Source: Minisyncoccota bacterium (GTDB lineage Bacteria; Patescibacteriota; Minisyncoccia; JBAYJV01). From it: 54,120 nucleotides of DNA. Positions within the stretch are counted from its first letter, which is position 1, and every line of letters starts with the position of its first letter. The stretch is taken from the NCBI GenBank assembly GCA_041664925.1, contig JBAYJV010000001.1, positions 1-54,120 on the forward strand. Reading direction: 5' to 3'. The notes under the pieces are model-generated. The model was not told where the DNA came from, did not search any database, and worked only from the letters and a program-made list of their open reading frames with translations. Of this stretch, positions 1 to 54,120 are shown piece after piece. The translations under genes and the position numbers were made by a program.

Positions 1-10
1 TAATTTACAA

Positions 11-40
11 TTTCCATATTCCAACTTCTATATTCTGTCT
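11..40. repeat. 7-nt periodic AT-rich array
   Basis: ttccata|ttccaac|ttctata|ttctgtc lies directly 3' of the stop (45-47) of the minus-strand gene. Same family as the arrays at 13848, 40172 and 48909. Confidence 0.6.
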
Positions 41-44
41 ATGG

Positions 45-806
45 TCATTTCATCAACTCCCGACTAAATAAAAAGTATTTTACTACTGTCAAATAATGTC
101 CCAAGCAAAAGTTTTTTTGGATCATCACATTTGCACCATATTGTTTCTTTAATAATTCAGCAAATTCTTTTCCATGGCTATATGGCACAACTTTGTCAGA
201 TTTTGAAAGCGCCACAAATATTTTTTTATTATTTAAGTCATCAATATTGTTTTTCGGCGCGAGATGTCCCCATAATTTCTGTAATTTCTCTAGATCAATA
301 CCTTGGCTCTCGTAAATTCTCCTTAATTTTTCCATCCTATTACTGCTCCACAACGATGTCGCCAAACAACTTCCCGGCGCAATTGCATAAAGACTGGAAA
401 TATCAGGGTTATCATTTGCCATCAAACACGCGCTTACAATTCCCAAGCTCGGAGCAACAATATCAATCCTTTTAAAATGATATTTCTTTTTAATCTCGGC
501 GATATCTTTTCTAGTGTAATCTTGTACAAAATCATATATTTCTACGGTTTTTTTTGCATTCGTTAAAAGCAAGTGTTTAGGAAAAAAATACGCAAGGCAA
601 GAATATCCTTCTTTTACGAAACGCTTCATCAAAATCCTTGTAACTGAAGTATCGCCATCCCCCCGCGGTGGAAGAATGATTTTAAGTGTTGATGAATTTT
701 TACTGATCTCGAGCTTTTTTCTGATTTTCAGTTCCGATGAATCAGGAAAGTGATAAAACCGATCCCAATTATTAAGGAAAAAAGCAATAATATTATCAAA
801 AACCAT
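45..806 (-). CDS. alpha/beta-fold hydrolase-like protein
   Basis: 253-aa ORF. A nucleophile-elbow-like 'APSLG' is followed by 'SKSD' and 'LGHY', in the order expected for a Ser-Asp-His triad. Ends with TGA. Confidence 0.5.
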   Translation of the reverse strand: MVFDNIIAFFLNNWDRFYHFPDSSELKIRKKLEISKNSSTLKIILPPRGDGDTSVTRILMKRFVKEGYSCLAYFFPKHLLLTNAKKTVEIYDFVQDYTRKDIAEIKKKYHFKRIDIVAPSLGIVSACLMANDNPDISSLYAIAPGSCLATSLWSSNRMEKLRRIYESQGIDLEKLQKLWGHLAPKNNIDDLNNKKIFVALSKSDKVVPYSHGKEFAELLKKQYGANVMIQKNFCLGHYLTVVKYFLFSRELMK

Positions 807-827
807 AAATCATTAAATGATAAATTT

Positions 828-1046
828 CTACAACTTTTCGATTTCTTTCAAGTCTTTGTCGGGAATATATAAGACCAAAAGCCCGATAATAACACCACCC
901 AAAGCGGTCCAAAGATGACTGCCACCAAAAATCATCTTGTCTAGAGCATCTAACACATACCATATTCCTCTCCAAATTAAAACCAGCCCAATAACAATTG
1001 ATATATTTTTTGCTAAATATTGTAATGTCACTTTATTTTTTATCAT
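828..1046 (-). CDS. small membrane protein (two hydrophobic helices)
   Basis: 72-aa ORF with hydrophobic segments 'ISIVIGLVLIWRGIWYVL' and 'ALGGVIIGLLVLYI'. Co-directional and 21 nt from the next gene. Confidence 0.5.
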   Translation of the reverse strand: MIKNKVTLQYLAKNISIVIGLVLIWRGIWYVLDALDKMIFGGSHLWTALGGVIIGLLVLYIPDKDLKEIEKL

Positions 1047-1270
1047 ATTTTATTACTTTTCCTTTGCGAATTATTGAGCTCAGAAAAAGTTGTACCATTC
1101 CAAAGTTTTAACGAAGGATGGTTATATCCGTCCGTAGCCCTGCCTACTGTATGTAGGCGACAAGCAGACCGAATAGGCGAAGGAGGATTACGATTACAAA
1201 TTAATCATTTTATCTTTTTTATTTTCTATATTTTATTCAAAAAAATCAGTTTCTTTGTTTTGGAAATCTC

Positions 1271-1939
1271 TTATTGTGACAACATCGCGATTTCTCTTTC
1301 TATATTTTTCCTTGCCTGTTGTTCCAACTCTTTGTTTGCTCTTTCTGTAATATATATTCTCGGCCTTTCTAAAAAACCCTTAAGCACTTTTATCCTTTCT
1401 GCCCTGTATTGATCTTCAGACACCCATTCGTATTCTTTGCGAATCTTGGCTGCATATTGATCGTAAATTTCCTCACTTGATCCAAGAATCGCTAAGTCAC
1501 CATCCATAAAAATTGCTGAATCAGGATTATCTTCAATAACTCGATGCCCTGCTGTTGCCTGAATTAAAGCCACTACATATTCCACTACTTCATCCGGAAC
1601 GCCAATTTGTTCCAAATAATTTTTAGCAAACAAAGCGCTTTTGTCGTCATTGTCTCTCATACTAGTATCGTGAACAACATCATGAAACCACGCTGCTAAT
1701 TTAATTCCATTTAATTCTTTGATATCGGCTTCACGCTCTTTTAAAAAAGCTAATAAATTCTCAATATGTTCAAGGTTGTGGTAAGCACGATCTTCAGCTT
1801 GATATTCTCCAACAATTTTTTCAAATAATTTTATTGCTTCCGGTCTTTTCAATCCATCAAATATATTACAAAAATCCTCCTGCATAATTTCTAGTTTTGT
1901 TCTTTCTTGGTCAGTCAAAGTTTCAGGCGAACGATTCAT
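1271..1939 (-). CDS. HD-domain metal-dependent phosphohydrolase
   Basis: 222 aa. 'HNLEH' ... 'AAWFHDVVHD' gives the H..HD..D ligand pattern of the HD superfamily. Confidence 0.7.
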   Translation of the reverse strand: MNRSPETLTDQERTKLEIMQEDFCNIFDGLKRPEAIKLFEKIVGEYQAEDRAYHNLEHIENLLAFLKEREADIKELNGIKLAAWFHDVVHDTSMRDNDDKSALFAKNYLEQIGVPDEVVEYVVALIQATAGHRVIEDNPDSAIFMDGDLAILGSSEEIYDQYAAKIRKEYEWVSEDQYRAERIKVLKGFLERPRIYITERANKELEQQARKNIEREIAMLSQ

Positions 1940-1961
1940 AAAGTTTTGGTTATTTTATCTA

Positions 1962-2636
1962 TCAACGGCATATTATTTCTTTTTCGAACGGTTCAAATTT
2001 AAACACAAAAACACCTTTATAGTGTTCTGTAAATTTTTCAAGGATTTTGTCTATTCCAACCGTAACACCATCCTTTAACGCCTTCTGGATTTCTTCAAAA
2101 GAAATTTTTAAACCAGGTAAAATATGTTTTTTTTGCGACTGATCTAATCTTTCCGGATGATATTCAATCGTAGTTACACCAATAGAGGTTACTACTTTAA
2201 ATCCTTTATAGCCCATAGCAATCAGTTTTGCCACAGCTTCAAGATCTTCATTTTTTGATAACTGGTTCGATACTCTATAAAAATCTTCTTTGTGGCTATT
2301 TTCTTCTTTTTTAAGAAGAGGTGTAAAAACAGAATCTGGGTGAATATGATAATGATAAGATAATTCTCCTGGCGGATAAACAAGTTCATCAGGTATTCTG
2401 GCAGTATGATTTACTTCGTTTAGATTTTCATCAACTTTAACAGTAAATTCACATGGGTAATAATACCAAGTATTAGTTGCCTCATCAAAAGCCCACACAT
2501 ATTCTCTTTCAGCGGTGACCGCTATCTTTTGTAACATTCGTTCCCCTTCTTCTCGACTTTGTTCAATTTCATAAGGATGCTCCAATTCAAAAAAAGCTTC
2601 TGTGTTGTTTCTTTTTGTTTCTAATGATTCACTCAT
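1962..2636 (-). CDS. hypothetical protein (possible JAB/MPN-like metal site)
   Basis: 224 aa at operon spacing (22- and 10-nt gaps) between phosphohydrolase genes. 'HYHIHPDSVFTP..SHKED' only loosely resembles the JAMM HxHx(n)SxxD motif. Confidence 0.55.
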   Translation of the reverse strand: MSESLETKRNNTEAFFELEHPYEIEQSREEGERMLQKIAVTAEREYVWAFDEATNTWYYYPCEFTVKVDENLNEVNHTARIPDELVYPPGELSYHYHIHPDSVFTPLLKKEENSHKEDFYRVSNQLSKNEDLEAVAKLIAMGYKGFKVVTSIGVTTIEYHPERLDQSQKKHILPGLKISFEEIQKALKDGVTVGIDKILEKFTEHYKGVFVFKFEPFEKEIICR

Positions 2637-2646
2637 AAAATTTTGG

Positions 2647-3180
2647 TTATTTTATCCAATCTATTTTCGTTACTGAGGCATTTGGATATGGGGGCAAACC
2701 ATAAAATGATTTTGCATCTTTGCCTTGTTTGATTGTTTCTAATATTCTACCAACCCCTGCATGGCTTACGACTAAAGTGTTTCCTGATAGTTCAGATAAT
2801 TCTTTGACACAGGCATAAACTCTATCACGAAAAGTTTGTGGATCCTCTGCATTTTTAGCACTAGCTAAAAGCAGTGGAAAATCTTCGCGCCAAGGAGTGC
2901 CGGAAAGACTTCCCATGTCAAATTCATTAATACGATCGTCTTTTATGATTTTAGATAAATTAAATTTTAATTCCTTGGCAATTATTTCAGCTGTTTCAAG
3001 AGCTCTTTTTGAAGGAGAAGAAATTATTCTGTCTATATTTATTTCTTCTTCAACAATTTTCTTGCCTGTTTTTTTGGCTTGTTCTCTGCCTTCTTCAGTT
3101 AATAATGAATCATCTTTTTGTCCAGCAAAAACACGTTTCACATTTGCCTCACTCAATCCATGTCGTACAAAATAAATCAT
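2647..3180 (-). CDS. histidine phosphatase family protein (phosphoglycerate-mutase-like)
   Basis: 177 aa. N-terminal 'FVRHGLSEAN' is the RHG motif and 'VVSHAG' carries the second catalytic His. Confidence 0.8.
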   Translation of the reverse strand: MIYFVRHGLSEANVKRVFAGQKDDSLLTEEGREQAKKTGKKIVEEEINIDRIISSPSKRALETAEIIAKELKFNLSKIIKDDRINEFDMGSLSGTPWREDFPLLLASAKNAEDPQTFRDRVYACVKELSELSGNTLVVSHAGVGRILETIKQGKDAKSFYGLPPYPNASVTKIDWIK

Positions 3181-3195
3181 ATAAATTAATATAGA

Positions 3196-3918
3196 TTATT
3201 TATTAAATCCCAACTGATCTATCCTTTCTTGAACATGCGGAGCGAAGTTTAGATTATTAGTTTCCTCATCAAAATCAAAGAGATCGTCTAGCGACCTGAT
3301 TCCTCCACCATGCTCAGTATAACTCCCGGCATCCAATTTAAAATAAATGCAAAGTAATTCAAAGAAATCTTTCACGGGCATTTTTGCTTTATCTGCCATC
3401 TTTTCAATCGCTTCTCTCATTTCAAAAATGTTCATTTCTTTTCTTAAGAATTTACCCATTGGATCTCCTAATATTAAAACAAATATAGAGTCTGTAAATT
3501 CTTTATCAATTCCCAAAGCGTCAAATAGTTTTTGAATATATTGTCGCGTATATTCGTGTTGAAGATGTTTGCCTCCTTTTTCGATTGCTTCTGGTTTGCC
3601 AATGTCATGTAAAGCTAAAACTAATCTAAATTTATTTCTATCAATTCCTGCTGGTAATGGCTTGTTGCCAAAATATTTTTCGAACTGCCTCATTACTGTC
3701 AGAGTATGTTGCCCTAAAGTATAGCCTTCCCAAACACCCGTCCCTCGCTCATAAATTCCTGGATATTGTCTTTCTAATAATAAAACTAGCTTTTCAGGAT
3801 TAAATTCTTCATCCTTGAAAATTTCCTCCAACTCATTTGCATCAAAGCGCAATTCTAATTTATCTTCTTCTGGATTTCTTGAATCTATTTGAATTTCTTT
3901 CTCTAATCCACCTTCCAT
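3196..3918 (-). CDS. HD-domain protein
   Basis: 240 aa with the H..HD motif in 'GQHTL ... LALHDIGKP'. Confidence 0.6.
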   Translation of the reverse strand: MEGGLEKEIQIDSRNPEEDKLELRFDANELEEIFKDEEFNPEKLVLLLERQYPGIYERGTGVWEGYTLGQHTLTVMRQFEKYFGNKPLPAGIDRNKFRLVLALHDIGKPEAIEKGGKHLQHEYTRQYIQKLFDALGIDKEFTDSIFVLILGDPMGKFLRKEMNIFEMREAIEKMADKAKMPVKDFFELLCIYFKLDAGSYTEHGGGIRSLDDLFDFDEETNNLNFAPHVQERIDQLGFNK

Positions 3919-4057
3919 GTTCTAATAATAGTTTTTAAACCTCTCCCACAATCACCACATGGTTTTTACCATAGACTTTGGCGCATTTAGGACAAGTGGT
4001 GTACCACATATACCATTTTTTTTTAATTTTTCCTTTAAAAATTAACCTTAGTTTCTA

Positions 4058-4573
4058 TTATTCAAACCTTAATAATTCAATATTCTTTTCCACTTCGCCA
4101 TATTTAAATATTCCGCCATTAACGCATAAATAAACGCCAGACTCGATATTGTTAAATGAAGATATGCTATATCCAAGATTAAAAGGAGCATCTGATACGG
4201 AAAAACCCACAATAGGAATCATTGAGCCCGTTAAAATCATTTTTTTCTTAATTTCACCTTTGCTAAAATGCTCTTCCAAAAACTTGGCAGTATCTTTCAT
4301 TGTAAATGTTCCGTGGGTTATTAAAATATTATCATGCGGGCTTGTTTCTATTATCTTAATCAATTTTTCCAAATCTTCTGGTTTAATCTCTCTGCTGTCT
4401 TTTTCACAAACATTTTCTATGTTATAGGTAAAATGAGGTTTGATGATATTTTTTAAATAACTGTCAATGGTCGAATCCATTTTCATTAATGATTTATTTA
4501 TATTGTCATAGGCAGGATCGATAAATTCTATCGTCCCGCCCATTTTTATAATGTGAATGTGTGTTTTTGTCAT
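4058..4573 (-). CDS. asparaginase-like protein (N-terminal domain only)
   Basis: 171 aa. 'IIKMGGTIEF' matches the GGTI Thr-nucleophile signature of L-asparaginases and 'ITHGTFTM' resembles the HGTDT motif. There is no C-terminal domain. Confidence 0.55.
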   Translation of the reverse strand: MTKTHIHIIKMGGTIEFIDPAYDNINKSLMKMDSTIDSYLKNIIKPHFTYNIENVCEKDSREIKPEDLEKLIKIIETSPHDNILITHGTFTMKDTAKFLEEHFSKGEIKKKMILTGSMIPIVGFSVSDAPFNLGYSISSFNNIESGVYLCVNGGIFKYGEVEKNIELLRFE

Positions 4574-4635
4574 ATGTCTATTATTAAGTTTTATTAATTA
4601 ATTTATTATAAATTATTTAAATTAAAAACTATTTT

Positions 4636-5913
4636 CTATTTCAATAAATCATCGAGTTCGCATGAAAGCAGAGCTGATTTATTGAGTATAATTTGTTCTT
4701 TCGGATTCAAATTTTCAGCCGTCATTCGGATAAATTTAGTAACTATATCATTGCCAAGTATTATTTTGTTTGTTTTCTTGAAATATGCTTCTGTCTTCTT
4801 ATGAAATAACGTAACGTACTGTTTTACTTTATCACTTATCTGATCCTTTGTATCGCCTTTAATAAACTGCATTATCTTGTCATTTGTTTTTATTGGTAAA
4901 TCTCCATCACTAAAATCAATCCAGTACTCGCTTATATTATAAATAATTCGTACTGTTCTTTTTTCTTCTGTTTTATAAAAATATACAAAAGAAAAAATGT
5001 CAGTATAGAAATCCTGATTTACTCTTATGCTTTCTAGTGTCGTTATCGTATTGATCTCGTACTCATTTAAAAGTTTTAAATAACTTTCTCGCCAATTTTT
5101 AATCCAATTTTCTATGTATATTTGATTTAGGAAAAGTGGAGTAAGGTCTTCTTTGAGATTAGTGTCTGTCTGTGGGTTGTTTAATATCTTGATCGTAATT
5201 CTATCAAATAATGTTTTAAGATTTTCCATGTCAACATTTTTAGCTATTAAATAATCAAAATCCGGCACAATTTTTTTGTCCATATACCAAAGTAAATCAT
5301 AAATATCGCGTCCTTTTTCTTCATAAATTACATCACCCATTCCACGAGTACCGCGCAACAAAATGGCAGCTAATTTACTTGCCATAAGTGTCCCCATATT
5401 GTAAGTCAAAATAATAAAAGAAAGTTGATCACGATTAATCGGTCTGCGTTCAGTCACTGTTTTATGGGCTACGAAGTGGTTTAGGTCTATTTTTACATGT
5501 ATTTGGTCTGAGGAATATCCAAGATGTAATTCTCTCCCAATATGGAATTTTAAAAGTAATCCTCTCCCAGTAGTTGTTTTAACCGTAAGAAAATTAGCAC
5601 TAGCACCGTACGTCTCGACAAAGTAATTCTCAGTTTCTTTTTTTAGTTCTTCTAGGAATTTTTCCGTTATGGCGTGAGAAACCTCAAAATCAAGATCAAC
5701 GGACATGCGGTCAAGACCATGAATTATACGAAGTGCCGAACCACCATACATAATCCATTTACTATATTCTGGGTGATGATAAATAAAATTAAGAACATAG
5801 TACTGTAATATTTCTTTGATTTTATTTATTTTTATATTAGGATTAGTCCCGCTATAATTATTCAGTTCCTCTTTAAGTTTTATTTTTAAATTTTTTAATA
5901 TGTGTTCGCTCAT
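4636..5913 (-). CDS. abiEii: AbiEii/AbiGii-family nucleotidyltransferase toxin (DUF1814)
   Basis: 425 aa. 'YGGSALRIIHGLDRMSVDLDFE' is the GG(S/T)AL..R.S.DLDF nucleotidyltransferase motif. It has a 4-nt ATGA overlap with the upstream partner gene. Confidence 0.75.
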   Translation of the reverse strand: MSEHILKNLKIKLKEELNNYSGTNPNIKINKIKEILQYYVLNFIYHHPEYSKWIMYGGSALRIIHGLDRMSVDLDFEVSHAITEKFLEELKKETENYFVETYGASANFLTVKTTTGRGLLLKFHIGRELHLGYSSDQIHVKIDLNHFVAHKTVTERRPINRDQLSFIILTYNMGTLMASKLAAILLRGTRGMGDVIYEEKGRDIYDLLWYMDKKIVPDFDYLIAKNVDMENLKTLFDRITIKILNNPQTDTNLKEDLTPLFLNQIYIENWIKNWRESYLKLLNEYEINTITTLESIRVNQDFYTDIFSFVYFYKTEEKRTVRIIYNISEYWIDFSDGDLPIKTNDKIMQFIKGDTKDQISDKVKQYVTLFHKKTEAYFKKTNKIILGNDIVTKFIRMTAENLNPKEQIILNKSALLSCELDDLLK

Positions 5914-6521
5914 ATGAATTTTTTAATCATTGAATAAAATTTCTCCTCCTCTGTTTTATTCATTTCGTTGATATCTATCCTTAACTCTTCTATTAATGAC
6001 TTGATTGTTTCTAGCTTAACGCTTCGAAACTGATGTGTTCTGAAATATAATAAATCGAATAATGCCTTAGACGGAGAAGCCACATAAAAATCAAATTTTC
6101 CTTTGACCAGAGAAAAGTCTAAAAAAAGATCTTTTTTTATTGACTGATAAGAAAAATTGCCCACCTTTGTCTGATAATCCCTTGTGACTTTAAGAGTGAC
6201 TGAAGTTGTAGAATGAATTGCTTCGGTAACAAGATTATAATACTGGAGAGCGGTCCAAGAGCTTACGTATGATGGAGTACGAATAATGTTAGCAAGATAA
6301 AATGAATATGAAATATCTGTTCTATTTTTTTCAAAAAAATCCATCGATACATATAATCCTTTTTTAAGCTGAATGATTTCTTTGTGCTTTAAAAATCGGC
6401 TAATATATGTATCAACCGTAGAATCCTTAAGTTCCAGCTGTTTACTGAGATAGTAAATTGTATTTTTGCTGAAATGGGGAAGGGGTTTTAATTGTTCTAA
6501 AAGATTTTTTTTGCCTTTCAT
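5910..6521 (-). CDS. abiEi: AbiEi-like antitoxin / transcriptional regulator
   Basis: 203 aa, immediately upstream of and translationally coupled to abiEii. N-terminal wHTH-like segment 'STVDTYISRFLKHKEIIQLKKGLY'. Confidence 0.6.
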   Translation of the reverse strand: MKGKKNLLEQLKPLPHFSKNTIYYLSKQLELKDSTVDTYISRFLKHKEIIQLKKGLYVSMDFFEKNRTDISYSFYLANIIRTPSYVSSWTALQYYNLVTEAIHSTTSVTLKVTRDYQTKVGNFSYQSIKKDLFLDFSLVKGKFDFYVASPSKALFDLLYFRTHQFRSVKLETIKSLIEELRIDINEMNKTEEEKFYSMIKKFI

Positions 6522-6528
6522 AAATATG

Positions 6529-6538
6529 ACACTAGTGT
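6529..6538. promoter_or_regulatory. 10-nt perfect palindrome ACACTAGTGT (candidate AbiEi operator)
   Basis: Located 8 nt upstream of the abiEi start codon. AbiEi proteins are known to autoregulate through inverted repeats, but a single short palindrome is weak evidence. Confidence 0.3.
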
Positions 6539-6697
6539 ATCATATGTGAAATGTGATGTCAAGTGGATAATTCATCACTTTCTCTAATACGCAACTCAAA
6601 AAATCGCATCCTTTTCTTCTGGGCTAATTTGATTTTTTATTCAAAAGTTTCATTAAGACATCAATCGCTTTTTTATATTCCATAAATAGTAATAGAT

Positions 6698-7204
6698 TTA
6701 TGGTAAAAACAACTTGAAATATTTTTCCGCTGTTGGCGTAAATTCTTCTGGATGTTCTTTAAATTCTTTTTTTAATTCATCTGGCGAAATCCATTTAATT
6801 TCTTCAACTTCGTCTTCTTGAATTTTAAATTCGCTTATATTTTTATCAATCATTGCTGTGTACCATTGGGTAAAGTGATGAAATTCATCGTCAGTTTTTG
6901 TCTTTGGACCAAGTTCAATTTCAATATTCTTAATTCCTAACTCTTCCTCCGCTTCTTTTATAATATTTTCTTCGTAAGTTTCACCTTCATCAACAGTTCC
7001 AGCAACCGCCGGTCCCCATTTCCTTGGATGATGAGATTTTGTATGGTGACGTCTGGCAAGCAAAACTTCGCCATTGGAATTTGTAATCCATGGCGCTGAA
7101 ACTCTATAAATTTCTTCTTTACCTAGAGTGTCTTTATCTTTATAACCAATAATCTTGTCGTTTTCATCTACAATAATAATTTTTGGTCTCGTTATTTCTT
7201 CCAT
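6698..7204 (-). CDS. NUDIX hydrolase
   Basis: 168 aa. Nudix box 'GTVDEGETYEENIIKEAEEELGI' fits Gx5Ex7(R/K)EAxEExGI. Confidence 0.85.
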   Translation of the reverse strand: MEEITRPKIIIVDENDKIIGYKDKDTLGKEEIYRVSAPWITNSNGEVLLARRHHTKSHHPRKWGPAVAGTVDEGETYEENIIKEAEEELGIKNIEIELGPKTKTDDEFHHFTQWYTAMIDKNISEFKIQEDEVEEIKWISPDELKKEFKEHPEEFTPTAEKYFKLFLP

Positions 7205-7261
7205 AATTAAATATTTTTAATATTTTATACTCTAATAATAACTTATTCTCACCACATTTTG

Positions 7262-7300
7262 CAAACAAAAAACCGCCGAACAGATACTCTGCTCAGCGGT
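7262..7300 (-). terminator. rho-independent terminator
   Basis: Minus strand reads ACCGCTGAGCAG..CTGTTCGGCGGT followed by TTTTTTGTTTG, just 3' of the 65-aa gene. Confidence 0.7.
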
Positions 7301-7348
7301 CTGAAAAGCAACTTTGCTTCCCTATAAGCTCGAAAACGGTTCCAAGTT

Positions 7349-7546
7349 TTAGGGAATCACAAGGAATCCACCCTGATCTTGGTTCCCTCGAACTCTAAGA
7401 GTGATCTTTTGACCATCTTTACGCGTAAAGACATAGTCTTCTCCGTTACCAAGGTCTTTGTATGCAATCGACTTAAGCCCAAGGAACTCTCCAAGCTTCG
7501 TCAATTGCTGACCATGCGATGGACTTGCAGCATTTATAATTTCCAT
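7349..7546 (-). CDS. small soluble orphan protein (GC-richer cassette)
   Basis: 65 aa. It has an SD (GGGAGGTG, 5 nt before the ATG), its own promoter and terminator, and higher GC than its neighbours. Confidence 0.6.
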   Translation of the reverse strand: MEIINAASPSHGQQLTKLGEFLGLKSIAYKDLGNGEDYVFTRKDGQKITLRVRGNQDQGGFLVIP

Positions 7547-7598
7547 GTTTCACCTCCCTGTCTCTTTTTACTTCCCAAGAACTCCCTCAACCCAAATA

Positions 7599-7627
7599 AT
7601 CCTACTACAAGAATATGCAATTGTCAA
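7599..7627 (-). promoter_or_regulatory. sigma70-type promoter
   Basis: Minus strand TTGACA - 17 nt - TAGGAT, about 50 nt upstream of the 7546 start. Confidence 0.6.
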
Positions 7628-7710
7628 CAAAAAAAATCCCAAATGAAATAATTTTGAAAGTTCGATTGTATTAATATTAAGAATGATTAATTTGTGTCAG
7701 TATTAAATCC

Positions 7711-8256
7711 ATGAAAAATAAAAAAATAGCGTTTATTGTCTTTCCTGTTTTAGTAGTCACATTATTGATTGCCGGAACAACATATGCGACCACGATCACG
7801 GGAAGAAATAGTATATTTAACACAATCGCGGATGCCATCGCTAATAAATTCAATTTAAATGTTTCCGATGTTCAAACTGTTATCGATGACACAATTGCTG
7901 CCGATGATCAAGAAATGGGAAAAAACCGCCCAGCGCGAGTTGACCCGCTTGTTCAAGCCATCAAAGATGGAAAACTAACTCAAGCTCAAGCCGATCTCAT
8001 TACTGCTAAAAGAGATGAGATGAGAACATCAATAAAAGATTTAAAAAATATGACTCGAGAACAAATGATCGCTGCCATGAAGACACGAACAGATTCTTTG
8101 AAGCAATGGGCGACAGATAATGGTATTCCTGAACAATATATTATGCCGTTTAGTGGTCTCGGTCACGGCCGTGGCGAAGGAAGAGGTCCAGGCGGACCAG
8201 GATTTAACGGAGACAATTTGCCCCCTCCATCCGATTTACAAGTTCCAAAAAATTAA
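7711..8256 (+). CDS. secreted hypothetical protein
   Basis: 181 aa. N-terminal signal/anchor 'KKIAFIVFPVLVVTLLIAGTTYA' and a Gly/Pro-rich C-terminus. It is the only plus-strand gene in the left 46 kb. Confidence 0.65.
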   Translation: MKNKKIAFIVFPVLVVTLLIAGTTYATTITGRNSIFNTIADAIANKFNLNVSDVQTVIDDTIAADDQEMGKNRPARVDPLVQAIKDGKLTQAQADLITAKRDEMRTSIKDLKNMTREQMIAAMKTRTDSLKQWATDNGIPEQYIMPFSGLGHGRGEGRGPGGPGFNGDNLPPPSDLQVPKN

Positions 8257-8269
8257 TTTACAGGTCAAA

Positions 8270-8306
8270 CAAAAACCCCAAAATACTGGGGTTTTTGTTT
8301 TTTTTA
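8270..8306 (+). terminator. rho-independent terminator
   Basis: AAAACCCCA-aaatac-TGGGGTTTT followed by a T-run. Confidence 0.75.
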
Positions 8307-8327
8307 AAATGCGGAGAGGGTGGGATT

Positions 8328-8347
8328 CCTGCCTGCCGGCAGGCAGG
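8328..8347. repeat. 20-nt perfect palindrome CCTGCCTGCCGGCAGGCAGG (T-loop insertion)
   Basis: gggatt[20 nt]cgaaccc here versus the uninterrupted gggattcgaaccc in the intact tRNA at 8471. Confidence 0.9.
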
Positions 8348-8376
8348 CGAACCCACGGAACCATTGCTGGTTCAAC

Positions 8377-8450
8377 AGTTTTTCCAACCACTTTTCTTTT
8401 AGAAAATGTTCGGATCCGCTCATTCATTTCATTGAAGTGAGCGGACAAGA
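8377..8450. repeat. 74-nt direct repeat R (copy A)
   Basis: 73/74 identical to 8818..8891. Contains the 8-bp hairpin TCCGCTCA..TGAGCGGA and is flanked by anticodon-loop remnants (TCTTG / AAAAACT on the minus strand). Confidence 0.9.
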
Positions 8451-8459
8451 GAATTAAAG

Positions 8460-8546
8460 CGGAGAGGGTGGGATTCGAACCCACGGAACCATTGCTGGTT
8501 CAACAGTTTTCAAGACTGTCACATTCGACCACTCTGTCACCTCTCC
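8460..8546 (-). tRNA. tRNA-Ser (anticodon UGA), class II with long variable arm
   Basis: 87 nt: GGAGAGGTGACAGAGTGGTCGAATGTGACAGTCTTGAAAACTGTTGAACCAGCAATGGTTCCGTGGGTTCGAATCCCACCCTCTCCG. Acceptor stem is 7 bp, anticodon arm ACAGT-CTTGAAA-ACTGT, T arm GTGGG-TTCGAAT-CCCAC. CCA is not encoded. Confidence 0.9.
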
Positions 8547-8563
8547 GCTTTAACTCCCTTTCC

Positions 8564-8814
8564 TTAATAATCTGTATTTTTTAATTTACTTTTTAAAATT
8601 CTTCTTCCTTGCCCTGTCTTTAATAATTTCTCTTCTGCTCTAGCATCTTTTTCATTATTAAACGCTTCGTAAAATAGAATTTTCCATGGCTTATAGGCTT
8701 TTGTAGACTTAACTTTTCCAAGATTATGAGCTATTAATCGTTCTTTTAAATTAGAACTATATCCAATATAACTTTTTTTATCTTTAAACTTTTAAGGAAA
8801 TAGACGTAATGCAT
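8564..8814 (-). pseudogene. GIY-YIG nuclease gene interrupted by a frameshift in an A7 tract
   Basis: The ATG frame gives MHYVYFLKSLKIKK and then stops. Adding one A to the A7 run (plus-strand T7 at 8773-8779) restores ...SYIGYSSNLKERLIAHNLGKVKSTKAYKPWKILFYEAFNNEKDARAEEKLLKTGQGRRILKSKLKNTDY, about 87 aa in total. Confidence 0.75.
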
Positions 8815-8817
8815 ATA

Positions 8818-8891
8818 AGTTTTTCCGACCACTTTTCTTTTAGAAAATGTTCGGATCCGCTCATTCATTTCATTGAAGTGAGCGGACAAGA
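8818..8891. repeat. 74-nt direct repeat R (copy B)
   Basis: 73/74 identical to 8377..8450. The single difference is g at 8827 versus a at 8386. Confidence 0.9.
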
Positions 8892-8906
8892 CTGTCCGAT
8901 TCGACC

Positions 8907-8926
8907 CCTGCCTGCCGGCAGGCAGG
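8907..8926. repeat. 20-nt perfect palindrome CCTGCCTGCCGGCAGGCAGG (D-loop insertion)
   Basis: ttcgacc[20 nt]actctgtcac here versus the uninterrupted ttcgaccactctgtcac in the intact tRNA. Confidence 0.9.
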
Positions 8927-8970
8927 ACTCTGTCACCTCTCCATATTACCTGCTAATTAAAAATTAAAAA

Positions 8971-10713
8971 TTATTCAGTCACCCTTGCTTTTATTCTTTT
9001 TACTCCTGCACCGACTGATTCTTGTTTTACAATTTTAAAGCTTTTCAATTCAGATGTCAATTGAATATGCGGTCCTCGACAAATTTCACATGAATAAAAA
9101 TCGTCTTGCGTTCCATTGGAACTGATTCTATAAACACTCACTCTTTCTGGATATTTCTCTTTAAAAAATCCCAACGCTCCCATTTTTACGGCTTCATCAT
9201 AAGTCGTTTCAATTCTTTCAACTTTTAAATCTTCTTTTATTTTTTGATTAACAATATTTTCTACTTGTACAATTTCATCATTCGTTAAATTTCGTCCAAA
9301 GCTAAAATCAAATCTCAGTCTTTTTTCTGAAATATCCGACCCCATCTGTTTTACCTCTTCTCCTAAAACTTCTCTTAATGCCTTATGAAGCAAATGAGTC
9401 GCTGTGTGAAGTTTAATTTCATAATCTGTTGGGTTCTCTCGAAGCCCGCCTTCTTTTTTTTCAATAACTGTTTTTGAAACTGTCTGGTGTTCTTTTTTCG
9501 CTTTTTCAAATCCTTCTTGATCCAAAGTAAATCCTCTTTCCATCAAAAGTTCCTTGGTAAGCTCTGGAGGAAAACCAAAACTTTCGTAAAGCTTAAATGC
9601 TTCATCTCCCGAAAAGATTTTTCCTTCAATTTTAGCAAGTTTTTTTTCAAGTTCCTTCGTGCCATTTAAAAGCGCTTTTTTAAACGCTACCACTTCTTTT
9701 TCAATCACAGCGATAAGACTAGTTTTATCCTTTCCAATTTCTGGCCAAAAATCGCTATAGTTTTTTACAACCTCATCAATCAAATTAATATACCATCCAT
9801 CTTTAAGATTTAATTTCATCGCTGCCCTAACTGATCTTCGTAAAATTCGTCTTAAAATATAGCCTTCTTTTAAATTTGACGGCGCTAATCCCTCGGCGAT
9901 TAAAAAGACTGAGCCACGAATATGGTCAACAACCACCCTTTCTAGTTTTTTATTTTCCTCAGTAGCTTCATAATCATTCTTTCTTAAAATCTCTAATAAA
10001 GAAGAAAACAAATCAGTTTCAAAAACTGTTTCTTTTTTTTGCATTACCCTTGTTAATCTTTCCAGTCCCATGCCCGTATCAATGCCTTTTTTATCCAATG
10101 TTGCTAATCCACCATTTTTGTCTTGGTAGTATTCGTTAAAAACAACATTCCAAATCTCAGAATTATCTAAATAAAGTTCTGTTGTCGGTCCGCACGGACC
10201 TTCTTCTCCCGTTGGTCCCCAAAAATTATCTTCTCTGCCTCGCTTGGTAATCTGATTTTCTTCAATACCTAAATTAATCCAAATATCATAAGATTCTTTA
10301 TCAAAAGGCACTTCCTTGTCGCCCGCAAAAACCGTAACTTTTAAATCTTCTTTTTTTATCTCCAGCTCCTTTGTAAAAAAATCAAAGGCAAATCCAATCG
10401 CTTCTTTTTTACAATAAGCTCCGTTAAAACAAAAATTTCCCAACATTTCCAAAAATGTCAGGTGGTCTTTGTCGCCCACTTCATCTATATCAGAAGTACG
10501 AAAACATTTTTGAATCGTTGTGATCCTTTCACTGCCCAATTCCTGTTTTGCATCTCTTTTCCCTGAAAAATAATCCTTAAATTGCTGCATGCCTGCGGTC
10601 GTCAAAAGCACCGATGGATCAGTTACATCGATAAGCGAAGAAGAGGGCATTTGTTTGTGCCCACTTTCTGCAAAAAAACTTAAGAATTTTTTTCGCAATT
10701 CTCCAGATGTCAT
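8971..10713 (-). CDS. alaS: alanine--tRNA ligase, compact form without the C-Ala domain
   Basis: 580 aa. N-terminus 'FLSFFAESGHKQMPSSSLI..DPSVLLTTAGMQQFKDYF', 'GMGLERL', and editing-site 'HTATHLLH' and 'CRGPH'. The protein ends right after the editing domain. Confidence 0.9.
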   Translation of the reverse strand: MTSGELRKKFLSFFAESGHKQMPSSSLIDVTDPSVLLTTAGMQQFKDYFSGKRDAKQELGSERITTIQKCFRTSDIDEVGDKDHLTFLEMLGNFCFNGAYCKKEAIGFAFDFFTKELEIKKEDLKVTVFAGDKEVPFDKESYDIWINLGIEENQITKRGREDNFWGPTGEEGPCGPTTELYLDNSEIWNVVFNEYYQDKNGGLATLDKKGIDTGMGLERLTRVMQKKETVFETDLFSSLLEILRKNDYEATEENKKLERVVVDHIRGSVFLIAEGLAPSNLKEGYILRRILRRSVRAAMKLNLKDGWYINLIDEVVKNYSDFWPEIGKDKTSLIAVIEKEVVAFKKALLNGTKELEKKLAKIEGKIFSGDEAFKLYESFGFPPELTKELLMERGFTLDQEGFEKAKKEHQTVSKTVIEKKEGGLRENPTDYEIKLHTATHLLHKALREVLGEEVKQMGSDISEKRLRFDFSFGRNLTNDEIVQVENIVNQKIKEDLKVERIETTYDEAVKMGALGFFKEKYPERVSVYRISSNGTQDDFYSCEICRGPHIQLTSELKSFKIVKQESVGAGVKRIKARVTE

Positions 10714-10719
10714 AAAATT

Positions 10720-11013
10720 TTATCTTTTTAGGCTATCAATTCGCTGGGTTAATTCTTCAATTTTTCTACTTGCTGCCAAAACATAGTCAGTATTAAAATC
10801 CTTAATTCTTCTTTCGGTATTAGTTATTTCCATCTCTAAATTTTTTCTTTGTTGCTCTAAGTCATCTCTTCTTCGTTGCAACGGCATTAATTCGCTATTT
10901 TCCATGCGACTTTGCTCATCCCTTCTTCTTGTATATTCTTCTTCTGCTCTTGCTCTGTCTGCTTCTAATTTTCTAATTTCCTCAGCATTCGGGTCTTGTT
11001 GTTGATCATCCAT
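10720..11013 (-). CDS. coiled-coil protein
   Basis: 97 aa, highly charged with E/R/K/Q heptad-like composition. Lies 6 nt upstream of alaS. Confidence 0.5.
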   Translation of the reverse strand: MDDQQQDPNAEEIRKLEADRARAEEEYTRRRDEQSRMENSELMPLQRRRDDLEQQRKNLEMEITNTERRIKDFNTDYVLAASRKIEELTQRIDSLKR

Positions 11014-11118
11014 GTTTTTATAAAATACATATTAATCCCTTAATTTTATCAGAATTTATCTCTTTTTCAATCTTAAAATTTCTTAATTCATCAATTTTGC
11101 ATTTTTAATTTTAAACTT

Positions 11119-12258
11119 TTAACTTTCTATAATTCCGCCCCCTATCATAATTTCTCCTTTATAAAAAACAATACTTTGCCCCGGCGTAATCGCCCTCTGT
11201 AGTTCTTTGAAAGTAACTTTAATTTGATTTTTCCCCTTCGTCCGCTGAAGCTTTAGCGAAGGCGGATTGATCATTATCACACATTCCTGATCCGGCTGTC
11301 TATATCTAATTTTTGCTTGGCATTTTAATGGAAATTTCGGCTCTTCGCCTGAGATCCAGCTCAAATCTGAAGCAATCAATTCTTCTTCAAACAATGCCTC
11401 ATTTTTTCTTCCTTTGGCAACAATCAATTCATTTTTTTTAAAATCTTTTCCAATGACAAAATAGGGGATGCCCCCGCCAATTTTTATTCCTCTCCTTTGA
11501 CCAATGGTATAAGTTTCAAGACCATCATGTTTACCAATCACTTCCTTGTCAGTGGTCAAAATCTTCCCTGGCTTTGATTTAATATATTGTTTCAAAAAAT
11601 CTTCAACATTGACCTTGCCCATAAAACAAATTCCCTGAGAGTCAGGTTTATCCTTTACAGGCAAATCCCATTTTGCAGCAATTTTTCTTATTTCCGGTTT
11701 CGTATAATCGCCCACCGGAAAAAGGCAATGCTTCAGTTGCTTTTGCGTCAATGTCCATAAAAAATAACTCTGATCCTTATTCCCGTCCACCCCTTTTAAT
11801 AATGAGTATACATTCACTTTTAATTTTTCACTTTTAACTTTTAATTTTCGGCGAAGCCGAATGTAGTGGCCGGCGGCGACAAAGTCCGCTCCCATTTTGA
11901 GCGCTTGTTTTAGAAACATCCCAAACTTAATTTCCCGATTGCATTCAATATCAGGATTGGGCGTTATGCCTTTTTTATAGCCATCCAAAAAATAATTAAT
12001 CACCTTTTCTCGGTATTCTTTTGTAAAATCCCAGCTATAAAAAGGAATTGCTAATTTTGAAGCGACTTGTCTGGCGTCCTCTTCGTCTCTTTCCCACCCA
12101 CAACCGATTCCGCAGAGACCTTCCGAAGCCGCATCCCAACATTTCATAAAAACACCCACGACTTGATAGCCTTGTTCTTTTAATAAACCAGCCGTTACTG
12201 CCGAATCAACGCCACCAGAAAGTCCCACAAAAACTAATTGTTTTTTATCTTTTGACAT
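11119..12258 (-). CDS. mnmA: tRNA 2-thiouridine(34) synthase MnmA
   Basis: 379 aa. PP-loop 'GLSGGVDSAV', 'NKDQSYFLW', and C-terminal 'ITPGQSIVFYKGEIMIGGGII'. Confidence 0.9.
   Translation of the reverse strand: MSKDKKQLVFVGLSGGVDSAVTAGLLKEQGYQVVGVFMKCWDAASEGLCGIGCGWERDEEDARQVASKLAIPFYSWDFTKEYREKVINYFLDGYKKGITPNPDIECNREIKFGMFLKQALKMGADFVAAGHYIRLRRKLKVKSEKLKVNVYSLLKGVDGNKDQSYFLWTLTQKQLKHCLFPVGDYTKPEIRKIAAKWDLPVKDKPDSQGICFMGKVNVEDFLKQYIKSKPGKILTTDKEVIGKHDGLETYTIGQRRGIKIGGGIPYFVIGKDFKKNELIVAKGRKNEALFEEELIASDLSWISGEEPKFPLKCQAKIRYRQPDQECVIMINPPSLKLQRTKGKNQIKVTFKELQRAITPGQSIVFYKGEIMIGGGIIES
11234..11265. repeat. GC-rich palindromic element inserted in frame in mnmA
   Basis: ccccttcgtccgctgaagctttagcgaaggcgg has a CCTTCG..CGAAGG stem and encodes the extra 'PPSLKLQRTKG' segment, which E. 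coli MnmA lacks as I recall it. Confidence 0.55.
11814..11848. repeat. 7-nt periodic array inside the mnmA coding sequence
   Basis: cactttt|aattttt|cactttt|aactttt|aatttt encodes 'KLKVKSEKLKV', an insertion between the conserved HY.R and KDQSYFL blocks. Confidence 0.55.
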
Positions 12259-12319
12259 ATTTTAAATTATATTCCATATTATATATTTTTCAATAATCAT
12301 CGTCGTCTTGAGATAATAT

Positions 12320-12391
12320 GTCATCCTGAGCGTACTTGTGGTGAGCTTGCTTGCCCTGAATTTTGTTGAAGGGTCGAACCAGCGAAGGATC
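12320..12391. repeat. 'TCATCCTGAGCG...CGAAGGATC' hairpin-family element (expanded copy)
   Basis: Outer arms gtcatcctgagcg / agcgaaggatcc enclose about 45 nt. Lies between ncRNA-2 and mnmA. Confidence 0.5.
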
Positions 12392-12474
12392 CCAAGCATA
12401 GCTGCTACATCTCGAGATTCTCCCTTTTCTCCTTTTTCTCTCTTTTACCCCTTGTGTCCCTTTGTGTTTCTTAT

Positions 12475-12814
12475 AAAACAAAAGCCAGGGTTATCGTACC
12501 TGGCTCCGCGGAATCGGGAGGTATTCTTTACTTTCCCTATCCACTAACCTACGCTCGCTGACGACCCAACGAGTAGTTTTTCTCTTAGAAGAGGAAGGCC
12601 GGGTTTTTGAGCCGATCGTACACCGCATCACGCACCGTGTTACCATCCGGCTCGATGGGCCTGAATCGCTCAGGCAAGCGTACTGCCGTCAATGCGTTCT
12701 TCCGTCTAAAGTCCCCTTATGTAATCCGATACGGTCGTCTCGGGGGAGTCGAGACCATCCTCAAGATTGCGGAACGTGCGCCTTCTTTTCGGACGACCCA
12801 GTCTTCCATCATCA
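12475..12814 (-). ncRNA. unclassified structured RNA, about 340 nt (ncRNA-2)
   Basis: Consensus promoter at 12821-12848 and an intrinsic terminator (GCCAGG-9 nt-CCTGGC + TTTTGTTTT, 12475-12504). About 50% GC in a roughly 35% GC genome, with no credible ORF. Long-range complementarity between GGAAGACTGGGT (5') and ACCCGGCCTTCC (about 250 nt downstream). Confidence 0.6.
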
Positions 12815-12820
12815 CTTATC

Positions 12821-12848
12821 ATTATACTCCTTTTTTAAATAATGTCAA
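12821..12848 (-). promoter_or_regulatory. consensus sigma70 promoter (copy 1 of an identical 32-nt block, 12820-12851)
   Basis: Minus strand TTGACA - 16 nt - TATAAT. Confidence 0.75.
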
Positions 12849-12874
12849 TAGATAATGATTGATTTTATTGTAAT

Positions 12875-13004
12875 AAAAACAAAAGGGTCAGGATTTACGC
12901 ACCTGACCCGCAAGCGACAACCTAGTTACCGCTCGCATTTAAATGCGCCCCTAATCCGTAGGAGTACAGTGGTCTACTTCTATTATATCACATTAACAGA
13001 TATT
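12875..13004 (-). ncRNA. unclassified small RNA, about 130 nt (ncRNA-1)
   Basis: Consensus promoter at 13011-13038 and terminator GGGTCAGG-9 nt-CCTGACCC + TTTTGTTTTT (12875-12909). Internal hairpins are CGCATTTAAATGCG and GCGAGCG..CGCTTGC. Confidence 0.55.
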
Positions 13005-13010
13005 TATTCC

Positions 13011-13038
13011 ATTATACTCCTTTTTTAAATAATGTCAA
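13011..13038 (-). promoter_or_regulatory. consensus sigma70 promoter (copy 2 of the identical 32-nt block, 13010-13041)
   Basis: Minus strand TTGACA - 16 nt - TATAAT. The 32 nt are identical to 12820-12851. Confidence 0.75.
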
Positions 13039-13084
13039 TAGTTTTAATCTTTCTTGTCGAAATTATTGAGATTTAGAAAGATTT

Positions 13085-13106
13085 ATCCTGAGCGAAGTCG
13101 AAGGAT
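13085..13106. repeat. 'ATCCTGAGCGAAGTCGAAGGAT' hairpin-family element (minimal copy)
   Basis: ATCCT/AGGAT stem. Same family as 12320, 13702, 40213 and 53474. Confidence 0.5.
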
Positions 13107-13121
13107 TACTCTTTTTAAATT

Positions 13122-13152
13122 AAAAAGAGAGGATCCGTTCTTGGACCCTCTC
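13122..13152 (-). terminator. rho-independent terminator
   Basis: Minus strand GAGAGGGTCC-aagaac-GGATCCTCTC + TTTTT, 3' of the 159-aa gene. Confidence 0.7.
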
Positions 13153-13166
13153 GGCGTACTTTTCGT

Positions 13167-13646
13167 TTAGCCACCAGTTTCCATTCCGTAAGTCGCCGGC
13201 AAGCGATCGCGATGGACATAATAGAATTGCAACATTGGGTTTCCTCCAGACGTAGGAGACATAATGATTTGAAGAATGACAATGTTCTGTGACAAAAAAT
13301 CCCATCTATTGATTTTACTTAAATTAACATCATGAGTAATCTCGTCGGCATTTGAACGAAAAAGAGATTCAAAAAATATATCTATAAATGATTTTCCTTC
13401 TATTGATGTGTAGATTATGTCATCAACATATCTTACATCAAGAATGTTTACAACTCTGATAGCCTCTATGTCTTGATACAAAGCACTAGAAGCATTCACT
13501 TGATTCGTCGTGTCATTAAGTGTTGACCCAACAATTAATCCGAAAATAAACCAACCAGCCTGAGCTTTTGCCTGTACCACTGCGCCAAAGGTAATGCCCA
13601 GCACCAGCGCCAAACAAACTCCGACGACTAACAACCTCTTTTTCAT
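13167..13646 (-). CDS. secreted or membrane orphan protein (GC-richer cassette)
   Basis: 159 aa with signal peptide 'MKKRLLVVGVCLALVLGITFGAVVQAKA', an AGGAGGG SD, and its own promoter and terminator. Confidence 0.6.
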   Translation of the reverse strand: MKKRLLVVGVCLALVLGITFGAVVQAKAQAGWFIFGLIVGSTLNDTTNQVNASSALYQDIEAIRVVNILDVRYVDDIIYTSIEGKSFIDIFFESLFRSNADEITHDVNLSKINRWDFLSQNIVILQIIMSPTSGGNPMLQFYYVHRDRLPATYGMETGG

Positions 13647-13701
13647 CTGACCCTCCTGTTAGATTTTCTTTGTGAGATTTCCGAACATCAGAAAATCTTA
13701 C

Positions 13702-13743
13702 ATCTTGAGCGAAGTTCCGACTTATCGGAACGAGTCGAAAGAT
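13702..13743. repeat. hairpin-family element in a 5' UTR
   Basis: atcttgagcgaa[gttccga-ctta-tcggaac]gagtcgaaagat lies between the promoter (13765-13792) and the 13646 start. Confidence 0.5.
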
Positions 13744-13764
13744 TAATTTTTTGGAACTACCGCA

Positions 13765-13792
13765 ATCCTATCACATATTACTAAAATGTCAA
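13765..13792 (-). promoter_or_regulatory. sigma70-type promoter
   Basis: Minus strand TTGACA - 16 nt - TAGGAT, giving a 5' UTR of about 115 nt. Confidence 0.6.
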
Positions 13793-13847
13793 CCGTTTTC
13801 GACAAGAAAAACACGCCTATCTCTAGGCATGCTTTTTATTTTGTCCA

Positions 13848-13880
13848 GATTCTAACTTCTAACTTCTAGATTCTAATTTT
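13848..13880. repeat. 7-nt periodic array
   Basis: ttctaac|ttctaac|ttctaga|ttctaat abuts the stop codon of the PKD gene. Confidence 0.65.
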
Positions 13881-15363
13881 AATCTATTGTACTTCCCGTC
13901 GGCCAAGCATTAATTTCTGTCCAATTAACCGGCGCAATGCGTGACCAGTCGTAGCCATGGCGATTAAAAGCGCTTGCGCTTGAAATCCAACGCTTCATGC
14001 CATTTTCCAGATAGTAAATTTTCCAATCACCATCATATTTAATCAAACGATTTTCTGGATACCAATTTAGTTCTTCTTGTGAAATCGAAACAACATCTTC
14101 AAGTTTATTGCCATAAGAATAAAATGTATCCATATTTGGCATTCTTCGCTTCATCCAGCTTTCTGTAATGTAGTAGATATCCGAGGAACTACTCATTCGA
14201 ACAACTTTCACTCTGCTATAAGTATTCAATTCTGCTTGACTGATGGTTTTAATTTCTCCTGTATTAAATCCGTAATTCGCAAAAATATTGGCCGTTGGAA
14301 TCCAATGATATTTCCCGTTAATGATTTGGTAAACTTTATCTTGTCCGCTCACTCTCACTAAATTGTAGTCTGATTGTTTATAAACATCTATCCATTGATA
14401 ATACTCATCATAAAGCCCAGCATTGTCTGTAACTTTTAAACTAACTTTGTATTGTCCCGGATTATTATAGGTATGAGTTGGATTGATGTCGGCTGAAGTT
14501 GAACCATCCCCAAAATTCCAGCTCCAATATTTTATATCAGCTCTTCCATCCGGATCGGTTGACGAATCATTAAATAAAATCGCCTCATCCTCTCTTGGCC
14601 AAGTTGTGCTAATAAAGAATCTTGCTTTAGGATTGTGACTCCCTTCGTAATAAACCGTTTCATCTCTTACAACCGCCGTTATTTTCTTTGATTCAATAAG
14701 ATTATTGTTCAAATCCTTTAAAGATAAAGCAATGTCGTATGTGCCTGCTTGAGAGTATTCATAAGAGACAACAGCTGGTCCGCATAAGATATCTGCTCTT
14801 TCGGTATTGTTATCACTCCAACGAATTTCAGCCTTGTAATTATCTTCATTTTTACAATCAATTTCATAGTCAATATAAACTTTTTCGCCTAAAACTTTTG
14901 AAGATTGTTCGTCAAAACTAAAATTCTTGATTGACGGTTTCCATTCTTTGTCAATCTTCAAAGTTAATTTGAAAATTTTGGTGCGACCGGTGCTATCTTT
15001 TAATGTAAGTTTTGGATAATAAGAACCGGTATCTTTATAGCTATGGCTTTGAAGATAAGAACTGCCCGTATAAAGACTGAAATTATAAGTCGAATTTCCA
15101 TCGCCATAATCCAAAATTGCATTAATTGAACTATCTTGTTTGTCGCCTCCTTGAATTTTAAATTCAATATTCTGGTTTATATAAAAACCATTTTTCGCAT
15201 CAGCAGAAAAAATATTGATATAAGGATCGTAGCTAATGAAAGCGCCTGCCCAAAAAGGAATTGCAATGAGCGTGATCAAAAAAGAAAAAAGCACGCCAAA
15301 GGCTTTTTTTCGATTAAATTTTTTTAAATTAAACACTTTATTTTTCATAATTTTAAAACACAT
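13879..15363 (-). CDS. PKD-domain surface protein with three C-terminal ~45-aa repeats
   Basis: 494 aa. N-terminal anchor, canonical PKD block 'WNFGDGSTS..NPTHTYNNPGQYKVSLKVTDNAG', and three repeats of the type 'KVYQIINGKYHWIPTANIFANYGF'. The real start is probably the second ATG (15348). Confidence 0.75.
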   Translation of the reverse strand: MCFKIMKNKVFNLKKFNRKKAFGVLFSFLITLIAIPFWAGAFISYDPYINIFSADAKNGFYINQNIEFKIQGGDKQDSSINAILDYGDGNSTYNFSLYTGSSYLQSHSYKDTGSYYPKLTLKDSTGRTKIFKLTLKIDKEWKPSIKNFSFDEQSSKVLGEKVYIDYEIDCKNEDNYKAEIRWSDNNTERADILCGPAVVSYEYSQAGTYDIALSLKDLNNNLIESKKITAVVRDETVYYEGSHNPKARFFISTTWPREDEAILFNDSSTDPDGRADIKYWSWNFGDGSTSADINPTHTYNNPGQYKVSLKVTDNAGLYDEYYQWIDVYKQSDYNLVRVSGQDKVYQIINGKYHWIPTANIFANYGFNTGEIKTISQAELNTYSRVKVVRMSSSSDIYYITESWMKRRMPNMDTFYSYGNKLEDVVSISQEELNWYPENRLIKYDGDWKIYYLENGMKRWISSASAFNRHGYDWSRIAPVNWTEINAWPTGSTID

Positions 15364-15374
15364 TTACTATTCTT

Positions 15375-15403
15375 ATCCTATCCCTAAAAATTTCTCCTGT
15401 CAA
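15375..15403 (-). promoter_or_regulatory. sigma70-type promoter
   Basis: Minus strand TTGACA - 17 nt - TAGGAT, directly upstream of the PKD gene. Confidence 0.55.
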
Positions 15404-15439
15404 TAAAAACAAATGAGGGACTTCGTCTCGAAGTCCCTC
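15401..15439 (-). terminator. rho-independent terminator (symmetric, T-runs on both sides)
   Basis: GAGGGACTTCG-tct-CGAAGTCCCTC with flanking A/T runs. Confidence 0.7.
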
Positions 15440-15462
15440 GTTTTTTCTGCTTCTGTTCCTTG

Positions 15463-15822
15463 TCAGGAACTACCCATCGTTCTCATTTTTCTTGCCATCT
15501 TTCTGGCCATTCTTTTGGCCACCGCAATCTTCGCGCTCCTCCATGCCGTTATACACAACCAGGCAAGTAGAGGAACATAAATGAACTGCACGATGGCTGC
15601 CAATGCGACCGTCCTCGGCCAGAACCACCACACATCAGTTGGTACTCTTTTGTCAAAATGATTCACCAAGTACAGAGAACCAATAACCGCTGCCCAAGAA
15701 AACAGTTGGTATGCTCCGTACGACAACCGACGAATCTTTCCTGTTCGAGTGATTCCAACGCGCCGAGCTTGCCTCAGAAACTTCCCGAATTTCCGCAATG
15801 CCTTCATCCACTCCTCCTTCAT
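15463..15822 (-). CDS. small membrane orphan protein (GC-richer cassette)
   Basis: 119-aa ORF with two hydrophobic helices and an Arg/Lys-rich tail. AAGGAGGAG sits 3 nt before the second ATG (15807), so 114 aa is more likely. Confidence 0.6.
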   Translation of the reverse strand: MKEEWMKALRKFGKFLRQARRVGITRTGKIRRLSYGAYQLFSWAAVIGSLYLVNHFDKRVPTDVWWFWPRTVALAAIVQFIYVPLLAWLCITAWRSAKIAVAKRMARKMARKMRTMGSS

Positions 15823-15833
15823 TCTTCATTTAT

Positions 15834-15862
15834 ATTATACCATAAAGCAAACCAAAATGCAA
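15834..15862 (-). promoter_or_regulatory. sigma70-type promoter
   Basis: Minus strand TTGCAT - 17 nt - TATAAT. Confidence 0.6.
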
Positions 15863-15937
15863 TAGTTTATAGGGTTTTTTTCTGAAAAAATACGATTCAG
15901 TAATTAAATCGTATTTTTGGAAAACTAAAAACTATTT

Positions 15938-16795
15938 TTATTTCCTGCTTTCAGTGACATTGTTATAAACTTCTTTTAGTTCTTTTGACAAATCTTCTTC
16001 TGTTCGATAATTCTTTGTCTTAGTGTCAATAAATTTTCTTTTTTTCTTAAGATAAAATCGTAATACCCCAATAGCATCAAAGATTTTTTGATTTGGCTCA
16101 AGGGAAACTGTTTGTTTCCCCCAAAGCATCATGTCCAACTCATAAATTATCCGCAATGCAATCGCAATAACGGCAGGAAAGATTAGAATAATAATTTTGT
16201 AAAACAAATTGGAAGCATCAAGAAATAGGAGAGATAAGGCAACCACAAAAGACAACGCATAAAGCACAAACCACTCAGATACAAATAATCTTTCTTTCCC
16301 CAGTGTTTCTAGTTTTATTGTGCTGCTCACGAACCCCTCATAATTCTCCAAGAGTCTTGATAAATAAATTTCATCTTCAGTTTTTGATTTAGAGTTCTCA
16401 AGATTAATACATTTAAAAGATTCTGCAATATCTCTATAGTATTCTAATTCTAAGTCTCCTTCGTCCCATTCAACGACTTCATCTGCAATAGAACTTTTTT
16501 CCACTAATCTTGTAAATTCTTTTTTGAATTTTTCATTCATATAGAAATGTTCTGCAAGTTTCACCATATTAAGACCAAAAGATGCTCTATTGCTATGAGT
16601 AGTTCTTATTTCCGCATACCTTGACCATAGTTCTGATATAAAAAAACCCGCCAAAACTCCAAATAGAATACTCGCAATAGTCAGAACAACACTAACAATA
16701 CCTGGATCCGCACTTGGAAAACTTAACTGTACTTTAATTAACCAAAATAAACCTGCGGTTATTAGCGCTAATGCTATGTTTTTCCAATTTTTCAT
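15938..16795 (-). CDS. integral membrane protein, unknown function
   Basis: 285 aa with two N-terminal and two C-terminal hydrophobic helices around a soluble middle region. Confidence 0.6.
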   Translation of the reverse strand: MKNWKNIALALITAGLFWLIKVQLSFPSADPGIVSVVLTIASILFGVLAGFFISELWSRYAEIRTTHSNRASFGLNMVKLAEHFYMNEKFKKEFTRLVEKSSIADEVVEWDEGDLELEYYRDIAESFKCINLENSKSKTEDEIYLSRLLENYEGFVSSTIKLETLGKERLFVSEWFVLYALSFVVALSLLFLDASNLFYKIIILIFPAVIAIALRIIYELDMMLWGKQTVSLEPNQKIFDAIGVLRFYLKKKRKFIDTKTKNYRTEEDLSKELKEVYNNVTESRK

Positions 16796-16829
16796 ATTAG
16801 AAAAAATTTTAACAATTAATATTAGAACA

Positions 16830-17639
16830 TTAAACTAAGAAAATGATAATGAGAATTCCTAAGGCAATTCGATATACAACAAATGGTATCAAGCTTCCTT
16901 TTTCGGCAATATAATTTAAAATCTTTATTGCCAAAAATCCTGATACTAGTGCTGCCAAAAAGCCAACCAACAAATTCATCCCGTTAATGGAAATTGACGG
17001 ATCCTTTATGATTTTTATTCCTTCAAAAAGAGCCGCTGCTGCGATCAATGGCGCTGACATTAGAAAAGAAAATCGGATCGCTGCTTTCTTTGTTAGTCCT
17101 GAAAATAATCCTCCGGTAATTGAAAGACCGCTGCGCGATCCGCCCGGAATTACAGAAATTGCTTGAAAAATACCAATAACGAAAGATTTGTTCTTGGTAA
17201 TATTCTTTGGATTCGATTCATTGTAAATGTTTCTTCGCGACATCAACTCAGCAATTCCCAGAATTAATCCCCAGAAAATCAGATTAATACCTATAATTAT
17301 CGGCGATCTCCATTGGTTTTCAACAAAATTTCCTAAAAACAGCCCAGCGATTAAGGCTGGGGTTATGCCAATAACAATGAGTAATAAAAGCTTTCTTTCG
17401 GAGTTATATTTTTCATCTTTCCAAAATAACAATCCCTTTATAATACTTGCCCAATCTTTTCTAAACAAAAAAAGAACTGCTAAAAGCGTTCCTAAATGAA
17501 GCAAAACATCAAACACTAATCCCTGATCTTGCCAATTGAAGAGTTTCGGAAAAATCGCCAAATGAGCTGATGAAGAAATAGGAAGAAATTCTGTCAGCCC
17601 CTGAACAAGACCAAGAATAATTGATTGAAGAATATGCAT
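16830..17639 (-). CDS. uppP: undecaprenyl-diphosphate phosphatase
   Basis: 269 aa with the BacA/UppP signatures 'LTEFLPISSSAHL' and 'PGGSRSG'. Confidence 0.9.
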   Translation of the reverse strand: MHILQSIILGLVQGLTEFLPISSSAHLAIFPKLFNWQDQGLVFDVLLHLGTLLAVLFLFRKDWASIIKGLLFWKDEKYNSERKLLLLIVIGITPALIAGLFLGNFVENQWRSPIIIGINLIFWGLILGIAELMSRRNIYNESNPKNITKNKSFVIGIFQAISVIPGGSRSGLSITGGLFSGLTKKAAIRFSFLMSAPLIAAAALFEGIKIIKDPSISINGMNLLVGFLAALVSGFLAIKILNYIAEKGSLIPFVVYRIALGILIIIFLV

Positions 17640-17641
17640 TT

Positions 17642-18379
17642 TTATTTACAAGCACCTTCTTTGTAACCGAGAGTAACTTCGCCTGAAATACATGCCACAC
17701 AATTATTAGAAAATGTTTTCCATGCTGGATCACTATTTTCATCCGCAATCCTTGCGCAAACTGGTTGATCAACCTGAGCACAAGTTATCCCCTGATTTTC
17801 ATCAATCGGACCACAGTTTTCTAAAGTGATATTACCTTCTTCCGGCGTACATTCACCCCTAAAGTATGCCCACTCTTCGCATTCGCCTTTACTAAAAATA
17901 CACACACCAATTTGACCTTGCTCTGTGTTTTTTATTTCTAATTTTCCTCCTTGTTTCTCGCAATACGCCGAAGCAGGATTGGCAATGCCTAATGGTGCTT
18001 CTTTTTTTTCTTGAATAACTTTGACCTGAATTTGTCTTGTTCCATAGTCAATAACATCAGTAACCAAGTTTCCTTCTATTAAAACCATTTTTCCTGAATC
18101 TCTGAAACTAATAATTTTATCTTGAATGTCTTTTTTAATGCCAAAAGCCTCTATACCATACTCTTGCCCGTCAGTAGAAACAAAATAATCGTCAAATTGT
18201 GATCCATTCGGAGTTGAAATGATTTTTCCTTCAAGATTAATAATGTTTTCTTCTGGTGGCAGAGGAACTTCTTTTTCTGGAGACCTAACAACAGTTCCGT
18301 TTAAAACAAAAATTATCGCAATAACTAAAACTAAAACTGGAACGCCTATATAGAGAAATTTGTTTTTAAAAATATTCAT
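17642..18379 (-). CDS. secreted protein with DUF333-like and Kazal-like Cys-rich modules
   Basis: 245 aa with an N-terminal anchor. 'NPASAYCEKQGGKLE..GVCIF..GECEEWAYFRGEC' fits the DUF333 pattern. C-terminal 'QPVCA....FSNNCVAC' is Kazal-like. Confidence 0.6.
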   Translation of the reverse strand: MNIFKNKFLYIGVPVLVLVIAIIFVLNGTVVRSPEKEVPLPPEENIINLEGKIISTPNGSQFDDYFVSTDGQEYGIEAFGIKKDIQDKIISFRDSGKMVLIEGNLVTDVIDYGTRQIQVKVIQEKKEAPLGIANPASAYCEKQGGKLEIKNTEQGQIGVCIFSKGECEEWAYFRGECTPEEGNITLENCGPIDENQGITCAQVDQPVCARIADENSDPAWKTFSNNCVACISGEVTLGYKEGACK

Positions 18380-18390
18380 GAAGATAAAAA

Positions 18391-19068
18391 TTACAAATCA
18401 ATTTTTTTTGTTTTTCTGAAAACCAAATACGAATAAACGCCGAGAAAGATAACGCCGCCAATGATAAATACCATCATCATAATAAAAGACATTTCACTCT
18501 TAAAAATAGCTGATAAAGCGGTAGCCACACCAATTACTTCAAAAACCCACATCCCCATCTCGTGCGTTTTCTTCCAAACCTCATCAGAACTCAATGTCCA
18601 TGGCGACTTTATGCCAATAAAGAAGTTTCTTTTTATTTTAGGCATTAAAGCTCCTAAAAAGAAAAACAGCGCTCCCGTGCCAATAATAACAATTTTATCA
18701 ACCGGTAGTTTTGCGGTACTCATTGCCGCATTCAACATCAATACGTGAAGCGCTGAAAGAAAAAGAACAATCGCAAATTTCATTTGCCAATAAATAGAAT
18801 AGGATTTTTCAACATTTTTGCGCAATGGATCTAAGAGAACAATAAAACTCAAAAAAAGATATCCTATTAAATAAATAATCGGCATGTAAAAAACGACCAT
18901 ATTTCTCGATGACCAACCGTTGATCTCTCCATTGATTCCCCAGTGTGTCGGAATCTGAGCCGGTAATTGTCCATAAAAGATTATGCCAACCACGACTAAT
19001 ATTAGGAGAAAAAATATGGGAAATATCTCTTTTTTAAAATTAAATAATTTCATAGAAAAAACACACAA
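18391..19068 (-). CDS. SdpI/YhfL-family membrane protein (DUF1648 + SdpI)
   Basis: 225 aa with 'LPAQIPTHWGINGEINGWSS' (DUF1648) and 'RNFFIGIKSPWTLSSDEVWKKTH' (SdpI family). Confidence 0.7.
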   Translation of the reverse strand: MCVFSMKLFNFKKEIFPIFFLLILVVVGIIFYGQLPAQIPTHWGINGEINGWSSRNMVVFYMPIIYLIGYLFLSFIVLLDPLRKNVEKSYSIYWQMKFAIVLFLSALHVLMLNAAMSTAKLPVDKIVIIGTGALFFFLGALMPKIKRNFFIGIKSPWTLSSDEVWKKTHEMGMWVFEVIGVATALSAIFKSEMSFIMMMVFIIGGVIFLGVYSYLVFRKTKKIDL

Positions 19069-19072
19069 CTAA

Positions 19073-20458
19073 TTAATTTTCATTATTAGCAGGTTCGCTA
19101 ATAATATTATCAGATGTAGTACTATTAATATCTATGTTTTCTTCTGTTGTTGGAGTTGTCGTTGATAAATCTTTTTTCGGTAAAGTATCAAGATTTATTG
19201 GAGAAAAGTTAATGTTTTCTTCTGCAGCTTCTTCTGTTTTATTTTCAACCTCAATGCTTTCTGCGCTTTCAGTACTCGTGCTGTCCAATAAAGAAGACAC
19301 TGTTAATATTTCCTCTTTTGGCGTAACAACCCAATAATCAAAAAGGATGTTTTCTTCTGCAGGAGCAATGATTGAAACTTCAAAATATTCACCAATTCTT
19401 CGATCAGATATCCACCATACTCCTGGAATCGGAGATTTTATAGTAATAAACACCTTTGCGTTTAATGTCAAGTAGTTTGTGTATATCCTCGATCCTGTTT
19501 CTCCCTTCGCAATAACCCCTTCTCCAAAATCACCAACTAGAAAATTTGTTCCTAAATTAGTAACTCCCTCTATCTCAAACTTTTCTTTTTCCTGTGAGAT
19601 TATTTGATTACTATTTTCTTTCTGAGTTGTTTCTTCCGAATTGTCTATTTTTAAAATTGAAAGAATTTCTTTGGTATTGTCTTCTATTCTTGTAGCTTGA
19701 AGCGCAGCACTGGCTAGTCGAGAAGAAATTTCCGTTAAACTTTTTGAAATTATATCTAAAACCTCTCGGAAAAAATTAAGTAAAATTCCCCAAAAACCAG
19801 TATTTTTAACATTGGCATTTTCTTCAAAACTTAAAATTTTATCAAAAAGTAAGTTAAGAGTTTCTGGCACTATAATTACTGCCGTAGCATCACTTTCTGT
19901 AAGCCTTTGCTGAAGAAATCTTAAGAATGCTTGTTGATTTATGTTCTCTGTGCTTGTTGCGCTTTTTCTAAATTCTTCAATTAATGCTTTTATAAAATCT
20001 TCTTGAGAAATTTCCACCGAACCTTTAAGAAAAATGCTTTCAAGAGTAACAATAGGAATACGGGGTGTCATTTCTTGATCCCAAGACGGATTAGGATTAT
20101 TTCCTCCAACAACAACACCTAGCCAATATTTTTTGTTTATTAAGTCAATATTCAGTTGATTTTTAGTTCCAAGAATTGTTTGAAATTTCCCGTTTTGTAC
20201 TGGCATCATCTCTTCCCCTGTAAATTCTTCTTGCCATAAAAATTCGTTAGATGTCTTTTGATCATAAAGCAAAAATCTCATATTGTAATTCTCCGATCCG
20301 ACTGAACTTCCTTCGGCATTTTTAAGTGTACCTGAGAGAAAAATTTTAACATTATCTTCATCAGCTGCAAAAACTGATTTTGATTGAAAACCAAAAAAAC
20401 ATAACGCAAAAAACATTAAGCATAGGACAATCTTAAAATATGTTTTTGCTTTATTCAT
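19073..20458 (-). CDS. secreted surface protein, unknown fold
   Basis: 461 aa with signal peptide 'FFALCFFGFQSKSVFA' and a T/S/E/N-rich tail. It has a 4-nt overlap with the upstream gene. Confidence 0.65.
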   Translation of the reverse strand: MNKAKTYFKIVLCLMFFALCFFGFQSKSVFAADEDNVKIFLSGTLKNAEGSSVGSENYNMRFLLYDQKTSNEFLWQEEFTGEEMMPVQNGKFQTILGTKNQLNIDLINKKYWLGVVVGGNNPNPSWDQEMTPRIPIVTLESIFLKGSVEISQEDFIKALIEEFRKSATSTENINQQAFLRFLQQRLTESDATAVIIVPETLNLLFDKILSFEENANVKNTGFWGILLNFFREVLDIISKSLTEISSRLASAALQATRIEDNTKEILSILKIDNSEETTQKENSNQIISQEKEKFEIEGVTNLGTNFLVGDFGEGVIAKGETGSRIYTNYLTLNAKVFITIKSPIPGVWWISDRRIGEYFEVSIIAPAEENILFDYWVVTPKEEILTVSSLLDSTSTESAESIEVENKTEEAAEENINFSPINLDTLPKKDLSTTTPTTEENIDINSTTSDNIISEPANNEN

Positions 20459-22338
20459 TGACTAAAAAATATTTTTTTCGTGATACCAAAAATACTCAAT
20501 ACTAGACCCGATATTGCAAAGATAACAAAAGCAACAAAACCTGCGTTTTCTTTTAATCTCCACCATGGAACAAACACGCTCGATATTTTTATTTTTTGAT
20601 TAATAATCCTGTCTTTAACTTCGAAACTTTCTGTCTTATGACCACCAAAGCCATCTTTTTGAGCTTCAATATAGTAGACACCTTGTGGAACCATAAAACC
20701 AAAGGATCCTGAACTGTCTGTATATTGAGGATTCGCTTGATTATATTTATTTGCATCAAATAGAACCCATTTATTTTCTTTTGACTTTACAAAAAGAGAT
20801 ACTTTAACTCCTTCAAGTCGATTTTCCTTATAGCTGAATTGCCATGAAGCTATTCTTTTTGCAAATAAATGTGCGTACGGCTCAACCACTTCTTGATAAA
20901 CATACCCATATGGATCAATCAAGGCATTACCAACTAAAATCTCTTCGCGCCGTTTATCTTTGTAATATAAAATAATTTTGATTTCATACTGATTTTTCCC
21001 CGGAGGTGTTTCTATTTTTGCCTGCCATTTATCATCTAGTAATTGCATAGCGTATAAAGATCTGCCAAAGACAAGAGAGATTCCTTCTACTTGATCTTCT
21101 GTGTATCCGTCTTCAATCACAAAACTGAGAGATGTTTTCTCTAAATAGTGAAAAGTTTTTCTTGTTAATCCTTTTATCGCAACACCTGCATCATCATTTA
21201 AAATAATTTCATCTCCCGGTTTAATTATTAACTGCTTATTTTCAGTTTCTAAAACAACCGATTCTGCGTTTCTGTTATAAATAATTTCTGTCGCATTATT
21301 ATCGGGATAAACTATCTCGGGTTTCTGTTCTCCTTTGGCAGGTCCAGCTAAATCCGTTTTATTTTCTGTATATATTATCTCAAAAATCGCAGGAGAAGAG
21401 TAGTTTCTTGCGTAATCATAAGTAAAAGCTGAATAATAATAAATCTTGTCGACTCTAATATCAAAATCAAAAAGATTCTCATCCTTCCCTTCAAAAATCA
21501 TTCCTGACGGAGAGAGTGGGTTTAAAATGAAACTATCTTCACTTCTAAAAACACGAACTCCGTCAACATCTCCTTCTGATGGCAAAAGCCAAGTTAACTT
21601 GATATTCTTATTTGAATTTTTTGCTGCAAAATTTACTGGAGAAGACGGTGAAATTCTGTCTAAAATAATACTTTTTTCAATGACCTTACTTAGGCCACCA
21701 GCATTATCTTGAAACTGAAAATAGAGCGTTTTTCTGCCATCTGTATTAGACAATTGCCAATCTGTTCGAGGTTCAACATGATTCCATGCTGTTTCAACAA
21801 AACCGTTGTTTTCTGAAATTCTTACTCTTTCAAAATCGCTATAATTTCTAAAACTGATTTTAATCTCTCTTTGGCTAGAATATGAGGCGCCATTATTTAA
21901 AAGAATTTCCAAATCACCAATATCTAACAATTCTATTTTTGGTAAAATTACCGATCCGCCTTGACTGCCTGCAGTAGAAGGTGTTACGAAGCTATAATTT
22001 ATTCCGCCATTGTCATAATTGTAAGTTGATGTATTGTTTAGTAAATCAGTACTTCTAATTTGAAAATAATAAACTGTATTTGCGTTCAACCCAGACAAGC
22101 TCACTTGATGATTCCTTGTGCCATAAGCTTCCTCTAGTGTATTACTATATGTTGATGTAGTAATTCCATAATTAATATAAGAGCTAATAGTGCTTTCATT
22201 TGTCTCCCAATTAATCGTCACTGACGAATAAGCAAGATCGGATTTTTGAATATTTGAAACAATTGGTCCTGCAATATCAGGACCACTAGAAATACTTACT
22301 GTCGTTGTCGCATTATTAGCCAATGCATTATTGGGCAA
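20455..22338 (-). CDS. FN3 / carboxypeptidase-regulatory-like surface protein with C-terminal TM anchor
   Basis: 627-aa ORF starting at TTG. FN3-like blocks ('VTINWETNE..YYFQIRSTD', 'IKLTWLLPSEGDVDGVRVFRS'), 'GVYYIEAQKDGF' (CarboxypepD_reg-like), and a terminal TM. The true N-terminus appears to lie upstream, as described in the next feature. Confidence 0.7.
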   Translation of the reverse strand: MPNNALANNATTTVSISSGPDIAGPIVSNIQKSDLAYSSVTINWETNESTISSYINYGITTSTYSNTLEEAYGTRNHQVSLSGLNANTVYYFQIRSTDLLNNTSTYNYDNGGINYSFVTPSTAGSQGGSVILPKIELLDIGDLEILLNNGASYSSQREIKISFRNYSDFERVRISENNGFVETAWNHVEPRTDWQLSNTDGRKTLYFQFQDNAGGLSKVIEKSIILDRISPSSPVNFAAKNSNKNIKLTWLLPSEGDVDGVRVFRSEDSFILNPLSPSGMIFEGKDENLFDFDIRVDKIYYYSAFTYDYARNYSSPAIFEIIYTENKTDLAGPAKGEQKPEIVYPDNNATEIIYNRNAESVVLETENKQLIIKPGDEIILNDDAGVAIKGLTRKTFHYLEKTSLSFVIEDGYTEDQVEGISLVFGRSLYAMQLLDDKWQAKIETPPGKNQYEIKIILYYKDKRREEILVGNALIDPYGYVYQEVVEPYAHLFAKRIASWQFSYKENRLEGVKVSLFVKSKENKWVLFDANKYNQANPQYTDSSGSFGFMVPQGVYYIEAQKDGFGGHKTESFEVKDRIINQKIKISSVFVPWWRLKENAGFVAFVIFAISGLVLSIFGITKKIFFSQ

Positions 22339-22408
22339 TAATTGGTATGTGCAAAAAATAATCAGACTAAGAACTGCTAATAAAAATTTTTTTTTTAGAA
22401 AAATCCAT
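22339..22408 (-). other. out-of-frame ATG plus signal-peptide segment separated from the ORF body by an A10 tract
   Basis: ATG(22408) GAT TTT TCT A10(22396-22387). With A9 the reading continues FLLAVLSLIIFCTYQLLPNNALA into the 20455..22338 frame. With A10 it stops after 13 codons. Confidence 0.65.
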
Positions 22409-22428
22409 GATTTTTATCTTTTCTGTTT

Positions 22429-23484
22429 TCATTTAATAATCTTTTTCTTTGGTTTGATGGTAACTGATTTCCCTTCAAATTCATTCGCAACTCCACTTAT
22501 CTCACTTGCTGAATCTTTTGGCAATTTATAATTCTTCTTTTCTTTTAATATAATCTGCTCTTGTAAGTTTTTTTTGAAATACCTTGTAAAAAAGACAAAA
22601 CTAAGACATAGAAGAATCAATGCTCCTCCTAGGGCACCGATAATAATGTATAAAACAACATTTCCTGAAGAACCAAAAACAGAAGGCTTTCCCGCTTCTG
22701 TTTCAAAAGCAATATTTTCTTTTGTCAAAAGCTGGTTTTTTTGGTCAAAAACAGAAACCTCCGCCCAATAGTTATTTAAATCTGGAATCCATGGTACTGT
22801 CGCTCTTATGGGTCCTGAATTCTGAGGAGAGATTTTGCCATCAAACTGAGAAACTGTAAATGATCCTAATTGAACTCGGTGGAACTTGTCAAAAATATCA
22901 ACAATTATATGATCCGGCTGAATATCAACGTTACCACTATTTTCAACAAATAAAACCAAGCTTAGCTTTTCGCCAGCTTTAGCTTTGTCAACTTGAATAC
23001 CTAAAATTCTAAATTTTTTAATTTCCTGGTCTGTGACACTGATTTTTATATCCGCAAGAGCACCTATCGACACACCAACGCCGACACTTGATTCTGTGCA
23101 ATTTTCCCCGACACAACTTTGCGAAGCCCCACCTATAAATTTAATTGTTCCAGTATATTCACCGTTAGCAGTGGTATTGGGAATATTTATCCAAACCTTT
23201 ACTGGAAATTGTTTATTTCCTGCCAGGTAAGTAAATTTCGTTCCTCTTTCAAGCTCTATCCATTTTGCTGTATCTCCTGATATTTCTGCAGAAATTAACA
23301 AATCTTCTTTTGGATCGCTCCTTGATAAAACAATAACTTTTTCAATTTTTGTTCCCCTTAAAACACCATCAAGGGTAATGCCTGCGGGGCTAATACCAAA
23401 GCCGGCTCTTGCGTAAGAGCCGAAACTTAACACAATAAAAACTGAAGCGAAGATGCTTAAATATTGAAAAGTTTTTCTTTGCAT
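22429..23484 (-). CDS. secreted beta-sandwich protein with C-terminal TM anchor
   Basis: 351 aa. Signal peptide, 'LVLFVENSGNVDIQ' (CARDB/NEW3-like strand pattern), TM 'VVLYIIIGALGGALILLCLSFVFF', and a basic tail. Confidence 0.65.
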   Translation of the reverse strand: MQRKTFQYLSIFASVFIVLSFGSYARAGFGISPAGITLDGVLRGTKIEKVIVLSRSDPKEDLLISAEISGDTAKWIELERGTKFTYLAGNKQFPVKVWINIPNTTANGEYTGTIKFIGGASQSCVGENCTESSVGVGVSIGALADIKISVTDQEIKKFRILGIQVDKAKAGEKLSLVLFVENSGNVDIQPDHIIVDIFDKFHRVQLGSFTVSQFDGKISPQNSGPIRATVPWIPDLNNYWAEVSVFDQKNQLLTKENIAFETEAGKPSVFGSSGNVVLYIIIGALGGALILLCLSFVFFTRYFKKNLQEQIILKEKKNYKLPKDSASEISGVANEFEGKSVTIKPKKKIIK

Positions 23485-23495
23485 AAAAAATTTAA

Positions 23496-24431
23496 TTAAT
23501 CCTGCGCTTGATCATCATTTACGGGCGTAAAAGTGTTACTACCAGAGCAAGAACCATCGGCGCCATCCGCAGGCACTCTCAACATCCAATGGATTGCCTG
23601 TGTTGAAGTTGATCCTGTACTTGCCACCAAATCATAATCTTTTTCTGCTGGAGATCCGGAAAGAGTATAGGTTCCTGCTGTCCAATCCGTAATCGTTGAA
23701 GTGCTATATTTTTGTTGAGCAACAGCGATTGTTCCGGGAGTACAAGTCATATCGGATCCGGAAGCTTGAATATCTAATCTTAGATTGCCAGTATTAGTGA
23801 TTGTTTGTTCTTGATCGGCAGAATCTGCGCTAAGCGCTAAACTACCATAAGCAATCGGAGTAGTAACATCAATTGCCGACAGAGAAGCAATCTCAATTGT
23901 GTCAGAATTTGTGCCACTGGTAGTACTATCGCTAGCTGTTACCAGCATTGTCCAAGTTGTCGATGATGCTGCGGCATTTTCGTCTGTTGCATTACTATAA
24001 TAATTAACCGCGACCGAACAAGTATAATCAGCGCTTGTATCAGCAGCGTTGTCACAAGTATTACCGGTTTCAACAATCGTACAGCTAGAAGTAGCGTAAC
24101 AATCATAACCATTAGTCGCGCAACTATTTGTTTTATCAGTTCTGTAAAAATGCTCAATAACCGATGCAATATCTTGACAACTATTACCATCTGTCACCGT
24201 AACTGTTGTCGTTGCTAATCCATTCGTTGCTTCTGAAAAAGAAATACTTGCGTCACTGTTATTTATATTAAAAGCGCCTATGGTTGGAGTTGCATTGGCG
24301 ATAGTTGCAGTAGTGGTTGCATTATCAGCTATAGCACTTTGCTTGTCCATACCAAAACCACCTAGTATTAAATAGAAAACAAAAAAAGAGCTCAGCCAAA
24401 AACTGACAGCCAAAAACTTATCTCTAAACAT
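23496..24431 (-). CDS. secreted Thr/Ser/Cys-rich protein, paralogous to a module of the 1,624-aa giant
   Basis: 311 aa. It aligns with about aa 985-1215 of the giant protein (TTTVTVT.., ..DCY.., ..YTC.., A.DSTT, IE..SLSA.D, NTGN, G.DM.C..G.I.V.QQ.YS, G..C.G.NTF.PV). Confidence 0.7.
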   Translation of the reverse strand: MFRDKFLAVSFWLSSFFVFYLILGGFGMDKQSAIADNATTTATIANATPTIGAFNINNSDASISFSEATNGLATTTVTVTDGNSCQDIASVIEHFYRTDKTNSCATNGYDCYATSSCTIVETGNTCDNAADTSADYTCSVAVNYYSNATDENAAASSTTWTMLVTASDSTTSGTNSDTIEIASLSAIDVTTPIAYGSLALSADSADQEQTITNTGNLRLDIQASGSDMTCTPGTIAVAQQKYSTSTITDWTAGTYTLSGSPAEKDYDLVASTGSTSTQAIHWMLRVPADGADGSCSGSNTFTPVNDDQAQD

Positions 24432-24541
24432 ATGTTTGTAAACAAAAAATAATTTTTAATTCAATAATTCAATTATATCACTTTTTAAAAATCAAAAAAA
24501 GAATTTCTGTGGATAATTTTTTATAAAAATAATTATTTATC

Positions 24542-27500
24542 TTAGCGACAACCCTGAGTTTCGGTGTGACTTTTACAAGTACATTGATTAACCGATGTAT
24601 TACAATATATAGACCACATATCATCAACGTACGACTCAGTATGTCCGCAATCAGCAATTGAATCGATCCACCCATTGGTATAGTAATCACCGCACTGAGT
24701 CCAAAGACCAGAAGGACATGAATATAATGGTCCATTTGTGCAAGATCCAATATCTTCAAGTTCTTTATCTATAGATCCATCGCAATTATGGTCCCAACTA
24801 CCGTTCTCTTGAGAAGTAAGATAGACAGAACTTGGTACGATACTGCAAGCCCCAAAAATACCACTGCCGTTACAAGTATGAGTAGCGCCATTACAACAAC
24901 CTGTTTGCGTACAGCCAGCAGTTATATTTCCAGAAGTATAAGGATTATTGGTTCCTCCATTCTGGGCAACAGAATAATTGTTTACTGGAACATTAACATT
25001 ACTATCTGCGGTGTAATTATTACTTGAATCACTATCACAAGTTCCCGAACCATCACATTCTGCATAGCGCTTAGCGTAAGTACACTCATTTGCGTTTGCC
25101 CAATAATCATATGAAGCATCGCAGGAATTAGAAGCAGAAGCAGCATCTCCTATTGTCGGAGTAGTCGTCCCACCGCTTACTGTTGCAGTAATCACCTTAG
25201 ATGAAGTGACGTTAATTGTTGAATCTAGGGCATAATAGGTGGTCGAATTTTCATCGCAAACTCCTGAACCATTACATTCTGCATACCTTTTTGTATAAGT
25301 ACAGCCGCCAATAGATCCCAAGTAATCATACGAGCTGTCGCAAGAATTGGAAATAGAAGAAGCATCAATTTCACTACCACCAGAACAGACTTTACTGGCA
25401 GTAACACTCGCAACTTCGTCATTTACAGCGCAAGCATTACTTGATCCACTACAATTACCAGAATCTCTTAATTTTTGGCAAATTCCATCACAAGTCCAAG
25501 AACCTTGAGCGCAGTCATTATGTGGATCCTGCGAAACAACAGAATATGAACAATGCCCAACACCAGCGCTTGAATAAACTCCACAGGTTTGGCAAGTTGT
25601 ACCACCAGAACAGACACTGTCACAACAAACATTATCAACGCAATTATTAGATGAACATTCTGATCCTAACGTACAAGATGCACCAAGTCCAGATACCACA
25701 ACTGGAACAAAAGTATTAATCCCTGTACAATCGCCACCAGCTCCAGTTGATGGTCCTTTAAATATCCAATAAACATCGTCAGTAGTAGTAGTTGTTGTCC
25801 TTTGTGCTAAATCAATATTTATTGTTGCTGTATTTTCCAAGAGCGCTGTTCCATCTAACCAGCTAAAGCCAGAAATAATTGAATAGTGTTGCTGACTAAC
25901 ATCAATTATTCCCGATGAGCAATTCATATCGATTCCAGAAATATATGTATCAATCCCAGTATTGCCCGTATTGACAAGAGTTGACGTTGCTTGATTTGAT
26001 GTTTCATCGAGACCAACTATTCCATAAGTTATATTGCCTGAGGAAATATCAAGAGCTGACAAAGAATTGACTTCAATCGTGCTTGTAGCAGAGCTAGAAG
26101 CCGTAGTTGAATCTTGAGCAGTTATCTTCGCAACCCAGTTTTCTGCCAAATACGTTCCCATATCTGTTGGATCAGTGTAATACCATAAATCAGTCAAACA
26201 TGTATATGTCGCATCAGTATCTGATCCCCCGACAGCACACGATCCTCCATTTTGGGTACAGTTTGATGAATAACAATCATTTTCATCATCTGAACAGGCA
26301 TCATCTTTGCCCGAGCGATAAAATTTAAGAGTAGTCGTTCCTATATCGCCACAGCCGTTTGAATCTGAAACTGTCGCTGTCACCGTTACGGTTGTCGTTG
26401 AATTCTCTATCAAATTAACAGTTGATGATCCTGAATTAATCAAAACTGTCGAAACTGTTGGCGCAACATTGGAAATCGTAAAAGTTGATGAAGCACCATT
26501 GGTTGATGCGCCTAAATTATGATTATCAAAAACATATGAAAAATAATTATTAGATCCTGCTGCCAAAGGTGCGCTAGTTGTTGCTGATGGATTTGAGGCA
26601 ACTAAAGTTGTTGTTGCCCATGTACCGCCAGCACCGCAACCAGAAGAAGTCGCATCGCCCAATTTACAAACAAAAAGCTTAACCGTATCCGTTGCGACTA
26701 ATACATCTGAATCTGAAGTTGTTGCCGTTGCAAAAGTAACTGTTGCTCCCGGACTAACTGGGTCAGGATCGTCTGAAATACTGATAAATGTTGGTCGATG
26801 ATTAACATTAAAAGGTGAACCATTGTCGCCTATGCCCTGAGAAGAAGTCGAACAAAAAGGTAAGGAGGCATTGTTGTCGCAAGAAAATGCCCACCAGTTG
26901 TTTGTTTCAGTGTCGCTTGTGGTAGCTGTATAAGTGCAAGTGCTGCCAACTGTTGAAGATGCCCAATCTGAAGAAACACACCAAAGTGACTCCCCGGCAC
27001 AAGTTGGCACAGAAGTTGAAGCGGTCGGATTTGATGAAGTCGAGCAGACTAAAAGTTTCCACGCATCACTTTCTCCATCAGTTGATGTTGCAGAGAAAGT
27101 AATATTTGAATCAACGTTGGTTGGCGCTGTGCTTGTCGAACCCCCATCAGAAGGACCTTCTGTAAAAGATGGAGGATTTTGATTCTCCTCGCTACTAAAA
27201 CTTCCCCACGTTGGTTCTACTGGCAACCAATTTCTTAGGAATAACCACTTAAAGGAAACAATATCATAGGTCGCTCCACTTTTATAAACAGTAATATACG
27301 GAGCACCAGCACCAACTGGTTGGTTGGTTATATGGGTTACATCTAAAACACCATTTCTATAAAAATCTGTTTGCCCTGATTGTCTATTCATTACCCATCT
27401 TGTTTCTGTCCCAGCAGAAAAAGCCCCCTTACTTGTTTCGGTATATAAACTGTTATACCAACTATGAATGAGCAAACTTCCAGAAACTGGTTCCCATTCT

Positions 27501-29416
27501 GTTCTTCCGTTAGTGGTTGTATCGGTTCCCCATAAAATATATGTTACATATTCATGTCTTGTAATTGTTCCCAGTGCTTCCATTGCACCATATAGCATCG
27601 GAGTTTTGCCCACAATATAAGTAGGTGAAGTTACGGCAGATGTAAGCGTAACTGCACTTCCACTATTAGTTGCCCCCCCTGAAACAGTCCATTTATCACT
27701 TAATGTCCCGTCAAAATCATCAAAGAAAGGAAATGTATTGGGACCATTACTTGCACTACTAGCCCCAGCATTTCCGTAATACATATAAAAAGTAGTAGTT
27801 GTTGTACCAATGGAATTAAACTCTACCCAGAAAAGGGCATTATCAGAATCTGTTTTTGATTCTAACCAATAATCTAACTCTGTATTTCCTGTGTCATCTG
27901 TAAATCTAATATCATCAAAATCAGTAGCACAATGAGAATCTGTGTAAACTCTATACTGATAGTAAATTGTAATTCTTACAAAATCTATATAAGCATCAGA
28001 GTCTGTTCCATGTGCCTGTGCTACTATGTGAACTCCGAAATTAGGATTATTTACTTCTTCGGGAGTCCATGTTGTTCCCCAATGATCAGAGCTTCCCCCG
28101 TATGTAGCTATTGCATCTGAATCTCCCCAATGAGTAGATGTGTCTGCTTTATTATCTCCAACTCTAGTTGTGTTATCCTTGGTGAGTTGAACAACAGCAT
28201 CTATAACATCTCCATTAGCATGTTTCTTGTCTATTTCAACCTTTATACCTTTAATAACACAACCAACTGGGACGGCATTACCAAGGTTAGTAGTTTTTAA
28301 CACATAGGAATAATCGTTAGTATCAAAGGAGCTAATGGTAATTGAAGCATAGGTTGCATTATCAGAATAGATATTTGTAGGATTTGTCCAAGTATCATCA
28401 TCATAAGGTGCTTCTGAGACAGTTGCTCCTAAACCTGCAAATTTGACTGAGGTTATATCAACAGCCGAACCATAGCCAATAGTTACTGGTGACTGATAAT
28501 TAGCAACAACTCCAGAAGCACGACTAAGGGTGAAAGATTTACGATATGCCCAAGATGAATTGTACCAACTGGGATCCAGCTCGAATGACCCGTGGGCAAA
28601 AATAAGAACAGTTACTTTAGTTTTTATTACTGATACACCATTATTGTCTTTATAAACAGAAACTTCTGTATTGAGATTATAAATATCTGACCAATTATAC
28701 TCAGAGAAACTATACGACTCATTAATAGAACCAAATTTAATAGAAGAACAATTTATATTATCTTTACTAAAAATTAAGGGGTTATTAGTTATGATGTATT
28801 TATTTCCATCGCAGGATATCTCGTCAGCTTGAATAGCAGCAGCTTGAATATAAACCATTTCTCTATCTTCATTGCTTTTATTATATAAAGTAGTTTTTTG
28901 TTTTACTCCCCCGTCATCTTTTTTTTGATAAAAACTTACGATTTTTAAAGCAGAAAGATCTATTGTGTTCTCTATACTATGAGTTCTGTTGATTTTCTTG
29001 ACTACTTTTAAATCTTCAAAACTATGATTTTTTTTAGCTAAGGATTCTTCAATTTCCTTCTGAGTGGGTAATTTCAATTCTGGACCTAAAAGAAAAGAAA
29101 AAAAACCCTTTCTCTGATTTTTTTCTGTGAGAGCGGTAGTTATTTCGACCTCATTTAGAATCGGCTTGTTTGATCGTATCTCTAAATTAACATTTTTAAA
29201 AGCGCCTGATAAAAACGGATACTCCATTAAAAATTCATTTTCCGAAATATCTGAAATTGAATATTCTTCTGTTACTGTTACTATCTTTGCTTTTGGATTC
29301 TCGATAGACCAATTCGGACTCTTTATAGACTCCTGAGCGCTTGCAATTAAACTAAGTCCAATAATAATAGCGACAAGAGAGAAAGCTGTAATAAATTTGT
29401 GAAAAGATGATTGCAT
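24542..29416 (-). CDS. giant secreted surface protein (DUF2341 / LamG-like, Cys-rich C-terminal repeats)
   Basis: 1,624 aa with a signal peptide. 'WAYRKSFTL' and 'DDIRFTDDTGNTELDYWLE..ALFWVEF..FYMYYGN' match the DUF2341 pattern. Long T/S-rich regions. Two tandem ~70-aa Cys repeats ('SNSCD.SYDY...C.Y.KRYAEC.GSG.CD'). Confidence 0.8.
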   Translation of the reverse strand: MQSSFHKFITAFSLVAIIIGLSLIASAQESIKSPNWSIENPKAKIVTVTEEYSISDISENEFLMEYPFLSGAFKNVNLEIRSNKPILNEVEITTALTEKNQRKGFFSFLLGPELKLPTQKEIEESLAKKNHSFEDLKVVKKINRTHSIENTIDLSALKIVSFYQKKDDGGVKQKTTLYNKSNEDREMVYIQAAAIQADEISCDGNKYIITNNPLIFSKDNINCSSIKFGSINESYSFSEYNWSDIYNLNTEVSVYKDNNGVSVIKTKVTVLIFAHGSFELDPSWYNSSWAYRKSFTLSRASGVVANYQSPVTIGYGSAVDITSVKFAGLGATVSEAPYDDDTWTNPTNIYSDNATYASITISSFDTNDYSYVLKTTNLGNAVPVGCVIKGIKVEIDKKHANGDVIDAVVQLTKDNTTRVGDNKADTSTHWGDSDAIATYGGSSDHWGTTWTPEEVNNPNFGVHIVAQAHGTDSDAYIDFVRITIYYQYRVYTDSHCATDFDDIRFTDDTGNTELDYWLESKTDSDNALFWVEFNSIGTTTTTFYMYYGNAGASSASNGPNTFPFFDDFDGTLSDKWTVSGGATNSGSAVTLTSAVTSPTYIVGKTPMLYGAMEALGTITRHEYVTYILWGTDTTTNGRTEWEPVSGSLLIHSWYNSLYTETSKGAFSAGTETRWVMNRQSGQTDFYRNGVLDVTHITNQPVGAGAPYITVYKSGATYDIVSFKWLFLRNWLPVEPTWGSFSSEENQNPPSFTEGPSDGGSTSTAPTNVDSNITFSATSTDGESDAWKLLVCSTSSNPTASTSVPTCAGESLWCVSSDWASSTVGSTCTYTATTSDTETNNWWAFSCDNNASLPFCSTSSQGIGDNGSPFNVNHRPTFISISDDPDPVSPGATVTFATATTSDSDVLVATDTVKLFVCKLGDATSSGCGAGGTWATTTLVASNPSATTSAPLAAGSNNYFSYVFDNHNLGASTNGASSTFTISNVAPTVSTVLINSGSSTVNLIENSTTTVTVTATVSDSNGCGDIGTTTLKFYRSGKDDACSDDENDCYSSNCTQNGGSCAVGGSDTDATYTCLTDLWYYTDPTDMGTYLAENWVAKITAQDSTTASSSATSTIEVNSLSALDISSGNITYGIVGLDETSNQATSTLVNTGNTGIDTYISGIDMNCSSGIIDVSQQHYSIISGFSWLDGTALLENTATINIDLAQRTTTTTTDDVYWIFKGPSTGAGGDCTGINTFVPVVVSGLGASCTLGSECSSNNCVDNVCCDSVCSGGTTCQTCGVYSSAGVGHCSYSVVSQDPHNDCAQGSWTCDGICQKLRDSGNCSGSSNACAVNDEVASVTASKVCSGGSEIDASSISNSCDSSYDYLGSIGGCTYTKRYAECNGSGVCDENSTTYYALDSTINVTSSKVITATVSGGTTTPTIGDAASASNSCDASYDYWANANECTYAKRYAECDGSGTCDSDSSNNYTADSNVNVPVNNYSVAQNGGTNNPYTSGNITAGCTQTGCCNGATHTCNGSGIFGACSIVPSSVYLTSQENGSWDHNCDGSIDKELEDIGSCTNGPLYSCPSGLWTQCGDYYTNGWIDSIADCGHTESYVDDMWSIYCNTSVNQCTCKSHTETQGCR

Positions 29417-29534
29417 AATTCAACAATCAGTAGCTGATTACTATTTACTATTTTATAGTAACCAAAAAATACAGAAAATTTCTTTCTAGTTTCAGATTAA
29501 CATAAAAAAAATCCCCTTTGAAGTGGATAAAAAT

Positions 29535-29557
29535 TTACGGAGGACGGACCTCCGTAA
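29535..29557. repeat. REP hairpin TTACGGAGG-ACGGA-CCTCCGTAA (copy 1)
   Basis: Lies 3 nt 3' of the RAYT stop codon. Confidence 0.85.
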
Positions 29558-29560
29558 AAG

Positions 29561-30268
29561 TTATTCTAATTCCGTATCTATAAATCCTTTTGTTTTTTTA
29601 GCCCTAATCCAATTGCTAATCATCTCTTTACACATCTCAATTCCATCAATCAATTCAAGTAGAAAATCTCTTTTCGTTACTGATGGAAAGTTTTTCTTGC
29701 CAATATAATCCAAATAGCTTGACCACTTGTATTTCTCAAGAAATTCGATAGATTTCCCTATGTTAATTATCTCTCCTGTTTTCCATTTATCATTAATCAA
29801 AGAAAGAGGATTTGTGTGAATGTATGTAAAAATAACTTTCAGCTGTGTATCATCTTTGATGTGAAGTGCTTGAAACCTTCCTTGAAAAAGATAACCGTTT
29901 CTCTTGTTTTTTCTATTGAAATAACCCGCATAGCCAGTTCCAAGTTTCCTCATAAATTTAGAAATTCCATCATTTTTGATTTGTTTTAAGAGCAAGTGAA
30001 TATGATTTGGCATAAAACAAAATGCCAAAACTTCAACTAATAAAAACTCATCTCGATTTACGGAGGACGGACCTCCGTAAGCTTTAATAATCTTTCGTTG
30101 TTCTCTTTGTTGCCTAATTTCTATTGGTTTAGTTGTATTGAATTCATAAAGCGAAAAAATGGCACGAAAATAATCAGACTCATCTTTAAAAATTAAAGAA
30201 TCTCCGACACCTCTAATGATTACATGATAAATTTCATTGTTAGATAATATTAATTTTTTAGCAGGCAT
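29561..30268 (-). CDS. REP-associated tyrosine transposase (IS200/IS605 Y1 HUH family)
   Basis: 235 aa with HUH motif 'MPNHIHLLL', 'YIHTNP' and 'WSSYLDY' (catalytic Tyr region). Confidence 0.8.
   Translation of the reverse strand: MPAKKLILSNNEIYHVIIRGVGDSLIFKDESDYFRAIFSLYEFNTTKPIEIRQQREQRKIIKAYGGPSSVNRDEFLLVEVLAFCFMPNHIHLLLKQIKNDGISKFMRKLGTGYAGYFNRKNKRNGYLFQGRFQALHIKDDTQLKVIFTYIHTNPLSLINDKWKTGEIINIGKSIEFLEKYKWSSYLDYIGKKNFPSVTKRDFLLELIDGIEMCKEMISNWIRAKKTKGFIDTELE
30058..30080. repeat. REP hairpin (copy 2) inside the RAYT coding sequence
   Basis: Identical 23-mer, in frame, encoding 'AYGGPSSVN'. Confidence 0.85.
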
Positions 30269-30287
30269 GTTTTGTTAGTTTATGAAT

Positions 30288-30310
30288 TTACGGAGGTCCG
30301 TCCTCCGTAA
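30288..30310. repeat. REP hairpin (copy 3, inverted loop)
   Basis: TTACGGAGG-TCCGT-CCTCCGTAA, 20 nt 5' of the RAYT start. Confidence 0.85.
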
Positions 30311-30332
30311 GATTTATTTTATCAAAATTATG

Positions 30333-30364
30333 CATAAAACAAAACCCGCCCTAAAGAGCGGGTT
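30333..30364 (-). terminator. rho-independent terminator
   Basis: Minus strand AACCCGC-8 nt-GCGGGTT + TTTGTTTTATG, 3' of the pilin gene. Confidence 0.7.
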
Positions 30365-30406
30365 TCTTTCCCTGATATTTTAAAATTGCTTGGCCAAGCG
30401 TTCTAG

Positions 30407-30862
30407 TTAGCGAGTAACTGAAAGAGTTTGCTCTAATTCAGCTGACGGAGCAGAAATAGTTACGCGATTTTCTGCTGTCAAGAGAATTGTGTATCCTGAA
30501 GCATAATTAGTGCAATCAGTATACGATCCTGTTGATGGATCAAAAGGCATTTCAGCAACATAGGTTGGAACAATACATGAACAGATATCGTAGGTACTTG
30601 TACCTGTGCTAGCCATTGGAGTTGCTGTTGATGGAATTGTGCCAGCTGCGCAAGTAAAACTGCCATTTTCTGCTATATTTTGCGTAACAGCGTTCAAGAT
30701 AGTATTGACATTGGCGCTTCGTGTTGCATTTCTCGCTTGAGCTAATTGTCTGGCAGGATTAACAGCAACAATAACAATCGCCGCTAAAATGGCAATGATA
30801 CCGATAACGATAAGAAGTTCAATGAGCGTAAAGCCCCTCATTTGGCTATCTCCTTTTCTCAT
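30407..30862 (-). CDS. type IV (major-type) pilin
   Basis: 151 aa with the prepilin signature 'G|FTLIELLIVIGIIAILAAIV'. AAGGAG lies 8 nt before the second ATG (30841), so the leader may be only 'MRG'. It has its own terminator. Confidence 0.85.
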   Translation of the reverse strand: MRKGDSQMRGFTLIELLIVIGIIAILAAIVIVAVNPARQLAQARNATRSANVNTILNAVTQNIAENGSFTCAAGTIPSTATPMASTGTSTYDICSCIVPTYVAEMPFDPSTGSYTDCTNYASGYTILLTAENRVTISAPSAELEQTLSVTR

Positions 30863-31011
30863 ATTAATTTACAGGGTTGGGTACGGAAAACTTTAAGACG
30901 ATATAATTAAACTTATTAATATATATCAGGGAGTGTCTTAAGATTATCCTTATCCTCCTGAAACAAAACTAATAAAAACTAAAACAAATTAAAGACTATA
31001 AGCTAGCTATA

Positions 31012-32136
31012 CTAGCCATTAAAATCAGATAAATTAATACCTGCGTCCTGAGGATTTGTTTCTAATCCTCTTAAGGCAAGTCCAATGACGGTTGCAAACA
31101 AAATCGGTGCCTCCTTGTTGAATATTTTATCACTTTCAGGATTAATAGCAATTCCGACTTTTCCCCAGGGGTTAACTTTCCTCACTATCTTTCCAACTTT
31201 TTCCGATAAACATTTGTCAATATCGGCTATTAAGCTCGAGCCACCGCAAATAATAATTTCATCAATAGTTTTTCCTGAATTTTTTTCATAATAATCAATC
31301 TGAGATTTTACATCTCCTATTACTGGTGGACAAAAAGATTGAAGAATATCTCTAACTTCGTTTTCTTTCGCTTCATTATTAAGCCCCATAGATATTTTAA
31401 GCCTGTCGGCTTCTTCAAAACTGAGTTTAAGATTTTGAGCGACAATTTTAGTGATTTTATTTCCTCCAAAGTCAACAATCGCGTTAGAGACAACTTCCCC
31501 CTGATAAGCAATGCTTAATTTTGTAGTTCTCGATCCTATGTCGAAAATCATAATACTTTTTGTCTTCTCTTTTTCTTCAATTAATGCCCGCGCCAAACTC
31601 GCAGATTCAAACTCAAAAACCAATGGTTCTATTCCGGCAAATTCAAGCATTTTTTTATAACTATCTATTGTCCCTTTTGGTGACGCAACATAAAGATATT
31701 CTTTTTCGTTCGTTTTTTTATCATAACCGATTTCTCTGAAATCGAAATAAAGAGTCTCTTGTTCAAGCGGTATTGATTGCGAAGCAAGATCGCGAATCGC
31801 CTTTTCTAATTCTTTACCAATAACACCGGCGCTAATTTTATAAATATCAATAAAGGTTCGCGAATCAGGTATCGCCAAAAGAATCTTTTTACTCTGGATT
31901 GGTTGCGGAACTGTTTCTTGGAGTGTCTGAGAAATAATTTCAGCAAGTTTCTCGGGTTGTAAAATATTGCCATTTTCGACAATTCCATCTTCAATTGTTC
32001 CATAGCCAAGCCCTTCAATCTCTAAAGATTTATCCTTTCTTCTTTTGAGCGACAAAACTTTAATTGACCTATCAGAAATATCAAGTCCTACGCTTGAGTT
32101 TTGCTTATTAAAAAATTTTAGAAAATCAAATTTCAT
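31012..32136 (-). CDS. pilM: type IV pilus assembly protein PilM (actin-like ATPase fold)
   Basis: 374 aa with 'VGLDISDRSIKVL', 'IFDIGSRTT' and 'ICGGSS'. Confidence 0.75.
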   Translation of the reverse strand: MKFDFLKFFNKQNSSVGLDISDRSIKVLSLKRRKDKSLEIEGLGYGTIEDGIVENGNILQPEKLAEIISQTLQETVPQPIQSKKILLAIPDSRTFIDIYKISAGVIGKELEKAIRDLASQSIPLEQETLYFDFREIGYDKKTNEKEYLYVASPKGTIDSYKKMLEFAGIEPLVFEFESASLARALIEEKEKTKSIMIFDIGSRTTKLSIAYQGEVVSNAIVDFGGNKITKIVAQNLKLSFEEADRLKISMGLNNEAKENEVRDILQSFCPPVIGDVKSQIDYYEKNSGKTIDEIIICGGSSLIADIDKCLSEKVGKIVRKVNPWGKVGIAINPESDKIFNKEAPILFATVIGLALRGLETNPQDAGINLSDFNG

Positions 32137-32180
32137 CTTGTCCTAATTATACAACAAAAACCCAATAATTAAAGATAACT

Positions 32181-32588
32181 TCAAAAGTCTGCTACTTCTT
32201 TCCAGCTTTCTATTATGATTTGAGGCGTTGTCGTAGATATAATGACCACGCTGCGACGCGTATGGTCCGCCACGGATCCATAAACTTTGATTGTTTTTTT
32301 GCCATCGCTGCCCGTTTCAACTGGTAAAATTCCACAAATCCCTTGATCAAAATTCAATATTTCATTTCCTGAATAACTAACGCTTTCCCAAAGTTTTTCT
32401 AGAGCATCTTCAGCGCAAGCATTCGCTAGAAAATAACTTTTCTCTGAATTCTTTAATTGTATAGAAATCTTACTTCCCGTCCCCACTCCCATGCTTATCG
32501 TTATGAGTGCAACAACAATGGCCGCTCCTAACAAGATAACACCAACTAACGCTATGTATCCTTTTTGGTTATATGAGAAATTTTTCAT
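32181..32588 (-). CDS. PilX-like minor pilin
   Basis: 135 aa with 'QKGYIALVGVILLGAAIVV' followed by 'ANACAEDALE' (PilX_N-like pattern). Confidence 0.5.
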   Translation of the reverse strand: MKNFSYNQKGYIALVGVILLGAAIVVALITISMGVGTGSKISIQLKNSEKSYFLANACAEDALEKLWESVSYSGNEILNFDQGICGILPVETGSDGKKTIKVYGSVADHTRRSVVIISTTTPQIIIESWKEVADF

Positions 32589-33076
32589 CTTAAAGATACT
32601 GTTGGACTAAAAGAAGTTTCAATATCATTTCTTAGGGAAAAAAGGGTCAAGTTAATCCTAATCCCAATTCCAATGCTATTATTGACAATTTTTTCAAATT
32701 GAAGAGAAGAAACGCCAACGTTTCCACTATTGAGCTTAATCCCCGAACCAATGCCTTGAGCAATATAAAAAGACTCGCCAGTAGCATAAAATCTTGTTGG
32801 ATTAACGATCGTTTCCTTCATTTGTAACGAAAGCTCTTGAGAAACCGTCTGCGGTAAAATAATACCCTGAGCATCTCTGACTGATTGGGTCATTTTATTG
32901 ATAATAATATTGGCATTCTCAAGGATTTCCTCTTGCGCTAAGATTTTTTGTTTGCTTGAAAAAAAATCAAAACCAAGTCTAGTAATGACTAATAAAAGAA
33001 TACTGCTCATGGCAATGTAAACTATTGCTTCAATAAGAGTAAAGCCACCATTTTTTTTAGAAAGATTAAATAGCAT
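32585..33076 (-). CDS. prepilin-type minor pilin
   Basis: 163 aa with 'GGFTLIEAIVYIAMSSILLL'. It has a 4-nt overlap with the downstream gene. Confidence 0.75.
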   Translation of the reverse strand: MLFNLSKKNGGFTLIEAIVYIAMSSILLLVITRLGFDFFSSKQKILAQEEILENANIIINKMTQSVRDAQGIILPQTVSQELSLQMKETIVNPTRFYATGESFYIAQGIGSGIKLNSGNVGVSSLQFEKIVNNSIGIGIRINLTLFSLRNDIETSFSPTVSLR

Positions 33077-33086
33077 CTCCTATTGG

Positions 33087-33692
33087 TTAGTTAATAATTA
33101 AAGTTCCCTCGTCTAGTTTATTTTTTGTTTCATAATCTTCGCAGTAATATTTCAAACTTGCTTTCTTGCTAGGCGCCCTAAATGAAATCCCCATGCTTTG
33201 ATTGGCTTGAATAGTTTCGGCTACGCCTATGCCTTCTATATAAAAAGAATAACTCTTGTCTTGACTTGAAACAGAAAGTATAACCGGATCGTTGATTTTC
33301 ACATTAATTTGAGTCGGCGTAATTTCTCCGCCCTGAATGCTAATTTTTATAATTTCATCTTCGCTTGGTGGCAATGCTGGCTCGTCAGGTGCTTTAATGG
33401 CTGCTCCCATAATCGGTTCTCCTCCGCCGTAAAGAGACTGGTCTTGTTCTGGTGGCACAAGATTATTGGTTTTTTCTTCATTATTTACTTCTCCTTGAAG
33501 ATTCGGTTCGGAAAATTGAGCAACAATTTCCCCTGGAACTTTTCCTTTTTTATAATCTGGAATAGCCACTTCTGTTTTTGACTTATCTTCTTTTGAAGTT
33601 TTTTGAGAAAAAAGAAAACATCCCAACGAAATTCCACCGACAATAACTAAACCAACCACAATCCACATGACTTTGTATATATTAATTTTCAT
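33087..33692 (-). CDS. membrane-anchored protein with cupredoxin-like C-terminal beta domain (no Cu ligands seen)
   Basis: 201 aa with an N-terminal TM, a Pro/Glu linker, and 'ITPTQINVKINDPVILSVSSQD..YYCE'. Confidence 0.4.
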   Translation of the reverse strand: MKINIYKVMWIVVGLVIVGGISLGCFLFSQKTSKEDKSKTEVAIPDYKKGKVPGEIVAQFSEPNLQGEVNNEEKTNNLVPPEQDQSLYGGGEPIMGAAIKAPDEPALPPSEDEIIKISIQGGEITPTQINVKINDPVILSVSSQDKSYSFYIEGIGVAETIQANQSMGISFRAPSKKASLKYYCEDYETKNKLDEGTLIIN

Positions 33693-33706
33693 ATTTGAAT
33701 TATTTT

Positions 33707-33726
33707 CCTTCCTGCCGACAGGTAGG
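33707..33726. repeat. degenerate copy (17/20) of the 20-nt palindrome
   Basis: CCTTCCTGCCGACAGGTAGG, adjacent to the heptad array at 33728. Confidence 0.5.
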
Positions 33727-33727
33727 T

Positions 33728-33760
33728 CGTTTTACGTTTTACGTTTTACATTTTACGTTT
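33728..33760. repeat. 7-nt periodic array
   Basis: cgtttta|cgtttta|cgtttta|catttta|cgttt abuts the stop of the LVIVD pilin gene. Confidence 0.65.
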
Positions 33761-33764
33761 CCTC

Positions 33765-35024
33765 TTATGGTGTTTGAACAATCGCCAATCCGCCAGCTAT
33801 ATTTTCTACCGCCATATAGGTATAGCTATTTTTATAAAAAACCCCATTTCCTTCACCTCCTATATCGAAATTATCGATAAAAACAGGATGATTAATCGAT
33901 GATGTATTCATTCTAACTAAGCCGCTTTCTGTATTTTTGCATGCTAAATAAACCTTGCGATTATCATAATAAGCATTATTGCAACCGGAACTAACATTAA
34001 CGACAGAAAGCCGATCGATCGAAGATCCGTAAAGAGAATAAGTCTCAAAACCTCCTGAAGCAATATCAACGGCCACATAAGCATAAGCATAATCTCCCTC
34101 GTCGCTAACATCGAAACCGCGACCAGAATTAATGGCTAAATATATCCAACCATTAACAACCTTAACATCATAAATATATAGCCCCTTATTGTAGGATCGG
34201 TAATATTGTGGAGTGGCAGGATTTGAAACATTGTACATAACTAACCCTTCGTTAGTTTTAAGTTGTCCGATATAAGCATAACCATTAAAGACAAAAATTG
34301 AAGTTGGTTTGGCTGATAAGTTTACCGAAGCAACTTGGTTTGGACTAGAAGGATTAGAAATATTAAGAATTACCATTTTGTTTGTCGAAAGGACCACATA
34401 GGCATAATTTCCAACCACAAAAACATCTTCTCCAAAGCCATTTAAGTCTTTAGTGGAAACGATTGACGGATTTGAAGGATTAGTCGTATTAACAATCATT
34501 AAACTCATGTGCTGATCATTAACAGCTAGATAGGTATAATTTCCCGATACATAAATATCATTGGCGCTATCTCCTAGGTCAATAATCCCACTTTCTTCTT
34601 CGCGAACTCTTTGCCAGTTGGTAAAATATGTTTTGAATTCCACTTGTTTTTCTTGACCAAAAGCATTAAACCACCTTATTGAACTTCTAACCTCTCTTTT
34701 GTTTTCGTTAATGCTGGCAACAGTAATTGTTCTTCGATATTTGTTTTCCAAAACATCGCTTGTTCCATTAAACACCCACGTACTGCCTGATTTTTGAAGA
34801 CCGTGGTCTCCTTGGATTAGTGCTTGCCAGTTACCATCACGAATCACTCTCGTTGCTTCCAGTCCTTCTTGCGCATAAAGATTCGCTTTATATAACGTTA
34901 AATTAACTCTTCCTACATCCTCGCCCGAAAATAAAAGCATTCCGCTTGAAGATAAAAACAAAACAAAAACCGCGGAAGCAATAATAAGTTCAATAATAGA
35001 AAATCCTTTTTCTTTAAAATTCAT
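33765..35024 (-). CDS. prepilin-like protein fused to an LVIVD-repeat beta-propeller
   Basis: 419 aa with N-terminal 'KGFSIIELIIASAVFVLFL' and repeated 'GNY(A/T)Y(L/V)...L.I(V/L)N(I/T)SNPS.P' units (LVIVD repeats). Confidence 0.75.
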   Translation of the reverse strand: MNFKEKGFSIIELIIASAVFVLFLSSSGMLLFSGEDVGRVNLTLYKANLYAQEGLEATRVIRDGNWQALIQGDHGLQKSGSTWVFNGTSDVLENKYRRTITVASINENKREVRSSIRWFNAFGQEKQVEFKTYFTNWQRVREEESGIIDLGDSANDIYVSGNYTYLAVNDQHMSLMIVNTTNPSNPSIVSTKDLNGFGEDVFVVGNYAYVVLSTNKMVILNISNPSSPNQVASVNLSAKPTSIFVFNGYAYIGQLKTNEGLVMYNVSNPATPQYYRSYNKGLYIYDVKVVNGWIYLAINSGRGFDVSDEGDYAYAYVAVDIASGGFETYSLYGSSIDRLSVVNVSSGCNNAYYDNRKVYLACKNTESGLVRMNTSSINHPVFIDNFDIGGEGNGVFYKNSYTYMAVENIAGGLAIVQTP

Positions 35025-35028
35025 AATT

Positions 35029-35499
35029 TCACGGATTACCTAAGGATGCGCTAAGTTCCAAAGATATAGTCCCTTGACTGTTAATTGTAATTACATTTAT
35101 TCGAGCACCGCTTGAAAGACGAATCTCGCCAGACTGATTCGGCAGTCCTGTTAATTTATAAAAGACAATTTCAGATAATCCACTAACTTCTATACCGTTG
35201 GGGATCGCGAATTCTTGATCGTAAGCAACACTTCTACTTGCATAGCTATTTCCTTTAAAAGAAATGAAAGCATCGCCATTGATAAAAACCCCGTAATTAC
35301 TATCAAGATTTTGACTAGCCGCATATGCTTGAGATAGACGCAAAGTTTCTAAGAGATCGCGTGAAATTCCATCAAGCCGCTCTACTTTAAAAAAACGCAG
35401 TCCATACGGAACTGCAAAACTTAATAAAACAAAAAAAAGCGCAATGACCAAAGAAATTTCCACTAAAGTAAATCCCTTTTTCATAAAAATTGGGTTCAT
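35029..35499 (-). CDS. prepilin-type minor pilin (GspH/FimT-like)
   Basis: 156 aa with 'KKGFTLVEISLVIALFFVLL'. Confidence 0.75.
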   Translation of the reverse strand: MNPIFMKKGFTLVEISLVIALFFVLLSFAVPYGLRFFKVERLDGISRDLLETLRLSQAYAASQNLDSNYGVFINGDAFISFKGNSYASRSVAYDQEFAIPNGIEVSGLSEIVFYKLTGLPNQSGEIRLSSGARINVITINSQGTISLELSASLGNP

Positions 35500-35506
35500 T
35501 GCTTTA

Positions 35507-36559
35507 TTAACCAGCCTGGATACTGCTGGTAAATTGATAAATTGGCATCAAGATAGAAATAGCAACTACTCCAACGACCAAACCGACAATAATAAGCAGC
35601 ATCGGCTCTAAAATATCCGCCAAATTCTTGGTTGCCATATCAACATCCTTTTCATAAAAATCAGCCACATAAAATAATGTTTCCTCAAGAGTTCCTGATT
35701 TTTCTCCAATTTCAATCATTTTTGACACCATACCAGGAATCAAGCGCGGTGATTTTTTAAGAAACGAACTTAAGTTTTCTCCTTTTCTTAATTTTCCCGA
35801 GGCCTGTTCTAGGGTTTCTCGATAAGCTAAATTACCTAAAGTTGCCGCGCTAATCTCAAGAGCTTCAACAATTGTCACGCCGCTTTTGAGAAGCGTTGCA
35901 AGCGTTCTTGTAAAATAGGCAACATTTAATTTTTTAACCAATGACCCAAAAACTGGCGCCTCTACAAGAAGTCGGTGAAAGAATAATTTTACTTTTTTAA
36001 CTTTCAGAACAAACCTAAAAAGAATTATAAAGACAATAAATCCGACAATATAAAAAACGCCCCATTTTTCTAAGTGTCCGATAGTGCCTAAAACAATTCT
36101 CGTAACAAGCGGTAGTTTTACGTCAAGACTTTTAAAGAAACCGATTAATTTCGGCATAATGAAAACTGCCAAACCGAAACCCATTGCAAAAGTCGCGCCT
36201 AAAACAAGGAGCGGATACATCATCGCGCTTTTAACCTTTTTCTTTAAATTGTAATTATCCTCAAGTTGTTTTGATAAATGTTTCAGACTTTCTTCCAAAG
36301 TTCCTGACTCTTCGCCAATTTTTATCATGCTAATAAAAAGGTTGCCAAAATCTTTCTCGTATTTACCAAGCGCTCCGGCAATCGTGCTGCCTTTTTTTAT
36401 GTCTTCGACAAGTTCATTTAAAATCTTTTTAAAAGCTTTTGTCGTCGCCTGATCCGCCAATTCACTAACACTTTGCGCCAAAGAAACGCCCGAAGTAAGC
36501 ATCAACGACAAATGCTTCGCAAACAAAACCTTTTCAATTGTCTTTACCTTATTAAACAT
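35507..36559 (-). CDS. pilC: type IV pilus platform protein PilC (GspF family)
   Basis: 350 aa with two T2SF-type repeats and three TM segments. Confidence 0.85.
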   Translation of the reverse strand: MFNKVKTIEKVLFAKHLSLMLTSGVSLAQSVSELADQATTKAFKKILNELVEDIKKGSTIAGALGKYEKDFGNLFISMIKIGEESGTLEESLKHLSKQLEDNYNLKKKVKSAMMYPLLVLGATFAMGFGLAVFIMPKLIGFFKSLDVKLPLVTRIVLGTIGHLEKWGVFYIVGFIVFIILFRFVLKVKKVKLFFHRLLVEAPVFGSLVKKLNVAYFTRTLATLLKSGVTIVEALEISAATLGNLAYRETLEQASGKLRKGENLSSFLKKSPRLIPGMVSKMIEIGEKSGTLEETLFYVADFYEKDVDMATKNLADILEPMLLIIVGLVVGVVAISILMPIYQFTSSIQAG

Positions 36560-36598
36560 ACTTAAATTTTTAACCTTGCACTTTAAATTAAAAGATCT

Positions 36599-37150
36599 CT
36601 ACTTCGGAAATATTCCACGGTCGTAAATTGGTGATTTTTTTGAATCTGTTCCGTCAAAATTTGAATTTGCCGGATTCGTGCCACAATCTGGACTTTGATT
36701 CCATGTCCAAGTTATGGTCTTTATGTTTTGGGAATTATCATCCATATCTTGATTCAATATATCGCTATCTTTATTCTCAAGTTTGGTGCCAATATGATAA
36801 TATATGTTTTGCTTTCCTTTAATAAGACTTGTGTCTGCTCCAACTGCATAACAATAAGGGTTGCTAGTTTTAGGATCTTTTGGAAAAGCGCTCATGTTAA
36901 GAAATCCTTCAGTAGCAAGAGCTGCAAGACCCGAGGTTGATGCTTCTGGGTATTGGAGATGAGCAGCGTAATATAACTCAAGCGCTAATTCAACTTGACG
37001 AACATCAGAAACACGCCGAGCATCACAAGATCCCGAACGACAACCATGACGTAAAGACATTCTGGAATGTACCAAGCAAAGTATTCCAACAAATACTAAG
37101 ATTTCTATTATAAGGACCATTAACGGCACATTTATTTTTATTTTTTTCAT
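36599..37150 (-). CDS. divergent pilin-like protein without a canonical G|F cleavage site
   Basis: 183 aa. 'PLMVLIIEILVFVGILCLV' followed by 'DARRVSDVRQVELALELYY', an alpha1-C pattern typical of pilins. Confidence 0.5.
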   Translation of the reverse strand: MKKIKINVPLMVLIIEILVFVGILCLVHSRMSLRHGCRSGSCDARRVSDVRQVELALELYYAAHLQYPEASTSGLAALATEGFLNMSAFPKDPKTSNPYCYAVGADTSLIKGKQNIYYHIGTKLENKDSDILNQDMDDNSQNIKTITWTWNQSPDCGTNPANSNFDGTDSKKSPIYDRGIFPK

Positions 37151-37161
37151 ATGTTACCGCA

Positions 37162-37860
37162 TCAATCATCTAATATACCTCCCCATTCTACCACCGTAAA
37201 ACCATTTCTCGCCGGAGTAGTGATGGCGGGTTCTTTTATTTTAATTATTTCTTTTAATGGTTTTAGATAAAAATTCAGCCTAATCAAAGTATCCGGTTTT
37301 GGCTCAACAACTAAATTCATATTTTTCTCTAAATAAGAATTCTCAAGCAGCCTAATCTCGTAATAATTACTCTGTGGCAACTCTTTTAACCAATATTCTT
37401 TAAACTGATTTTTTTCTTTTTGGTTTAATCCTAAATTAATTAAATTGACATCAAGCCACCCTTCAAGATCATTAAATTCTACAATCCAACCCGTAGGCGG
37501 CAGATCTAGTCTCCTTAATTTTGCTTCATAAGATAAATAGTCATATTGATTATCAATTAATCCTTGCTTAGTTGCGAAAACTTTCCAACCATTGTTATAT
37601 TTTGGAAAATCATTAATCAACTTACCGTTAATATTTAATTTAACGCTGATTATTGAATCTTGTTCTGGGTATAAATAAACTGCAGGTTTTCTTGCGCTTG
37701 TCAAACTAGTCATAACAACTAAACACATAATGAATAAGATAAAAATAATAATTCCTGCGACGACGTAAGGAGATCGGCTAGTTTTTCTGTGATAATACTG
37801 GTCCAAAAATTTTTCTTCTCTTGTTTTTTTCTCGTTTTTATTTTTATTATTTTTTTTCAT
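37162..37860 (-). CDS. membrane-anchored hypothetical protein
   Basis: 232 aa with a basic N-terminus and a single TM, embedded in the pilus locus. Confidence 0.55.
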   Translation of the reverse strand: MKKNNKNKNEKKTREEKFLDQYYHRKTSRSPYVVAGIIIFILFIMCLVVMTSLTSARKPAVYLYPEQDSIISVKLNINGKLINDFPKYNNGWKVFATKQGLIDNQYDYLSYEAKLRRLDLPPTGWIVEFNDLEGWLDVNLINLGLNQKEKNQFKEYWLKELPQSNYYEIRLLENSYLEKNMNLVVEPKPDTLIRLNFYLKPLKEIIKIKEPAITTPARNGFTVVEWGGILDD

Positions 37861-37985
37861 TATTTAAAAATTGAAAATTAAATCATTAAAACACTCATTA
37901 AAAATTAAGAATTGATAATTGAAAATTATATTTATTAAAGCCCGACTTCAATATTTTTTTATTTTTTATCTTTTATATTTTATTT

Positions 37986-39671
37986 TTATTGAATCACTCT
38001 CATCACTTCCTGAACTGTCGTCACGCCTTCAATAACTTTTAAAACACCATCTTCAATCATCCTCGTCATGCCATTTTTAATCGCCTGTTTTTCTATAACA
38101 TCGGCATTGGCTCGTTGCATAATTAAATTGCGAATAGTTTCCTCTATTTCTAGAACTTCAAAAATTCCCTGACGACCTTGGTATCCTGTAAAACCGCATT
38201 CCTTACAACCTTTGCCTCGATAAAATCTCAATTCTTTTATCTCTTTTTTTTCTTTAGTTAAACAATCGATTAATTCTTCGGGTAGTGTTTTTCTGAGTGA
38301 ATCTAAGCTAATAGTATAGCTTTCACGACAGCTGATACAGATTTTTCTGACAAGTCGTTGGGCAACAACCACATTAATAGATGATGCCACCAAAAACGGC
38401 TGCACTCCCATATCGCTTAAACGAGGAAAGGCCGTTGCTGCATTATTAGTGTGAAGTGTTGAAAGCACCAAATGTCCCGTCATAGCGGAATTAACGGCAA
38501 TACTAGCAGTTTCTTCATCTCTAATTTCTCCCACCATAATAATATCCGGATCTTGCCTAACAATAGACCTAAGCCCAGTTGCAAAAGTTAGATTGGTTTT
38601 TGAATTAACCTGAATCTGATTGATACGATCAATAGCATACTCTACTGGATCTTCAATTGTTGAAATATTAACTTCGGGCGTATTGACTGTTTGAAGAATT
38701 GCGTAAAGTGTTGTCGTTTTTCCTGAACCTGTCGGACCTGAGGCAAGAATCATACCATAAGAACGCCCTGTCACTTTTCTCATAACTTCCAAGTCTCGTG
38801 GATTCAAGCCAAGATCTTCAATGTCTAGAGCGCGAGATTTTCCTGCAAGAATACGCATAACAACTTTTTCTCCTTCAACGATCGGAACAACCGACACTCT
38901 AATATCAAAATATTCTTCTTCAAATTTTTTGCGGAATTTGCCATCTTGCGCCGCTAAATGTTCGTCCGTTCTCATGCGCGCTAAAACTTTGATTCTCATA
39001 ATAATCGGTTCTTTGAACTCAACCGGCAAATAAATAACATCATGTAAAATACTGTCGATGCGATAGCGAACAACAACTTTATTTTCTCGCGGTTCAATAT
39101 GGATATCAGAAGCCCTATTTTCGTAAGCATAATCAACAATACTATCAACAATACGAATGATCGGCGCATCTTCCGGTTTTATTCCTTTTGTTGCTTTGGC
39201 TAATTGTCCTTTAATTAATTTTTCAAAATGTTCTCTAAAGCCTGCTCGATAGCGCGCAAGAGCTCCATTTATATCTCTTGTTGTTGCATAATAAGGAATA
39301 ATTTTATTACTTGTCTTTTTTTCAAGCCACTCAATCATTTCAAGATTTTTCGGATCTGCCATCGCCACCCTCAAACCTTCTTTGTCTTGTTGAAAAGCAA
39401 TAATTTTCTGAGTTTTAGCGACCAGTTGAGGAATAATTTTTAAAACCTCATCGGCAATAACAATTTTCCTTAAACTAATAAAAAGAACACCTAAGTCTTC
39501 AGCAATTAGGTGTCCCAGTTGTTCTTCTGTTATAAAATCTTTTTCAGTTAAAACTTTTGTAATAGTTGTTTTTGTTTCATCGGCTAATTTCTTTGCTGAC
39601 AAAAACTGCTCTCTGGTTAAAATTCCAGAATCAACCAAAAGTTCTTTAAGTTTAACCTCCCCGATATCCAT
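37986..39671 (-). CDS. pilB: type IV pilus assembly ATPase PilB (GspE family)
   Basis: 561 aa with Walker A 'GPTGSGKTTT', Walker B 'DPDIIMVGEIRD', and C-terminal tetra-Cys 'CISC...CKEC'. Confidence 0.9.
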   Translation of the reverse strand: MDIGEVKLKELLVDSGILTREQFLSAKKLADETKTTITKVLTEKDFITEEQLGHLIAEDLGVLFISLRKIVIADEVLKIIPQLVAKTQKIIAFQQDKEGLRVAMADPKNLEMIEWLEKKTSNKIIPYYATTRDINGALARYRAGFREHFEKLIKGQLAKATKGIKPEDAPIIRIVDSIVDYAYENRASDIHIEPRENKVVVRYRIDSILHDVIYLPVEFKEPIIMRIKVLARMRTDEHLAAQDGKFRKKFEEEYFDIRVSVVPIVEGEKVVMRILAGKSRALDIEDLGLNPRDLEVMRKVTGRSYGMILASGPTGSGKTTTLYAILQTVNTPEVNISTIEDPVEYAIDRINQIQVNSKTNLTFATGLRSIVRQDPDIIMVGEIRDEETASIAVNSAMTGHLVLSTLHTNNAATAFPRLSDMGVQPFLVASSINVVVAQRLVRKICISCRESYTISLDSLRKTLPEELIDCLTKEKKEIKELRFYRGKGCKECGFTGYQGRQGIFEVLEIEETIRNLIMQRANADVIEKQAIKNGMTRMIEDGVLKVIEGVTTVQEVMRVIQ

Positions 39672-39679
39672 TTTATAGA

Positions 39680-40102
39680 TTAATTTATACCCAAAATTTT
39701 CCTCACTTTTTCTGCTACTTGTTTAACGGTAAAATCCGTTTTAATCAAATAACCTTCAGCGCCCATCTCCATGCCACGCTTAATGTCGGAATCCTGTCCC
39801 AGGTTTGATAAAATAACCACAGGAATTCTCTTGATTGCGTTATCTTCCTTTAGTTTCTCAAGACAGGTAAATCCATCCATTTTTGGCATGATCAAATCCA
39901 ATAAAATAAGGTCAGGCTTTATCTCTCCTGCTTTTTGAAGCCCTTCTTCGCCATTCCCTGCCGTTGTTACATCAAAACCTTCTTTGGTGAGACCGGACTC
40001 ATACATTTTGACCAAAAACTCATCATCCTCAACAACCAAAAGATGAATTTTTTTATCTTCCATAGTATAGGATTTTAAACACAAATCGAAAACTGCCCCC
40101 AA
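39680..40102 (-). CDS. stand-alone response-regulator receiver (CheY-like)
   Basis: 'HLLVVEDDEF', 'DLILLDLIMPKMDG' and 'PVVILSN..K'. The probable start is M14 (40063). Confidence 0.8.
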   Translation of the reverse strand: MGAVFDLCLKSYTMEDKKIHLLVVEDDEFLVKMYESGLTKEGFDVTTAGNGEEGLQKAGEIKPDLILLDLIMPKMDGFTCLEKLKEDNAIKRIPVVILSNLGQDSDIKRGMEMGAEGYLIKTDFTVKQVAEKVRKILGIN

Positions 40103-40171
40103 TGAGGTTCTTTATCTAATTAGATTATACCAGAAAACAAAAATCTTTGCTTGGGGATAAAGTAAAGAGCC

Positions 40172-40213
40172 AGAAGTTAGAAGTTAGAAGTTAGAAGTTA
40201 GAATTAAGAATAG
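40172..40213. repeat. 7-nt periodic array (AGAAGTT x4 + variants)
   Basis: agaagtt|agaagtt|agaagtt|agaagtt|agaatta|agaatag, in opposite orientation to the other arrays. Confidence 0.7.
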
Positions 40214-40253
40214 TCATTCTGACCCTGTACAGTAATGGTGCAGGGGAAGAATC
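40213..40253. repeat. hairpin-family element
   Basis: gtcattctga[ccctgtac-agtaatg-gtgcaggg]gaagaatc. Confidence 0.5.
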
Positions 40254-40288
40254 TTGTGTTTAATGCTCGTATTGTGTATTTCGTACAA

Positions 40289-40318
40289 CAAAAAAAGGCG
40301 AGTTGTGATGCTCGCCTC
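40289..40318 (-). terminator. rho-independent terminator
   Basis: Minus strand GGCGAG-catcacaac-TCGCC + TTTTTTTG. Confidence 0.7.
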
Positions 40319-40329
40319 TGTGATACGCT

Positions 40330-40692
40330 TCATTTTGCGTGTCTCCGTAAGTTGGAAAAGGTTATTATACCCAAACTTATGTTAGTTGTTAACTTGCCAA
40401 AAGTAATAATCCATAAAACACCATTAAAAATATCAGCTAATCCCAACGCCATCATTTCAAGCATAGATGGTCCTCGCGTTCTACGAACAACTCCTCGCAA
40501 ATATAGATTGATTTCCTTTCTCGTCGGATGGGGATTGATTTCTTTATAAAGACATAACGGAATAGCCAACAAGCTGAATCCGCCATGAAAGATGCCCAAT
40601 GAAATAATGATAATCAAACCATCTAATACTTCTGCTAATCCTCGCAAAATGCCCTGCCACCAGGAAACAGTTGTTCTTTTGAAAATTTTCAT
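40330..40692 (-). CDS. small membrane orphan protein (GC-richer cassette)
   Basis: 120 aa with 3 hydrophobic helices, an AAGGAGGAGG SD, and its own promoter and terminator. Confidence 0.6.
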   Translation of the reverse strand: MKIFKRTTVSWWQGILRGLAEVLDGLIIIISLGIFHGGFSLLAIPLCLYKEINPHPTRKEINLYLRGVVRRTRGPSMLEMMALGLADIFNGVLWIITFGKLTTNISLGIITFSNLRRHAK

Positions 40693-40725
40693 AACCTCCT
40701 CCTTGTTTTTTTAAGAACTGTTCTA

Positions 40726-40753
40726 AGTTTATCACAATAATTCATTTTGTCAA
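40726..40753 (-). promoter_or_regulatory. sigma70-type promoter
   Basis: Minus strand TTGACA - 16 nt - TAAACT. Confidence 0.5.
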
Positions 40754-40926
40754 CAAAAAAAGTCCCGGATTTTTTACCGAGACTCTATGCTTTACGAAAG
40801 TATTTTATCAAACTTGCGATTCTTAGGACAATCGCTAAACAAAGTGCGCCATTTGCAACATAACTGAATAAATGCCAATACGGTTGCCATTTAGCCGCAA
40901 GACAAACTATGCAAACCGTAGCAACT

Positions 40927-40961
40927 AAAAAACAAAAGAGGGCTCACTTTTATGAGCCCTC
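40927..40961 (-). terminator. rho-independent terminator
   Basis: Minus strand GAGGGCTCA-taaaag-TGAGCCCTC + TTTTGTTTTTT. Confidence 0.75.
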
Positions 40962-41002
40962 GTATCCGAGGTCGAACCTCGGACATAGCTACTTCTTCTA
41001 CC

Positions 41003-41488
41003 TCACGCTACTCTCATGGTACTCATGAGTTGATCGTTGAGATCCGTCCAGTCCATCGTATGAAAACCGGTACGGGAACCCCAACCCTCACCGTTCCGCT
41101 TTTCTCCTTCTCGACAGACTTCTGTTTTCCACGCCTGGTAACGACACAGAGCGCGAACAACCAGCCGACGAAGTTTTGGTTCGCAGAGACAAACGACACC
41201 CTTCTCGTCAACCGCCATTGTTGCGATCGTGTAAAGAAACCGAACTTGCGACTGAAGTCCATTGGTGAGTTGAACAGAATCCCAATCTTGTGTATCAACT
41301 AGGATCTTGCCGACCCCAGTCGTAGGACGCTCCTCGGAACCATCGTCAACAGCAGGATAGTGATCACAGCTATCGATGATGGATGCCGCCGCTTGAGCAG
41401 CTAGCGCATCCAAAAGGATCGCATCGCACCCAAGAAGAACACTGTTTCCTCTTGCGCCCACATAGTACTCAACTCTACTGTCCGACAT
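41003..41488 (-). CDS. orphan protein, about 48% GC
   Basis: 161 aa with a GGAAGGAGG SD, its own promoter and terminator, and no motif I recognise. Confidence 0.6.
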   Translation of the reverse strand: MSDSRVEYYVGARGNSVLLGCDAILLDALAAQAAASIIDSCDHYPAVDDGSEERPTTGVGKILVDTQDWDSVQLTNGLQSQVRFLYTIATMAVDEKGVVCLCEPKLRRLVVRALCRYQAWKTEVCREGEKRNGEGWGSRTGFHTMDWTDLNDQLMSTMRVA

Positions 41489-41526
41489 CGAGACCTCCTT
41501 CCTTCGATTTTTCCTTCTTCTACTCC

Positions 41527-41555
41527 ATTATAGCATATTACATATCAAAAGTCAA
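41527..41555 (-). promoter_or_regulatory. sigma70-type promoter
   Basis: Minus strand TTGACT - 17 nt - TATAAT. Confidence 0.65.
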
Positions 41556-41589
41556 CCTTTTTAGTTGATTTTATAAAACTTAAACAAAT

Positions 41590-41670
41590 AAATCGGAGAC
41601 TCGGCCTCCGATTTATTAAAACCAGTCTGTGTTTTAAAGAAATATGTGGGAGGCTCAGCCTCCCACATAT
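41590..41670. repeat. ~81-nt double-hairpin terminator module (copy L)
   Basis: aaatcggag-actcggc-ctccgattt ... tctgtgttttaaaga ... atatgtgggagg-ctcag-cctcccacatat. About 75-80% identical to 42628..42708. Confidence 0.7.
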
Positions 41671-41703
41671 TTCGTTTAGTTGAGAATTGTCTATTGTATT
41701 TGG

Positions 41704-41734
41704 AATATTTTGGAAGTCTCACTTCCAAAATATT
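41704..41734. repeat. 14-bp perfect hairpin
   Basis: aatattttggaagt-ctc-acttccaaaatatt, 3' of the 228-aa gene. Confidence 0.6.
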
Positions 41735-41796
41735 TTGATAAAAAAAGAGAGGATAACTACGCTGAGTTACCCCCTCACTATTTGTTTCAGTTGATA

Positions 41797-42483
41797 CTAT
41801 TGCCAACATCTACTGAGACGACGGCAACCCTTGCAACGGACTGGAGAGTTGACTAACAACTGTCTGCAAGTCGGACACCGATACGCTTCGATGGGACGAA
41901 GATGTTTACAGGCATCAGGATTCCACAAGTCTTGCGAGAGTTCCCGGCCCCCCGTATGCTCATCAAGTTTAGTCAAGATGTCTTTGAGAGCTCTGACGAT
42001 GTTGGGATGAAAACTCTCAAACCTGGCAGAGTCCTGCCAAGTTTGATAATCTCGAGTTACTTGAGGAATAAAGAGTTCAATCCTTCTTACTCGCCCTCCT
42101 CTACCAAAACACATTTCCAGTTTGAAAACTGGACCAATAATCCGACCAAGCCTCACCTCTTGCTCATTTGCCGATGACTTCATCTCCGTAACTTTCTGGG
42201 CAATCAGCATCAGATAATCCTGAAAAGCATGAAAGGGCAAATCCATATCTCTGCCAAACAACCTTCTCACCGCTTCTTTCAAAGCGTCGATGTGGTTGTT
42301 AAGACAATTACTCACGGACACAAATGAATCTGTGTGCCACCCTGCCCTAATCTTAACTGTTGCGGTCTCTATACTCTTTCTTCCTCCAACTCCATTCCAG
42401 ATACTAATCGTGAAGCCATCTCCGCCCTGAAAATACTGAGCGATTCCCCTCAAAAAGACGACAATGTTGCTCCAGTTTACCAT
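41797..42483 (-). CDS. orphan protein with C-terminal Cys4 (zinc-ribbon-like) tail
   Basis: 228 aa with a GAAGGAGG SD, a promoter with a 5' UTR of about 70 nt, and 'CPTCRQ...CKGCRR' at the C-terminus. Confidence 0.6.
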   Translation of the reverse strand: MVNWSNIVVFLRGIAQYFQGGDGFTISIWNGVGGRKSIETATVKIRAGWHTDSFVSVSNCLNNHIDALKEAVRRLFGRDMDLPFHAFQDYLMLIAQKVTEMKSSANEQEVRLGRIIGPVFKLEMCFGRGGRVRRIELFIPQVTRDYQTWQDSARFESFHPNIVRALKDILTKLDEHTGGRELSQDLWNPDACKHLRPIEAYRCPTCRQLLVNSPVRCKGCRRLSRCWQ

Positions 42484-42552
42484 CTATTCCTCCTTCGCGA
42501 GTTTATGATTGCTTGTTTTATGATCGAAATAGAATTCGACCATCCGTCATTG

Positions 42553-42581
42553 ATTATACCATATTGAAAATTAAAAATCAA
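42553..42581 (-). promoter_or_regulatory. sigma70-type promoter
   Basis: Minus strand TTGATT - 17 nt - TATAAT. Confidence 0.6.
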
Positions 42582-42627
42582 GCTTTTTAGGAAAAATAAG
42601 CCACTTTAGTGCAATTCAAAAACAAAA

Positions 42628-42708
42628 AAATCGGAGGCTTAGCTCCAGATTTATCAAGACTGATCTGTGTTTTAAAGATATATGTTGGAGGTCTCACCTC
42701 TAACATAT
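42628..42708. repeat. ~81-nt double-hairpin terminator module (copy R)
   Basis: Begins at the stop codon of the 328-aa membrane-protein gene. The second hairpin is followed by TTTTTTTGTTTTT on the minus strand. Confidence 0.7.
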
Positions 42709-43695
42709 CTAGATCGTAATTTTTTCTACTTCGATTGTTTCCGTTGTTTTGTAAACGACTTTTAGCAAAAAGAAAATTTTAAGCCACATCCAAGAAAACA
42801 ACCGAATCAATAAAATATAAACAAACATAAAAAGTTTCAAGAAAAGAAAGAAAGCGACCGCCGCTGCTCCAGAAAAAAGCTTCTGCGACCGCATCAAGTT
42901 TTCGCTAACATAATCATGAATAAATTTTTTCATCAAAAAATCGGCGTTTCTTCCTTCCAGTCTAATCCCCATTTTATTTTCAAGATTTTGTCTCATTAGC
43001 AAAATCACTTCCGGACTGTCTATGCCTATATCACCACTTGTAACGGCAAATCGACTCCAAAATTTGTTTTTAGCAATAAGACTCAAAGACTCATCCACGC
43101 TTAATTTTTTATTATATCCAGGCAGTATCCATTTCATACTTTGATGACTCATGCTGATTAAATAATTTTCTAGCCTTGGAACAAAATAATTTATCTGACC
43201 TCGATAGGCAATGCTGATGTAAAAAGAAAAGGCAATGACACATAAAAATATTGTAATTGCCCACCTTAATCCAGCATACCCACTCACTAAAGGACCATCA
43301 ACAGGATGGTGTTTGGTATATTTATAAATTCTTTTTGCCCAGAAATAAAATCCCAAGATCAAAATTAAGAAACCCTCTAACGAAAATAATGAAAATCCAA
43401 AGACAATAGAATAGGGAATATTAATTAAAACAACTAATCCTAAAACTAGATAAAACTTTTTTAAAAAATAAACACTATTAGCAAAACTCGCGAAAAGCAA
43501 GCAAAAAACGACAACTACAAAAAAAGTTGTTGCCAGACTCCTTGTCTCGTCCCCTCCCATAAATACCAGATCATAATTTGCTTTAATTGAGAACCAAAAA
43601 ACAAAAGATAGAAAAAGTCCTAGCAAATAGAAAAACGCAATTTTTAACTTTTTTTGCTGCCTTAAATTTTCTATTAGATTTAACGATTGAAACAT
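42709..43695 (-). CDS. polytopic membrane protein, unknown function
   Basis: 328 aa with at least 7 hydrophobic segments. Confidence 0.6.
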   Translation of the reverse strand: MFQSLNLIENLRQQKKLKIAFFYLLGLFLSFVFWFSIKANYDLVFMGGDETRSLATTFFVVVVFCLLFASFANSVYFLKKFYLVLGLVVLINIPYSIVFGFSLFSLEGFLILILGFYFWAKRIYKYTKHHPVDGPLVSGYAGLRWAITIFLCVIAFSFYISIAYRGQINYFVPRLENYLISMSHQSMKWILPGYNKKLSVDESLSLIAKNKFWSRFAVTSGDIGIDSPEVILLMRQNLENKMGIRLEGRNADFLMKKFIHDYVSENLMRSQKLFSGAAAVAFFLFLKLFMFVYILLIRLFSWMWLKIFFLLKVVYKTTETIEVEKITI

Positions 43696-43719
43696 AATGC
43701 AAAAATTGAAGACAAAAAT

Positions 43720-45087
43720 CTAATCAAGTTCAACTGCATCTCCTTTGTACGGAACCATGGCTTCTATTCCAAGATTATCTCGAACTTGATTCAATAATGC
43801 CAAGGCTGGTCCTTCCTCGCCTTGAATAATAAAAATTTTTCTAATTTTATGAGTATCAAATCTTTCAAGCCATTTCATTAGTCCTTTTTTGTCCGGATGA
43901 GCTGAATATCCGCCAATCGCCCTAATTTTACACATAACCTGAACTGGTTTGTCAAAGATTTTTATTAATTTCTCTCCTTCAAGAATACGCCTTCCCGGAG
44001 AACCCGCTGTCTGATAAGAAATAATCAAAAGCAAACTCTTTGGATCAGAAAGATAGCGCCTTTCGTGGTGAAGAATTCTTCCTCCGTTTGACATTCCTGA
44101 GCCAGCAATAATTACTTTTGGCGGAGGAACATCATTAATCATCCTCGATTCGGCCGGTGTCTCTGTAAATTTTAGACCGGAAAAACTGAATATCTGATCG
44201 CCATGCAAAAGCAAATTTTTAGCTTCGTTATTATAATATCGAGAATATTTTTTATAAATATCAGTTAAGCGGATTGCTAAAGGACTATCTATAAAAATTG
44301 GCACAAACGGAATTCTTTTGTTTTCAACAAGCTCATTAAGTTCAAATAAAAGTTCTTGTGTTCTTTCAAGGGCAAATGCCGGCACCATTAAAACTCCTTT
44401 GTTGGTAATTGTTTCTTCAATCGCATCTTCGAAAAGTTCTTTTCTTAATTCTCTGTCTTCATGGATTCTATCACCATAAGTTGATTCTATTAGAATATAA
44501 TCTGCTCCTTTTATGTATTCTGTTGGTCTCAAAAGAGGTGTTGGCGGATTGCCTAGATCGCCCGAAAAAACAATTGTACGTTTTTTTCTTCCTTCTTTTG
44601 CCGAAACTTTAATAATTGCTGAGCCTAAAACGTGACCAGCGTCGTAAAAACACACTTTTACATTGTCATCTATTTCGGTCTCTTTGTTATACTCTAAGCC
44701 GCTAAACATATTTAGGCATTTTCGAAGATCTTTTTCTTCGTAAAGCATTTCTCCTCCGCTTGATCGATTTTCTTCCTCTAGTAAGCCAAGAGCATCTTCT
44801 AGCATTGGTATCGCTAAATCAGTCGTTGGAATGGTTGAATAAATTTTTCCTTCATAGCCTTCTTTAATCAAGCGTGGCAAAAGCCCAATGTGGTCAATGT
44901 GGGCATGAGTAATAAAAACCGCCTTAATATTTTTTGGATCATAAGGAAAGGCCTGGTAATTTTGTTCGTCAGCAAATTTATTACCCTGGGTCAATCCACA
45001 CTCAAAAAGATATTGATTGCCATTTACTTCAAGAAGGTAATTGGCGCCAGTTACCGATCTTGCTCCCCCGCAAAATGTAAGCTTCAT
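43720..45087 (-). CDS. MBL-fold beta-CASP family hydrolase (RNA/DNA nuclease type)
   Basis: 455 aa with 'HAHIDHIG' (HxHxDH) and later D/H motifs at beta-CASP spacing. Confidence 0.8.
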   Translation of the reverse strand: MKLTFCGGARSVTGANYLLEVNGNQYLFECGLTQGNKFADEQNYQAFPYDPKNIKAVFITHAHIDHIGLLPRLIKEGYEGKIYSTIPTTDLAIPMLEDALGLLEEENRSSGGEMLYEEKDLRKCLNMFSGLEYNKETEIDDNVKVCFYDAGHVLGSAIIKVSAKEGRKKRTIVFSGDLGNPPTPLLRPTEYIKGADYILIESTYGDRIHEDRELRKELFEDAIEETITNKGVLMVPAFALERTQELLFELNELVENKRIPFVPIFIDSPLAIRLTDIYKKYSRYYNNEAKNLLLHGDQIFSFSGLKFTETPAESRMINDVPPPKVIIAGSGMSNGGRILHHERRYLSDPKSLLLIISYQTAGSPGRRILEGEKLIKIFDKPVQVMCKIRAIGGYSAHPDKKGLMKWLERFDTHKIRKIFIIQGEEGPALALLNQVRDNLGIEAMVPYKGDAVELD

Positions 45088-45096
45088 AAATAGATT

Positions 45097-45143
45097 AAAC
45101 TCGAAATTCGAATATCGAAATTCGAAAAAAATTACAAATTCAA
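45097..45143. repeat. 7-nt periodic array
   Basis: tcgaaat|tcgaata|tcgaaat|tcgaaaa|aaattac|aaattca. Confidence 0.6.
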
Positions 45144-45168
45144 TTTTTTAAAATCCTAAGCTGTTTCG

Positions 45169-45188
45169 CCTGCCTGCCGGCAGGCAGG
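45169..45188. repeat. 20-nt perfect palindrome CCTGCCTGCCGGCAGGCAGG (intergenic copy)
   Basis: Identical to the copies at 8328 and 8907. It is embedded in a heptad-like tract inside the larger hairpin AAATCCTAAGC..GCTTCGGATTT, 3' of the phosphomutase gene. Confidence 0.9.
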
Positions 45189-45215
45189 GATTTCTGATTT
45201 CGTGCTTCGGATTTA

Positions 45216-46580
45216 TTAATCAGATTTAATTTCTATTATATTTTTAATCTCTTCTGTTTTTTCTTTTAAAAGTTTTTCGTTCTTCGCTTCTAAATTAAGC
45301 CTTAATAACGGCTCTGTATTCGATGGTCTGACATTAAACCACCAATCATCAAATTCAACCGTAAGTCCGTCAAGTTTATTCTTTTTGCCATCTCTGTAAG
45401 TTTTTTCAAGAATTTTGAGTATCCTTTTTTTATCTTCAACCTCAAAATTAATCTCGCCCGAATGAAAATATTTCTCAAATGGTTCAATAAGTTCCTTAAG
45501 ACTTTTTTTCTGTTCTGTCATAATTTCAAAAACTTTTATCATCGCCAACATAGCTGATTCGCATCCAAAAAAATCCTCAAAGAAATAATGACCTGATGTT
45601 TCGCCAGCAAAAATCGCTTTTTCTTTGCGCATTTGCTCTTTGATTAAAGAATGGCCAACTTTAGAAATTAGCGCTTTGCCCCCCGCCTTCTCAATTGCTT
45701 CTCTGGGGGTCCATAAAGATCGCAGATCGTAGATAACTTTCCCCCCCGGTTTCTCTTTAAGAACTTTTTGAGCAAGAAGAGAAGTTACAAAATCTCCTCG
45801 AATAACTTTTTGATCCTCATCTAAAAAAACTACGCGATCGCCGTCACCATCAAAAGCAACTCCTAAAGTAGCTTTTTCTTTTTTCATAACATCTTTTATT
45901 GCGCCGAGGGTTTCTTCTTTGAAAGGATTGGCTTCGTGGTTAGGAAAAGTGCAGTCGATATCAAAAAAAAGCGGAATATATTCAATATTAAAACGCTTCA
46001 ATAATTCTGGTAACACCAGCGCTGTCATGGCATTTCCCGCATCAACTACGATTTTGCCCTCAAGACAAACCTTTGCTTTCTTTGTTAAAAAATCTATATA
46101 ATAAGGAGTAATTGGCTTGTAATCAATAGCTTCTTTCGATTCTCCCTTATTAAATTTTTCGTTAACGGCATTTTTTTGAATAATTTTTAACCCTGTTTCG
46201 CCACTAATGGGAATTGCTTTGCTTTTGGTCATTTTAAAGCCGTTGTATTCGGCCGGATTATGAGAGGCTGTGATCATCACTCCGCCATTGGTTCCTAGAA
46301 AATTTACTGCCCAATAAAGCATCGGTGTTGTTGCATAACCAATATCAAAAACATCCCCTCCTTGTTTTGTAATTCCTTGGGTCAATGCTTCAAAAATTTT
46401 ATCAGACGATATTCTTCCGTCCCGTCCGACAGCGATTTTTGGTTCATCAATTCCTTCTGTTTTTCGAATAAAATCTAAATATGCACGACCGATGCTATAA
46501 GCAATTTTTTCATTAAGTTCGCTAGGATATATACCACGAATATCGTAGGCTTTAAAAATACCTGGATCGATTTTTAACAT
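45216..46580 (-). CDS. phosphoglucomutase/phosphomannomutase family protein
   Basis: 454 aa with the phosphoserine loop 'TASHNPAEYNGFK' and the Mg loop 'FDGDGDR'. Confidence 0.9.
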   Translation of the reverse strand: MLKIDPGIFKAYDIRGIYPSELNEKIAYSIGRAYLDFIRKTEGIDEPKIAVGRDGRISSDKIFEALTQGITKQGGDVFDIGYATTPMLYWAVNFLGTNGGVMITASHNPAEYNGFKMTKSKAIPISGETGLKIIQKNAVNEKFNKGESKEAIDYKPITPYYIDFLTKKAKVCLEGKIVVDAGNAMTALVLPELLKRFNIEYIPLFFDIDCTFPNHEANPFKEETLGAIKDVMKKEKATLGVAFDGDGDRVVFLDEDQKVIRGDFVTSLLAQKVLKEKPGGKVIYDLRSLWTPREAIEKAGGKALISKVGHSLIKEQMRKEKAIFAGETSGHYFFEDFFGCESAMLAMIKVFEIMTEQKKSLKELIEPFEKYFHSGEINFEVEDKKRILKILEKTYRDGKKNKLDGLTVEFDDWWFNVRPSNTEPLLRLNLEAKNEKLLKEKTEEIKNIIEIKSD

Positions 46581-46672
46581 AAAATTAAATATATAAATAT
46601 TTAGTGTTCTTTTGTATAAATAATACCATTTTGAATACAGTATATCAAACTCGACATAAAGACGTTTTAGGT

Positions 46673-46701
46673 GTTGACTCTTGGTATTTTTTTTGTTAAC
46701 A
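46673..46701 (+). promoter_or_regulatory. sigma70-type promoter of the rpsF operon
   Basis: TTGACT - 17 nt - TAACAT, with a leader of about 55 nt before the rpsF ATG. Confidence 0.55.
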
Positions 46702-46761
46702 TTGTAGAAAAGTTATTACGGCCTTTGCCATTAATCGGTGATACGATATGTTTTTCTATTT

Positions 46762-47373
46762 ATGAAAATTTACGAACTTAATCTCCATCTATCAACCAAG
46801 CTCGATGAAAAAGATCGAGACGCTATTTGGGAAAAAATTAAAAAAATCATTGATACAGAAAAAGGAGAAATTCTTGAACACAGTCCATCTAGACAAATCG
46901 AACTAGCCTATCCTATAAAAAAAGAAATTTATAGTTTTTATGGTCACCTGTTTTTTAAAGCTCTTCCAGAAACAATCCTCACTCTTGGAGATCTTTTGCT
47001 TCACGAAAAAACTATTCTTAGATATCTAATTTTTACTCATAAATCAATTTCTAAAAAACCAGTTTCCACAAGAATGTCGCGCAGAAGAGAGAGAGTCGGC
47101 GAAGAAAAGAAAGAGGAATCTAGGGGAGTTGCCAGCGAAATAGTGGAAGCTGAAACAAAACCAGTTAATATTAAAACAGAAAAACCTATTGCTGAGAAAA
47201 AAAGACCAGTAACAAAGAAAAAGATTGTTAAAAAAGTTAAAAAAGAAACTGTGGTAGAAAAAGAGGAAAAAACAGTTAAAGCAATTGAGAAAGAAAAGCC
47301 AAAAAAAGAGCCAAAATTCAAGTTAGAAGATATAGACAAGTCATTAGAAAAACTTTTAGAAAAAGAACTCTAA
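46762..47373 (+). CDS. rpsF: 30S ribosomal protein S6 with long Lys/Glu-rich C-terminal extension
   Basis: 'MKIYELNLHL...RQIELAYPIKK' is S6-like. I start at the ATG at 46762 rather than the ORF-track GTG at 46738. About 100 extra K/E-rich residues follow. Confidence 0.8.
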   Translation: MKIYELNLHLSTKLDEKDRDAIWEKIKKIIDTEKGEILEHSPSRQIELAYPIKKEIYSFYGHLFFKALPETILTLGDLLLHEKTILRYLIFTHKSISKKPVSTRMSRRRERVGEEKKEESRGVASEIVEAETKPVNIKTEKPIAEKKRPVTKKKIVKKVKKETVVEKEEKTVKAIEKEKPKKEPKFKLEDIDKSLEKLLEKEL

Positions 47374-47463
47374 TAACGCCGATAAACGCTGATAAGAGAC
47401 GCAGATAAACGCTGAGGTATCAGCGTAGATCGGCGTAAGTATCAGCGCCAATCAGCGATTCGT

Positions 47464-47913
47464 ATGAATCTTAATAAGGTCTTTATTCTCGGCCGACTCA
47501 CTAATGATCCAGAGGTCAGGAGTCTGCCTTCGGGTCAAGCTGTTTCAAGTTTTAGTCTCGCCACCAATAGAGTGTGGAATGATAAAGATGGCAATAAGCA
47601 AGAAGCAAGCGAATTTCATAACATTGTTCTCTTTGGCAGACTTGCTGATGTGGCTAATCAATATCTGAATAAAGGAAAAACCTGTCTCATTGTCGGACGC
47701 ATTCAAAATCGATCTTGGGACGGTAAAGATGGTCAAAAGCACTATCGTACGGAAATTGTTGGCGAAGAACTTCAATTAGGACCAAAAACATCGTCTGAAT
47801 CAGGTAGTTCATCTATGAGTGGTAGCTACAAGAAGCCAGTTAAAAAAGAAGAAAAAGAAGAGGTTGAAGCAGAAGATGAGGGAGAAGTCGACGTAGAGGA
47901 TATCCCATTTTAA
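47464..47913 (+). CDS. ssb: single-stranded DNA-binding protein
   Basis: 149 aa with an OB fold ('NKVFILGRLTNDPE', 'FHNIVLFGRLA') and an acidic tail ending 'EDIPF'. Confidence 0.9.
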   Translation: MNLNKVFILGRLTNDPEVRSLPSGQAVSSFSLATNRVWNDKDGNKQEASEFHNIVLFGRLADVANQYLNKGKTCLIVGRIQNRSWDGKDGQKHYRTEIVGEELQLGPKTSSESGSSSMSGSYKKPVKKEEKEEVEAEDEGEVDVEDIPF

Positions 47914-47956
47914 AAGTAAATTAAAGAATTATCCATTCGTTTAGAATATTAAAATT

Positions 47957-48157
47957 ATGAGAAATTGTTTTTTTTGTCAAAAAGGAATAAAAGAAATCCA
48001 TCATGGCGAAATTGAAACCCTGAAAAAGTATTTAACTCCATTGGGGAAAATTTTATCTCGCAAAAGAAGCGGATTGTGTGCAAAACACCAAAGACAGTTA
48101 GCGCGATCTGTTAAAAGAGCTCGTGTCCTTGGATTAATCCCTTTTACAAATAGATAA
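47957..48157 (+). CDS. rpsR: 30S ribosomal protein S18
   Basis: 66 aa with 'GKILSRKRSGLCAKHQRQLARSVKRARVLGLIPF'. Confidence 0.9.
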   Translation: MRNCFFCQKGIKEIHHGEIETLKKYLTPLGKILSRKRSGLCAKHQRQLARSVKRARVLGLIPFTNR

Positions 48158-48191
48158 AATATATTAGTTGTTATTTCGGATATTTTTCTTT

Positions 48192-48225
48192 AATCCCGCC
48201 ACTACTAAATGGTGGGATTTTGTAT
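48192..48225 (+). terminator. rho-independent terminator
   Basis: AATCCCGCCA-8 nt-TGGTGGGATT + TTGT. Confidence 0.65.
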
Positions 48226-48233
48226 CCTTAAAA

Positions 48234-48262
48234 TAAAAAAATAGGGAGCAGTTTGCTCCCTA
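48234..48262 (-). terminator. rho-independent terminator
   Basis: Minus strand TAGGGAGCA-aac-TGCTCCCTA + TTTTTTT. Confidence 0.75.
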
Positions 48263-48273
48263 CCGAAACTTCA

Positions 48274-48792
48274 CTAAAGAGAAAAAGTTTGTGCAATACT
48301 TCCTCTAGGTATGTGAAACTCGTAACGATCTGATCCACAGATAAAAGGCTTGAGCATAAGACAATTGAATGGAAAAGGAGCCGCAGGAACTCGAGAATGA
48401 ATCTCAAACACTCCATTTGCCCGATTTTCTTCGTAGACAAATGTTCTATCAGTGATTTCAACGCTTTCCATCTGATATATGTTCTCGCCAACGGCTGTAT
48501 AATAGAAGTAACAAGGCTTACTCTCTACAGAACCGCATCCTAAAAATAATGTTCCACTAGTACTCATTCCTCCGTTTCTAAGACTTGTTAATTCAACTTC
48601 TTTAATTGTTTGGTATTTTGTTGGCAGAATATTTGAAAAAACTACTGTCAATAAGAATCCTACAAAAGCGCACATAAACACACCGCAAACAAATTCACCG
48701 ACTATTTCACCTATACGCTTACAGTGATTCTTAAAAACTGATATTAATCCTATGAAAAAACCGATTACTCCTCCGGCTATAATAAAGAACAT
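48274..48792 (-). CDS. membrane-anchored orphan protein (GC-richer cassette)
   Basis: 172 aa with two N-terminal TM helices, an AAGGAGG SD, and its own promoter and terminator. Confidence 0.6.
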   Translation of the reverse strand: MFFIIAGGVIGFFIGLISVFKNHCKRIGEIVGEFVCGVFMCAFVGFLLTVVFSNILPTKYQTIKEVELTSLRNGGMSTSGTLFLGCGSVESKPCYFYYTAVGENIYQMESVEITDRTFVYEENRANGVFEIHSRVPAAPFPFNCLMLKPFICGSDRYEFHIPRGSIAQTFSL

Positions 48793-48815
48793 TTTTCCTC
48801 CTTTTGATGCATATT

Positions 48816-48843
48816 ATTTATATCATATATACATTGAAAATCA
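48816..48843 (-). promoter_or_regulatory. sigma70-type promoter
   Basis: Minus strand TTGATT - 16 nt - TATAAA. Confidence 0.5.
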
Positions 48844-48853
48844 ATACTAATAC

Positions 48854-48876
48854 ACAAAAAAAGAGTCTTTCGGCTC
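48854..48876 (-). terminator. terminator hairpin 3' of recA
   Basis: AGAGCC-gaaa-GACTCT on the minus strand, flanked by T-runs. Confidence 0.5.
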
Positions 48877-48908
48877 TTTTTTATTTATCTCTGAAAATTT
48901 CTATATTA

Positions 48909-48939
48909 TTCTAAATTCCAACTTCTAGCTTCTATATTC
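48909..48939. repeat. 7-nt periodic array
   Basis: ttctaaa|ttccaac|ttctagc|ttctata|ttc abuts the recA stop codon. Confidence 0.65.
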
Positions 48940-49990
48940 ATTCTTTCTTAACCTCAATCGCTGCGTAAACTTGTTTTTCGATTTCTTTAACTATTTTTGG
49001 ATTTTCTTTGAGAAAGTCGCGCGATGCTTCAACTCCTTGCCCGATTTTTTCACCATTAAAACTCAGCCAAGCGCCAGCTTTTTTTACAATATCATACTTG
49101 ATTCCTGTATAAATCAAATCTCCTAAACGAGAAATACCTTCGTTATATAGAATGTCGAATTCCGCAACTTTAAACGGCGGAGCAACTTTATTTTTTACTA
49201 CCTTTGCCTTTACTCTTGTCCCAATTACATCTTCGCCCTTCTTAAGTTGAGCTGCTTTTCTTACTTCTATTCTAACTGATGAATAAAATTTAAGCGCTTT
49301 TCCTCCTGGAGTCGTTTCGGGATTACCAAACATTACACCAATTTTCATGCGAATTTGATTGATAAAAATGACCGTTGTGCCACTCTTCGATGAAATCGCT
49401 GTTAGCTTGCGAAGCGCATGAGACATTAATCTCGCTTGCAGACCGATTTGCATATCCTCCATTCTTCCTTCAATTTCTGCTTGAGGCGTTAATGCCGCAA
49501 CCGAATCAATAACAATTAAAGGAATTGCTCCTGAACGAACCATTGTTTCAACAATATTTAAAGCTTGTTCTCCCGTATCAGGTTGAGAAATTAAGAGATC
49601 GTCAACTTTTACGCCAATTTTTTTAGCATATTCAGGATCAAGAGCATGCTCGGCATCTATATAAGCAACAACTCCGCCTTTTTTTTGAGCTTCAGCAACA
49701 ATGTGAAGCGCCAAAGTCGTTTTACCAGAAGATTCTGGACCATAAATTTCAATAATTCTTCCCTTTGGTATTCCTCCAACCCCCAGTGCTATATCTAAAG
49801 AAATTGAGCCAGTAGAAATACTGTCAATATCAACCTTTTGTGCTTCTCCTAGTTTCATGATCGATCCTTCTCCATATTTTTCCTTAATCTCGTCTAAAAT
49901 ACTTCTTATTGTCGCATCCATTCCCTTAGATGTGTCGATTTTTGCCTGTTGTTCGACTTTTCTTTTTGAAGCCATAGCTTTTAAATACAC
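48938..49990 (-). CDS. recA: recombinase RecA
   Basis: 'GSIMKLGE', '[38 protein letters not shown]' and '[11 protein letters not shown]'. The likely start is the ATG at 49975 (MASKRK). Confidence 0.95.
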
Positions 49991-49993
49991 AGT

Positions 49994-50347
49994 TTATTTA
50001 CTAATTTTTAAAATTTTGAAGCTTTCTGTAGTTTTTTTGCCAAATCTTGATTCTGCTTCGATGTTTAAAATATTAAGTTCCTGTCTGAGTAAAATCTTTT
50101 TTTCAAAATTCCCTTTACTATCAAAAGGAATGGGCTCGTCATTGATCTTCAAGAAATATGTGCGCCTCACCAGTCCCCTGACAACCAAATCTTCTGATGA
50201 AGTTTTAAATTCCTTTTTGTCTGGCTGACTAACTATAATTTTTGGAGGAAGCGTAACGCTCAAAAATTGAATCAGTAGATAAGTCACCACAAATATTCCT
50301 AGAATTGCCCAAAAAAGATTACTTAAAAAATATCTCTTAGAGTTCAT
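49994..50347 (-). CDS. membrane-anchored small beta-domain protein
   Basis: 117 aa with an N-terminal TM. It overlaps the ftsK stop by 11 nt. Confidence 0.55.
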   Translation of the reverse strand: MNSKRYFLSNLFWAILGIFVVTYLLIQFLSVTLPPKIIVSQPDKKEFKTSSEDLVVRGLVRRTYFLKINDEPIPFDSKGNFEKKILLRQELNILNIEAESRFGKKTTESFKILKISK

Positions 50348-52529
50348 TTTTTTCTCTTCTTTGGATTACTTCTCGCGCCTTTGATCCTTTTGCCGGTCCG
50401 ATCGTGCCATCAGCTTCAAGCATATCTAAAATGCGAGCTGCTCTTGCATAACCAACACGAAGCCTGCGTTGAAGAAGTGAAGCTGAGGCTTTTTTTGATT
50501 CAATAATAACCTTTTTCGCCTCTGCAAAAAGCTCATCTTCAAACTCGTAATTTTTAAATTCATCTATTTTAGTTTTTTCTTCTTCCCTGCCAAGCGCTAA
50601 ATCTAGAATCGTATCTTCTTCGTATTTCTGATTTTTAATAAAGTCAACAACTTTTTTAACCTCTCTTTCTAAAATAAATGCGCCTTGAATTCTTTTTGGC
50701 TTAGAACTATCGCTTGTCAAATAAAGCATGTCTCCGTTTCCTAAAAGTTTTTCAGCGCCTGCCATATCAAGAATTGTTCGTGAATCGACCTGAGAGGCGA
50801 CCTGAAAAGCCATTCGATTAGTGATATTCGCTTTGATTAACCCCGTAATAACTTCGACAGACGGTCTTTGAGTTGAAAGAATAAGATGAATACCAACAGC
50901 ACGCGCCATTTGAGCAAGTCTCACGACTGCTGCCTCCATCTCTCTCCCATAACTCATCATAATATCAGCTAACTCATCAATGACAATAACGATGTATGGT
51001 AATTGTCTATGTTTGTTTTCATTTGATTCTTTTTCCTGTCTGGTAAGTTTTGAAACTCTTTCGTTGTACGATAAAATATCGCGCGTACCTAAATCAGACA
51101 AAAGTTCGTAGCGTCTTTCCATTTCGGTTAGCGACCACTTGAGTGAATTGATGGCTTTTTGAGCTTCAACAATTACTGGTGTTAAAAGATGAGGAATGCC
51201 ATTGTAAGCTGTCAATTCAACTCTTTTCGGATCAACTAGAATTAAACGGAGAGTCCTAGGACTATTCTGATACAAAAACGCTGTCAATATATTATGAATC
51301 GCAACGCTTTTTCCTGATCCAGTCGCTCCAGCAACTAAAAGATGGGGCATTTTTGCTAAATTTGTATAAACCGCTTCACCGGCAACATTCCTTCCGATGG
51401 GAAGCGTTAAATAGTTTTTTTCTTTCTGATAGCCTTTTTCCTCAAGAAGATTTCTTAATTTAACTATGTGTTTTGATTTATTTGGCACTTCAACCCCAAC
51501 CCATGATTTTCCAGGAATCGGTGCTTCAATTCTCAGAGGATGGGCCGCCAACGCCAAAGACATATCATTTTGAAGAGCAACGATTTGAGAAAGCTTAATG
51601 CCTTTTGATGGTTTTAGGGTATATTGAGTGACTGTCGGACCAACGCTTACTTCTCCGGTGGTCACAGGAATATCAAAGTTTTCTAGGGTATTTTTAATAA
51701 TTTCGATATTCTGATTGATCTCTGGTTTTTGAACGCCTTCTTTATCTAAAAGCTCGAGACTCAAAAGGTCAAGGGTCGGGAAAATATACCCTTCTTCTTT
51801 CATATCAATTGCCACTGTTTTGACCTCAGCGCTTTCTTTGTTTTCTTTTTTGTTTTCGCTTAAGCCCCTAAGCCTAAAAATTGGATGGCGTAATATTCTT
51901 GTCTCCTGTTTTTTTTCGGCAAATTTTCCAAAAATTGATTCTTTTTTTTCATCAAGTCCCAGTTCTGGCTGTCTTTGTTGGTCTTTTTGTTCCCCATCCT
52001 GAGTCTCCTCTTCTTTGTCTTTCTTAAATAAAAATCCAAATGATAAATTAAGCGCAAGAACGGAAGAAACAAGGAAAAATGCCACCAAAATAATTGTTGC
52101 GCCGATTTTATCTAAATACCTAACAGCTAGTCCTCCCAGGGCATTTCCCAAAGCACCGCCAGAATGAAATAGCGCCCCAGCTAGACTCGAGAAAGAAAAA
52201 ATCAAAAGAAACATGCCTAATAATGTTACCCAAAGAGGTTTCTTAAAACGCCTTATAATCGAAAAAGCTCCAATAAAGAAAAAGAGAGGAATAGAAAATT
52301 TCCCCACACCCAAAAGCCAACCGACGCCTTGGATAAGTCGTGTGCCAACAACTCCAGCTTTTCCAAAAAAAGCAACAAGACTCAAAAGCGCTAGAGCGAA
52401 AAGAATAATAACAACAATAGCATTTTTTGCTTTTCGGCCTATAGCTTTATCCTTTTTCTTTTTTTCTTCAGGCTTGCCTTGATCTCTGTCTTTTTTAAAA
52501 TTCTCTTTATTTTTTTTCTTCCAAGACAT
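50337..52529 (-). CDS. ftsK: DNA translocase FtsK/SpoIIIE
   Basis: 730 aa with N-terminal TM helices, Walker A 'GATGSGKSV', Walker B 'VVIDELADIMM', and gamma-domain 'ASASLLQRRLRVGYARAARILDMLE'. Confidence 0.95.
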   Translation of the reverse strand: MSWKKKNKENFKKDRDQGKPEEKKKKDKAIGRKAKNAIVVIILFALALLSLVAFFGKAGVVGTRLIQGVGWLLGVGKFSIPLFFFIGAFSIIRRFKKPLWVTLLGMFLLIFSFSSLAGALFHSGGALGNALGGLAVRYLDKIGATIILVAFFLVSSVLALNLSFGFLFKKDKEEETQDGEQKDQQRQPELGLDEKKESIFGKFAEKKQETRILRHPIFRLRGLSENKKENKESAEVKTVAIDMKEEGYIFPTLDLLSLELLDKEGVQKPEINQNIEIIKNTLENFDIPVTTGEVSVGPTVTQYTLKPSKGIKLSQIVALQNDMSLALAAHPLRIEAPIPGKSWVGVEVPNKSKHIVKLRNLLEEKGYQKEKNYLTLPIGRNVAGEAVYTNLAKMPHLLVAGATGSGKSVAIHNILTAFLYQNSPRTLRLILVDPKRVELTAYNGIPHLLTPVIVEAQKAINSLKWSLTEMERRYELLSDLGTRDILSYNERVSKLTRQEKESNENKHRQLPYIVIVIDELADIMMSYGREMEAAVVRLAQMARAVGIHLILSTQRPSVEVITGLIKANITNRMAFQVASQVDSRTILDMAGAEKLLGNGDMLYLTSDSSKPKRIQGAFILEREVKKVVDFIKNQKYEEDTILDLALGREEEKTKIDEFKNYEFEDELFAEAKKVIIESKKASASLLQRRLRVGYARAARILDMLEADGTIGPAKGSKAREVIQRREKNEL

Positions 52530-52610
52530 ATTAAAATTTTAATAACTAAAACAACAAAACATAAACAAAACTTTGCGAATTTTTGATTTCTTCCTTATTT
52601 TACCACAATC

Positions 52611-52648
52611 ACAAAAAAACAAAAAGGAGATAAGTTCTGCTTATCTCC
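52611..52648 (-). terminator. rho-independent terminator
   Basis: Minus strand GGAGATAAG-5 nt-CTTATCTCC + TTTTTGTTTTTTT. Confidence 0.75.
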
Positions 52649-52657
52649 TGTCGTATT

Positions 52658-53416
52658 TCAGCTAGTTTTAAGCCTAATACTGATATTATTCCCGGTGATT
52701 TGAAAACCGGTATCCTTAAATAAATCTCTTATTTCTTGAGTAATCTCAATGTCGGTGCTCGAAATATTCAAATAACGAATTGCATTTGCCAATGAATTTC
52801 TAATCGATCCTTGAGTTAACCCAATAAATCGTTTTTGAGTTTCTTGTCTCAGATTTTCCAACCCGCCACTTTTCCAAAAATCGTAATCAAACATAAACCT
52901 GTTCTTTGGAAGTTCAAATGTCGCGCTTGCATCATAGATTAGTGTTCTCCCATCATTAGTAACCACCTCAATAGGCACATTCGGGTAAAGCCTGGTTACT
53001 TCCCGACCAGAAATTATTGTTGTATAAGGATTACGAAATCTAAGAAGGGACTCGGTCAGTATAATTCTTCCACTACCATCATTAATGACAACTGCGTTAT
53101 CTATAGACAGATCACTGACAGTTACAAAACCAAATAAGAAACTGGTTAAAAATACTATCAACGCAAAAAGTAGAGAAACTTTTCCTTGAATAAAGTTTGT
53201 TGTCTTGTATTTTTTTGCCTTTTCAAATCTGCTCCCAATTCCATAGATAATTGCTCCTACAATGATTCCAACAATAACACCACAAAAAAGACCGACGAAT
53301 ATTATGTTGCCTTTTTGTCCGCTATGCCCAAAAATAACAAACGACAAAATTGTAAGGAACAGCATTCCACATATTGCGCAAAGAACTGATACGACGATCT
53401 TCTCTCCCTTTGTCAT
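52658..53416 (-). CDS. membrane orphan protein (GC-richer cassette)
   Basis: 252 aa with 3 N-terminal TM helices plus a soluble C-terminal domain, a CGGAGGT SD, and a 5' UTR of about 115 nt. Confidence 0.6.
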   Translation of the reverse strand: MTKGEKIVVSVLCAICGMLFLTILSFVIFGHSGQKGNIIFVGLFCGVIVGIIVGAIIYGIGSRFEKAKKYKTTNFIQGKVSLLFALIVFLTSFLFGFVTVSDLSIDNAVVINDGSGRIILTESLLRFRNPYTTIISGREVTRLYPNVPIEVVTNDGRTLIYDASATFELPKNRFMFDYDFWKSGGLENLRQETQKRFIGLTQGSIRNSLANAIRYLNISSTDIEITQEIRDLFKDTGFQITGNNISIRLKTS

Positions 53417-53473
53417 CTCTCTTACCTCCGTTAGAGATTCTTAGCAAGCCCCTGCGAGATTAGAAGCTCTTAC

Positions 53474-53501
53474 GTCCTCCGTAGTTTCAACGAAGGAGGA
53501 C
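53474..53501. repeat. hairpin-family element in a 5' UTR
   Basis: GTCCTCC-gtagtttcaacgaa-GGAGGAC. Its left arm resembles half of the RAYT-associated REP (ttacg..tcctccgta). Confidence 0.45.
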
Positions 53502-53524
53502 AGTCCAATAAATCCCATATCCAC

Positions 53525-53553
53525 ATTCTAATACTAAATAAATTAAATGTCAA
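53525..53553 (-). promoter_or_regulatory. sigma70-type promoter
   Basis: Minus strand TTGACA - 17 nt - TAGAAT. Confidence 0.6.
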
Positions 53554-53580
53554 AAAAACCCTGTACCATCCGATACAGGG
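53552..53580 (-). terminator. rho-independent terminator
   Basis: Minus strand CCCTGTA-8 nt-TACAGGG + TTTTTTT. Confidence 0.7.
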
Positions 53581-53588
53581 CTTAATTC

Positions 53589-53762
53589 TCACTTTTTACT
53601 CTCTTCTCGCTCGAGATACTGAAGAATCGCTTCAACCACGAGATAGTTGACTGAGCGATCTCTCTTCTTTCCAAGCTTCATCAATCGCTCAACCGGCTTA
53701 AGATCCATCTTCGACTTAGGAATATAGATAGATAGGTTTTCTTCAGGACGCCTCTGGGCCAT
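53589..53762 (-). CDS. ribbon-helix-helix (CopG/Arc/MetJ-type) DNA-binding protein
   Basis: 57-aa ORF below the ORF-track cut-off: MAQRRPEENLSIYIPKSKMDLKPVERLMKLGKKRDRSVNYLVVEAILQYLEREESKK. The beta-strand 'LSIYIP' plus 'RSVNYLVVEAILQYL' fits the RHH pattern. GGAGGTG lies 5 nt before the ATG. Confidence 0.65.
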   Translation of the reverse strand: MAQRRPEENLSIYIPKSKMDLKPVERLMKLGKKRDRSVNYLVVEAILQYLEREESKK

Positions 53763-54018
53763 TTTTCACCTCCATTACTACGCTTTTCGTGTACTGAATA
53801 TTGGGATTGAGTAAAAGAATTACGAATTGAATAAAGCATGCGCCCATGCACAGAATCAAAACTCCAAAAAGAACTCGAGGTGACCAGTGAAAACGCTGAT
53901 TTGCGATAAATACCACTAAAGATGTTAGTATGGCAATACAATCAACAATCATATCGCGCTTCCTGTTTTTTGCCGATTCTTTTTTTCCCATAAACGCTTC
54001 TACTACCCTTGTTTTCAT
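53743..54018 (-). CDS. small two-TM membrane protein
   Basis: The ORF-track ORF is 53743..54048. The ATG at 54018 (MKTRVVE..) is preceded by GGAGG. It overlaps the RHH gene by 20 nt. Confidence 0.55.
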   Translation of the reverse strand: MKTRVVEAFMGKKESAKNRKRDMIVDCIAILTSLVVFIANQRFHWSPRVLFGVLILCMGACFIQFVILLLNPNIQYTKSVVMEVKNGPEAS

Positions 54019-54038
54019 AATATCTACCTCCATTACAC

Positions 54039-54067
54039 ATACTATCACTTGTAAAATTAATTGTCAA
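54039..54067 (-). promoter_or_regulatory. sigma70-type promoter
   Basis: Minus strand TTGACA - 17 nt - TAGTAT. Confidence 0.6.
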
Positions 54068-54079
54068 TATTTTTATACC

Positions 54080-54110
54080 AAAAAGAGCGGAAAACTTCCG
54101 CTCTTTTTGT
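54080..54110 (-). terminator. rho-independent terminator of the gene beyond the window edge
   Basis: AGAGCGGAA-aact-TTCCGCTCT flanked by A/T runs. Confidence 0.6.
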
Positions 54111-54120
54111 GTATATTTTT

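Follow-up and report, generated by a model that had tools for sequence, protein, structure and literature searches.

Strong Shine-Dalgarno sequences mark orphan, probably moron-like gene cassettes among Shine-Dalgarno-less core genes of a Paceibacterota chromosome

The 54,120-nt stretch of DNA analyzed here (the window) raises the question of why ten orphan ORFs should each be preceded by a strong Shine-Dalgarno (SD) sequence when the conserved genes around them have none. The host is an ultra-small groundwater Paceibacterota (CPR) bacterium. SD strength was scored as the duplex energy between the 20 nt 5′ of each start and ACCUCCUUU, the canonical anti-SD, which may not be that of this genome. 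The ten orphan ORFs gave −10.6 to −13.0 kcal/mol, whereas the remaining window genes, 46 in all, ranged from +2.9 to −6.3 kcal/mol, with no window gene between −6.3 and −10.6 kcal/mol, and the GGAGG ended 4 to 8 nt from the ATG in all ten. The statement of the initial annotation that core genes are SD-less and the ten orphans GGAGG-led was thus confirmed, the two classes showing no overlap. On contigs of related lineages, 15 of 131 genes lay at or below −9 kcal/mol, three between −9 and −6.5, and 113 above; a check set beforehand, whether SD strength is bimodal or continuous, therefore came out as bimodal in the window and in the sampled relative contigs.

Strong SDs were confined largely to genes without a Pfam match. 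They preceded 0/28 Pfam-positive and 10/27 Pfam-negative genes in the window (p = 2.9e-4), and 1/72 and 14/59, respectively, in the relatives (p = 5e-5). The 27 SD-led starts from the window and relatives are complementary to the canonical tail over 5 to 10 nt (mean 7.3; 6 to 10 nt in 26), have an A directly 5′ of GGAGG in 22 cases, and are spaced 4 to 8 nt from the ATG without exception. Likewise, GGAGG-ATG-ORF spacing peaks at 4 to 8 nt, with almost no cases at 12 to 16 nt. Strong SDs occur on ∼18% of genes (about one-sixth in the window). Among ORFs of at least 100 aa, SDs are found on 0 to 14%, mostly 0 to 8%, in loci of distant Patescibacteria, and on 25 to 69% in Bacillota loci in the same comparison.

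The SD-less class is typified by two minus-strand blocks. The first (48938–52529) consists of ftsK (50337–52529; +1.0 kcal/mol), a 117-aa gene (49994–50347; −2.9), and recA (48938–49975; ∼0), and its orthologues in L087, L090, and L092 are likewise SD-less. The second (8971–12293), SD-less also in L094, L097, and L100, consists of mnmA (11119–12258), a 97-aa gene, and alaS (8971–10713). The mnmA promoter, TTGAAA-16-TATAAT, ends 7 nt from the ATG, so that the transcript is probably leaderless. The distance from the −10 box to the ATG is similarly short in other core genes that head operons (rpsF, 9 nt; the PKD gene, 11 nt; abiEi, 12 nt), and is 20 to 118 nt in the cassettes. Pfam searches of window proteins, or of their orthologues in relatives, matched RecA, FtsK, AlaS, MnmA, BacA/UppP, PilB, PilC (T2SSF), PilM, S6, SSB, S18, NUDIX, and Y1_Tnp (RAYT). 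Thus, the core gene names given initially stand for recA, ftsK, alaS, mnmA, uppP, pilB, pilC, rpsF, ssb, rpsR, and the NUDIX and RAYT genes, but not for "abiEi" (5910–6521), which had no Pfam match; AbiEii was matched at 4636–5913. The starts of recA, rpsF, and the response regulator are probably ATG 49975, ATG 46762, and ATG 40063, which leaves the SD result unaffected. The major pilin may be an exception, a core gene that uses an SD, as AAGGAG lies 8 nt 5′ of its second ATG (30842), from which the protein would carry a classic MRG|FTLIEL prepilin leader.

The ten orphan ORFs form nine units, and an intrinsic terminator was found for each, as had been claimed. The near-consensus promoter also attributed to all nine is present in eight, as a sigma-70-like TTGACA-like/TATAAT-like pair spaced 16 to 17 nt (10–11 of 12 positions matched in seven units, 9 of 12 in the weak promoter of the 48274 unit), but not in the 15463 unit, where an extended −10 (TGgTATAAT) is accompanied by a poor −35. 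Co-orientation with neighbors was borne out, all ten ORFs being on the minus strand with 52 of the 56 window genes. Higher GC holds as a shift in the median (0.41 versus 0.35, p = 1.7e-4; GC3, 0.39 versus 0.27), but the ranges overlap (0.36–0.51 versus 0.30–0.41) and four orphans (13167, 40330, 48274, and 52658) are core-like. The description of the products as mostly membrane or secreted proteins fits the six of ten with convincing hydrophobic segments. Start regions fold more stably in cassettes (median −6.2 versus −4.5 kcal/mol, p = 0.03), and in 8 of the 27 cassettes from window and relatives, whose ORFs are unrelated, a motif AGTTCT(T)...ACAA lies between the −10 box and the SD.

For eight cassettes, a comparison could be made with contigs of three related lineages, the core of which is 79 to 90% identical to the window at the nucleotide level. 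Cassette 1 (7270–7627) encodes a soluble 65-aa protein (7349–7546; −12.2 kcal/mol) behind promoter TTGACA-17-TAGGAT (7627–7599), a ∼45-nt leader, and SD GGAGGTGA, and closes with terminator 7302–7270. It is precisely missing in L094, where the junction is a direct repeat, TTTTTTGTT[G/T][A/G]CAA. In L100 an orthologue (77% amino acid identity, dN/dS 0.44) retains the SD, and promoter, UTR, and terminator are 90 to 92% identical, with flanking genes at 79 to 85%. Cassette 2 (13127–13792; ORF 13167–13646, 159 aa, N-terminal signal/TM segment; −10.8 kcal/mol) has promoter TTGACA-16-TAGGAT (13792–13765), a ∼110-nt leader, SD AGGAGG, and terminator 13152–13127. It is missing in L094 and L097, and the L100 orthologue (60% amino acid identity, dN/dS 0.28, SD AAAGGAGG retained) lies on the opposite side of ncRNA1. 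Cassette 3 (15415–15845; ORF 15463–15807, 114 aa, very basic, one TM segment; −12.1 kcal/mol), with its extended −10 at ∼15842–15834, SD AAGGAGG, and terminator 15439–15415, is replaced in L094 and L097, together with an SD-less bestrophin-like gene (15938–16795), by a Y1_Tnp (RAYT) gene.

Cassette 4 (40294–40753; ORF 40330–40692, 120 aa, two TM segments; −12.5 kcal/mol) has promoter TTGACA-16-TAAACT (40753–40726), leader motif AGTTCTTAAAAAAACAA, SD AAGGAGGAGG, and terminator 40319–40294. In L082 this slot is occupied by another, unrelated ORF (145 aa), which likewise has a promoter (TTGACA), an SD (GAGGAGG), and a terminator of its own; the two loci share only the junctions, a T-tract plus TTGACA (5′) and a T-tract (3′). 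Cassette 5 (40938–41555; ORF 41003–41488, 161 aa, acidic, six Cys, GC 0.51; −13.0 kcal/mol), with promoter TTGACT-17-TGcTATAAT (41555–41527), SD AAGGAGGT, and hairpins/terminator at 40961–40938, has a 159-aa orthologue in L082 (75% amino acid identity) with conserved promoter and SD; dN/dS in this comparison is 0.16 versus 0.01 to 0.07 for neighboring core genes. Cassette 6 (41747–42581; ORF 41797–42483, 228 aa, C-terminal CPTC...CKGC, GC 0.46; −12.2 kcal/mol) has promoter TTGATT-17-TGgTATAAT (42581–42553), a ∼65-nt leader, SD AAGGAGG, and terminator 41776–41747. It is bracketed by minus-strand direct repeats of a ∼88-nt REP-like double hairpin (GGAGG-loop-CCTCC), at 42621–42708 upstream and 41582–41670 downstream (hairpins 41639–41673 and 41617–41587), which are 80% identical by blastn self-comparison (42708–42621 versus 41670–41582). 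L082 lacks the cassette and has one repeat copy at the empty site. In a search of 1.8 billion representatives, the cassette 6 protein had a single distant homologue (P0004, 41% identity, E 3e-18); at that locus (L102), the terminator is homologous to that of cassette 6 and the next gene is also SD-led.

Cassette 7 (48240–48840; ORF 48274–48792, 172 aa; −11.8 kcal/mol), with promoter TTTTCA-16-AATAAT, SD AAAGGAGG, and terminator 48264–48240, encodes a protein matching phrog_8077 (E 6e-13), with two N-terminal TM segments and a Cys-rich domain. One homologue (55%) in L105 retains SD and terminator; in L087 to L089 the slot after recA holds a Gp49/HTH TA pair and 63-aa and 309-aa genes, all SD-less. 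Cassette 8 (52625–53553; ORF 52658–53416, 252 aa, three TM segments; −10.8 kcal/mol) has promoter TTGACA-17-TAGAAT (53553–53525), a ∼100-nt leader with a REP-like hairpin, SD GGAGGT, and terminator 52649–52625. In L087/L088 a Band_7 gene of 374 aa (GC 0.48, SD AAAGGAGG, −11.8 kcal/mol) occupies this position upstream of ftsK, with homology resuming from window position 52706. Bicistronic cassette 9 (53559–54067), whose slot lies outside all relative contigs compared, has promoter TTGACA-17-TAGTAT (54067–54039), a terminator at 53580–53559 (hairpin plus T7, after 53589), and two overlapping ORFs at −10.6 kcal/mol each: 53743–54018 (91 aa, two TM segments, SD GGAGGT) and 53589–53762 (57 aa, RHH/Arc/RelB-like, SD GGAGGTGA), the latter with weak RHH matches to PF01402 (E 3e-3), phrog_3180 (E 9e-5), and NF048017 (E 8.5e-5).

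In sum, three of the eight comparable cassettes (1, 2, and 6) are cleanly missing in at least one relative, four (3, 4, 7, and 8) are swapped for unrelated genes, two of which are SD-led, and three are conserved in one relative (60–77% amino acid identity) while diverging faster than the core. Position is therefore not conserved across the lineage, and the proposal of variably present mini-cassettes is supported. Breakpoints fall at terminator T-tract/−35 junctions, with microhomology of the TTTTTTGTTG type, or at REP-like repeats. We found no recombinase or defined att site tied to the cassettes and no integrase among the window proteins searched, so the putative mechanism of mobility is read from the breakpoints only.

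As part of the explanation favored below, we consider the ten ORFs to be probably real protein genes. Across the three orthologue pairs, indels are multiples of three and dN/dS is 0.16 to 0.44 (core, 0.01–0.12); selection on these ORFs is purifying but relaxed. It is very improbable that some or all are chance ORFs within GC-richer ncRNA units with strong promoters and terminators. Such a reading would draw on the scarcity of stops in GC-rich DNA of an AT-rich genome, the two promoter/terminator-bounded ncRNAs in the window (12475–13041), the low-confidence AlphaFold models, and the seven ORFs without an orthologue, which are taken as coding from their SD/ATG geometry, their length, and the hydrophobic segments. 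It is opposed by the selection and indel patterns, the uniformly placed GGAGG, the multi-TM hydrophobic patterns in six ORFs, the phrog family match, and lengths of 57 to 252 aa, far above those of adjoining out-of-frame ORFs. A dedicated high-expression regulon, the other reading offered initially, is a candidate only, as the sequencing runs that hold the window sequence are all DNA metagenomes.

Could the cassettes instead have come in recently from donors that use SDs (phages, plasmids, or host bacteria, for example), with GGAGG and the higher GC as undecayed donor traces rather than features this cell requires? Elevated mean GC and GC3, the phrog_8077 and Arc/RelB-like matches, and patchy distribution are consistent with this, but we regard it as unlikely. 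All three orthologue pairs, despite a dS of 0.3 to 1.0, have the same or almost the same SD core; promoters, boxA-like leaders, and terminators are conserved and of the lineage's type; and four orphans have native GC. Viral contigs and GenBank phages yielded no relatives of the orphans, and no homologues were found beyond a handful of similar metagenome contigs. Moreover, the genes in these slots that are certainly mobile (Gp49/HTH, AbiEii/DUF6922, DGR, RAYT, and a 6.5-kb metal island) are all SD-less and AT-rich, so the foreign origin suggested initially is not borne out. Also doubtful, and rated lower still, is a translationally co-regulated set served by a second initiation channel, in which anti-SD access, or a factor that is anti-SD-like or binds leaders, would switch the orphans jointly, perhaps upon host contact, by analogy with bS21-dependent control of rpsU, the one SD-bearing gene, in Flavobacterium. 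The strong, geometrically uniform SDs and the shared leader motif would suit such a set, and Bacteroidia, whose background is SD-blind, use a strong SD for regulation (PMC9976891, PMC13000453). However, bS21 is often missing in Parcubacteria (PMC9297842), so that this lineage may lack the Bacteroidia mechanism; the strong SD is on nearly a fifth of genes rather than one, and cassette content varies among close relatives, unlike a conserved regulon.

The moron concept is reportedly that of Hendrix and Juhala. Like the cassettes, phage morons are single accessory genes with their own promoter and terminator between genes adjacent in relatives, often of GC unlike their flanks and horizontally exchanged (PMC3594210). 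The cassettes differ in lying on a chromosome between housekeeping operons, away from any phage genes, in their strong SD against an SD-less background, and in their number per genome. Neisseria minimal mobile elements and other "flexible islets" are variable genes between conserved flanks with no dedicated recombinase, exchanged presumably via transformation and homologous recombination. The cassettes share this recombinase-free variability but are single promoter-to-terminator modules with T-tract/−35 breakpoints in a CPR bacterium. Integron cassettes are promoterless, carry attC sites, and lie beside an integrase; they too are small, mostly orphan, strain-variable single-gene units in series, but those described here bring promoters with them, and the hairpins they carry are ordinary terminators, unrelated in sequence. 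In Bacteroidia, the anti-SD is sequestered by bS21/bS18/bS6 and rpsU alone has a strong SD (PMC7797042, PMC9976891, PMC13000453, PMC13000457). As here, conserved genes are SD-less with A-rich, G-poor upstream regions and the strong-SD minority is small, but that minority is one autoregulated ribosomal protein gene rather than a large, changing orphan set, and the promoters here are sigma-70 TTGACA/TATAAT. Of the same broad lineage is the anti-SD-less subgroup of Parcubacteria, with SDs scarce in conserved genes as here; the paper on it mentions no class of SD-led accessory genes (Tsurumaki et al. 2022, RNA 28:1041, PMC9297842). About half of Parcubacteria have reportedly lost the CCUCC motif of 16S rRNA (PMC9297842), and were it absent in this lineage the cassette SD could not work as proposed; the conserved, correctly spaced SDs argue that the anti-SD is probably retained.

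Taken together, we think it reasonably probable that these are autonomous, moron-like accessory cassettes and that the core genes of the lineage use SD-independent, partly leaderless initiation. Each module would comprise a sigma-70 promoter, a 15- to 110-nt leader, a strong canonical SD predicted to pair with the 16S tail ...CACCUCCUU, an ORF, and an intrinsic terminator, placed at junctions between conserved operons. The ORFs are fast-evolving and restricted to very few lineages; roughly half of them specify small membrane proteins. Three points are inferred from sequence: reading of the SD by an intact anti-SD, expression of the cassettes, and their mode of movement. Modules would turn over fast by insertion, deletion, swapping, and shuffling, most likely through recombination after DNA uptake. 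Compensation for structure and GC would explain the SD only in part, given four cassettes of core-like GC and a modest folding difference. Conserved genes, here and in Paceibacteria generally, would initiate without SD pairing, from leaderless transcripts or G-poor, A/U-rich leaders, whereas the cassettes, being leadered, somewhat GC-richer, and more structured, would rely on a strong SD.

The genes of the window, a stretch of 54 kb with ~36% GC, lie nearly all on the minus strand, and the housekeeping names given in the initial annotation were borne out by Pfam. That annotation had also proposed two classes of gene start, with ten orphan ORFs set apart from the conserved genes by a Shine-Dalgarno (SD) sequence. 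For 56 non-overlapping genes, the 20 nt upstream of each start were folded against ACCUCCUUU. The resulting duplex energies (dG) of the ten orphans, -10.6 to -13.0 kcal/mol, are separated by an empty gap from those of the other 46 genes, which range from +2.9 to -6.3 kcal/mol, so that the proposed division is upheld. None of these 46 genes has a strong SD, and its use by 10/56 genes, all of them orphans, is not confined to rpsU or to very few regulatory cases. In each of the ten orphans, 4 to 8 nt separate the end of the GGAGG from the ATG. The SD-led starts are found in none of the 28 Pfam-positive genes and in 10 of the 27 Pfam-negative genes (p = 2.9e-4). Upstream of the non-orphan genes the sequence is A/T-rich, with G at 4 to 11% from -14 to -1, T at 61% at -1, and A at 48 to 65% at -2 to -5, -8, and -12.

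Two conserved genes of the window have start regions that merit separate description. In the major pilin, AAGGAG lies 8 nt before another in-frame ATG (30842-30862, minus strand), and a start at this second codon would yield the short leader that is classic for prepilins, MRG|FTLIEL. Should the second ATG be the true start, the pilin would be alone among the conserved genes here in using an SD. The longest ORF of ribosomal protein S6 (46738-47373, plus strand) begins at a GTG that corresponds to GTG-ATG in L087, one of the fetched contigs of relatives, and the true start is probably the ATG at 46762. With 203 to 211 aa in the window and its closest relative versus 159 to 179 aa in three more distant relatives (L090, L092, and L093), S6 carries a lineage-specific C-terminal extension.

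The ten orphans form nine units (cassettes 1-9), all on the minus strand, whose neighbors include recA, ftsK, alaS, mnmA, the pil genes, and ribosomal protein genes. Each of the nine units is closed by a GC-rich hairpin followed by a T-run, as had been claimed. The accompanying claim of a near-consensus promoter stands for eight units, which have TTGACA-like and TATAAT-like boxes spaced by 16 to 17 nt that match at 9/12 positions or more (seven at 10/12 or more), and fails for the unit at 15463, which has an extended -10 box only. The claim of higher GC content stands for the averages (median GC 0.41 vs 0.35, p = 1.7e-4; GC3 0.39 vs 0.27; both p < 2e-4) and not for every gene, as the ranges overlap and four of the ten orphans are core-like. 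Similarly, the statement that most of the products are membrane or secreted proteins reduces to clear hydrophobic segments in six of the ten.

Searches of the ten orphans returned little. Pfam gave no match above threshold, and across Pfam, PHROGs, PADLOC, and NCBIfam the only matches were phrog_8077, to the 172-aa ORF of cassette 7, and weak ribbon-helix-helix (RHH) matches. The latter belong to the 57-aa protein of cassette 9 (53589-53762), whose RHH/RelB-like matches lie under the curated cut-offs and whose NCBIfam match is weak and RelB-like. Its partner in this candidate type II toxin-antitoxin pair, the 91-aa protein (53743-54018), has two TM segments and no family, and PADLOC gave no match for any of the ten. 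The 228-aa ORF of cassette 6 had no relative among 5.8 billion proteins in a word search and one, 41% identical, among 1.8 billion representatives in a full HMMER search. For the 172-aa ORF, a single homologue (55%) was found. The homologues of both ORFs keep a strong SD or SD context and a terminator; for the 228-aa homologue (locus L102), the terminator is homologous and the next gene is also SD-led. At L102 259-320, the SD AAAGGGGGAG lies upstream of a 12-codon uORF whose stop is 20 nt before the SD-less main start, an arrangement that points to reinitiation coupling or, alternatively, to an N-terminus that is frameshifted. Scans of viral contigs with three orphans and tblastn against GenBank phages found no relatives. 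AlphaFold2 models of the 228-aa and 172-aa orphans, built from two-sequence alignments, were unusable (pLDDT of 38 and 43).

The closest matches of PilB among species-representative genomes are Paceibacteria/Patescibacteria MAGs with only 43 to 47% identity, and relatives closer than this are metagenome contigs only. A search of sequence runs found the window in two groundwater DNA metagenomes and in none other. The window is thus assigned to an uncultivated Paceibacterota (CPR) bacterium of groundwater. Comparison relied on contigs of three lineages with core genes 79 to 90% identical at the DNA level, found via RNase J, RecA, and the 90% clusters of AlaS, UppP, and the PKD protein, and on two more distant lineages with RecA at 83 to 84%.

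These contigs reveal that the slots turn over. Cassette 1 (65 aa, 7349-7546) is precisely absent from L094 and present in L100. Cassette 2 (159 aa, 13167-13646) is absent from L094 and L097, and L100 carries a diverged copy on the opposite side of the non-coding unit ncRNA1. At cassette 3 (114 aa, 15463-15807), L094 and L097 have a RAYT gene in place of the cassette and its bestrophin-like neighbor. At cassette 4 (120 aa, 40330-40692), the slot in L082 is taken by an unrelated ORF of 145 aa that has a promoter (TTGACA), an SD (GAGGAGG), and a terminator of its own, while cassette 5 (161 aa, 41003-41488) is conserved in the same contig. Cassette 6 (228 aa, 41797-42483) is bracketed in the window by a direct repeat, an ~88-nt REP-like element of which L082 has one copy and no cassette. 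In place of cassette 7 (172 aa, 48274-48792), L087-L089 have a Gp49/HTH toxin-antitoxin pair and two further genes, and in place of cassette 8 (252 aa, 52658-53416), L087 and L088 have a GC-rich, likewise SD-led Band_7 gene. The 252-aa orphan was considered as a homologue of this gene in L087 and rejected, the BLASTP match (E 0.016) covering the TM region only. No relative spans the slot of cassette 9 (91 aa and 57 aa).

Where cassettes 1, 2, and 6 are absent (L094 or L082), the flanks are joined directly. The readable breakpoints lie directly 3′ of the terminator T-tract and at the -35 box, with TTTTTTGTTG-type microhomology common to both sides. Contigs of the two metagenomes aligned to the region gave joints with sides of at most 32 nt at repeats, too weak for calling cassette-less variants. 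No orthologue was found for seven of the ten orphan ORFs. The three orthologue pairs have 60 to 77% protein identity versus 80 to 98% for neighboring genes and dN/dS of 0.16 to 0.44 versus 0.01 to 0.12 for the core, and the SD is retained in each pair. In cassette 1, identity is 90 to 92% for the promoter, leader, and terminator, higher than for the flanking coding sequence.

Non-coding sequence varies as well. The tandem units ncRNA1 and ncRNA2 (12475-13041, minus strand; L094 7793-8272, L100 1414-2804, L097 11471-11832) share an identical 32-nt perfect-consensus promoter, and Rfam, whose sole match in the window is tRNA-Ser, has no match for either. The ~340-nt ncRNA2 is 79 to 84% conserved in two relatives. 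One relative lacks ncRNA1 and a third has neither unit, so that the ncRNAs turn over like cassettes. The idea that ncRNA2 mimics the anti-SD (ACCTCCC) was dropped, as the segment is missing in relatives. Additionally, L082 lacks ~150 nt that lie between two terminators in the window (40790-40937, minus strand) and contain weak promoter-like sites but no ORF; this segment may be a decayed-cassette remnant or a small RNA.

The SD survey was extended to 131 genes of the relatives, using the gene calls supplied with the contigs. Strong pairing (dG of -9 or lower) is seen in 15 of them, pairing between -9 and -6.5 in three, and weaker pairing in the remaining 113. Apart from the Band_7 gene, the strong-SD group consists of 14 ORFs of 65 to 171 aa without a Pfam match, and 71 of the 72 Pfam-positive genes lie above -9. 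No SD precedes any of the ribosomal, RNA polymerase, FtsK, RecA, AlaS, MnmA, PilB, and similar genes. The cassette hot spots also contain clearly mobile accessory genes, including toxin-antitoxin pairs, a DGR (bAvd and reverse transcriptase), RAYT, GIY-YIG, and a 6.5-kb metal-related island. These, too, are AT-rich and SD-less, and accessory status alone is therefore no predictor of an SD, which is instead a mark of the small-orphan class. The DGR, with both genes SD-less, occupies the slot after recA in a more distant relative (L090 11114-15530) and adjoins a 261-aa ORF with GC of 0.54 and two small ORFs of 88 and 125 aa that are rich in Cys and SD-led. The island is found in one relative (L100 7044-13644), between a GIY-YIG/tRNA-Ser element and a 181-aa gene, and encodes DUF5320, two Nitro_FeMo-Co dinitrogenase-cofactor-binding-like proteins, CbiA/ParA-Fer4, cation efflux, DUF134, and YibE_F proteins, all SD-less.

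When 27 SD-led starts were pooled, each matched the complement of the canonical 16S tail over 5 to 10 nt (26/27 over 6 to 10 nt), mostly as AAGGAGG(T) and with a spacing of 4 to 8 nt in every case. The GGAGG-to-ATG spacing peaks at 4 to 8 nt in the window and close relatives, with a weak peak in distant Patescibacteria. In a crude ORF survey, the share of strong-SD ORFs was 0 to 14% (mostly 0 to 8%) in distant Patescibacteria pilus loci versus 25 to 69% in Bacillota loci obtained with the same query, and SD-less core genes are therefore a trait of the whole class. In eight of the 27 starts, which belong to unrelated ORFs, the leader has a loosely boxA-like motif, AGTTCT(T)...(A)ACAA, after the -10 box and ahead of the SD (window 40705-40725 and 7575-7590; L094 ~20825-20850; L095 ~19560-19585; L100 1780-1805; L082 3225-3250).

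Three known systems resemble parts of this picture. Phage morons turn over as single promoter-to-terminator units with clean empty sites and unrelated genes per slot (PMC3594210), and the turnover of the cassettes is this pattern except in location. Like morons, the units have their own terminators (9/9) and promoters (8/9) and are inserted between genes adjacent in relatives (cassettes 1, 2, and 6). Morons also differ from their flanks in base composition; here, GC content is higher on average, yet within the core range for four of ten orphans. Unlike morons, the units sit among housekeeping genes and lack viral-contig or phage-record matches. Integron cassettes differ in that the units here have their own promoters, their hairpins are unrelated terminators, and Pfam found no integrase among the window proteins run, a set without the 1624-aa ORF and some few genes whose names come from orthologues.

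The third parallel is the SD-blind translation of Bacteroidia, in which the anti-SD is sequestered by bS21/bS18/bS6 and one gene, rpsU, bears an SD. The SD-less conserved genes of the window (46/46) and relatives agree with this, whereas strong SDs in 10/56 window genes and 15/131 genes of relatives, not just in rpsU, do not. Bacteroidia also have a Kozak-like enrichment of upstream adenine in place of an SD, for which the adenine-rich positions upstream of the non-orphan genes would be a candidate counterpart. About half of Parcubacteria are reported to be without the 16S CCUCC motif, and bS21 to be often absent (Tsurumaki et al. 2022). A search of all fetched loci for the conserved motif of the 16S 3′ end found nothing real, and the prfB frameshift SD was rejected as a proxy for an intact anti-SD, as the "RF-1" gene of L097 is an ArfB-like GGQ protein and uninformative. 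The correctly spaced SDs at 27 starts, kept in the three orthologue pairs, would point away from a tail lacking CCUCC; if the tail does lack it, the data would imply an unknown reader of SD sequences. Our literature search found no paper on CPR bacteria in which accessory genes are described as SD-led against an SD-less background.

The -10 box lies 7 to 12 nt from the ATG in several operon-head core genes (mnmA, rpsF, the PKD gene, and abiEi), which fits leaderless or near-leaderless mRNAs; the core genes probably initiate independently of an SD and in part without a leader. Because the -10 boxes of the cassettes are 20 to 118 nt upstream and their start regions fold somewhat more stably than those of other genes, we read the cassettes as putative leadered, self-contained expression modules that would need and keep a strong SD. 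Candidate routes for their inferred movement are recombination in the conserved flanks after DNA uptake, microhomology at the T-tract/-35 junctions, and the REP-like repeats. The full proposal, which we regard as possible but rather unlikely, is that each cell has two initiation regimes, an SD-independent, partly leaderless core and a large, fast-turnover orphan set of promoter-to-terminator modules that depends on strong SDs and could be translationally insulated or switched as a block.

SD use is normally treated as a genome-level property; here, it draws a clean line between conserved genes and young accessory ones in a single genome and in its relatives. Judging from the predicted expression signals, moron-like, self-expressing cassettes would not be restricted to phages. 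If the split is functional, this would be a natural case of SD-dependent and SD-independent initiation coexisting on one ribosome, and gene callers, in which a single RBS type is assumed for each genome, may set wrong starts for one of the two classes or overlook it, an error that could be corrected. The orphan genes of CPR bacteria are thought to mediate their host-dependent lifestyle, and a functional split would allow the flexible gene pool of these organisms to be marked from sequence alone.

Follow-up and report, generated by a model that had tools for sequence, protein, structure and literature searches.

Why should an intact serine tRNA gene and a small nuclease gene lie together between the two halves of another serine tRNA? 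This arrangement was noticed in a first-pass annotation of the window, the whole 54,120-nt stretch of a Minisyncoccota contig (JBAYJV010000001.1) analysed here. Our comparisons suggest, with a probability of about 0.65, that the resident alaS-linked tRNA-Ser(UGA) has been invaded by a miniature selfish, homing-like nuclease cassette, of which the copy in the window is a fossil.

Organization of the locus

On the minus strand, the order is the 5′ half of an outer tRNA-Ser, a first repeat (R1), a GIY-YIG gene, an intact tRNA-Ser(UGA), a second repeat (R2) and the outer 3′ half, and a 20-nt palindrome (PAL) interrupts the outer D-loop and, in a second copy, the outer T-loop. The repeats and coordinates proposed in the first-pass annotation were all borne out, with the exception of the intactness of the nuclease reading frame. 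The upstream neighbour is alaS (8971..10713, minus strand), which encodes a 580-aa AlaRS and served as the synteny anchor for locating empty and filled orthologous sites. Within its 3′ end, ∼90 nt ahead of the point where the outer tRNA begins, a consensus scan identifies a promoter-like site (TTGACA-17-TAAAAT, 11/12; 9032..9060, minus strand). This predicted element is likely to be the promoter of the resident tRNA gene, now driving the whole composite.

The features that follow lie on the minus strand. The outer remnant opens with tRNA-Ser positions 1-16 (GGAGAGGTGACAGAGT, 8927..8942), the same as the stub of the closest relative, L220. PAL copy 1, a perfect palindrome (CCTGCCTGCCGGCAGGCAGG, 8907..8926), splits the D-loop as AGAGT^GGTCG and is followed by positions 17-35 plus one loop base (GGTCGAATCGGACAGTCTTG, 8887..8906). 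The outer anticodon loop holds the R1 core (8825..8886), a double hairpin formed by TCCGCTCA..TGAGCGGA and then TCCGA..TCGGA, and the left remnant ends with AAAAACT (8818..8824), equivalent to outer tRNA positions 36-41/42. These seven bases run straight into the TAT-ATG of the nuclease gene, a design shared with L124, L128 and L174. The GIY-YIG pseudogene, of SLX1/UPF0213 type (8564..8814), is succeeded by the leader of the inner tRNA (GGAAAGGGAGTTAAAGC, 8547..8563), a homologue of which (AAAGGGAAACAAAAC) precedes the inner tRNA in L124 and L220, and then by the inner, intact tRNA-Ser(UGA) of 87 nt (8460..8546). A spacer (CTTTAATTC, 8451..8459), whose homologue is kept in L220 together with TCTTGTC, leads to R2 (8377..8450), the second 74-nt unit, made of TCTTG, the double hairpin and AAAAACT. 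The rest of the outer tRNA comprises positions 36-57 (8348..8382), covering the 3′ side of the anticodon, the long variable arm and the 5′ strand of the T-stem and identical to the inner gene at 35/35 positions, PAL copy 2 (8328..8347), which splits the T-loop between positions 57 and 58 (GGTTCG^AATCC), and the 3′ end (AATCCCACCCTCTCCG, 8312..8327). A bidirectional rho-independent terminator hairpin (8267..8300, no strand assigned) follows the outer 3′ end and has a homologue in L220.

The inner tRNA and the outer remnant

The inner gene (8460-8546) is called tRNA-Ser(UGA) by ARAGORN and scores 60.1 bits against the Rfam tRNA model (gathering score 29). The native outer copy is detected by neither ARAGORN nor Rfam. 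When both PAL copies and everything from TCTTG to AAAACTG were deleted in silico, ARAGORN called the edited 87-nt sequence tRNA-Ser(TGA), with two differences from the inner gene. The first-pass annotation had proposed just such a reconstruction, as well as one and the same palindrome in the outer D- and T-loops, and both proposals are upheld by the ARAGORN call and by perfect copies at 8907-8926 and 8328-8347. The two differences lie at positions 25-26 (CG for GT) and remove two of the three Watson-Crick pairs of the D-stem, the ATCG strand of the remnant being unpaired with the ACAG strand at positions 10-13. An excision footprint was considered as the origin of the outer TCGGA variant and rejected, since the inner tRNA of L220 has ATCG in its regular D-stem and the L220 stub is identical. 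The possibility that the outer stub is decaying junk was ruled out by its conservation.

It could be argued that the outer copy is itself a working, multiply interrupted tRNA, the inserts being removed from its transcript in the archaeal manner or as a group I intron. The insertions fall exactly in the three loops, ARAGORN recognizes a tRNA-Ser in the cleaned sequence, the acceptor strands still pair (GGAGAGG/CCTCTCC) and the remnants are conserved. However, an Rfam scan of 7500-9800 returned neither a group I intron nor a match to any other family, even at E ≤ 1, and the two broken D-stem pairs of the cleaned copy, which set it apart from an archaeal-type interrupted or split tRNA, are common to the window and L220 and are thus an old state. 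Most relatives, moreover, retain a 5′ or a 3′ fragment only, from which no tRNA could form, and the archaeal splicing endonuclease is not known from bacteria. A functional interrupted tRNA is therefore very improbable.

Empty, filled and exchanged sites

That a resident tRNA-Ser was entered by a small unit bringing both a nuclease gene and a replacement tRNA, as first suggested, is supported by the empty site found in more distant relatives (L224-L226), where the upstream synteny is the same and alaS is followed after 34 nt by one plain tRNA-Ser(UGA), with neither R nor a leader of the inner-tRNA type upstream. The site is filled in the window, L124/L125, L126 and L220-L223, and this presence/absence polymorphism, with filled orthologous sites in two closer relatives (L124 and L220), gives further support to insertion. 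L124/L125 share the placement of PAL, R and the nuclease with the locus in the window, but R is single and the 3′ half is missing. L220-L223 have the same outer stub, with a nuclease of another clade and the hairpins of that clade, and they keep the last ∼11 codons of the old cassette and its leader, joined to the new cassette. This fusion, in which the old ORF tail and leader are kept, suggests that cassettes were exchanged at this site by recombination, and the mosaic outer stubs fit such exchange.

A collapsed or mis-joined tRNA repeat region would offer a trivial explanation of the locus. The region holds 74-nt, 35-nt and 20-nt repeats at which short-k assemblies break; the contigs from two other SRA runs (L002, L003; 3′ half/PAL junction) end where the repeats start, and a search for an independent contig of the locus middle gave no record for the truncated gene call of the window (P0002). 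However, the alaS/5′ half/PAL/R and the terminator/3′ half/PAL junctions are reproduced in those two runs, the order of the left two-thirds is matched by L124/L125, which come from other samples, and the first ∼16 nt after the inner tRNA, made up of the spacer and TCTTGTC, survive in four assemblies of the L220 type. R1 and R2 also differ by one base, and a complete curated WWE3 genome (L040) shows this architecture too. The concern about assembly chimerism raised in the first-pass annotation is thus relieved for the outer junctions, the passage from the inner tRNA into R2 being covered in full by the window contig only, and an artefact is hardly credible as an explanation of the locus.

The GIY-YIG nuclease

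The reading frame at 8814-8564 had been taken for an intact gene of a homing-type nuclease; the frame is in fact broken, and the enzyme is not of the classical homing type. The ATG frame reaches a stop after 22 codons, at 8746, with the remaining GIY-YIG domain in a different frame, and alignment to an intact orthologue places a 1-nt loss directly after an A7 run, near 8772. The window copy is best read as a pseudogene, unless slippage at the adjacent A7 run restores the frame, and the frameshift would make it a fossil, unable to drive itself any more. A programmed frameshift at a site shared with L109 was considered and rejected, since the alignment moved the window lesion to the codon past the A7 run; the L109 lesion is a separate 1-nt loss at a nearby A4 run.

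Several lines of evidence show that the nuclease is real and was formerly under selection. The orthologue P0001, 84% identical to the window protein, scores 53.8 bits against Pfam PF01541 (cut-off 22.6) and the window's own reading frames match the family HMM at 8.7e-33. The catalytic residues of the superfamily, namely the Tyr of GIY and of YIG and an Arg, a His and a Glu, are among six positions (Y5, Y16, G18, R26, H30 and E62) that are invariant in 20 family members and retained in the reconstructed window protein, and the differences between the window and L124 nucleases by codon position are 8/5/23.

The protein, of ∼83 aa, consists of an SLX1/UPF0213-type catalytic domain alone. A profile search against the PDB returned 1ZG2 (2.4e-11) and 1YWL (1.2e-9), then SLX1 entries, and the AF2 model (pLDDT 92.6) gave Foldseek TM scores of 0.66-0.69 to SLX1 and 0.49 to I-TevI. 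Both the profile and the predicted fold place the nuclease in the SLX1/UPF0213 branch and not with I-TevI/Seg or UvrC. The best NCBIfam match is a group I intron endonuclease model, at 20.7 bits versus a cut-off of 56. The hallmarks of a homing endonuclease, a sequence-reading DNA-binding domain and a long defined target, are not found in this protein; given that the DNA-binding domain is missing, homing to a specific sequence is not readily explained. From 8312 to 8942, between the outer halves, GIY-YIG fragments and chance ORFs are the only reading frames, in agreement with the initial statement that no integrase is present.

R and the cassette hairpins

The two R copies (8818-8891 and 8377-8450) are 74 nt long and identical at 73/74 positions, the single change creating a G-U pair in hairpin 2 of R2. 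The R1 core is 61/62 identical in L124, and the R stem recurs in L126, L135, L141 and L143. GC-rich TC..GA hairpins of 15 nt are found at 2.97/kb in the 150 nt upstream of nuclease genes versus 0.30/kb elsewhere (∼10-fold), and the hairpin stem type follows the nuclease clade (61.8% versus 47.9% identity, p = 3e-15). Equivalent hairpin pairs occupy the D-, anticodon or T-loop of tRNA remnants beside related nucleases. R had initially been regarded as a pre-existing target; the placement of equivalent hairpin pairs in several tRNA loops elsewhere and the tie between hairpin type and nuclease clade indicate instead that R is the cassette's own double hairpin.

The same observations bear on the route of entry. 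It had been envisaged that an R-containing anticodon loop was the target. Worked out as a model, R-R pairing would have driven entry, a circular unit (R, nuclease and tRNA) integrating Campbell-style via an R already in the resident anticodon loop. This would account for R1 and R2 as direct repeats with identical tRNA flanks (TCTTG..AAAAACT), and recombination between them would restore a 5′ half-R-3′ half arrangement and a circle. L141 and L137 are nested as well, their nuclease and tRNA being bracketed by two copies of one hairpin module. However, no 'solo R' allele of the 5′ half-R-3′ half type was found, the empty site having a plain tRNA without R, and only one R, with the outer 3′ half missing, is present in the orthologue L124. 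In L141, the right module lies in the T-loop and the left module in the anticodon loop, an offset at odds with flanks made by plain duplication of a target. In addition, an R in the anticodon loop would have left the resident tRNA dead before the replacement came. Integration of this kind is unlikely.

The segment formed by the 5′ stub, PAL, R and AAAAACT is 95.2% identical between the window and L124, compared with 76.5% at alaS third positions (P = 1.3e-8). The strong conservation of this hairpin leader could reflect a host-level or RNA-level function instead of mobility.

A dispersed palindrome

PAL is expected 0 times in 100 shuffles. The window contains, beside the two copies in the outer tRNA, a third perfect copy at 45169 and a 3-mismatch copy at 33707, and copy 1 has a counterpart at the same position in the orthologue L124, with 1 mismatch. 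An identical PAL sequence is found in Patescibacteria, Bacteroidota, Planctomycetota and Proteobacteria and in viral contigs. Far from being incidental to one pseudogene, PAL is a promiscuous dispersed palindrome that crosses phyla. A GIY-YIG gene lies within 8 kb at 6/120 PAL loci, and a PAL-like sequence occurs in 1/80 of the cassettes selected by protein, which rules out PAL as an obligatory cassette part. Direct repeats flanking PAL are enriched (9.4% versus 0.5%); they vary in length (7-14+ nt) and no transposase is linked to PAL, which is not the pattern of a transposase-driven MITE or REP.

A cassette family in bacterial tRNA genes

A census was taken of 80 loci picked by protein similarity alone, with the tRNA neighbourhood counted over 78. 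Approximately half of the 78 relatives adjoin a tRNA gene, most of these together with a duplicated part of the tRNA, and approximately half lie elsewhere. A same-strand tRNA is found 0-86 nt past the ORF at 25/78 loci, and at 15/23 of these the first 14 nt of the downstream tRNA are copied 49-111 nt upstream; the mirror form is present at ∼13 further loci and a 3′ copy lies downstream at 5. Many different tRNAs serve as hosts. The order of tRNA part, hairpins, nuclease ORF and intact tRNA recurs at dozens of unrelated tRNA genes in two phyla. In the commoner form only a 5′ or 3′ tRNA part is duplicated, as a result of which the nuclease ORF directly adjoins one intact tRNA, and the locus in the window appears to represent the 'nested' form of a large cassette family inside bacterial tRNA genes. 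A family profile built from 10 sequences retrieved 5,384 cluster representatives at 50% identity (E ≤ 1e-10). In keeping with the first impression that the architecture lacked a known description, no published account of tRNA-embedded GIY-YIG cassettes or of PAL was found in the literature searched, and the family is apparently undescribed so far.

Alternatively, the parts may be unrelated, a decayed tandem duplicate of the tRNA-Ser having passively gathered MITE-like palindromes, hairpin repeats and a GIY-YIG gene of host function. PAL is indeed mostly free-standing, as seen from the counts above, and insertions are bearable in dead tRNA copies, not in live ones. A passive assembly is, however, difficult to reconcile with the recurrence of one order across tRNA genes and phyla, the covariation of hairpin type with nuclease clade, the conservation of the 'dead' stub, PAL and R in the manner of functional sequence, and the exchange of cassettes at the same site. 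It is therefore improbable.

Proposed mechanism

In our preferred explanation, invasion of the resident tRNA-Ser(UGA) by a nuclease cassette, the cassette would comprise the ∼83-aa GIY-YIG gene, the upstream GC-rich hairpins (here PAL and R) and a replacement tRNA-Ser with its short leader. The inner tRNA would be the working gene, and the outer halves would be the split resident gene, giving promoter and terminator to the whole unit. The nuclease may cut tRNA genes, or the hairpin or cloverleaf DNA formed by them, and a copy that bears the cassette would serve in the recombinational repair of the break. Flanks derived from the tRNA would then act as homology arms, so that the cassette is copied with enough tRNA to leave one intact gene, in a homing-like mode resembling that of phage T4 SegB. 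The hairpin modules are envisaged as cis-acting cassette parts, either nuclease sites or a leader that controls expression; alternatively, they may shield the remnant from re-cutting or from repeat-mediated deletion. A counterpoint to homing is that the intact inner tRNA should retain any tRNA-based target, exposing itself to cutting.

A broader proposal, which we put forward tentatively as possible but doubtful, is that PAL, R and the TC..GA hairpins are non-autonomous partners of SLX1/UPF0213 mini-nucleases and constitute a new class of mobile DNA. A structure-specific nuclease would cut hairpin or cloverleaf DNA, such as tRNA-gene loops and terminators, and hairpin units would be copied into the break with or without the nuclease gene. 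This would explain the presence of an identical 20-nt palindrome across phyla and viral contigs and the placement of hairpins in D-, anticodon and T-loops, and would provide a role for thousands of UPF0213-like proteins.

Relation to known systems

A close parallel is offered by the free-standing GIY-YIG homing endonucleases of T-even phages, above all SegB of the T4 tRNA gene cluster, whose 27-bp site includes the conserved tRNA TpsiC motif and whose gene spreads by break repair along with the neighbouring tRNA genes (PMC2330249). A 2026 study tied SegB to local segmental amplification (PMC13096335). As with SegB, the locus described here has a GIY-YIG gene beside tRNA genes, presence/absence at one site and no integrase. 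SegB, however, belongs to the I-TevI/Seg branch, in which the catalytic domain is paired with a DNA-binding domain, whereas the window protein, of the SLX1/UPF0213 branch, has ∼83 aa and no domain besides the catalytic one. The cassette further differs in lying within a cellular chromosomal tRNA gene, with a compensating tRNA duplicate, partial or full, and conserved hairpin modules.

Similar hairpin units are known from fungal mitochondria, where GC clusters and double-hairpin elements are short GC-rich palindromes in AT-rich genomes, with short flanking direct repeats and stems more constrained than loops, and where units merge and shuffle into tandem pairs, spread by recombination accompanied by co-conversion and serve as hot spots of recombination (PMC4478555 and references therein). 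Short GC-rich palindromic units and flanking repeats are shared with the cassette hairpins. The double-hairpin elements of Allomyces adjoin mobile GIY-YIG ORFs that bear a partial copy of the host gene. In contrast to the mitochondrial elements, the hairpins described here reside in bacterial chromosomes and viral contigs, the 20 nt of PAL are identical across phyla, insertion favours the loops of tRNA-gene remnants and other hairpins, and the repeats are from 7 to at least 14 nt long.

UPF0213 and prokaryotic SLX1-like proteins, such as BH0048 (1ZG2) and EF2693 (1YWL), have the same size and domain content as the cassette nuclease and give the best sequence and fold matches. A 2006 survey of the 'Slx-1 cluster' described fusions of this branch with two partners, an N-methyltransferase (COG4123) and a TrmH-like tRNA methyltransferase (PMC1564403), which hints at a tRNA connection. 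The sources searched assign no function, target or mobility to UPF0213 proteins and do not describe tRNA-gene embedding, hairpin modules or site polymorphism.

A likeness to integrative elements that restore the tRNA they disrupt had also been noted, and it holds at the functional level but not otherwise. Genomic islands, prophages and AICEs that target tRNA genes likewise enter a tRNA gene, restore an intact copy and leave a fragment as a direct repeat. They rely for this on an integrase of the tyrosine or serine type and on a fixed att core, which in most cases lies at the 3′ end of the tRNA, whereas the cassette has no recombinase, measures ∼0.3-0.6 kb, has its breakpoints around the anticodon arm and can duplicate the tRNA wholly or at either end. 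PAL and the TC..GA hairpins resemble REP/RAYT and MITE repeats in being short, dispersed and structured, and may need a protein supplied in trans. They differ in that no transposase of a known class is present, the associated gene being a GIY-YIG nuclease, and in that each REP family is confined to its lineage, in contrast to the cross-phylum identity of PAL.

If the preferred explanation is true, the numerous small UPF0213-like proteins would power miniature selfish cassettes housed in tRNA genes, possibly a minimal homing system with an 83-aa nuclease and no recombinase, and a bacterial parallel to the long puzzling GC clusters and double-hairpin elements of fungal mitochondria. Such cassettes yield tRNA pseudo-fragments, nested tRNAs and hairpin-laden leaders that confuse tRNA counts in streamlined genomes. 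The tRNA complements of Patescibacteria/CPR, used to judge completeness and lifestyle, are exposed to miscounts of this kind, and the cassettes also cause spurious N-terminal extensions in gene calls.

Organisation of the tRNA-Ser locus

The locus is a cassette inserted into a resident tRNA gene so that one intact tRNA is left, and on the minus strand its parts follow in the order described in the first-pass annotation. Past the end of alaS at position 8971, the outer tRNA-Ser opens at 8942 with GGAGAGGTGACAGAGT, is interrupted in its D-loop by the perfect 20-nt palindrome PAL (CCTGCCTGCCGGCAGGCAGG, 8926–8907) and resumes as GGTCGAATCGGACAGTCTTG, which reaches halfway into the anticodon loop. 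Next is a 62-nt core from R1, the first copy of the 74-nt repeat R (8891–8818 including flanks), then AAAAACT and TAT-ATG directly before the GIY-YIG reading frame (8814–8564), a 17-nt leader, the intact 87-nt inner tRNA-Ser(UGA) (8546–8460), a 9-nt spacer (CTTTAATTC) and the second R copy (R2, 8450–8377). The remainder of the outer tRNA (8382–8348) is interrupted in its T-loop by a second PAL (8347–8328), and its last 16 nt (8327–8312) precede a terminator hairpin (8300–8267).

The R copies are identical at 73 of 74 positions and the PAL copies at 20 of 20, with less than one PAL expected in the window by chance. Only the inner tRNA is detected at the locus by ARAGORN and Rfam (60.1 bits). 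Removal of both PALs and of the interior between TCTTG and AAAACTG from the outer copy yields a tRNA-Ser(TGA) by ARAGORN, in which mismatches to the inner tRNA at positions 25–26 break two D-stem pairs; the outer copy also failed the test for an interrupted functional tRNA. Since a near-consensus promoter precedes the outer 5′ end and a single terminator lies past the outer 3′ end, the composite may be transcribed as one unit from the signals of the resident gene. The outer junctions were found again in contigs of two other sequencing runs, so the structure is not the product of one assembler; contigs from these runs end precisely at the start of the repeats.

The reading frame proposed in the first-pass annotation does contain the GIY-YIG domain, but it is not intact: the ATG frame runs for 22 codons to a stop, the remaining domain lies in a different frame, and comparison with an intact orthologue places a 1-nt loss near 8772, just past an A7 run. 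The window cassette is therefore a fossil. The neighbouring AlaRS (8971–10713) has just 580 aa, comprising the catalytic and second additional domains and no C-terminal domain; its close relatives are all 546–613 aa, and those with taxon names are Patescibacteria.

States of the site in relatives

With AlaRS as an anchor, three states of the locus were recovered from relatives. The site is empty in L224–L226 (AlaRS 68% identical to that of the window, same upstream genes), where one uninterrupted tRNA-Ser(UGA), of the GGAGAGG type as in the window, lies 34 nt past alaS and neither nuclease, PAL nor R is present at the alaS–tRNA-Ser site. The standard filled form is that of L124/L125 (AlaRS about 85% identical): leader and tRNA positions 1–16, PAL at the same D-loop position with one mismatch, positions 17–35, R and AAAAACT, followed by an intact 83-aa GIY-YIG protein (P0001, 84% identical), leader, intact tRNA-Ser and unrelated sequence, the second R and the 3′ outer half being absent. 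In four identical assemblies, L220–L223 (AlaRS 91% identical), the cassette has been replaced. Their outer 5′ remnant is 31/31 identical to that of the window, the odd ATCG included, but it carries hairpins unlike those of the window (TCCGCCCGAGGCGGA; CCAGCCCGAGGCTGG + TCGGCCTTGGGCCGA) and precedes a 91-aa GIY-YIG nuclease of another clade, whose final ~11 codons and following leader are window/L124-type sequence.

These states indicate that the site was empty first, was then invaded and later had its cassette swapped by recombination in one lineage. Past the inner tRNA, L220 has TTTTGTTCCTCTTGTC, homologous to the window spacer plus TCTTG and the first R2 bases; the nested junction at this point is older than the window/L220 split. 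Recombination between inner and outer 3′ ends could convert the nested form into the L124-type form, of which the CATT following the corresponding tRNA end in both is a weak sign.

Two further features lie at these sites. L220, the closest relative, has a 66-aa ORF (4253–4453) inserted between inner tRNA and terminator that is absent from the window. In L224 (3824–5170) and L226 (2055–3401), a gene for a 448-aa large serine recombinase lies on the opposite strand, ~160 nt past the intact tRNA-Ser, and a different mobile element may use this tRNA.

The hairpin leader

R folds into two hairpins, TCCGCTCA..TGAGCGGA and TCCGA..TCGGA, beside which PAL forms a third (z = −4.8 and −5.4). In the window–L124 comparison, 6 of 125 nt are changed across the 5′ remnant, PAL, R and AAAAACT together, and 2 of 89 nt without the remnant; at alaS third positions the divergence is 23.5% (P about 1e-8 for the contrast). 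This comparison shows the hairpin leader to be a constrained part of the cassette and rules out debris. Nor does it appear to be a pre-existing target: this constraint and the empty site, which has no R, speak against the earlier proposal of integration into an anticodon loop already containing R.

The hairpins travel with the nuclease. GC-rich hairpins occupy the D-, anticodon or T-loop of nearly all tRNA remnants adjoining related nucleases, typically as a 15-nt unit, TCNNNC-NNN-GNNNGA, often paired and with compensatory stem changes, and are 10-fold enriched in the 150 nt that precede the ORF (2.97 vs 0.30 per kb). Nuclease identity is 61.8% for cassettes with a common stem vs 47.9% otherwise; the R stem TCCGCTCA/TGAGCGGA recurs with other inner stems in L126, L135, L141 and L143.

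The nuclease

The nuclease is a GIY-YIG enzyme of the SLX1/UPF0213 branch. It is recognised by Pfam PF01541, while no NCBIfam model scored at or above its cut-off. Among solved structures, BH0048 and EF2693 (both UPF0213) are closest, followed by SLX1, and the predicted model (pLDDT 92.6) gives TM scores of 0.66–0.69 to SLX1 nuclease domains vs 0.49 to I-TevI. Family members, for which a profile search returned 5,384 cluster representatives at 50% identity (E ≤ 1e-10), are about 80–90 aa long and comprise just the catalytic domain, with no DNA-binding domain; Y5, Y16, G18, R26, H30 and E62 form a catalytic set that is invariant in 20 members. The window and L124 ORFs differ at 8, 5 and 23 first, second and third codon positions, respectively, so the protein, with its catalytic set intact, was under purifying selection until recently. 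The window ORF has 25% G+C vs 35.6% for the window, which holds no other GIY-YIG gene.

Independent 1-nt losses in or beside A-runs affect the same Lys-rich interval between the GIY and YIG motifs in the tRNA-Gly cassette L109 (about 3743–3800) and in the window (about 8772); either a mutational hot spot or expression that depends on slippage could be the reason. Many gene calls of the family in databases (e.g. P0020 in L137) have 20–45-aa N-terminal extensions, which are translated hairpin/tRNA-fragment leader and a systematic annotation artefact.

Recurrence in other tRNA genes

The design is found again at many tRNA genes, across two phyla. In a first sample, chosen by PAL, the PAL-bearing tRNA pieces are all 5′ fragments wherever there is enough sequence, and behind each come a small GIY-YIG ORF and the same tRNA intact: tRNA-Lys in a complete curated WWE3 genome (L040), tRNA-Gly in L109, tRNA-Leu in Chitinophagales (L121), and likewise L102 and L258; L086 is a deletion derivative with 7 ORF codons left. 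In a second sample, 80 metagenome loci selected by protein similarity only, a same-strand tRNA (Ser-UGA, Ser-CGA, Ser-GCU, Cys, Ala, Gln, Gly, Met or Ile) begins 0–86 nt past the ORF in 25 of the 78 with enough sequence. Its first 14 nt are copied 49–111 nt before the ATG in 15 of 23 with enough upstream sequence, and a tRNA 3′-end copy lies downstream in 5 loci. About 13 more show a mirror form: here the intact tRNA lies shortly before the ORF, and several loci have a second copy of its 3′ end downstream. PAL-like sequence occurs in just 1/80. The nested form of the window is also seen in L141 and L137, where one hairpin module flanks nuclease and tRNA on both sides. L191 (1050–1750) has two tandem units of tRNA-Ser(CGA) 5′ fragment, hairpins and GIY-YIG before one intact tRNA, which shows that local amplification of the cassette is possible.

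Relation to known systems

We rate the element as a homing-type selfish nuclease cassette. The nuclease would break tRNA-gene DNA or hairpin/cloverleaf structures, as expected of an SLX1-like enzyme, and recombination with a cassette-bearing copy would install the cassette, the tRNA-derived flanks acting as homology arms. The precedent is T4 SegB: this GIY-YIG nuclease has the tRNA TψC motif within its site, and it spreads with neighbouring tRNA genes (PMC2330249). The closest systems are such free-standing GIY-YIG homing nucleases, mitochondrial palindromic GC clusters and double-hairpin elements (PMC4478555) and uncharacterised UPF0213/SLX1-like proteins, a branch in which a 2006 survey recorded fusions to TrmH-like tRNA methyltransferase (PMC1564403). 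As in homing elements, the site is polymorphic; their DNA-binding domain is absent. The resemblance noted in the first pass to integrase-type elements, which restore the tRNA at their insertion site, extends to outcome alone. The cassette failed the tests for integrase elements and for group I introns. No published description of the architecture or of PAL was found in openly accessible literature, and there is a real chance that the pairing of hairpins with the nuclease represents a new kind of mobile DNA.

PAL as a dispersed element

PAL itself behaves like an inserted element. At least 120 reference genomes contain the exact string, from many phyla that include Patescibacteria, Bacteroidota, Omnitrophota, Planctomycetota and Proteobacteria (among cultured Bacteroidota, Winogradskyella, Flagellimonas, Longitalea, Flavivirga, Aquiflexum and Agriterribacter), as do 35 viral-contig stretches; several sites are tRNA D-loops, anticodon arms or T-loops. 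Flanking direct repeats of variable length are enriched at its sites (9.4% vs 0.5%), as is a position within larger inverted repeats (11% vs 2.4%).

A third perfect PAL in the window (45169–45188) is intergenic, between minus-strand ORFs at 43720–45087 and 45216–46580, so PAL in this genome is a dispersed sequence rather than one restricted to the tRNA locus. At 33707–33757, a degenerate PAL (3 mismatches) is followed directly by four tandem CGTTTTA heptamers. Short 7–9-nt tandem arrays abut many PAL sites elsewhere (L104, L085, L005, L053, L061) and could be footprints of repeated insertion and excision, or something else. Longer repeats, both direct and inverted, surround the PAL copies, of which there are at least six, in the 29.5-kb viral contig IMGVR_UViG_3300037242_000417 (L247, L254, L255), and the parts covered contain no GIY-YIG gene of the cassette family. 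In the viral contigs L251 (2239–2330) and L228, PAL lies within the variable region of a tRNA-Met(CAT) as an extra arm; ARAGORN calls a 92-nt tRNA, and the insertion may be tolerated in a live tRNA.

Follow-up and report, generated by a model that had tools for sequence, protein, structure and literature searches.

Two tandem putative non-coding RNA genes upstream of mnmA in a Patescibacteria genome share a paralogous 3' module and have no match in Rfam

Introduction

Several classes of bacterial structured RNA can be recognized by well-defined features. RNase P RNA, which cleaves the 5' leader of pre-tRNA and is encoded by an essential single-copy gene, contains P4, a helix with a universally bulged U that is flanked by CR-I (GAGGAAAGUCC) and CR-V (ACAGAAnCCGGCUUA); P1-P3 lie 5' of P4, and P5/P7 and the specificity domain come after it. 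tmRNA combines a tRNA-like domain, with a T-arm and a CCA-proximal acceptor stem, with a tag reading frame. The hairpin of SRP RNA domain IV is capped by a GNAR tetraloop and has conserved loops, both symmetric and asymmetric (GGAAGCAGCC), and 6S RNA is a long irregular rod with a large central bubble. T-box and riboswitch leaders show an aptamer, a mutually exclusive terminator and antiterminator, and co-occurrence with the downstream gene. For retron and OMEGA RNAs, an adjacent reverse transcriptase or IscB/TnpB gene is expected, and for type I antitoxin RNAs a conserved small toxin ORF on the opposite strand. OmrA/OmrB, Qrr1-5, and PrrF1/F2 are paralogous families of trans-acting small RNAs (sRNAs), arranged in tandem, whose members share a conserved module. 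To our knowledge, almost nothing is known about the non-coding RNAs (ncRNAs) of Patescibacteria (CPR bacteria) beyond rRNA, tRNA, and a diverged RNase P RNA.

In AT-rich genomes, structured ncRNAs are enriched in GC-rich intergenic regions (PMC6429828). The diverged RNase P RNAs of CPR bacteria still score when search thresholds are lowered (PMC8172020). Here, we analyzed a 54-kb fragment of an AT-rich (~35% GC) Patescibacteria genome (hereafter, the window), for which a sequence-only reading had proposed two stand-alone structured ncRNAs with consensus promoters and intrinsic terminators. We conclude that these two units, which we call R1 and R2, are in all likelihood real ncRNA genes outside the known housekeeping families. 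In the literature, we found no description of such an RNA in CPR.

Results

Two promoter-terminator units in a GC-rich gap

The gap between the start of mnmA (ATG at 12258, minus strand) and the next ORF of at least 120 amino acids (13167-13646, encoding a 159-aa secreted protein with no Pfam match) measures 908 bp (12259-13166). Its GC content reaches 0.55-0.57 at 12500-12800 versus ~0.30-0.40 in the flanks, and the ORFs of 40-82 aa that can be listed mechanically within it are without exception unconserved in relatives, in agreement with the initial description of a GC-rich gap of ~900 bp that lacks a credible ORF. Two units lie in the gap on the minus strand, each with a consensus promoter and an intrinsic terminator, and the neighboring genes encode a PKD-domain protein, the 159-aa secreted protein, MnmA, and AlaS.

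R1 (12875-13004, minus strand) has a single-stranded 5' end, a first hairpin (HP-a, ~12967-12945), a second hairpin of 12 bp (HP-b, 12939-12913), and a terminator (12875-12909) that consists of GGGUCAGG, a 9-nt loop, and CCUGACCC, followed by the U-run UUUUGUUUUU. This terminator is present in the minimum-free-energy fold, and the R1 fold has a z score of -3.7. R2 (12475-12814, minus strand) extends over ~335-340 nt from a predicted start just 3' of its promoter to a terminator at 12475-12503 (GCCAGG/CCUGGC with a 9-nt loop and a U-run), which likewise forms in the minimum-free-energy fold; the length of ~340 nt and the GCCAGG..CCTGGC terminator that had been read from the sequence are both retained. 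A terminator scan missed the R1 and R2 terminators solely because their loops are 9 nt long.

Both promoters lie within a 32-nt block, CATTATACTCCTTTTTTAAATAATGTCAATAG, that occurs exactly twice in the window (12820-12851 and 13010-13041). As had been noted, each copy reads TTGACA-16 nt-TATAAT on the minus strand, a 12/12 match to consensus. Copy A (13011-13038, minus strand) has TTGACA at 13038-13033 and TATAAT at 13016-13011, separated by a 16-nt spacer; copy B (12821-12848, minus strand), the native R2 promoter, has TTGACA at 12848-12843 and TATAAT at 12826-12821. Across the 54 kb, these are the only two perfect sigma-70 matches, and the 28-nt promoter core found no match in 100 shuffles. 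R1 additionally carries an extended -10 promoter of its own, TGATATAAT (12982-12990, minus strand). Counted from copy A, R1 is ~130 nt long, as first proposed, and counted from its own promoter (predicted start near 12975) it is ~100 nt. Because this extended -10 is present, the native size is likely ~100 nt. The terminator of the original proposal stands, and its length applies to a transcript from copy A.

R1 and R2 in related genomes

Relatives were sought at two distances. The 80 GTDB species representatives gathered via MnmA reach an MnmA identity of only 53% at best (Parcubacteria- and Saccharibacteria-labelled MAGs), and an nhmmer search with R1 and R2 against 0.84 Mb from these representatives yielded no match. 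Closer relatives were obtained as metagenome contigs with MnmA homologs at 68-90% identity. Among them, R2 orthologs with the same promoter and terminator were found in L083 (also L113 and L116-118) and in L081/L082 (also L112), at the same locus between the PKD-protein gene and mnmA, and an R1 ortholog was found in L081. The long R2, with a 5' domain of ~215 nt, thus occurs in three species, the window included. Two further genomes (L090 and L115) carry a short R2 of 140 nt at the same locus, without that entire domain: The same promoter and the same 5' sequence (GAGGAUGGAAG..UGGGUCGU) are followed by UUAACUCCUCCUUCC, which replaces the ~215-nt domain, and then by the 3' module. The 5' element of the short form is a simple hairpin, and its fold is at z = +0.3. 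The short forms of these two species are 93% identical, which argues for a maintained gene and not debris. Each of the five R2-bearing genomes has preserved promoter copy B and the terminator.

In a tree of MnmA, the five R2-bearing genomes form a clade with 100% bootstrap, within which the long forms cluster with 65% support and the short forms occupy basal branches. This basal position weakly favors a gain of the domain over a loss. In outgroups with 70-73% MnmA identity, the slot is empty or holds only small ORFs, with no R2 at the locus. Overall, the content of the slot between the PKD-protein gene and mnmA varies by lineage, from nothing to small ORFs, DUF5701, or other RNAs; in L093, it holds two different promoter-terminator units, both strongly structured (fold z scores of -4.2 and -6.4) and without an Rfam match.

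Searches of wider collections added no member. A metagenome scan for GACGGCAGTACG-N15-23-CCCATCGNGCC, an exact pattern drawn from the best-conserved core that may miss diverged homologs, returned two known JGI contigs and three chance coding matches; scans of IMG/VR with five patterns gave nothing or chance coding matches, and neither phage records nor E. coli genomes matched R2 in BLASTN. Within the data reached, the family appears confined to a single five-genome, genus-level Patescibacteria clade.

The comparison with relatives also bears on the origin of the repeated promoter. In L081, R1 is without a TTGACA promoter and has only its own extended -10, conserved there as TGGTATAAT; it also sits elsewhere, upstream of a homolog of the 159-aa gene. 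In the window, copy A together with ~90 nt upstream of it is orthologous, and nearly identical, to the R2 promoter region of L083. It follows from these two observations that an R1 cassette, now visible as the 158 nt between the 32-nt repeats (12852-13009, minus strand) and made up of the R1 -10, the RNA body, its terminator, and ~25 nt that trail behind, was inserted just after the -10 of R2 and that the promoter was duplicated, which leaves R1 in the window with two promoters. The identity of the two promoters therefore reflects a recent local duplication tied to relocation of the R1 cassette, and not a shared regulatory design.

Conservation without a codon-like pattern

Across species, R2 is 86-89% identical, versus 72-74% at mnmA third codon positions. 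Its 81 variable columns are spread as 24/28/29 over the three phases (p = 0.77), with no 3-nt periodicity, and no R2 reading frame runs through all species without being broken by an indel or a stop. A 31-aa ORF at the R2 5' end was rejected because its frame is lost in L081, and the MEDWVV mini-ORF of the short forms may equally be explained by helix constraints. On the opposite strand, no conserved ORF runs over the R1 and R2 orthologs, where the frames are interrupted by stops; a type I toxin-antitoxin antisense RNA was rejected on these grounds. The homologs thus show covariation and frame-breaking indels, and no protein-like conservation. We take R1 and R2 to be ncRNA genes under purifying selection, and presumably transcribed; kept in relatives and marked by compensatory changes, they uphold the proposal of two stand-alone structured RNAs.

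A module shared by R1 and R2

The 3' part of R2 (12475-12582, minus strand) is a module paralogous to R1, composed of HP-a (CUACUCGUUG..CAGCGAGCGUAG), a variable HP-b, and the terminator. We aligned seven copies of this module (two R1, three R2 3' domains, and two short forms). In all seven, HP-a has the form UACUC-stem-loop-stem-GAGCG and a 2-nt bulge, HP-b is variable, and the terminator reads CCAGGU(A/G)CG..AA.CCUG. In this alignment, 97% of cells are paired, versus 30-53% when the partners are slid, and HP-a displays pair swaps between CG and GC and between UA and GC. A covariance model of the module scores 69-97 bits on 7/7 copies, and it detected no further member in 1.17 Mb of Patescibacteria loci; regular-expression matches to HP-a in L016, L035, L050, and L051 were discarded as coding sequence or unrelated. 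The similarity score of 35 between the R1 and R2 terminators is borderline when taken alone (shuffle mean 19.7, shuffle maximum 35), and the likeness is convincing because the seven-sequence alignment supports it. We regard R1 and the 3' third of R2 as paralogs and not as independent inventions.

The 5' domain of R2

The remainder of the long R2, which is of unusual size, is largely made up of the ~215-nt 5' domain (12593-12807, minus strand; 55-57% GC). It is closed by a helix between GGAAGACUGGGU (12807-12796) and ACCCGGCCUUCC (12604-12593). This is the long-range complementarity that the sequence-only reading had recognized, with a span of ~200 nt in place of the ~250 nt given there. A second long-range helix, ACCGUAUCG/UGAUGCGGU, lies within the domain, and among the three long forms both helices vary by pair-preserving changes only. 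The nested hairpins GUCUCG-ACUCCCC-CGAGAC and GAGCCG..CGGCUC, also pointed out at the outset, are both found in the sequence, and the former changes from GUCUCG/CGAGAC to GUUCUG/CAGAAC among relatives, which amounts to three compensatory pairs. A repeated 9-mer, UGGGUCGUC, is indeed there in two copies (12800-12792 and 12568-12560); the second copy reads UGAGUUGUC in relatives and, because it is thus unconserved, the repeat is probably incidental.

The predicted folds of R1 and R2 are multi-branched, and the minimum-free-energy fold of R2 is in itself unremarkable for its composition (z = -1.4). Pairing is clearly supported in HP-a, in the terminator, and in one hairpin of the 5' domain; for the remaining 5' domain, the support comes from three similar sequences with mostly one-sided changes. 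The GC-rich 5' domain is multi-helix and probably pseudoknotted, with the loop pairings UCCCC/GGGGA and UUCCG/CGGAA as candidate pseudoknots. Its fold is provisional, since the three long forms are ~86-90% identical and the structure was tested on the sequences it was derived from.

Genomic setting: a possible mobile element or mnmA leader

Variability of the locus raises the question of whether R1 and R2 could be cargo or remnants of a mobile or fast-turnover element in a variable hotspot, with little or no function and with the 5' domain as a captured fragment. The slot has a different content in each lineage looked at, the position of R1 relative to the 159-aa gene has shifted, with the 32-nt duplication now flanking R1, only part of the family has the 5' domain, and the family is found in the single clade of five genomes; such a narrow distribution, domain presence or absence, and rearrangements could also fit a decaying or selfish element. 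However, R2 is conserved well above the level of synonymous sites, its homologs and those of R1 carry compensatory changes, and the promoter and terminator have stayed intact wherever R2 occurs. Moreover, no transposase, integrase, or terminal repeats adjoin R1 or R2 within the window, and the phage and IMG/VR collections searched hold no match to either. We consider a mobile origin without function rather unlikely.

A cis-acting role has less in its favor. R2 lies on the same strand as mnmA-alaS, directly upstream of it, and ends in a terminator, so that R2, and possibly R1, might be a leader (a riboswitch, a T-box-like element, or a peptide-dependent attenuator) that controls read-through into this operon. 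A mini-ORF can be read into the conserved R2 5' end, where the short forms would encode MEDWVV-stop, and a number of its substitutions are at third codon positions; AUGGUAAC faintly resembles the T-box sequence UGGUACC. Yet mnmA has a separate promoter, TTGAAA-16-TATAAT (12266-12293, minus strand), conserved in relatives, with 7 nt between its -10 and the ATG at 12258. Owing to this position, the mnmA mRNA is probably leaderless, and R2 is not needed as its leader. The R2 terminator lies 216 nt upstream of mnmA in the window, and the spacer from it to the mnmA promoter is variable (103-216 nt) and purine-rich. No antiterminator pairing alternative to the R2 terminator is evident, Rfam gives no T-box or riboswitch match, and in L081 the mini-ORF stays in frame for no more than 12 codons. 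In addition, the same mnmA-alaS operon stands without any such element in outgroup genomes, and R1 in L081 precedes a different gene. A leader function is, in our view, highly unlikely.

Comparison with known RNA families

A search of the whole window with Rfam (4227 families) at the gathering threshold returned no match to R1 or R2. At E<=10, the searches of 951 nt of the gap and of 351 nt comprising R2 (listing down to 8 bits) likewise gave no match to any family, RNase P, tmRNA, SRP, 6S, T-box, and riboswitch models included, and searches of relatives (four at E<=1, seven at the gathering threshold) gave nothing for R1 or R2. With ARAGORN, a tRNA-Ser alone was found in the window, and no tmRNA. 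Rfam therefore assigns neither RNA to a family. The RNase P, tmRNA, SRP, 6S, and T-box readings each lack at least one defining feature, as the comparison by eye had already suggested. tmRNA was rejected on the ARAGORN and Rfam results. SRP RNA was rejected for lack of an Rfam match; its nearest string, GGAAGAACGC, is unconserved and reads GGGGGACGAA in L081. 6S RNA was rejected because Rfam gave no match and the predicted folds are multi-branched and not rod-like. A retron msr-msd or OMEGA (IscB/TnpB) guide RNA was rejected for want of such neighbor genes and of a HEARO or other Rfam match.

The candidate that required the closest look is a highly diverged housekeeping RNA, chiefly RNase P RNA (else tmRNA, SRP, or 6S), with R1 as perhaps another. 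The closing helix GGAAGACUGGGU/ACCCGGCCUUCC, which follows CAAAAA, is loosely like P4 with CR-I (GGAAAGUCCGGG) and CR-V (ACAGAACCCGGCUU), the R2 promoter is by sequence very strong, and the length of R2 would suit an RNase P RNA. Default cut-offs are known to overlook the diverged RNase P RNAs of CPR genomes (PMC8172020), and L093 has its two other structured RNAs without a family in the same slot. These resemblances do not extend to the architecture. The -10 of copy B ends 13 nt before the closing helix, so at most ~8-12 nt of RNA precede the helix and there is no room for P1-P3; the doubts voiced in the sequence-only reading about a degenerate P4-like pair, on account of an absent CR-I string and a 5' strand close to the predicted start, were well placed. 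The helix is continuous, with no bulged U and no CR-I string, and at its one irregular position the window has A-C, L083 has A-U, and L081 has G-U. The 5' helix strand is then followed by a closed local hairpin (CGUCC...GGAUG), not by P5/P7. Orthologous R2 in two sister species (L090 and L115) is without the whole domain that bears the P4-like pair, and the gene is missing at the locus in outgroups. A diverged housekeeping RNA is thus scarcely credible.

Discussion

We interpret R1 and R2 as a new orphan ncRNA family of a familiar kind, the GC-rich intergenic ncRNA, that is unmatched in Rfam. In the composite reading that we prefer and regard as reasonably probable, they are separately transcribed ncRNA genes of one young, lineage-restricted paralogous family in a Parcubacteria-type clade, and probably act in trans. 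R1 would then be the ~100-nt module alone, and R2 the module behind a 5' element under a perfect consensus promoter, while the landing of the R1 cassette between the R2 promoter and R2 would have given the 32-nt repeat. Both RNAs would be made at a high level from their consensus promoters, stop at their own terminators, and then act in trans as stable structured RNAs. HP-a might serve as a handle for a common protein or RNA partner, and with its large 5' domain R2 might have acquired an extra module for binding or sensing.

A bolder version of this proposal, which we think unlikely as it stands, is that the ~215-nt domain represents an undescribed functional RNA class (a ribozyme, or a ligand- or protein-binding RNA) that an ancestral sRNA of ~140 nt received as a graft in its 5' hairpin within one genus-level clade. 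Such a graft would fit a gain of the domain, given the weakly supported basal position of the short forms in the MnmA tree. If true, a small RNA would have been caught gaining a large structured domain, and a defined activity of the 5' domain would add a new class of large bacterial ncRNA.

For the paralogous family that we favor, the locus supplies a concrete CPR ncRNA family absent from Rfam, with clear gene boundaries. It also presents the module by itself, with a hairpin, and with the 215-nt domain, a natural allelic series and therefore a tractable case for the gain or loss of structured RNA domains. Its value is limited by the very narrow distribution and by the three long-form sequences available. 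The P4-like helix further carries a caution: GC-rich P4-like RNAs of CPR should not be annotated as RNase P RNA without model support.

Among described systems, RNase P RNA (RF00010/RF00011) resembles R2 in standing alone, in being GC-rich, in its length of ~330 nt, and in having a long-range helix. The strands of this helix in R2 are similar to those of P4 (GGAAG.CUGGG / A-rich, then CCCGGC.UU), and R2 comes from a phylum whose rnpB Rfam often misses (PMC8172020). Unlike RNase P RNA, R2 has no covariance-model match, P1-P3, bulged U, or CR-II/III/IV; a local hairpin takes the place of P5/P7, a 110-nt sRNA-like 3' module follows, and the domain is dispensable in two sister species. The orphan large ncRNAs of GC-rich intergenic regions, such as the raiA motif RNA/ModT, OLE, ROOL, and GOLLD (PMC6429828, PMC8632094, PMC11706538), are closer in kind: They too lie in a GC-rich intergenic region with their own promoter and terminator, and R2 is, like them, multi-helix, without coding potential, and biochemically an orphan. 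R1 and R2 nevertheless differ from these RNAs in that Rfam reveals no sequence or structure match to any of them, in their distribution (five genomes of one clade versus hundreds to thousands of species), and in the modular short/long polymorphism of R2.

The paralogous sRNA families provide the third comparison. In contrast to OmrA/OmrB, Qrr1-5, and PrrF1/F2, the conserved part of R1 and R2 is a structured hairpin and not a single-stranded seed, and R2 bears a 215-nt structured domain that sets it apart from base-pairing sRNAs. We know of no Hfq- or ProQ-type chaperone in this Patescibacteria lineage. As in those families, however, R1 and R2 adjoin, share a hairpin-plus-terminator module, and differ elsewhere, and R1 has the size, the sigma-70 promoter, and the Rho-independent terminator of an sRNA.

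Flanks of R2 and the start of mnmA

Immediately past the terminator of R2, the ncRNA gene upstream of mnmA, every genome carries a purine-only tract built of ATAAGGGA-like units (12420-12474 in the window; L081:2754-2930 and L083:9788-9890 in two long-R2 species), which in L081 holds about four GGGATAAAA units in tandem. Comparable AGAAGTTAG repeats are found elsewhere in the window, at 13829-13879 and 40172-40217. The window's spacer between R2 and mnmA contains a GC-richer insertion of ~115 nt (within 12300-12420) that is missing in the relatives. This insertion shares ATCCTTCG...CGCTCAGGAT with a segment upstream of promoter copy A (13085-13107), and CGCTCAGGAT is found only at these two places, against a chance expectation of 0.02.

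In the stretch 12258-12293, the mnmA promoter has a TATAAT (12271-12266) that ends 7 nt upstream of the ATG (12258), and there is no Shine-Dalgarno sequence ahead of this ATG. From this layout, mnmA appears to be leaderless, and all five relatives examined keep the layout. In L083 (9891-11083), mnmA is broken into two ORFs of 37 and 360 aa; three further contigs from that species have the gene whole, at 397 aa (compared with L116:10001-11194), and the split is probably an assembly frameshift.

Repeats and a prophage-like block

The minus-strand tRNA-Ser gene of the window (8459-8546) lies within a repeat-bearing region (8324-8930), where it is bracketed by two copies of a 74-nt repeat (8377-8450 and 8818-8891, 99% identity), and where an exact 35-nt copy of its interior (8476-8510) occurs at 8348-8382. 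The palindrome CCTGCCTGCCGGCAGGCAGG occurs at three sites, 8324-8347, 8907-8930, and 45165-45191. The repeats at 8324-8930 look like integration/excision scars at tRNA-Ser or like REP-like elements. Two neighbouring intergenic regions each hold one copy of an 89-nt repeat (41582-41670 and 42620-42708, 76% identity), and both copies have two GC-rich hairpins.

In relatives, a prophage-like block lies immediately past the tRNA located downstream of alaS, the operon partner of mnmA (L084:13556-21173; L085:7423-11783; L091:14382-18781). It encodes a serine recombinase, a terminase, N6/N4 methyltransferases, and ParB, and in L084 and L091 also a LOOT RNA (RF03000, 91-93 bits; L084:16209-16328, minus strand, and L091:19300-19421, plus strand).

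The neighbourhood of the PKD-protein gene

Directly upstream of the PKD-protein gene, three relatives carry a Y1-transposase gene (PF01797, IS200/RAYT-like; L083:6949-7638, L115:7248-7967, and L116:7059-7748), a position that in the window is instead taken by a bestrophin-like gene and a 114-aa ORF (15463-15807, minus strand). The ORF makes up this other nearby GC-rich gap (46-50% GC), which is not an RNA. It has a Shine-Dalgarno sequence and its own promoter and terminator, and its product has predicted membrane helices, with a tail rich in arginine and lysine; a Pfam search of the ORF gave no match.

In the relative L093 (68% MnmA identity), the corresponding slot, bounded by the PKD-protein gene and mnmA, is occupied by two other units (9186-9425 and 9500-9722), each delimited by a promoter and a terminator. 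Both fold far better than shuffled sequences (z of -4.2 and -6.4) into a multi-hairpin core enclosed by a long closing helix, and neither had a match in Rfam. The slot looks like an ncRNA gene island. The first unit includes GAAGCAGCC, which bears a faint likeness to SRP domain IV.
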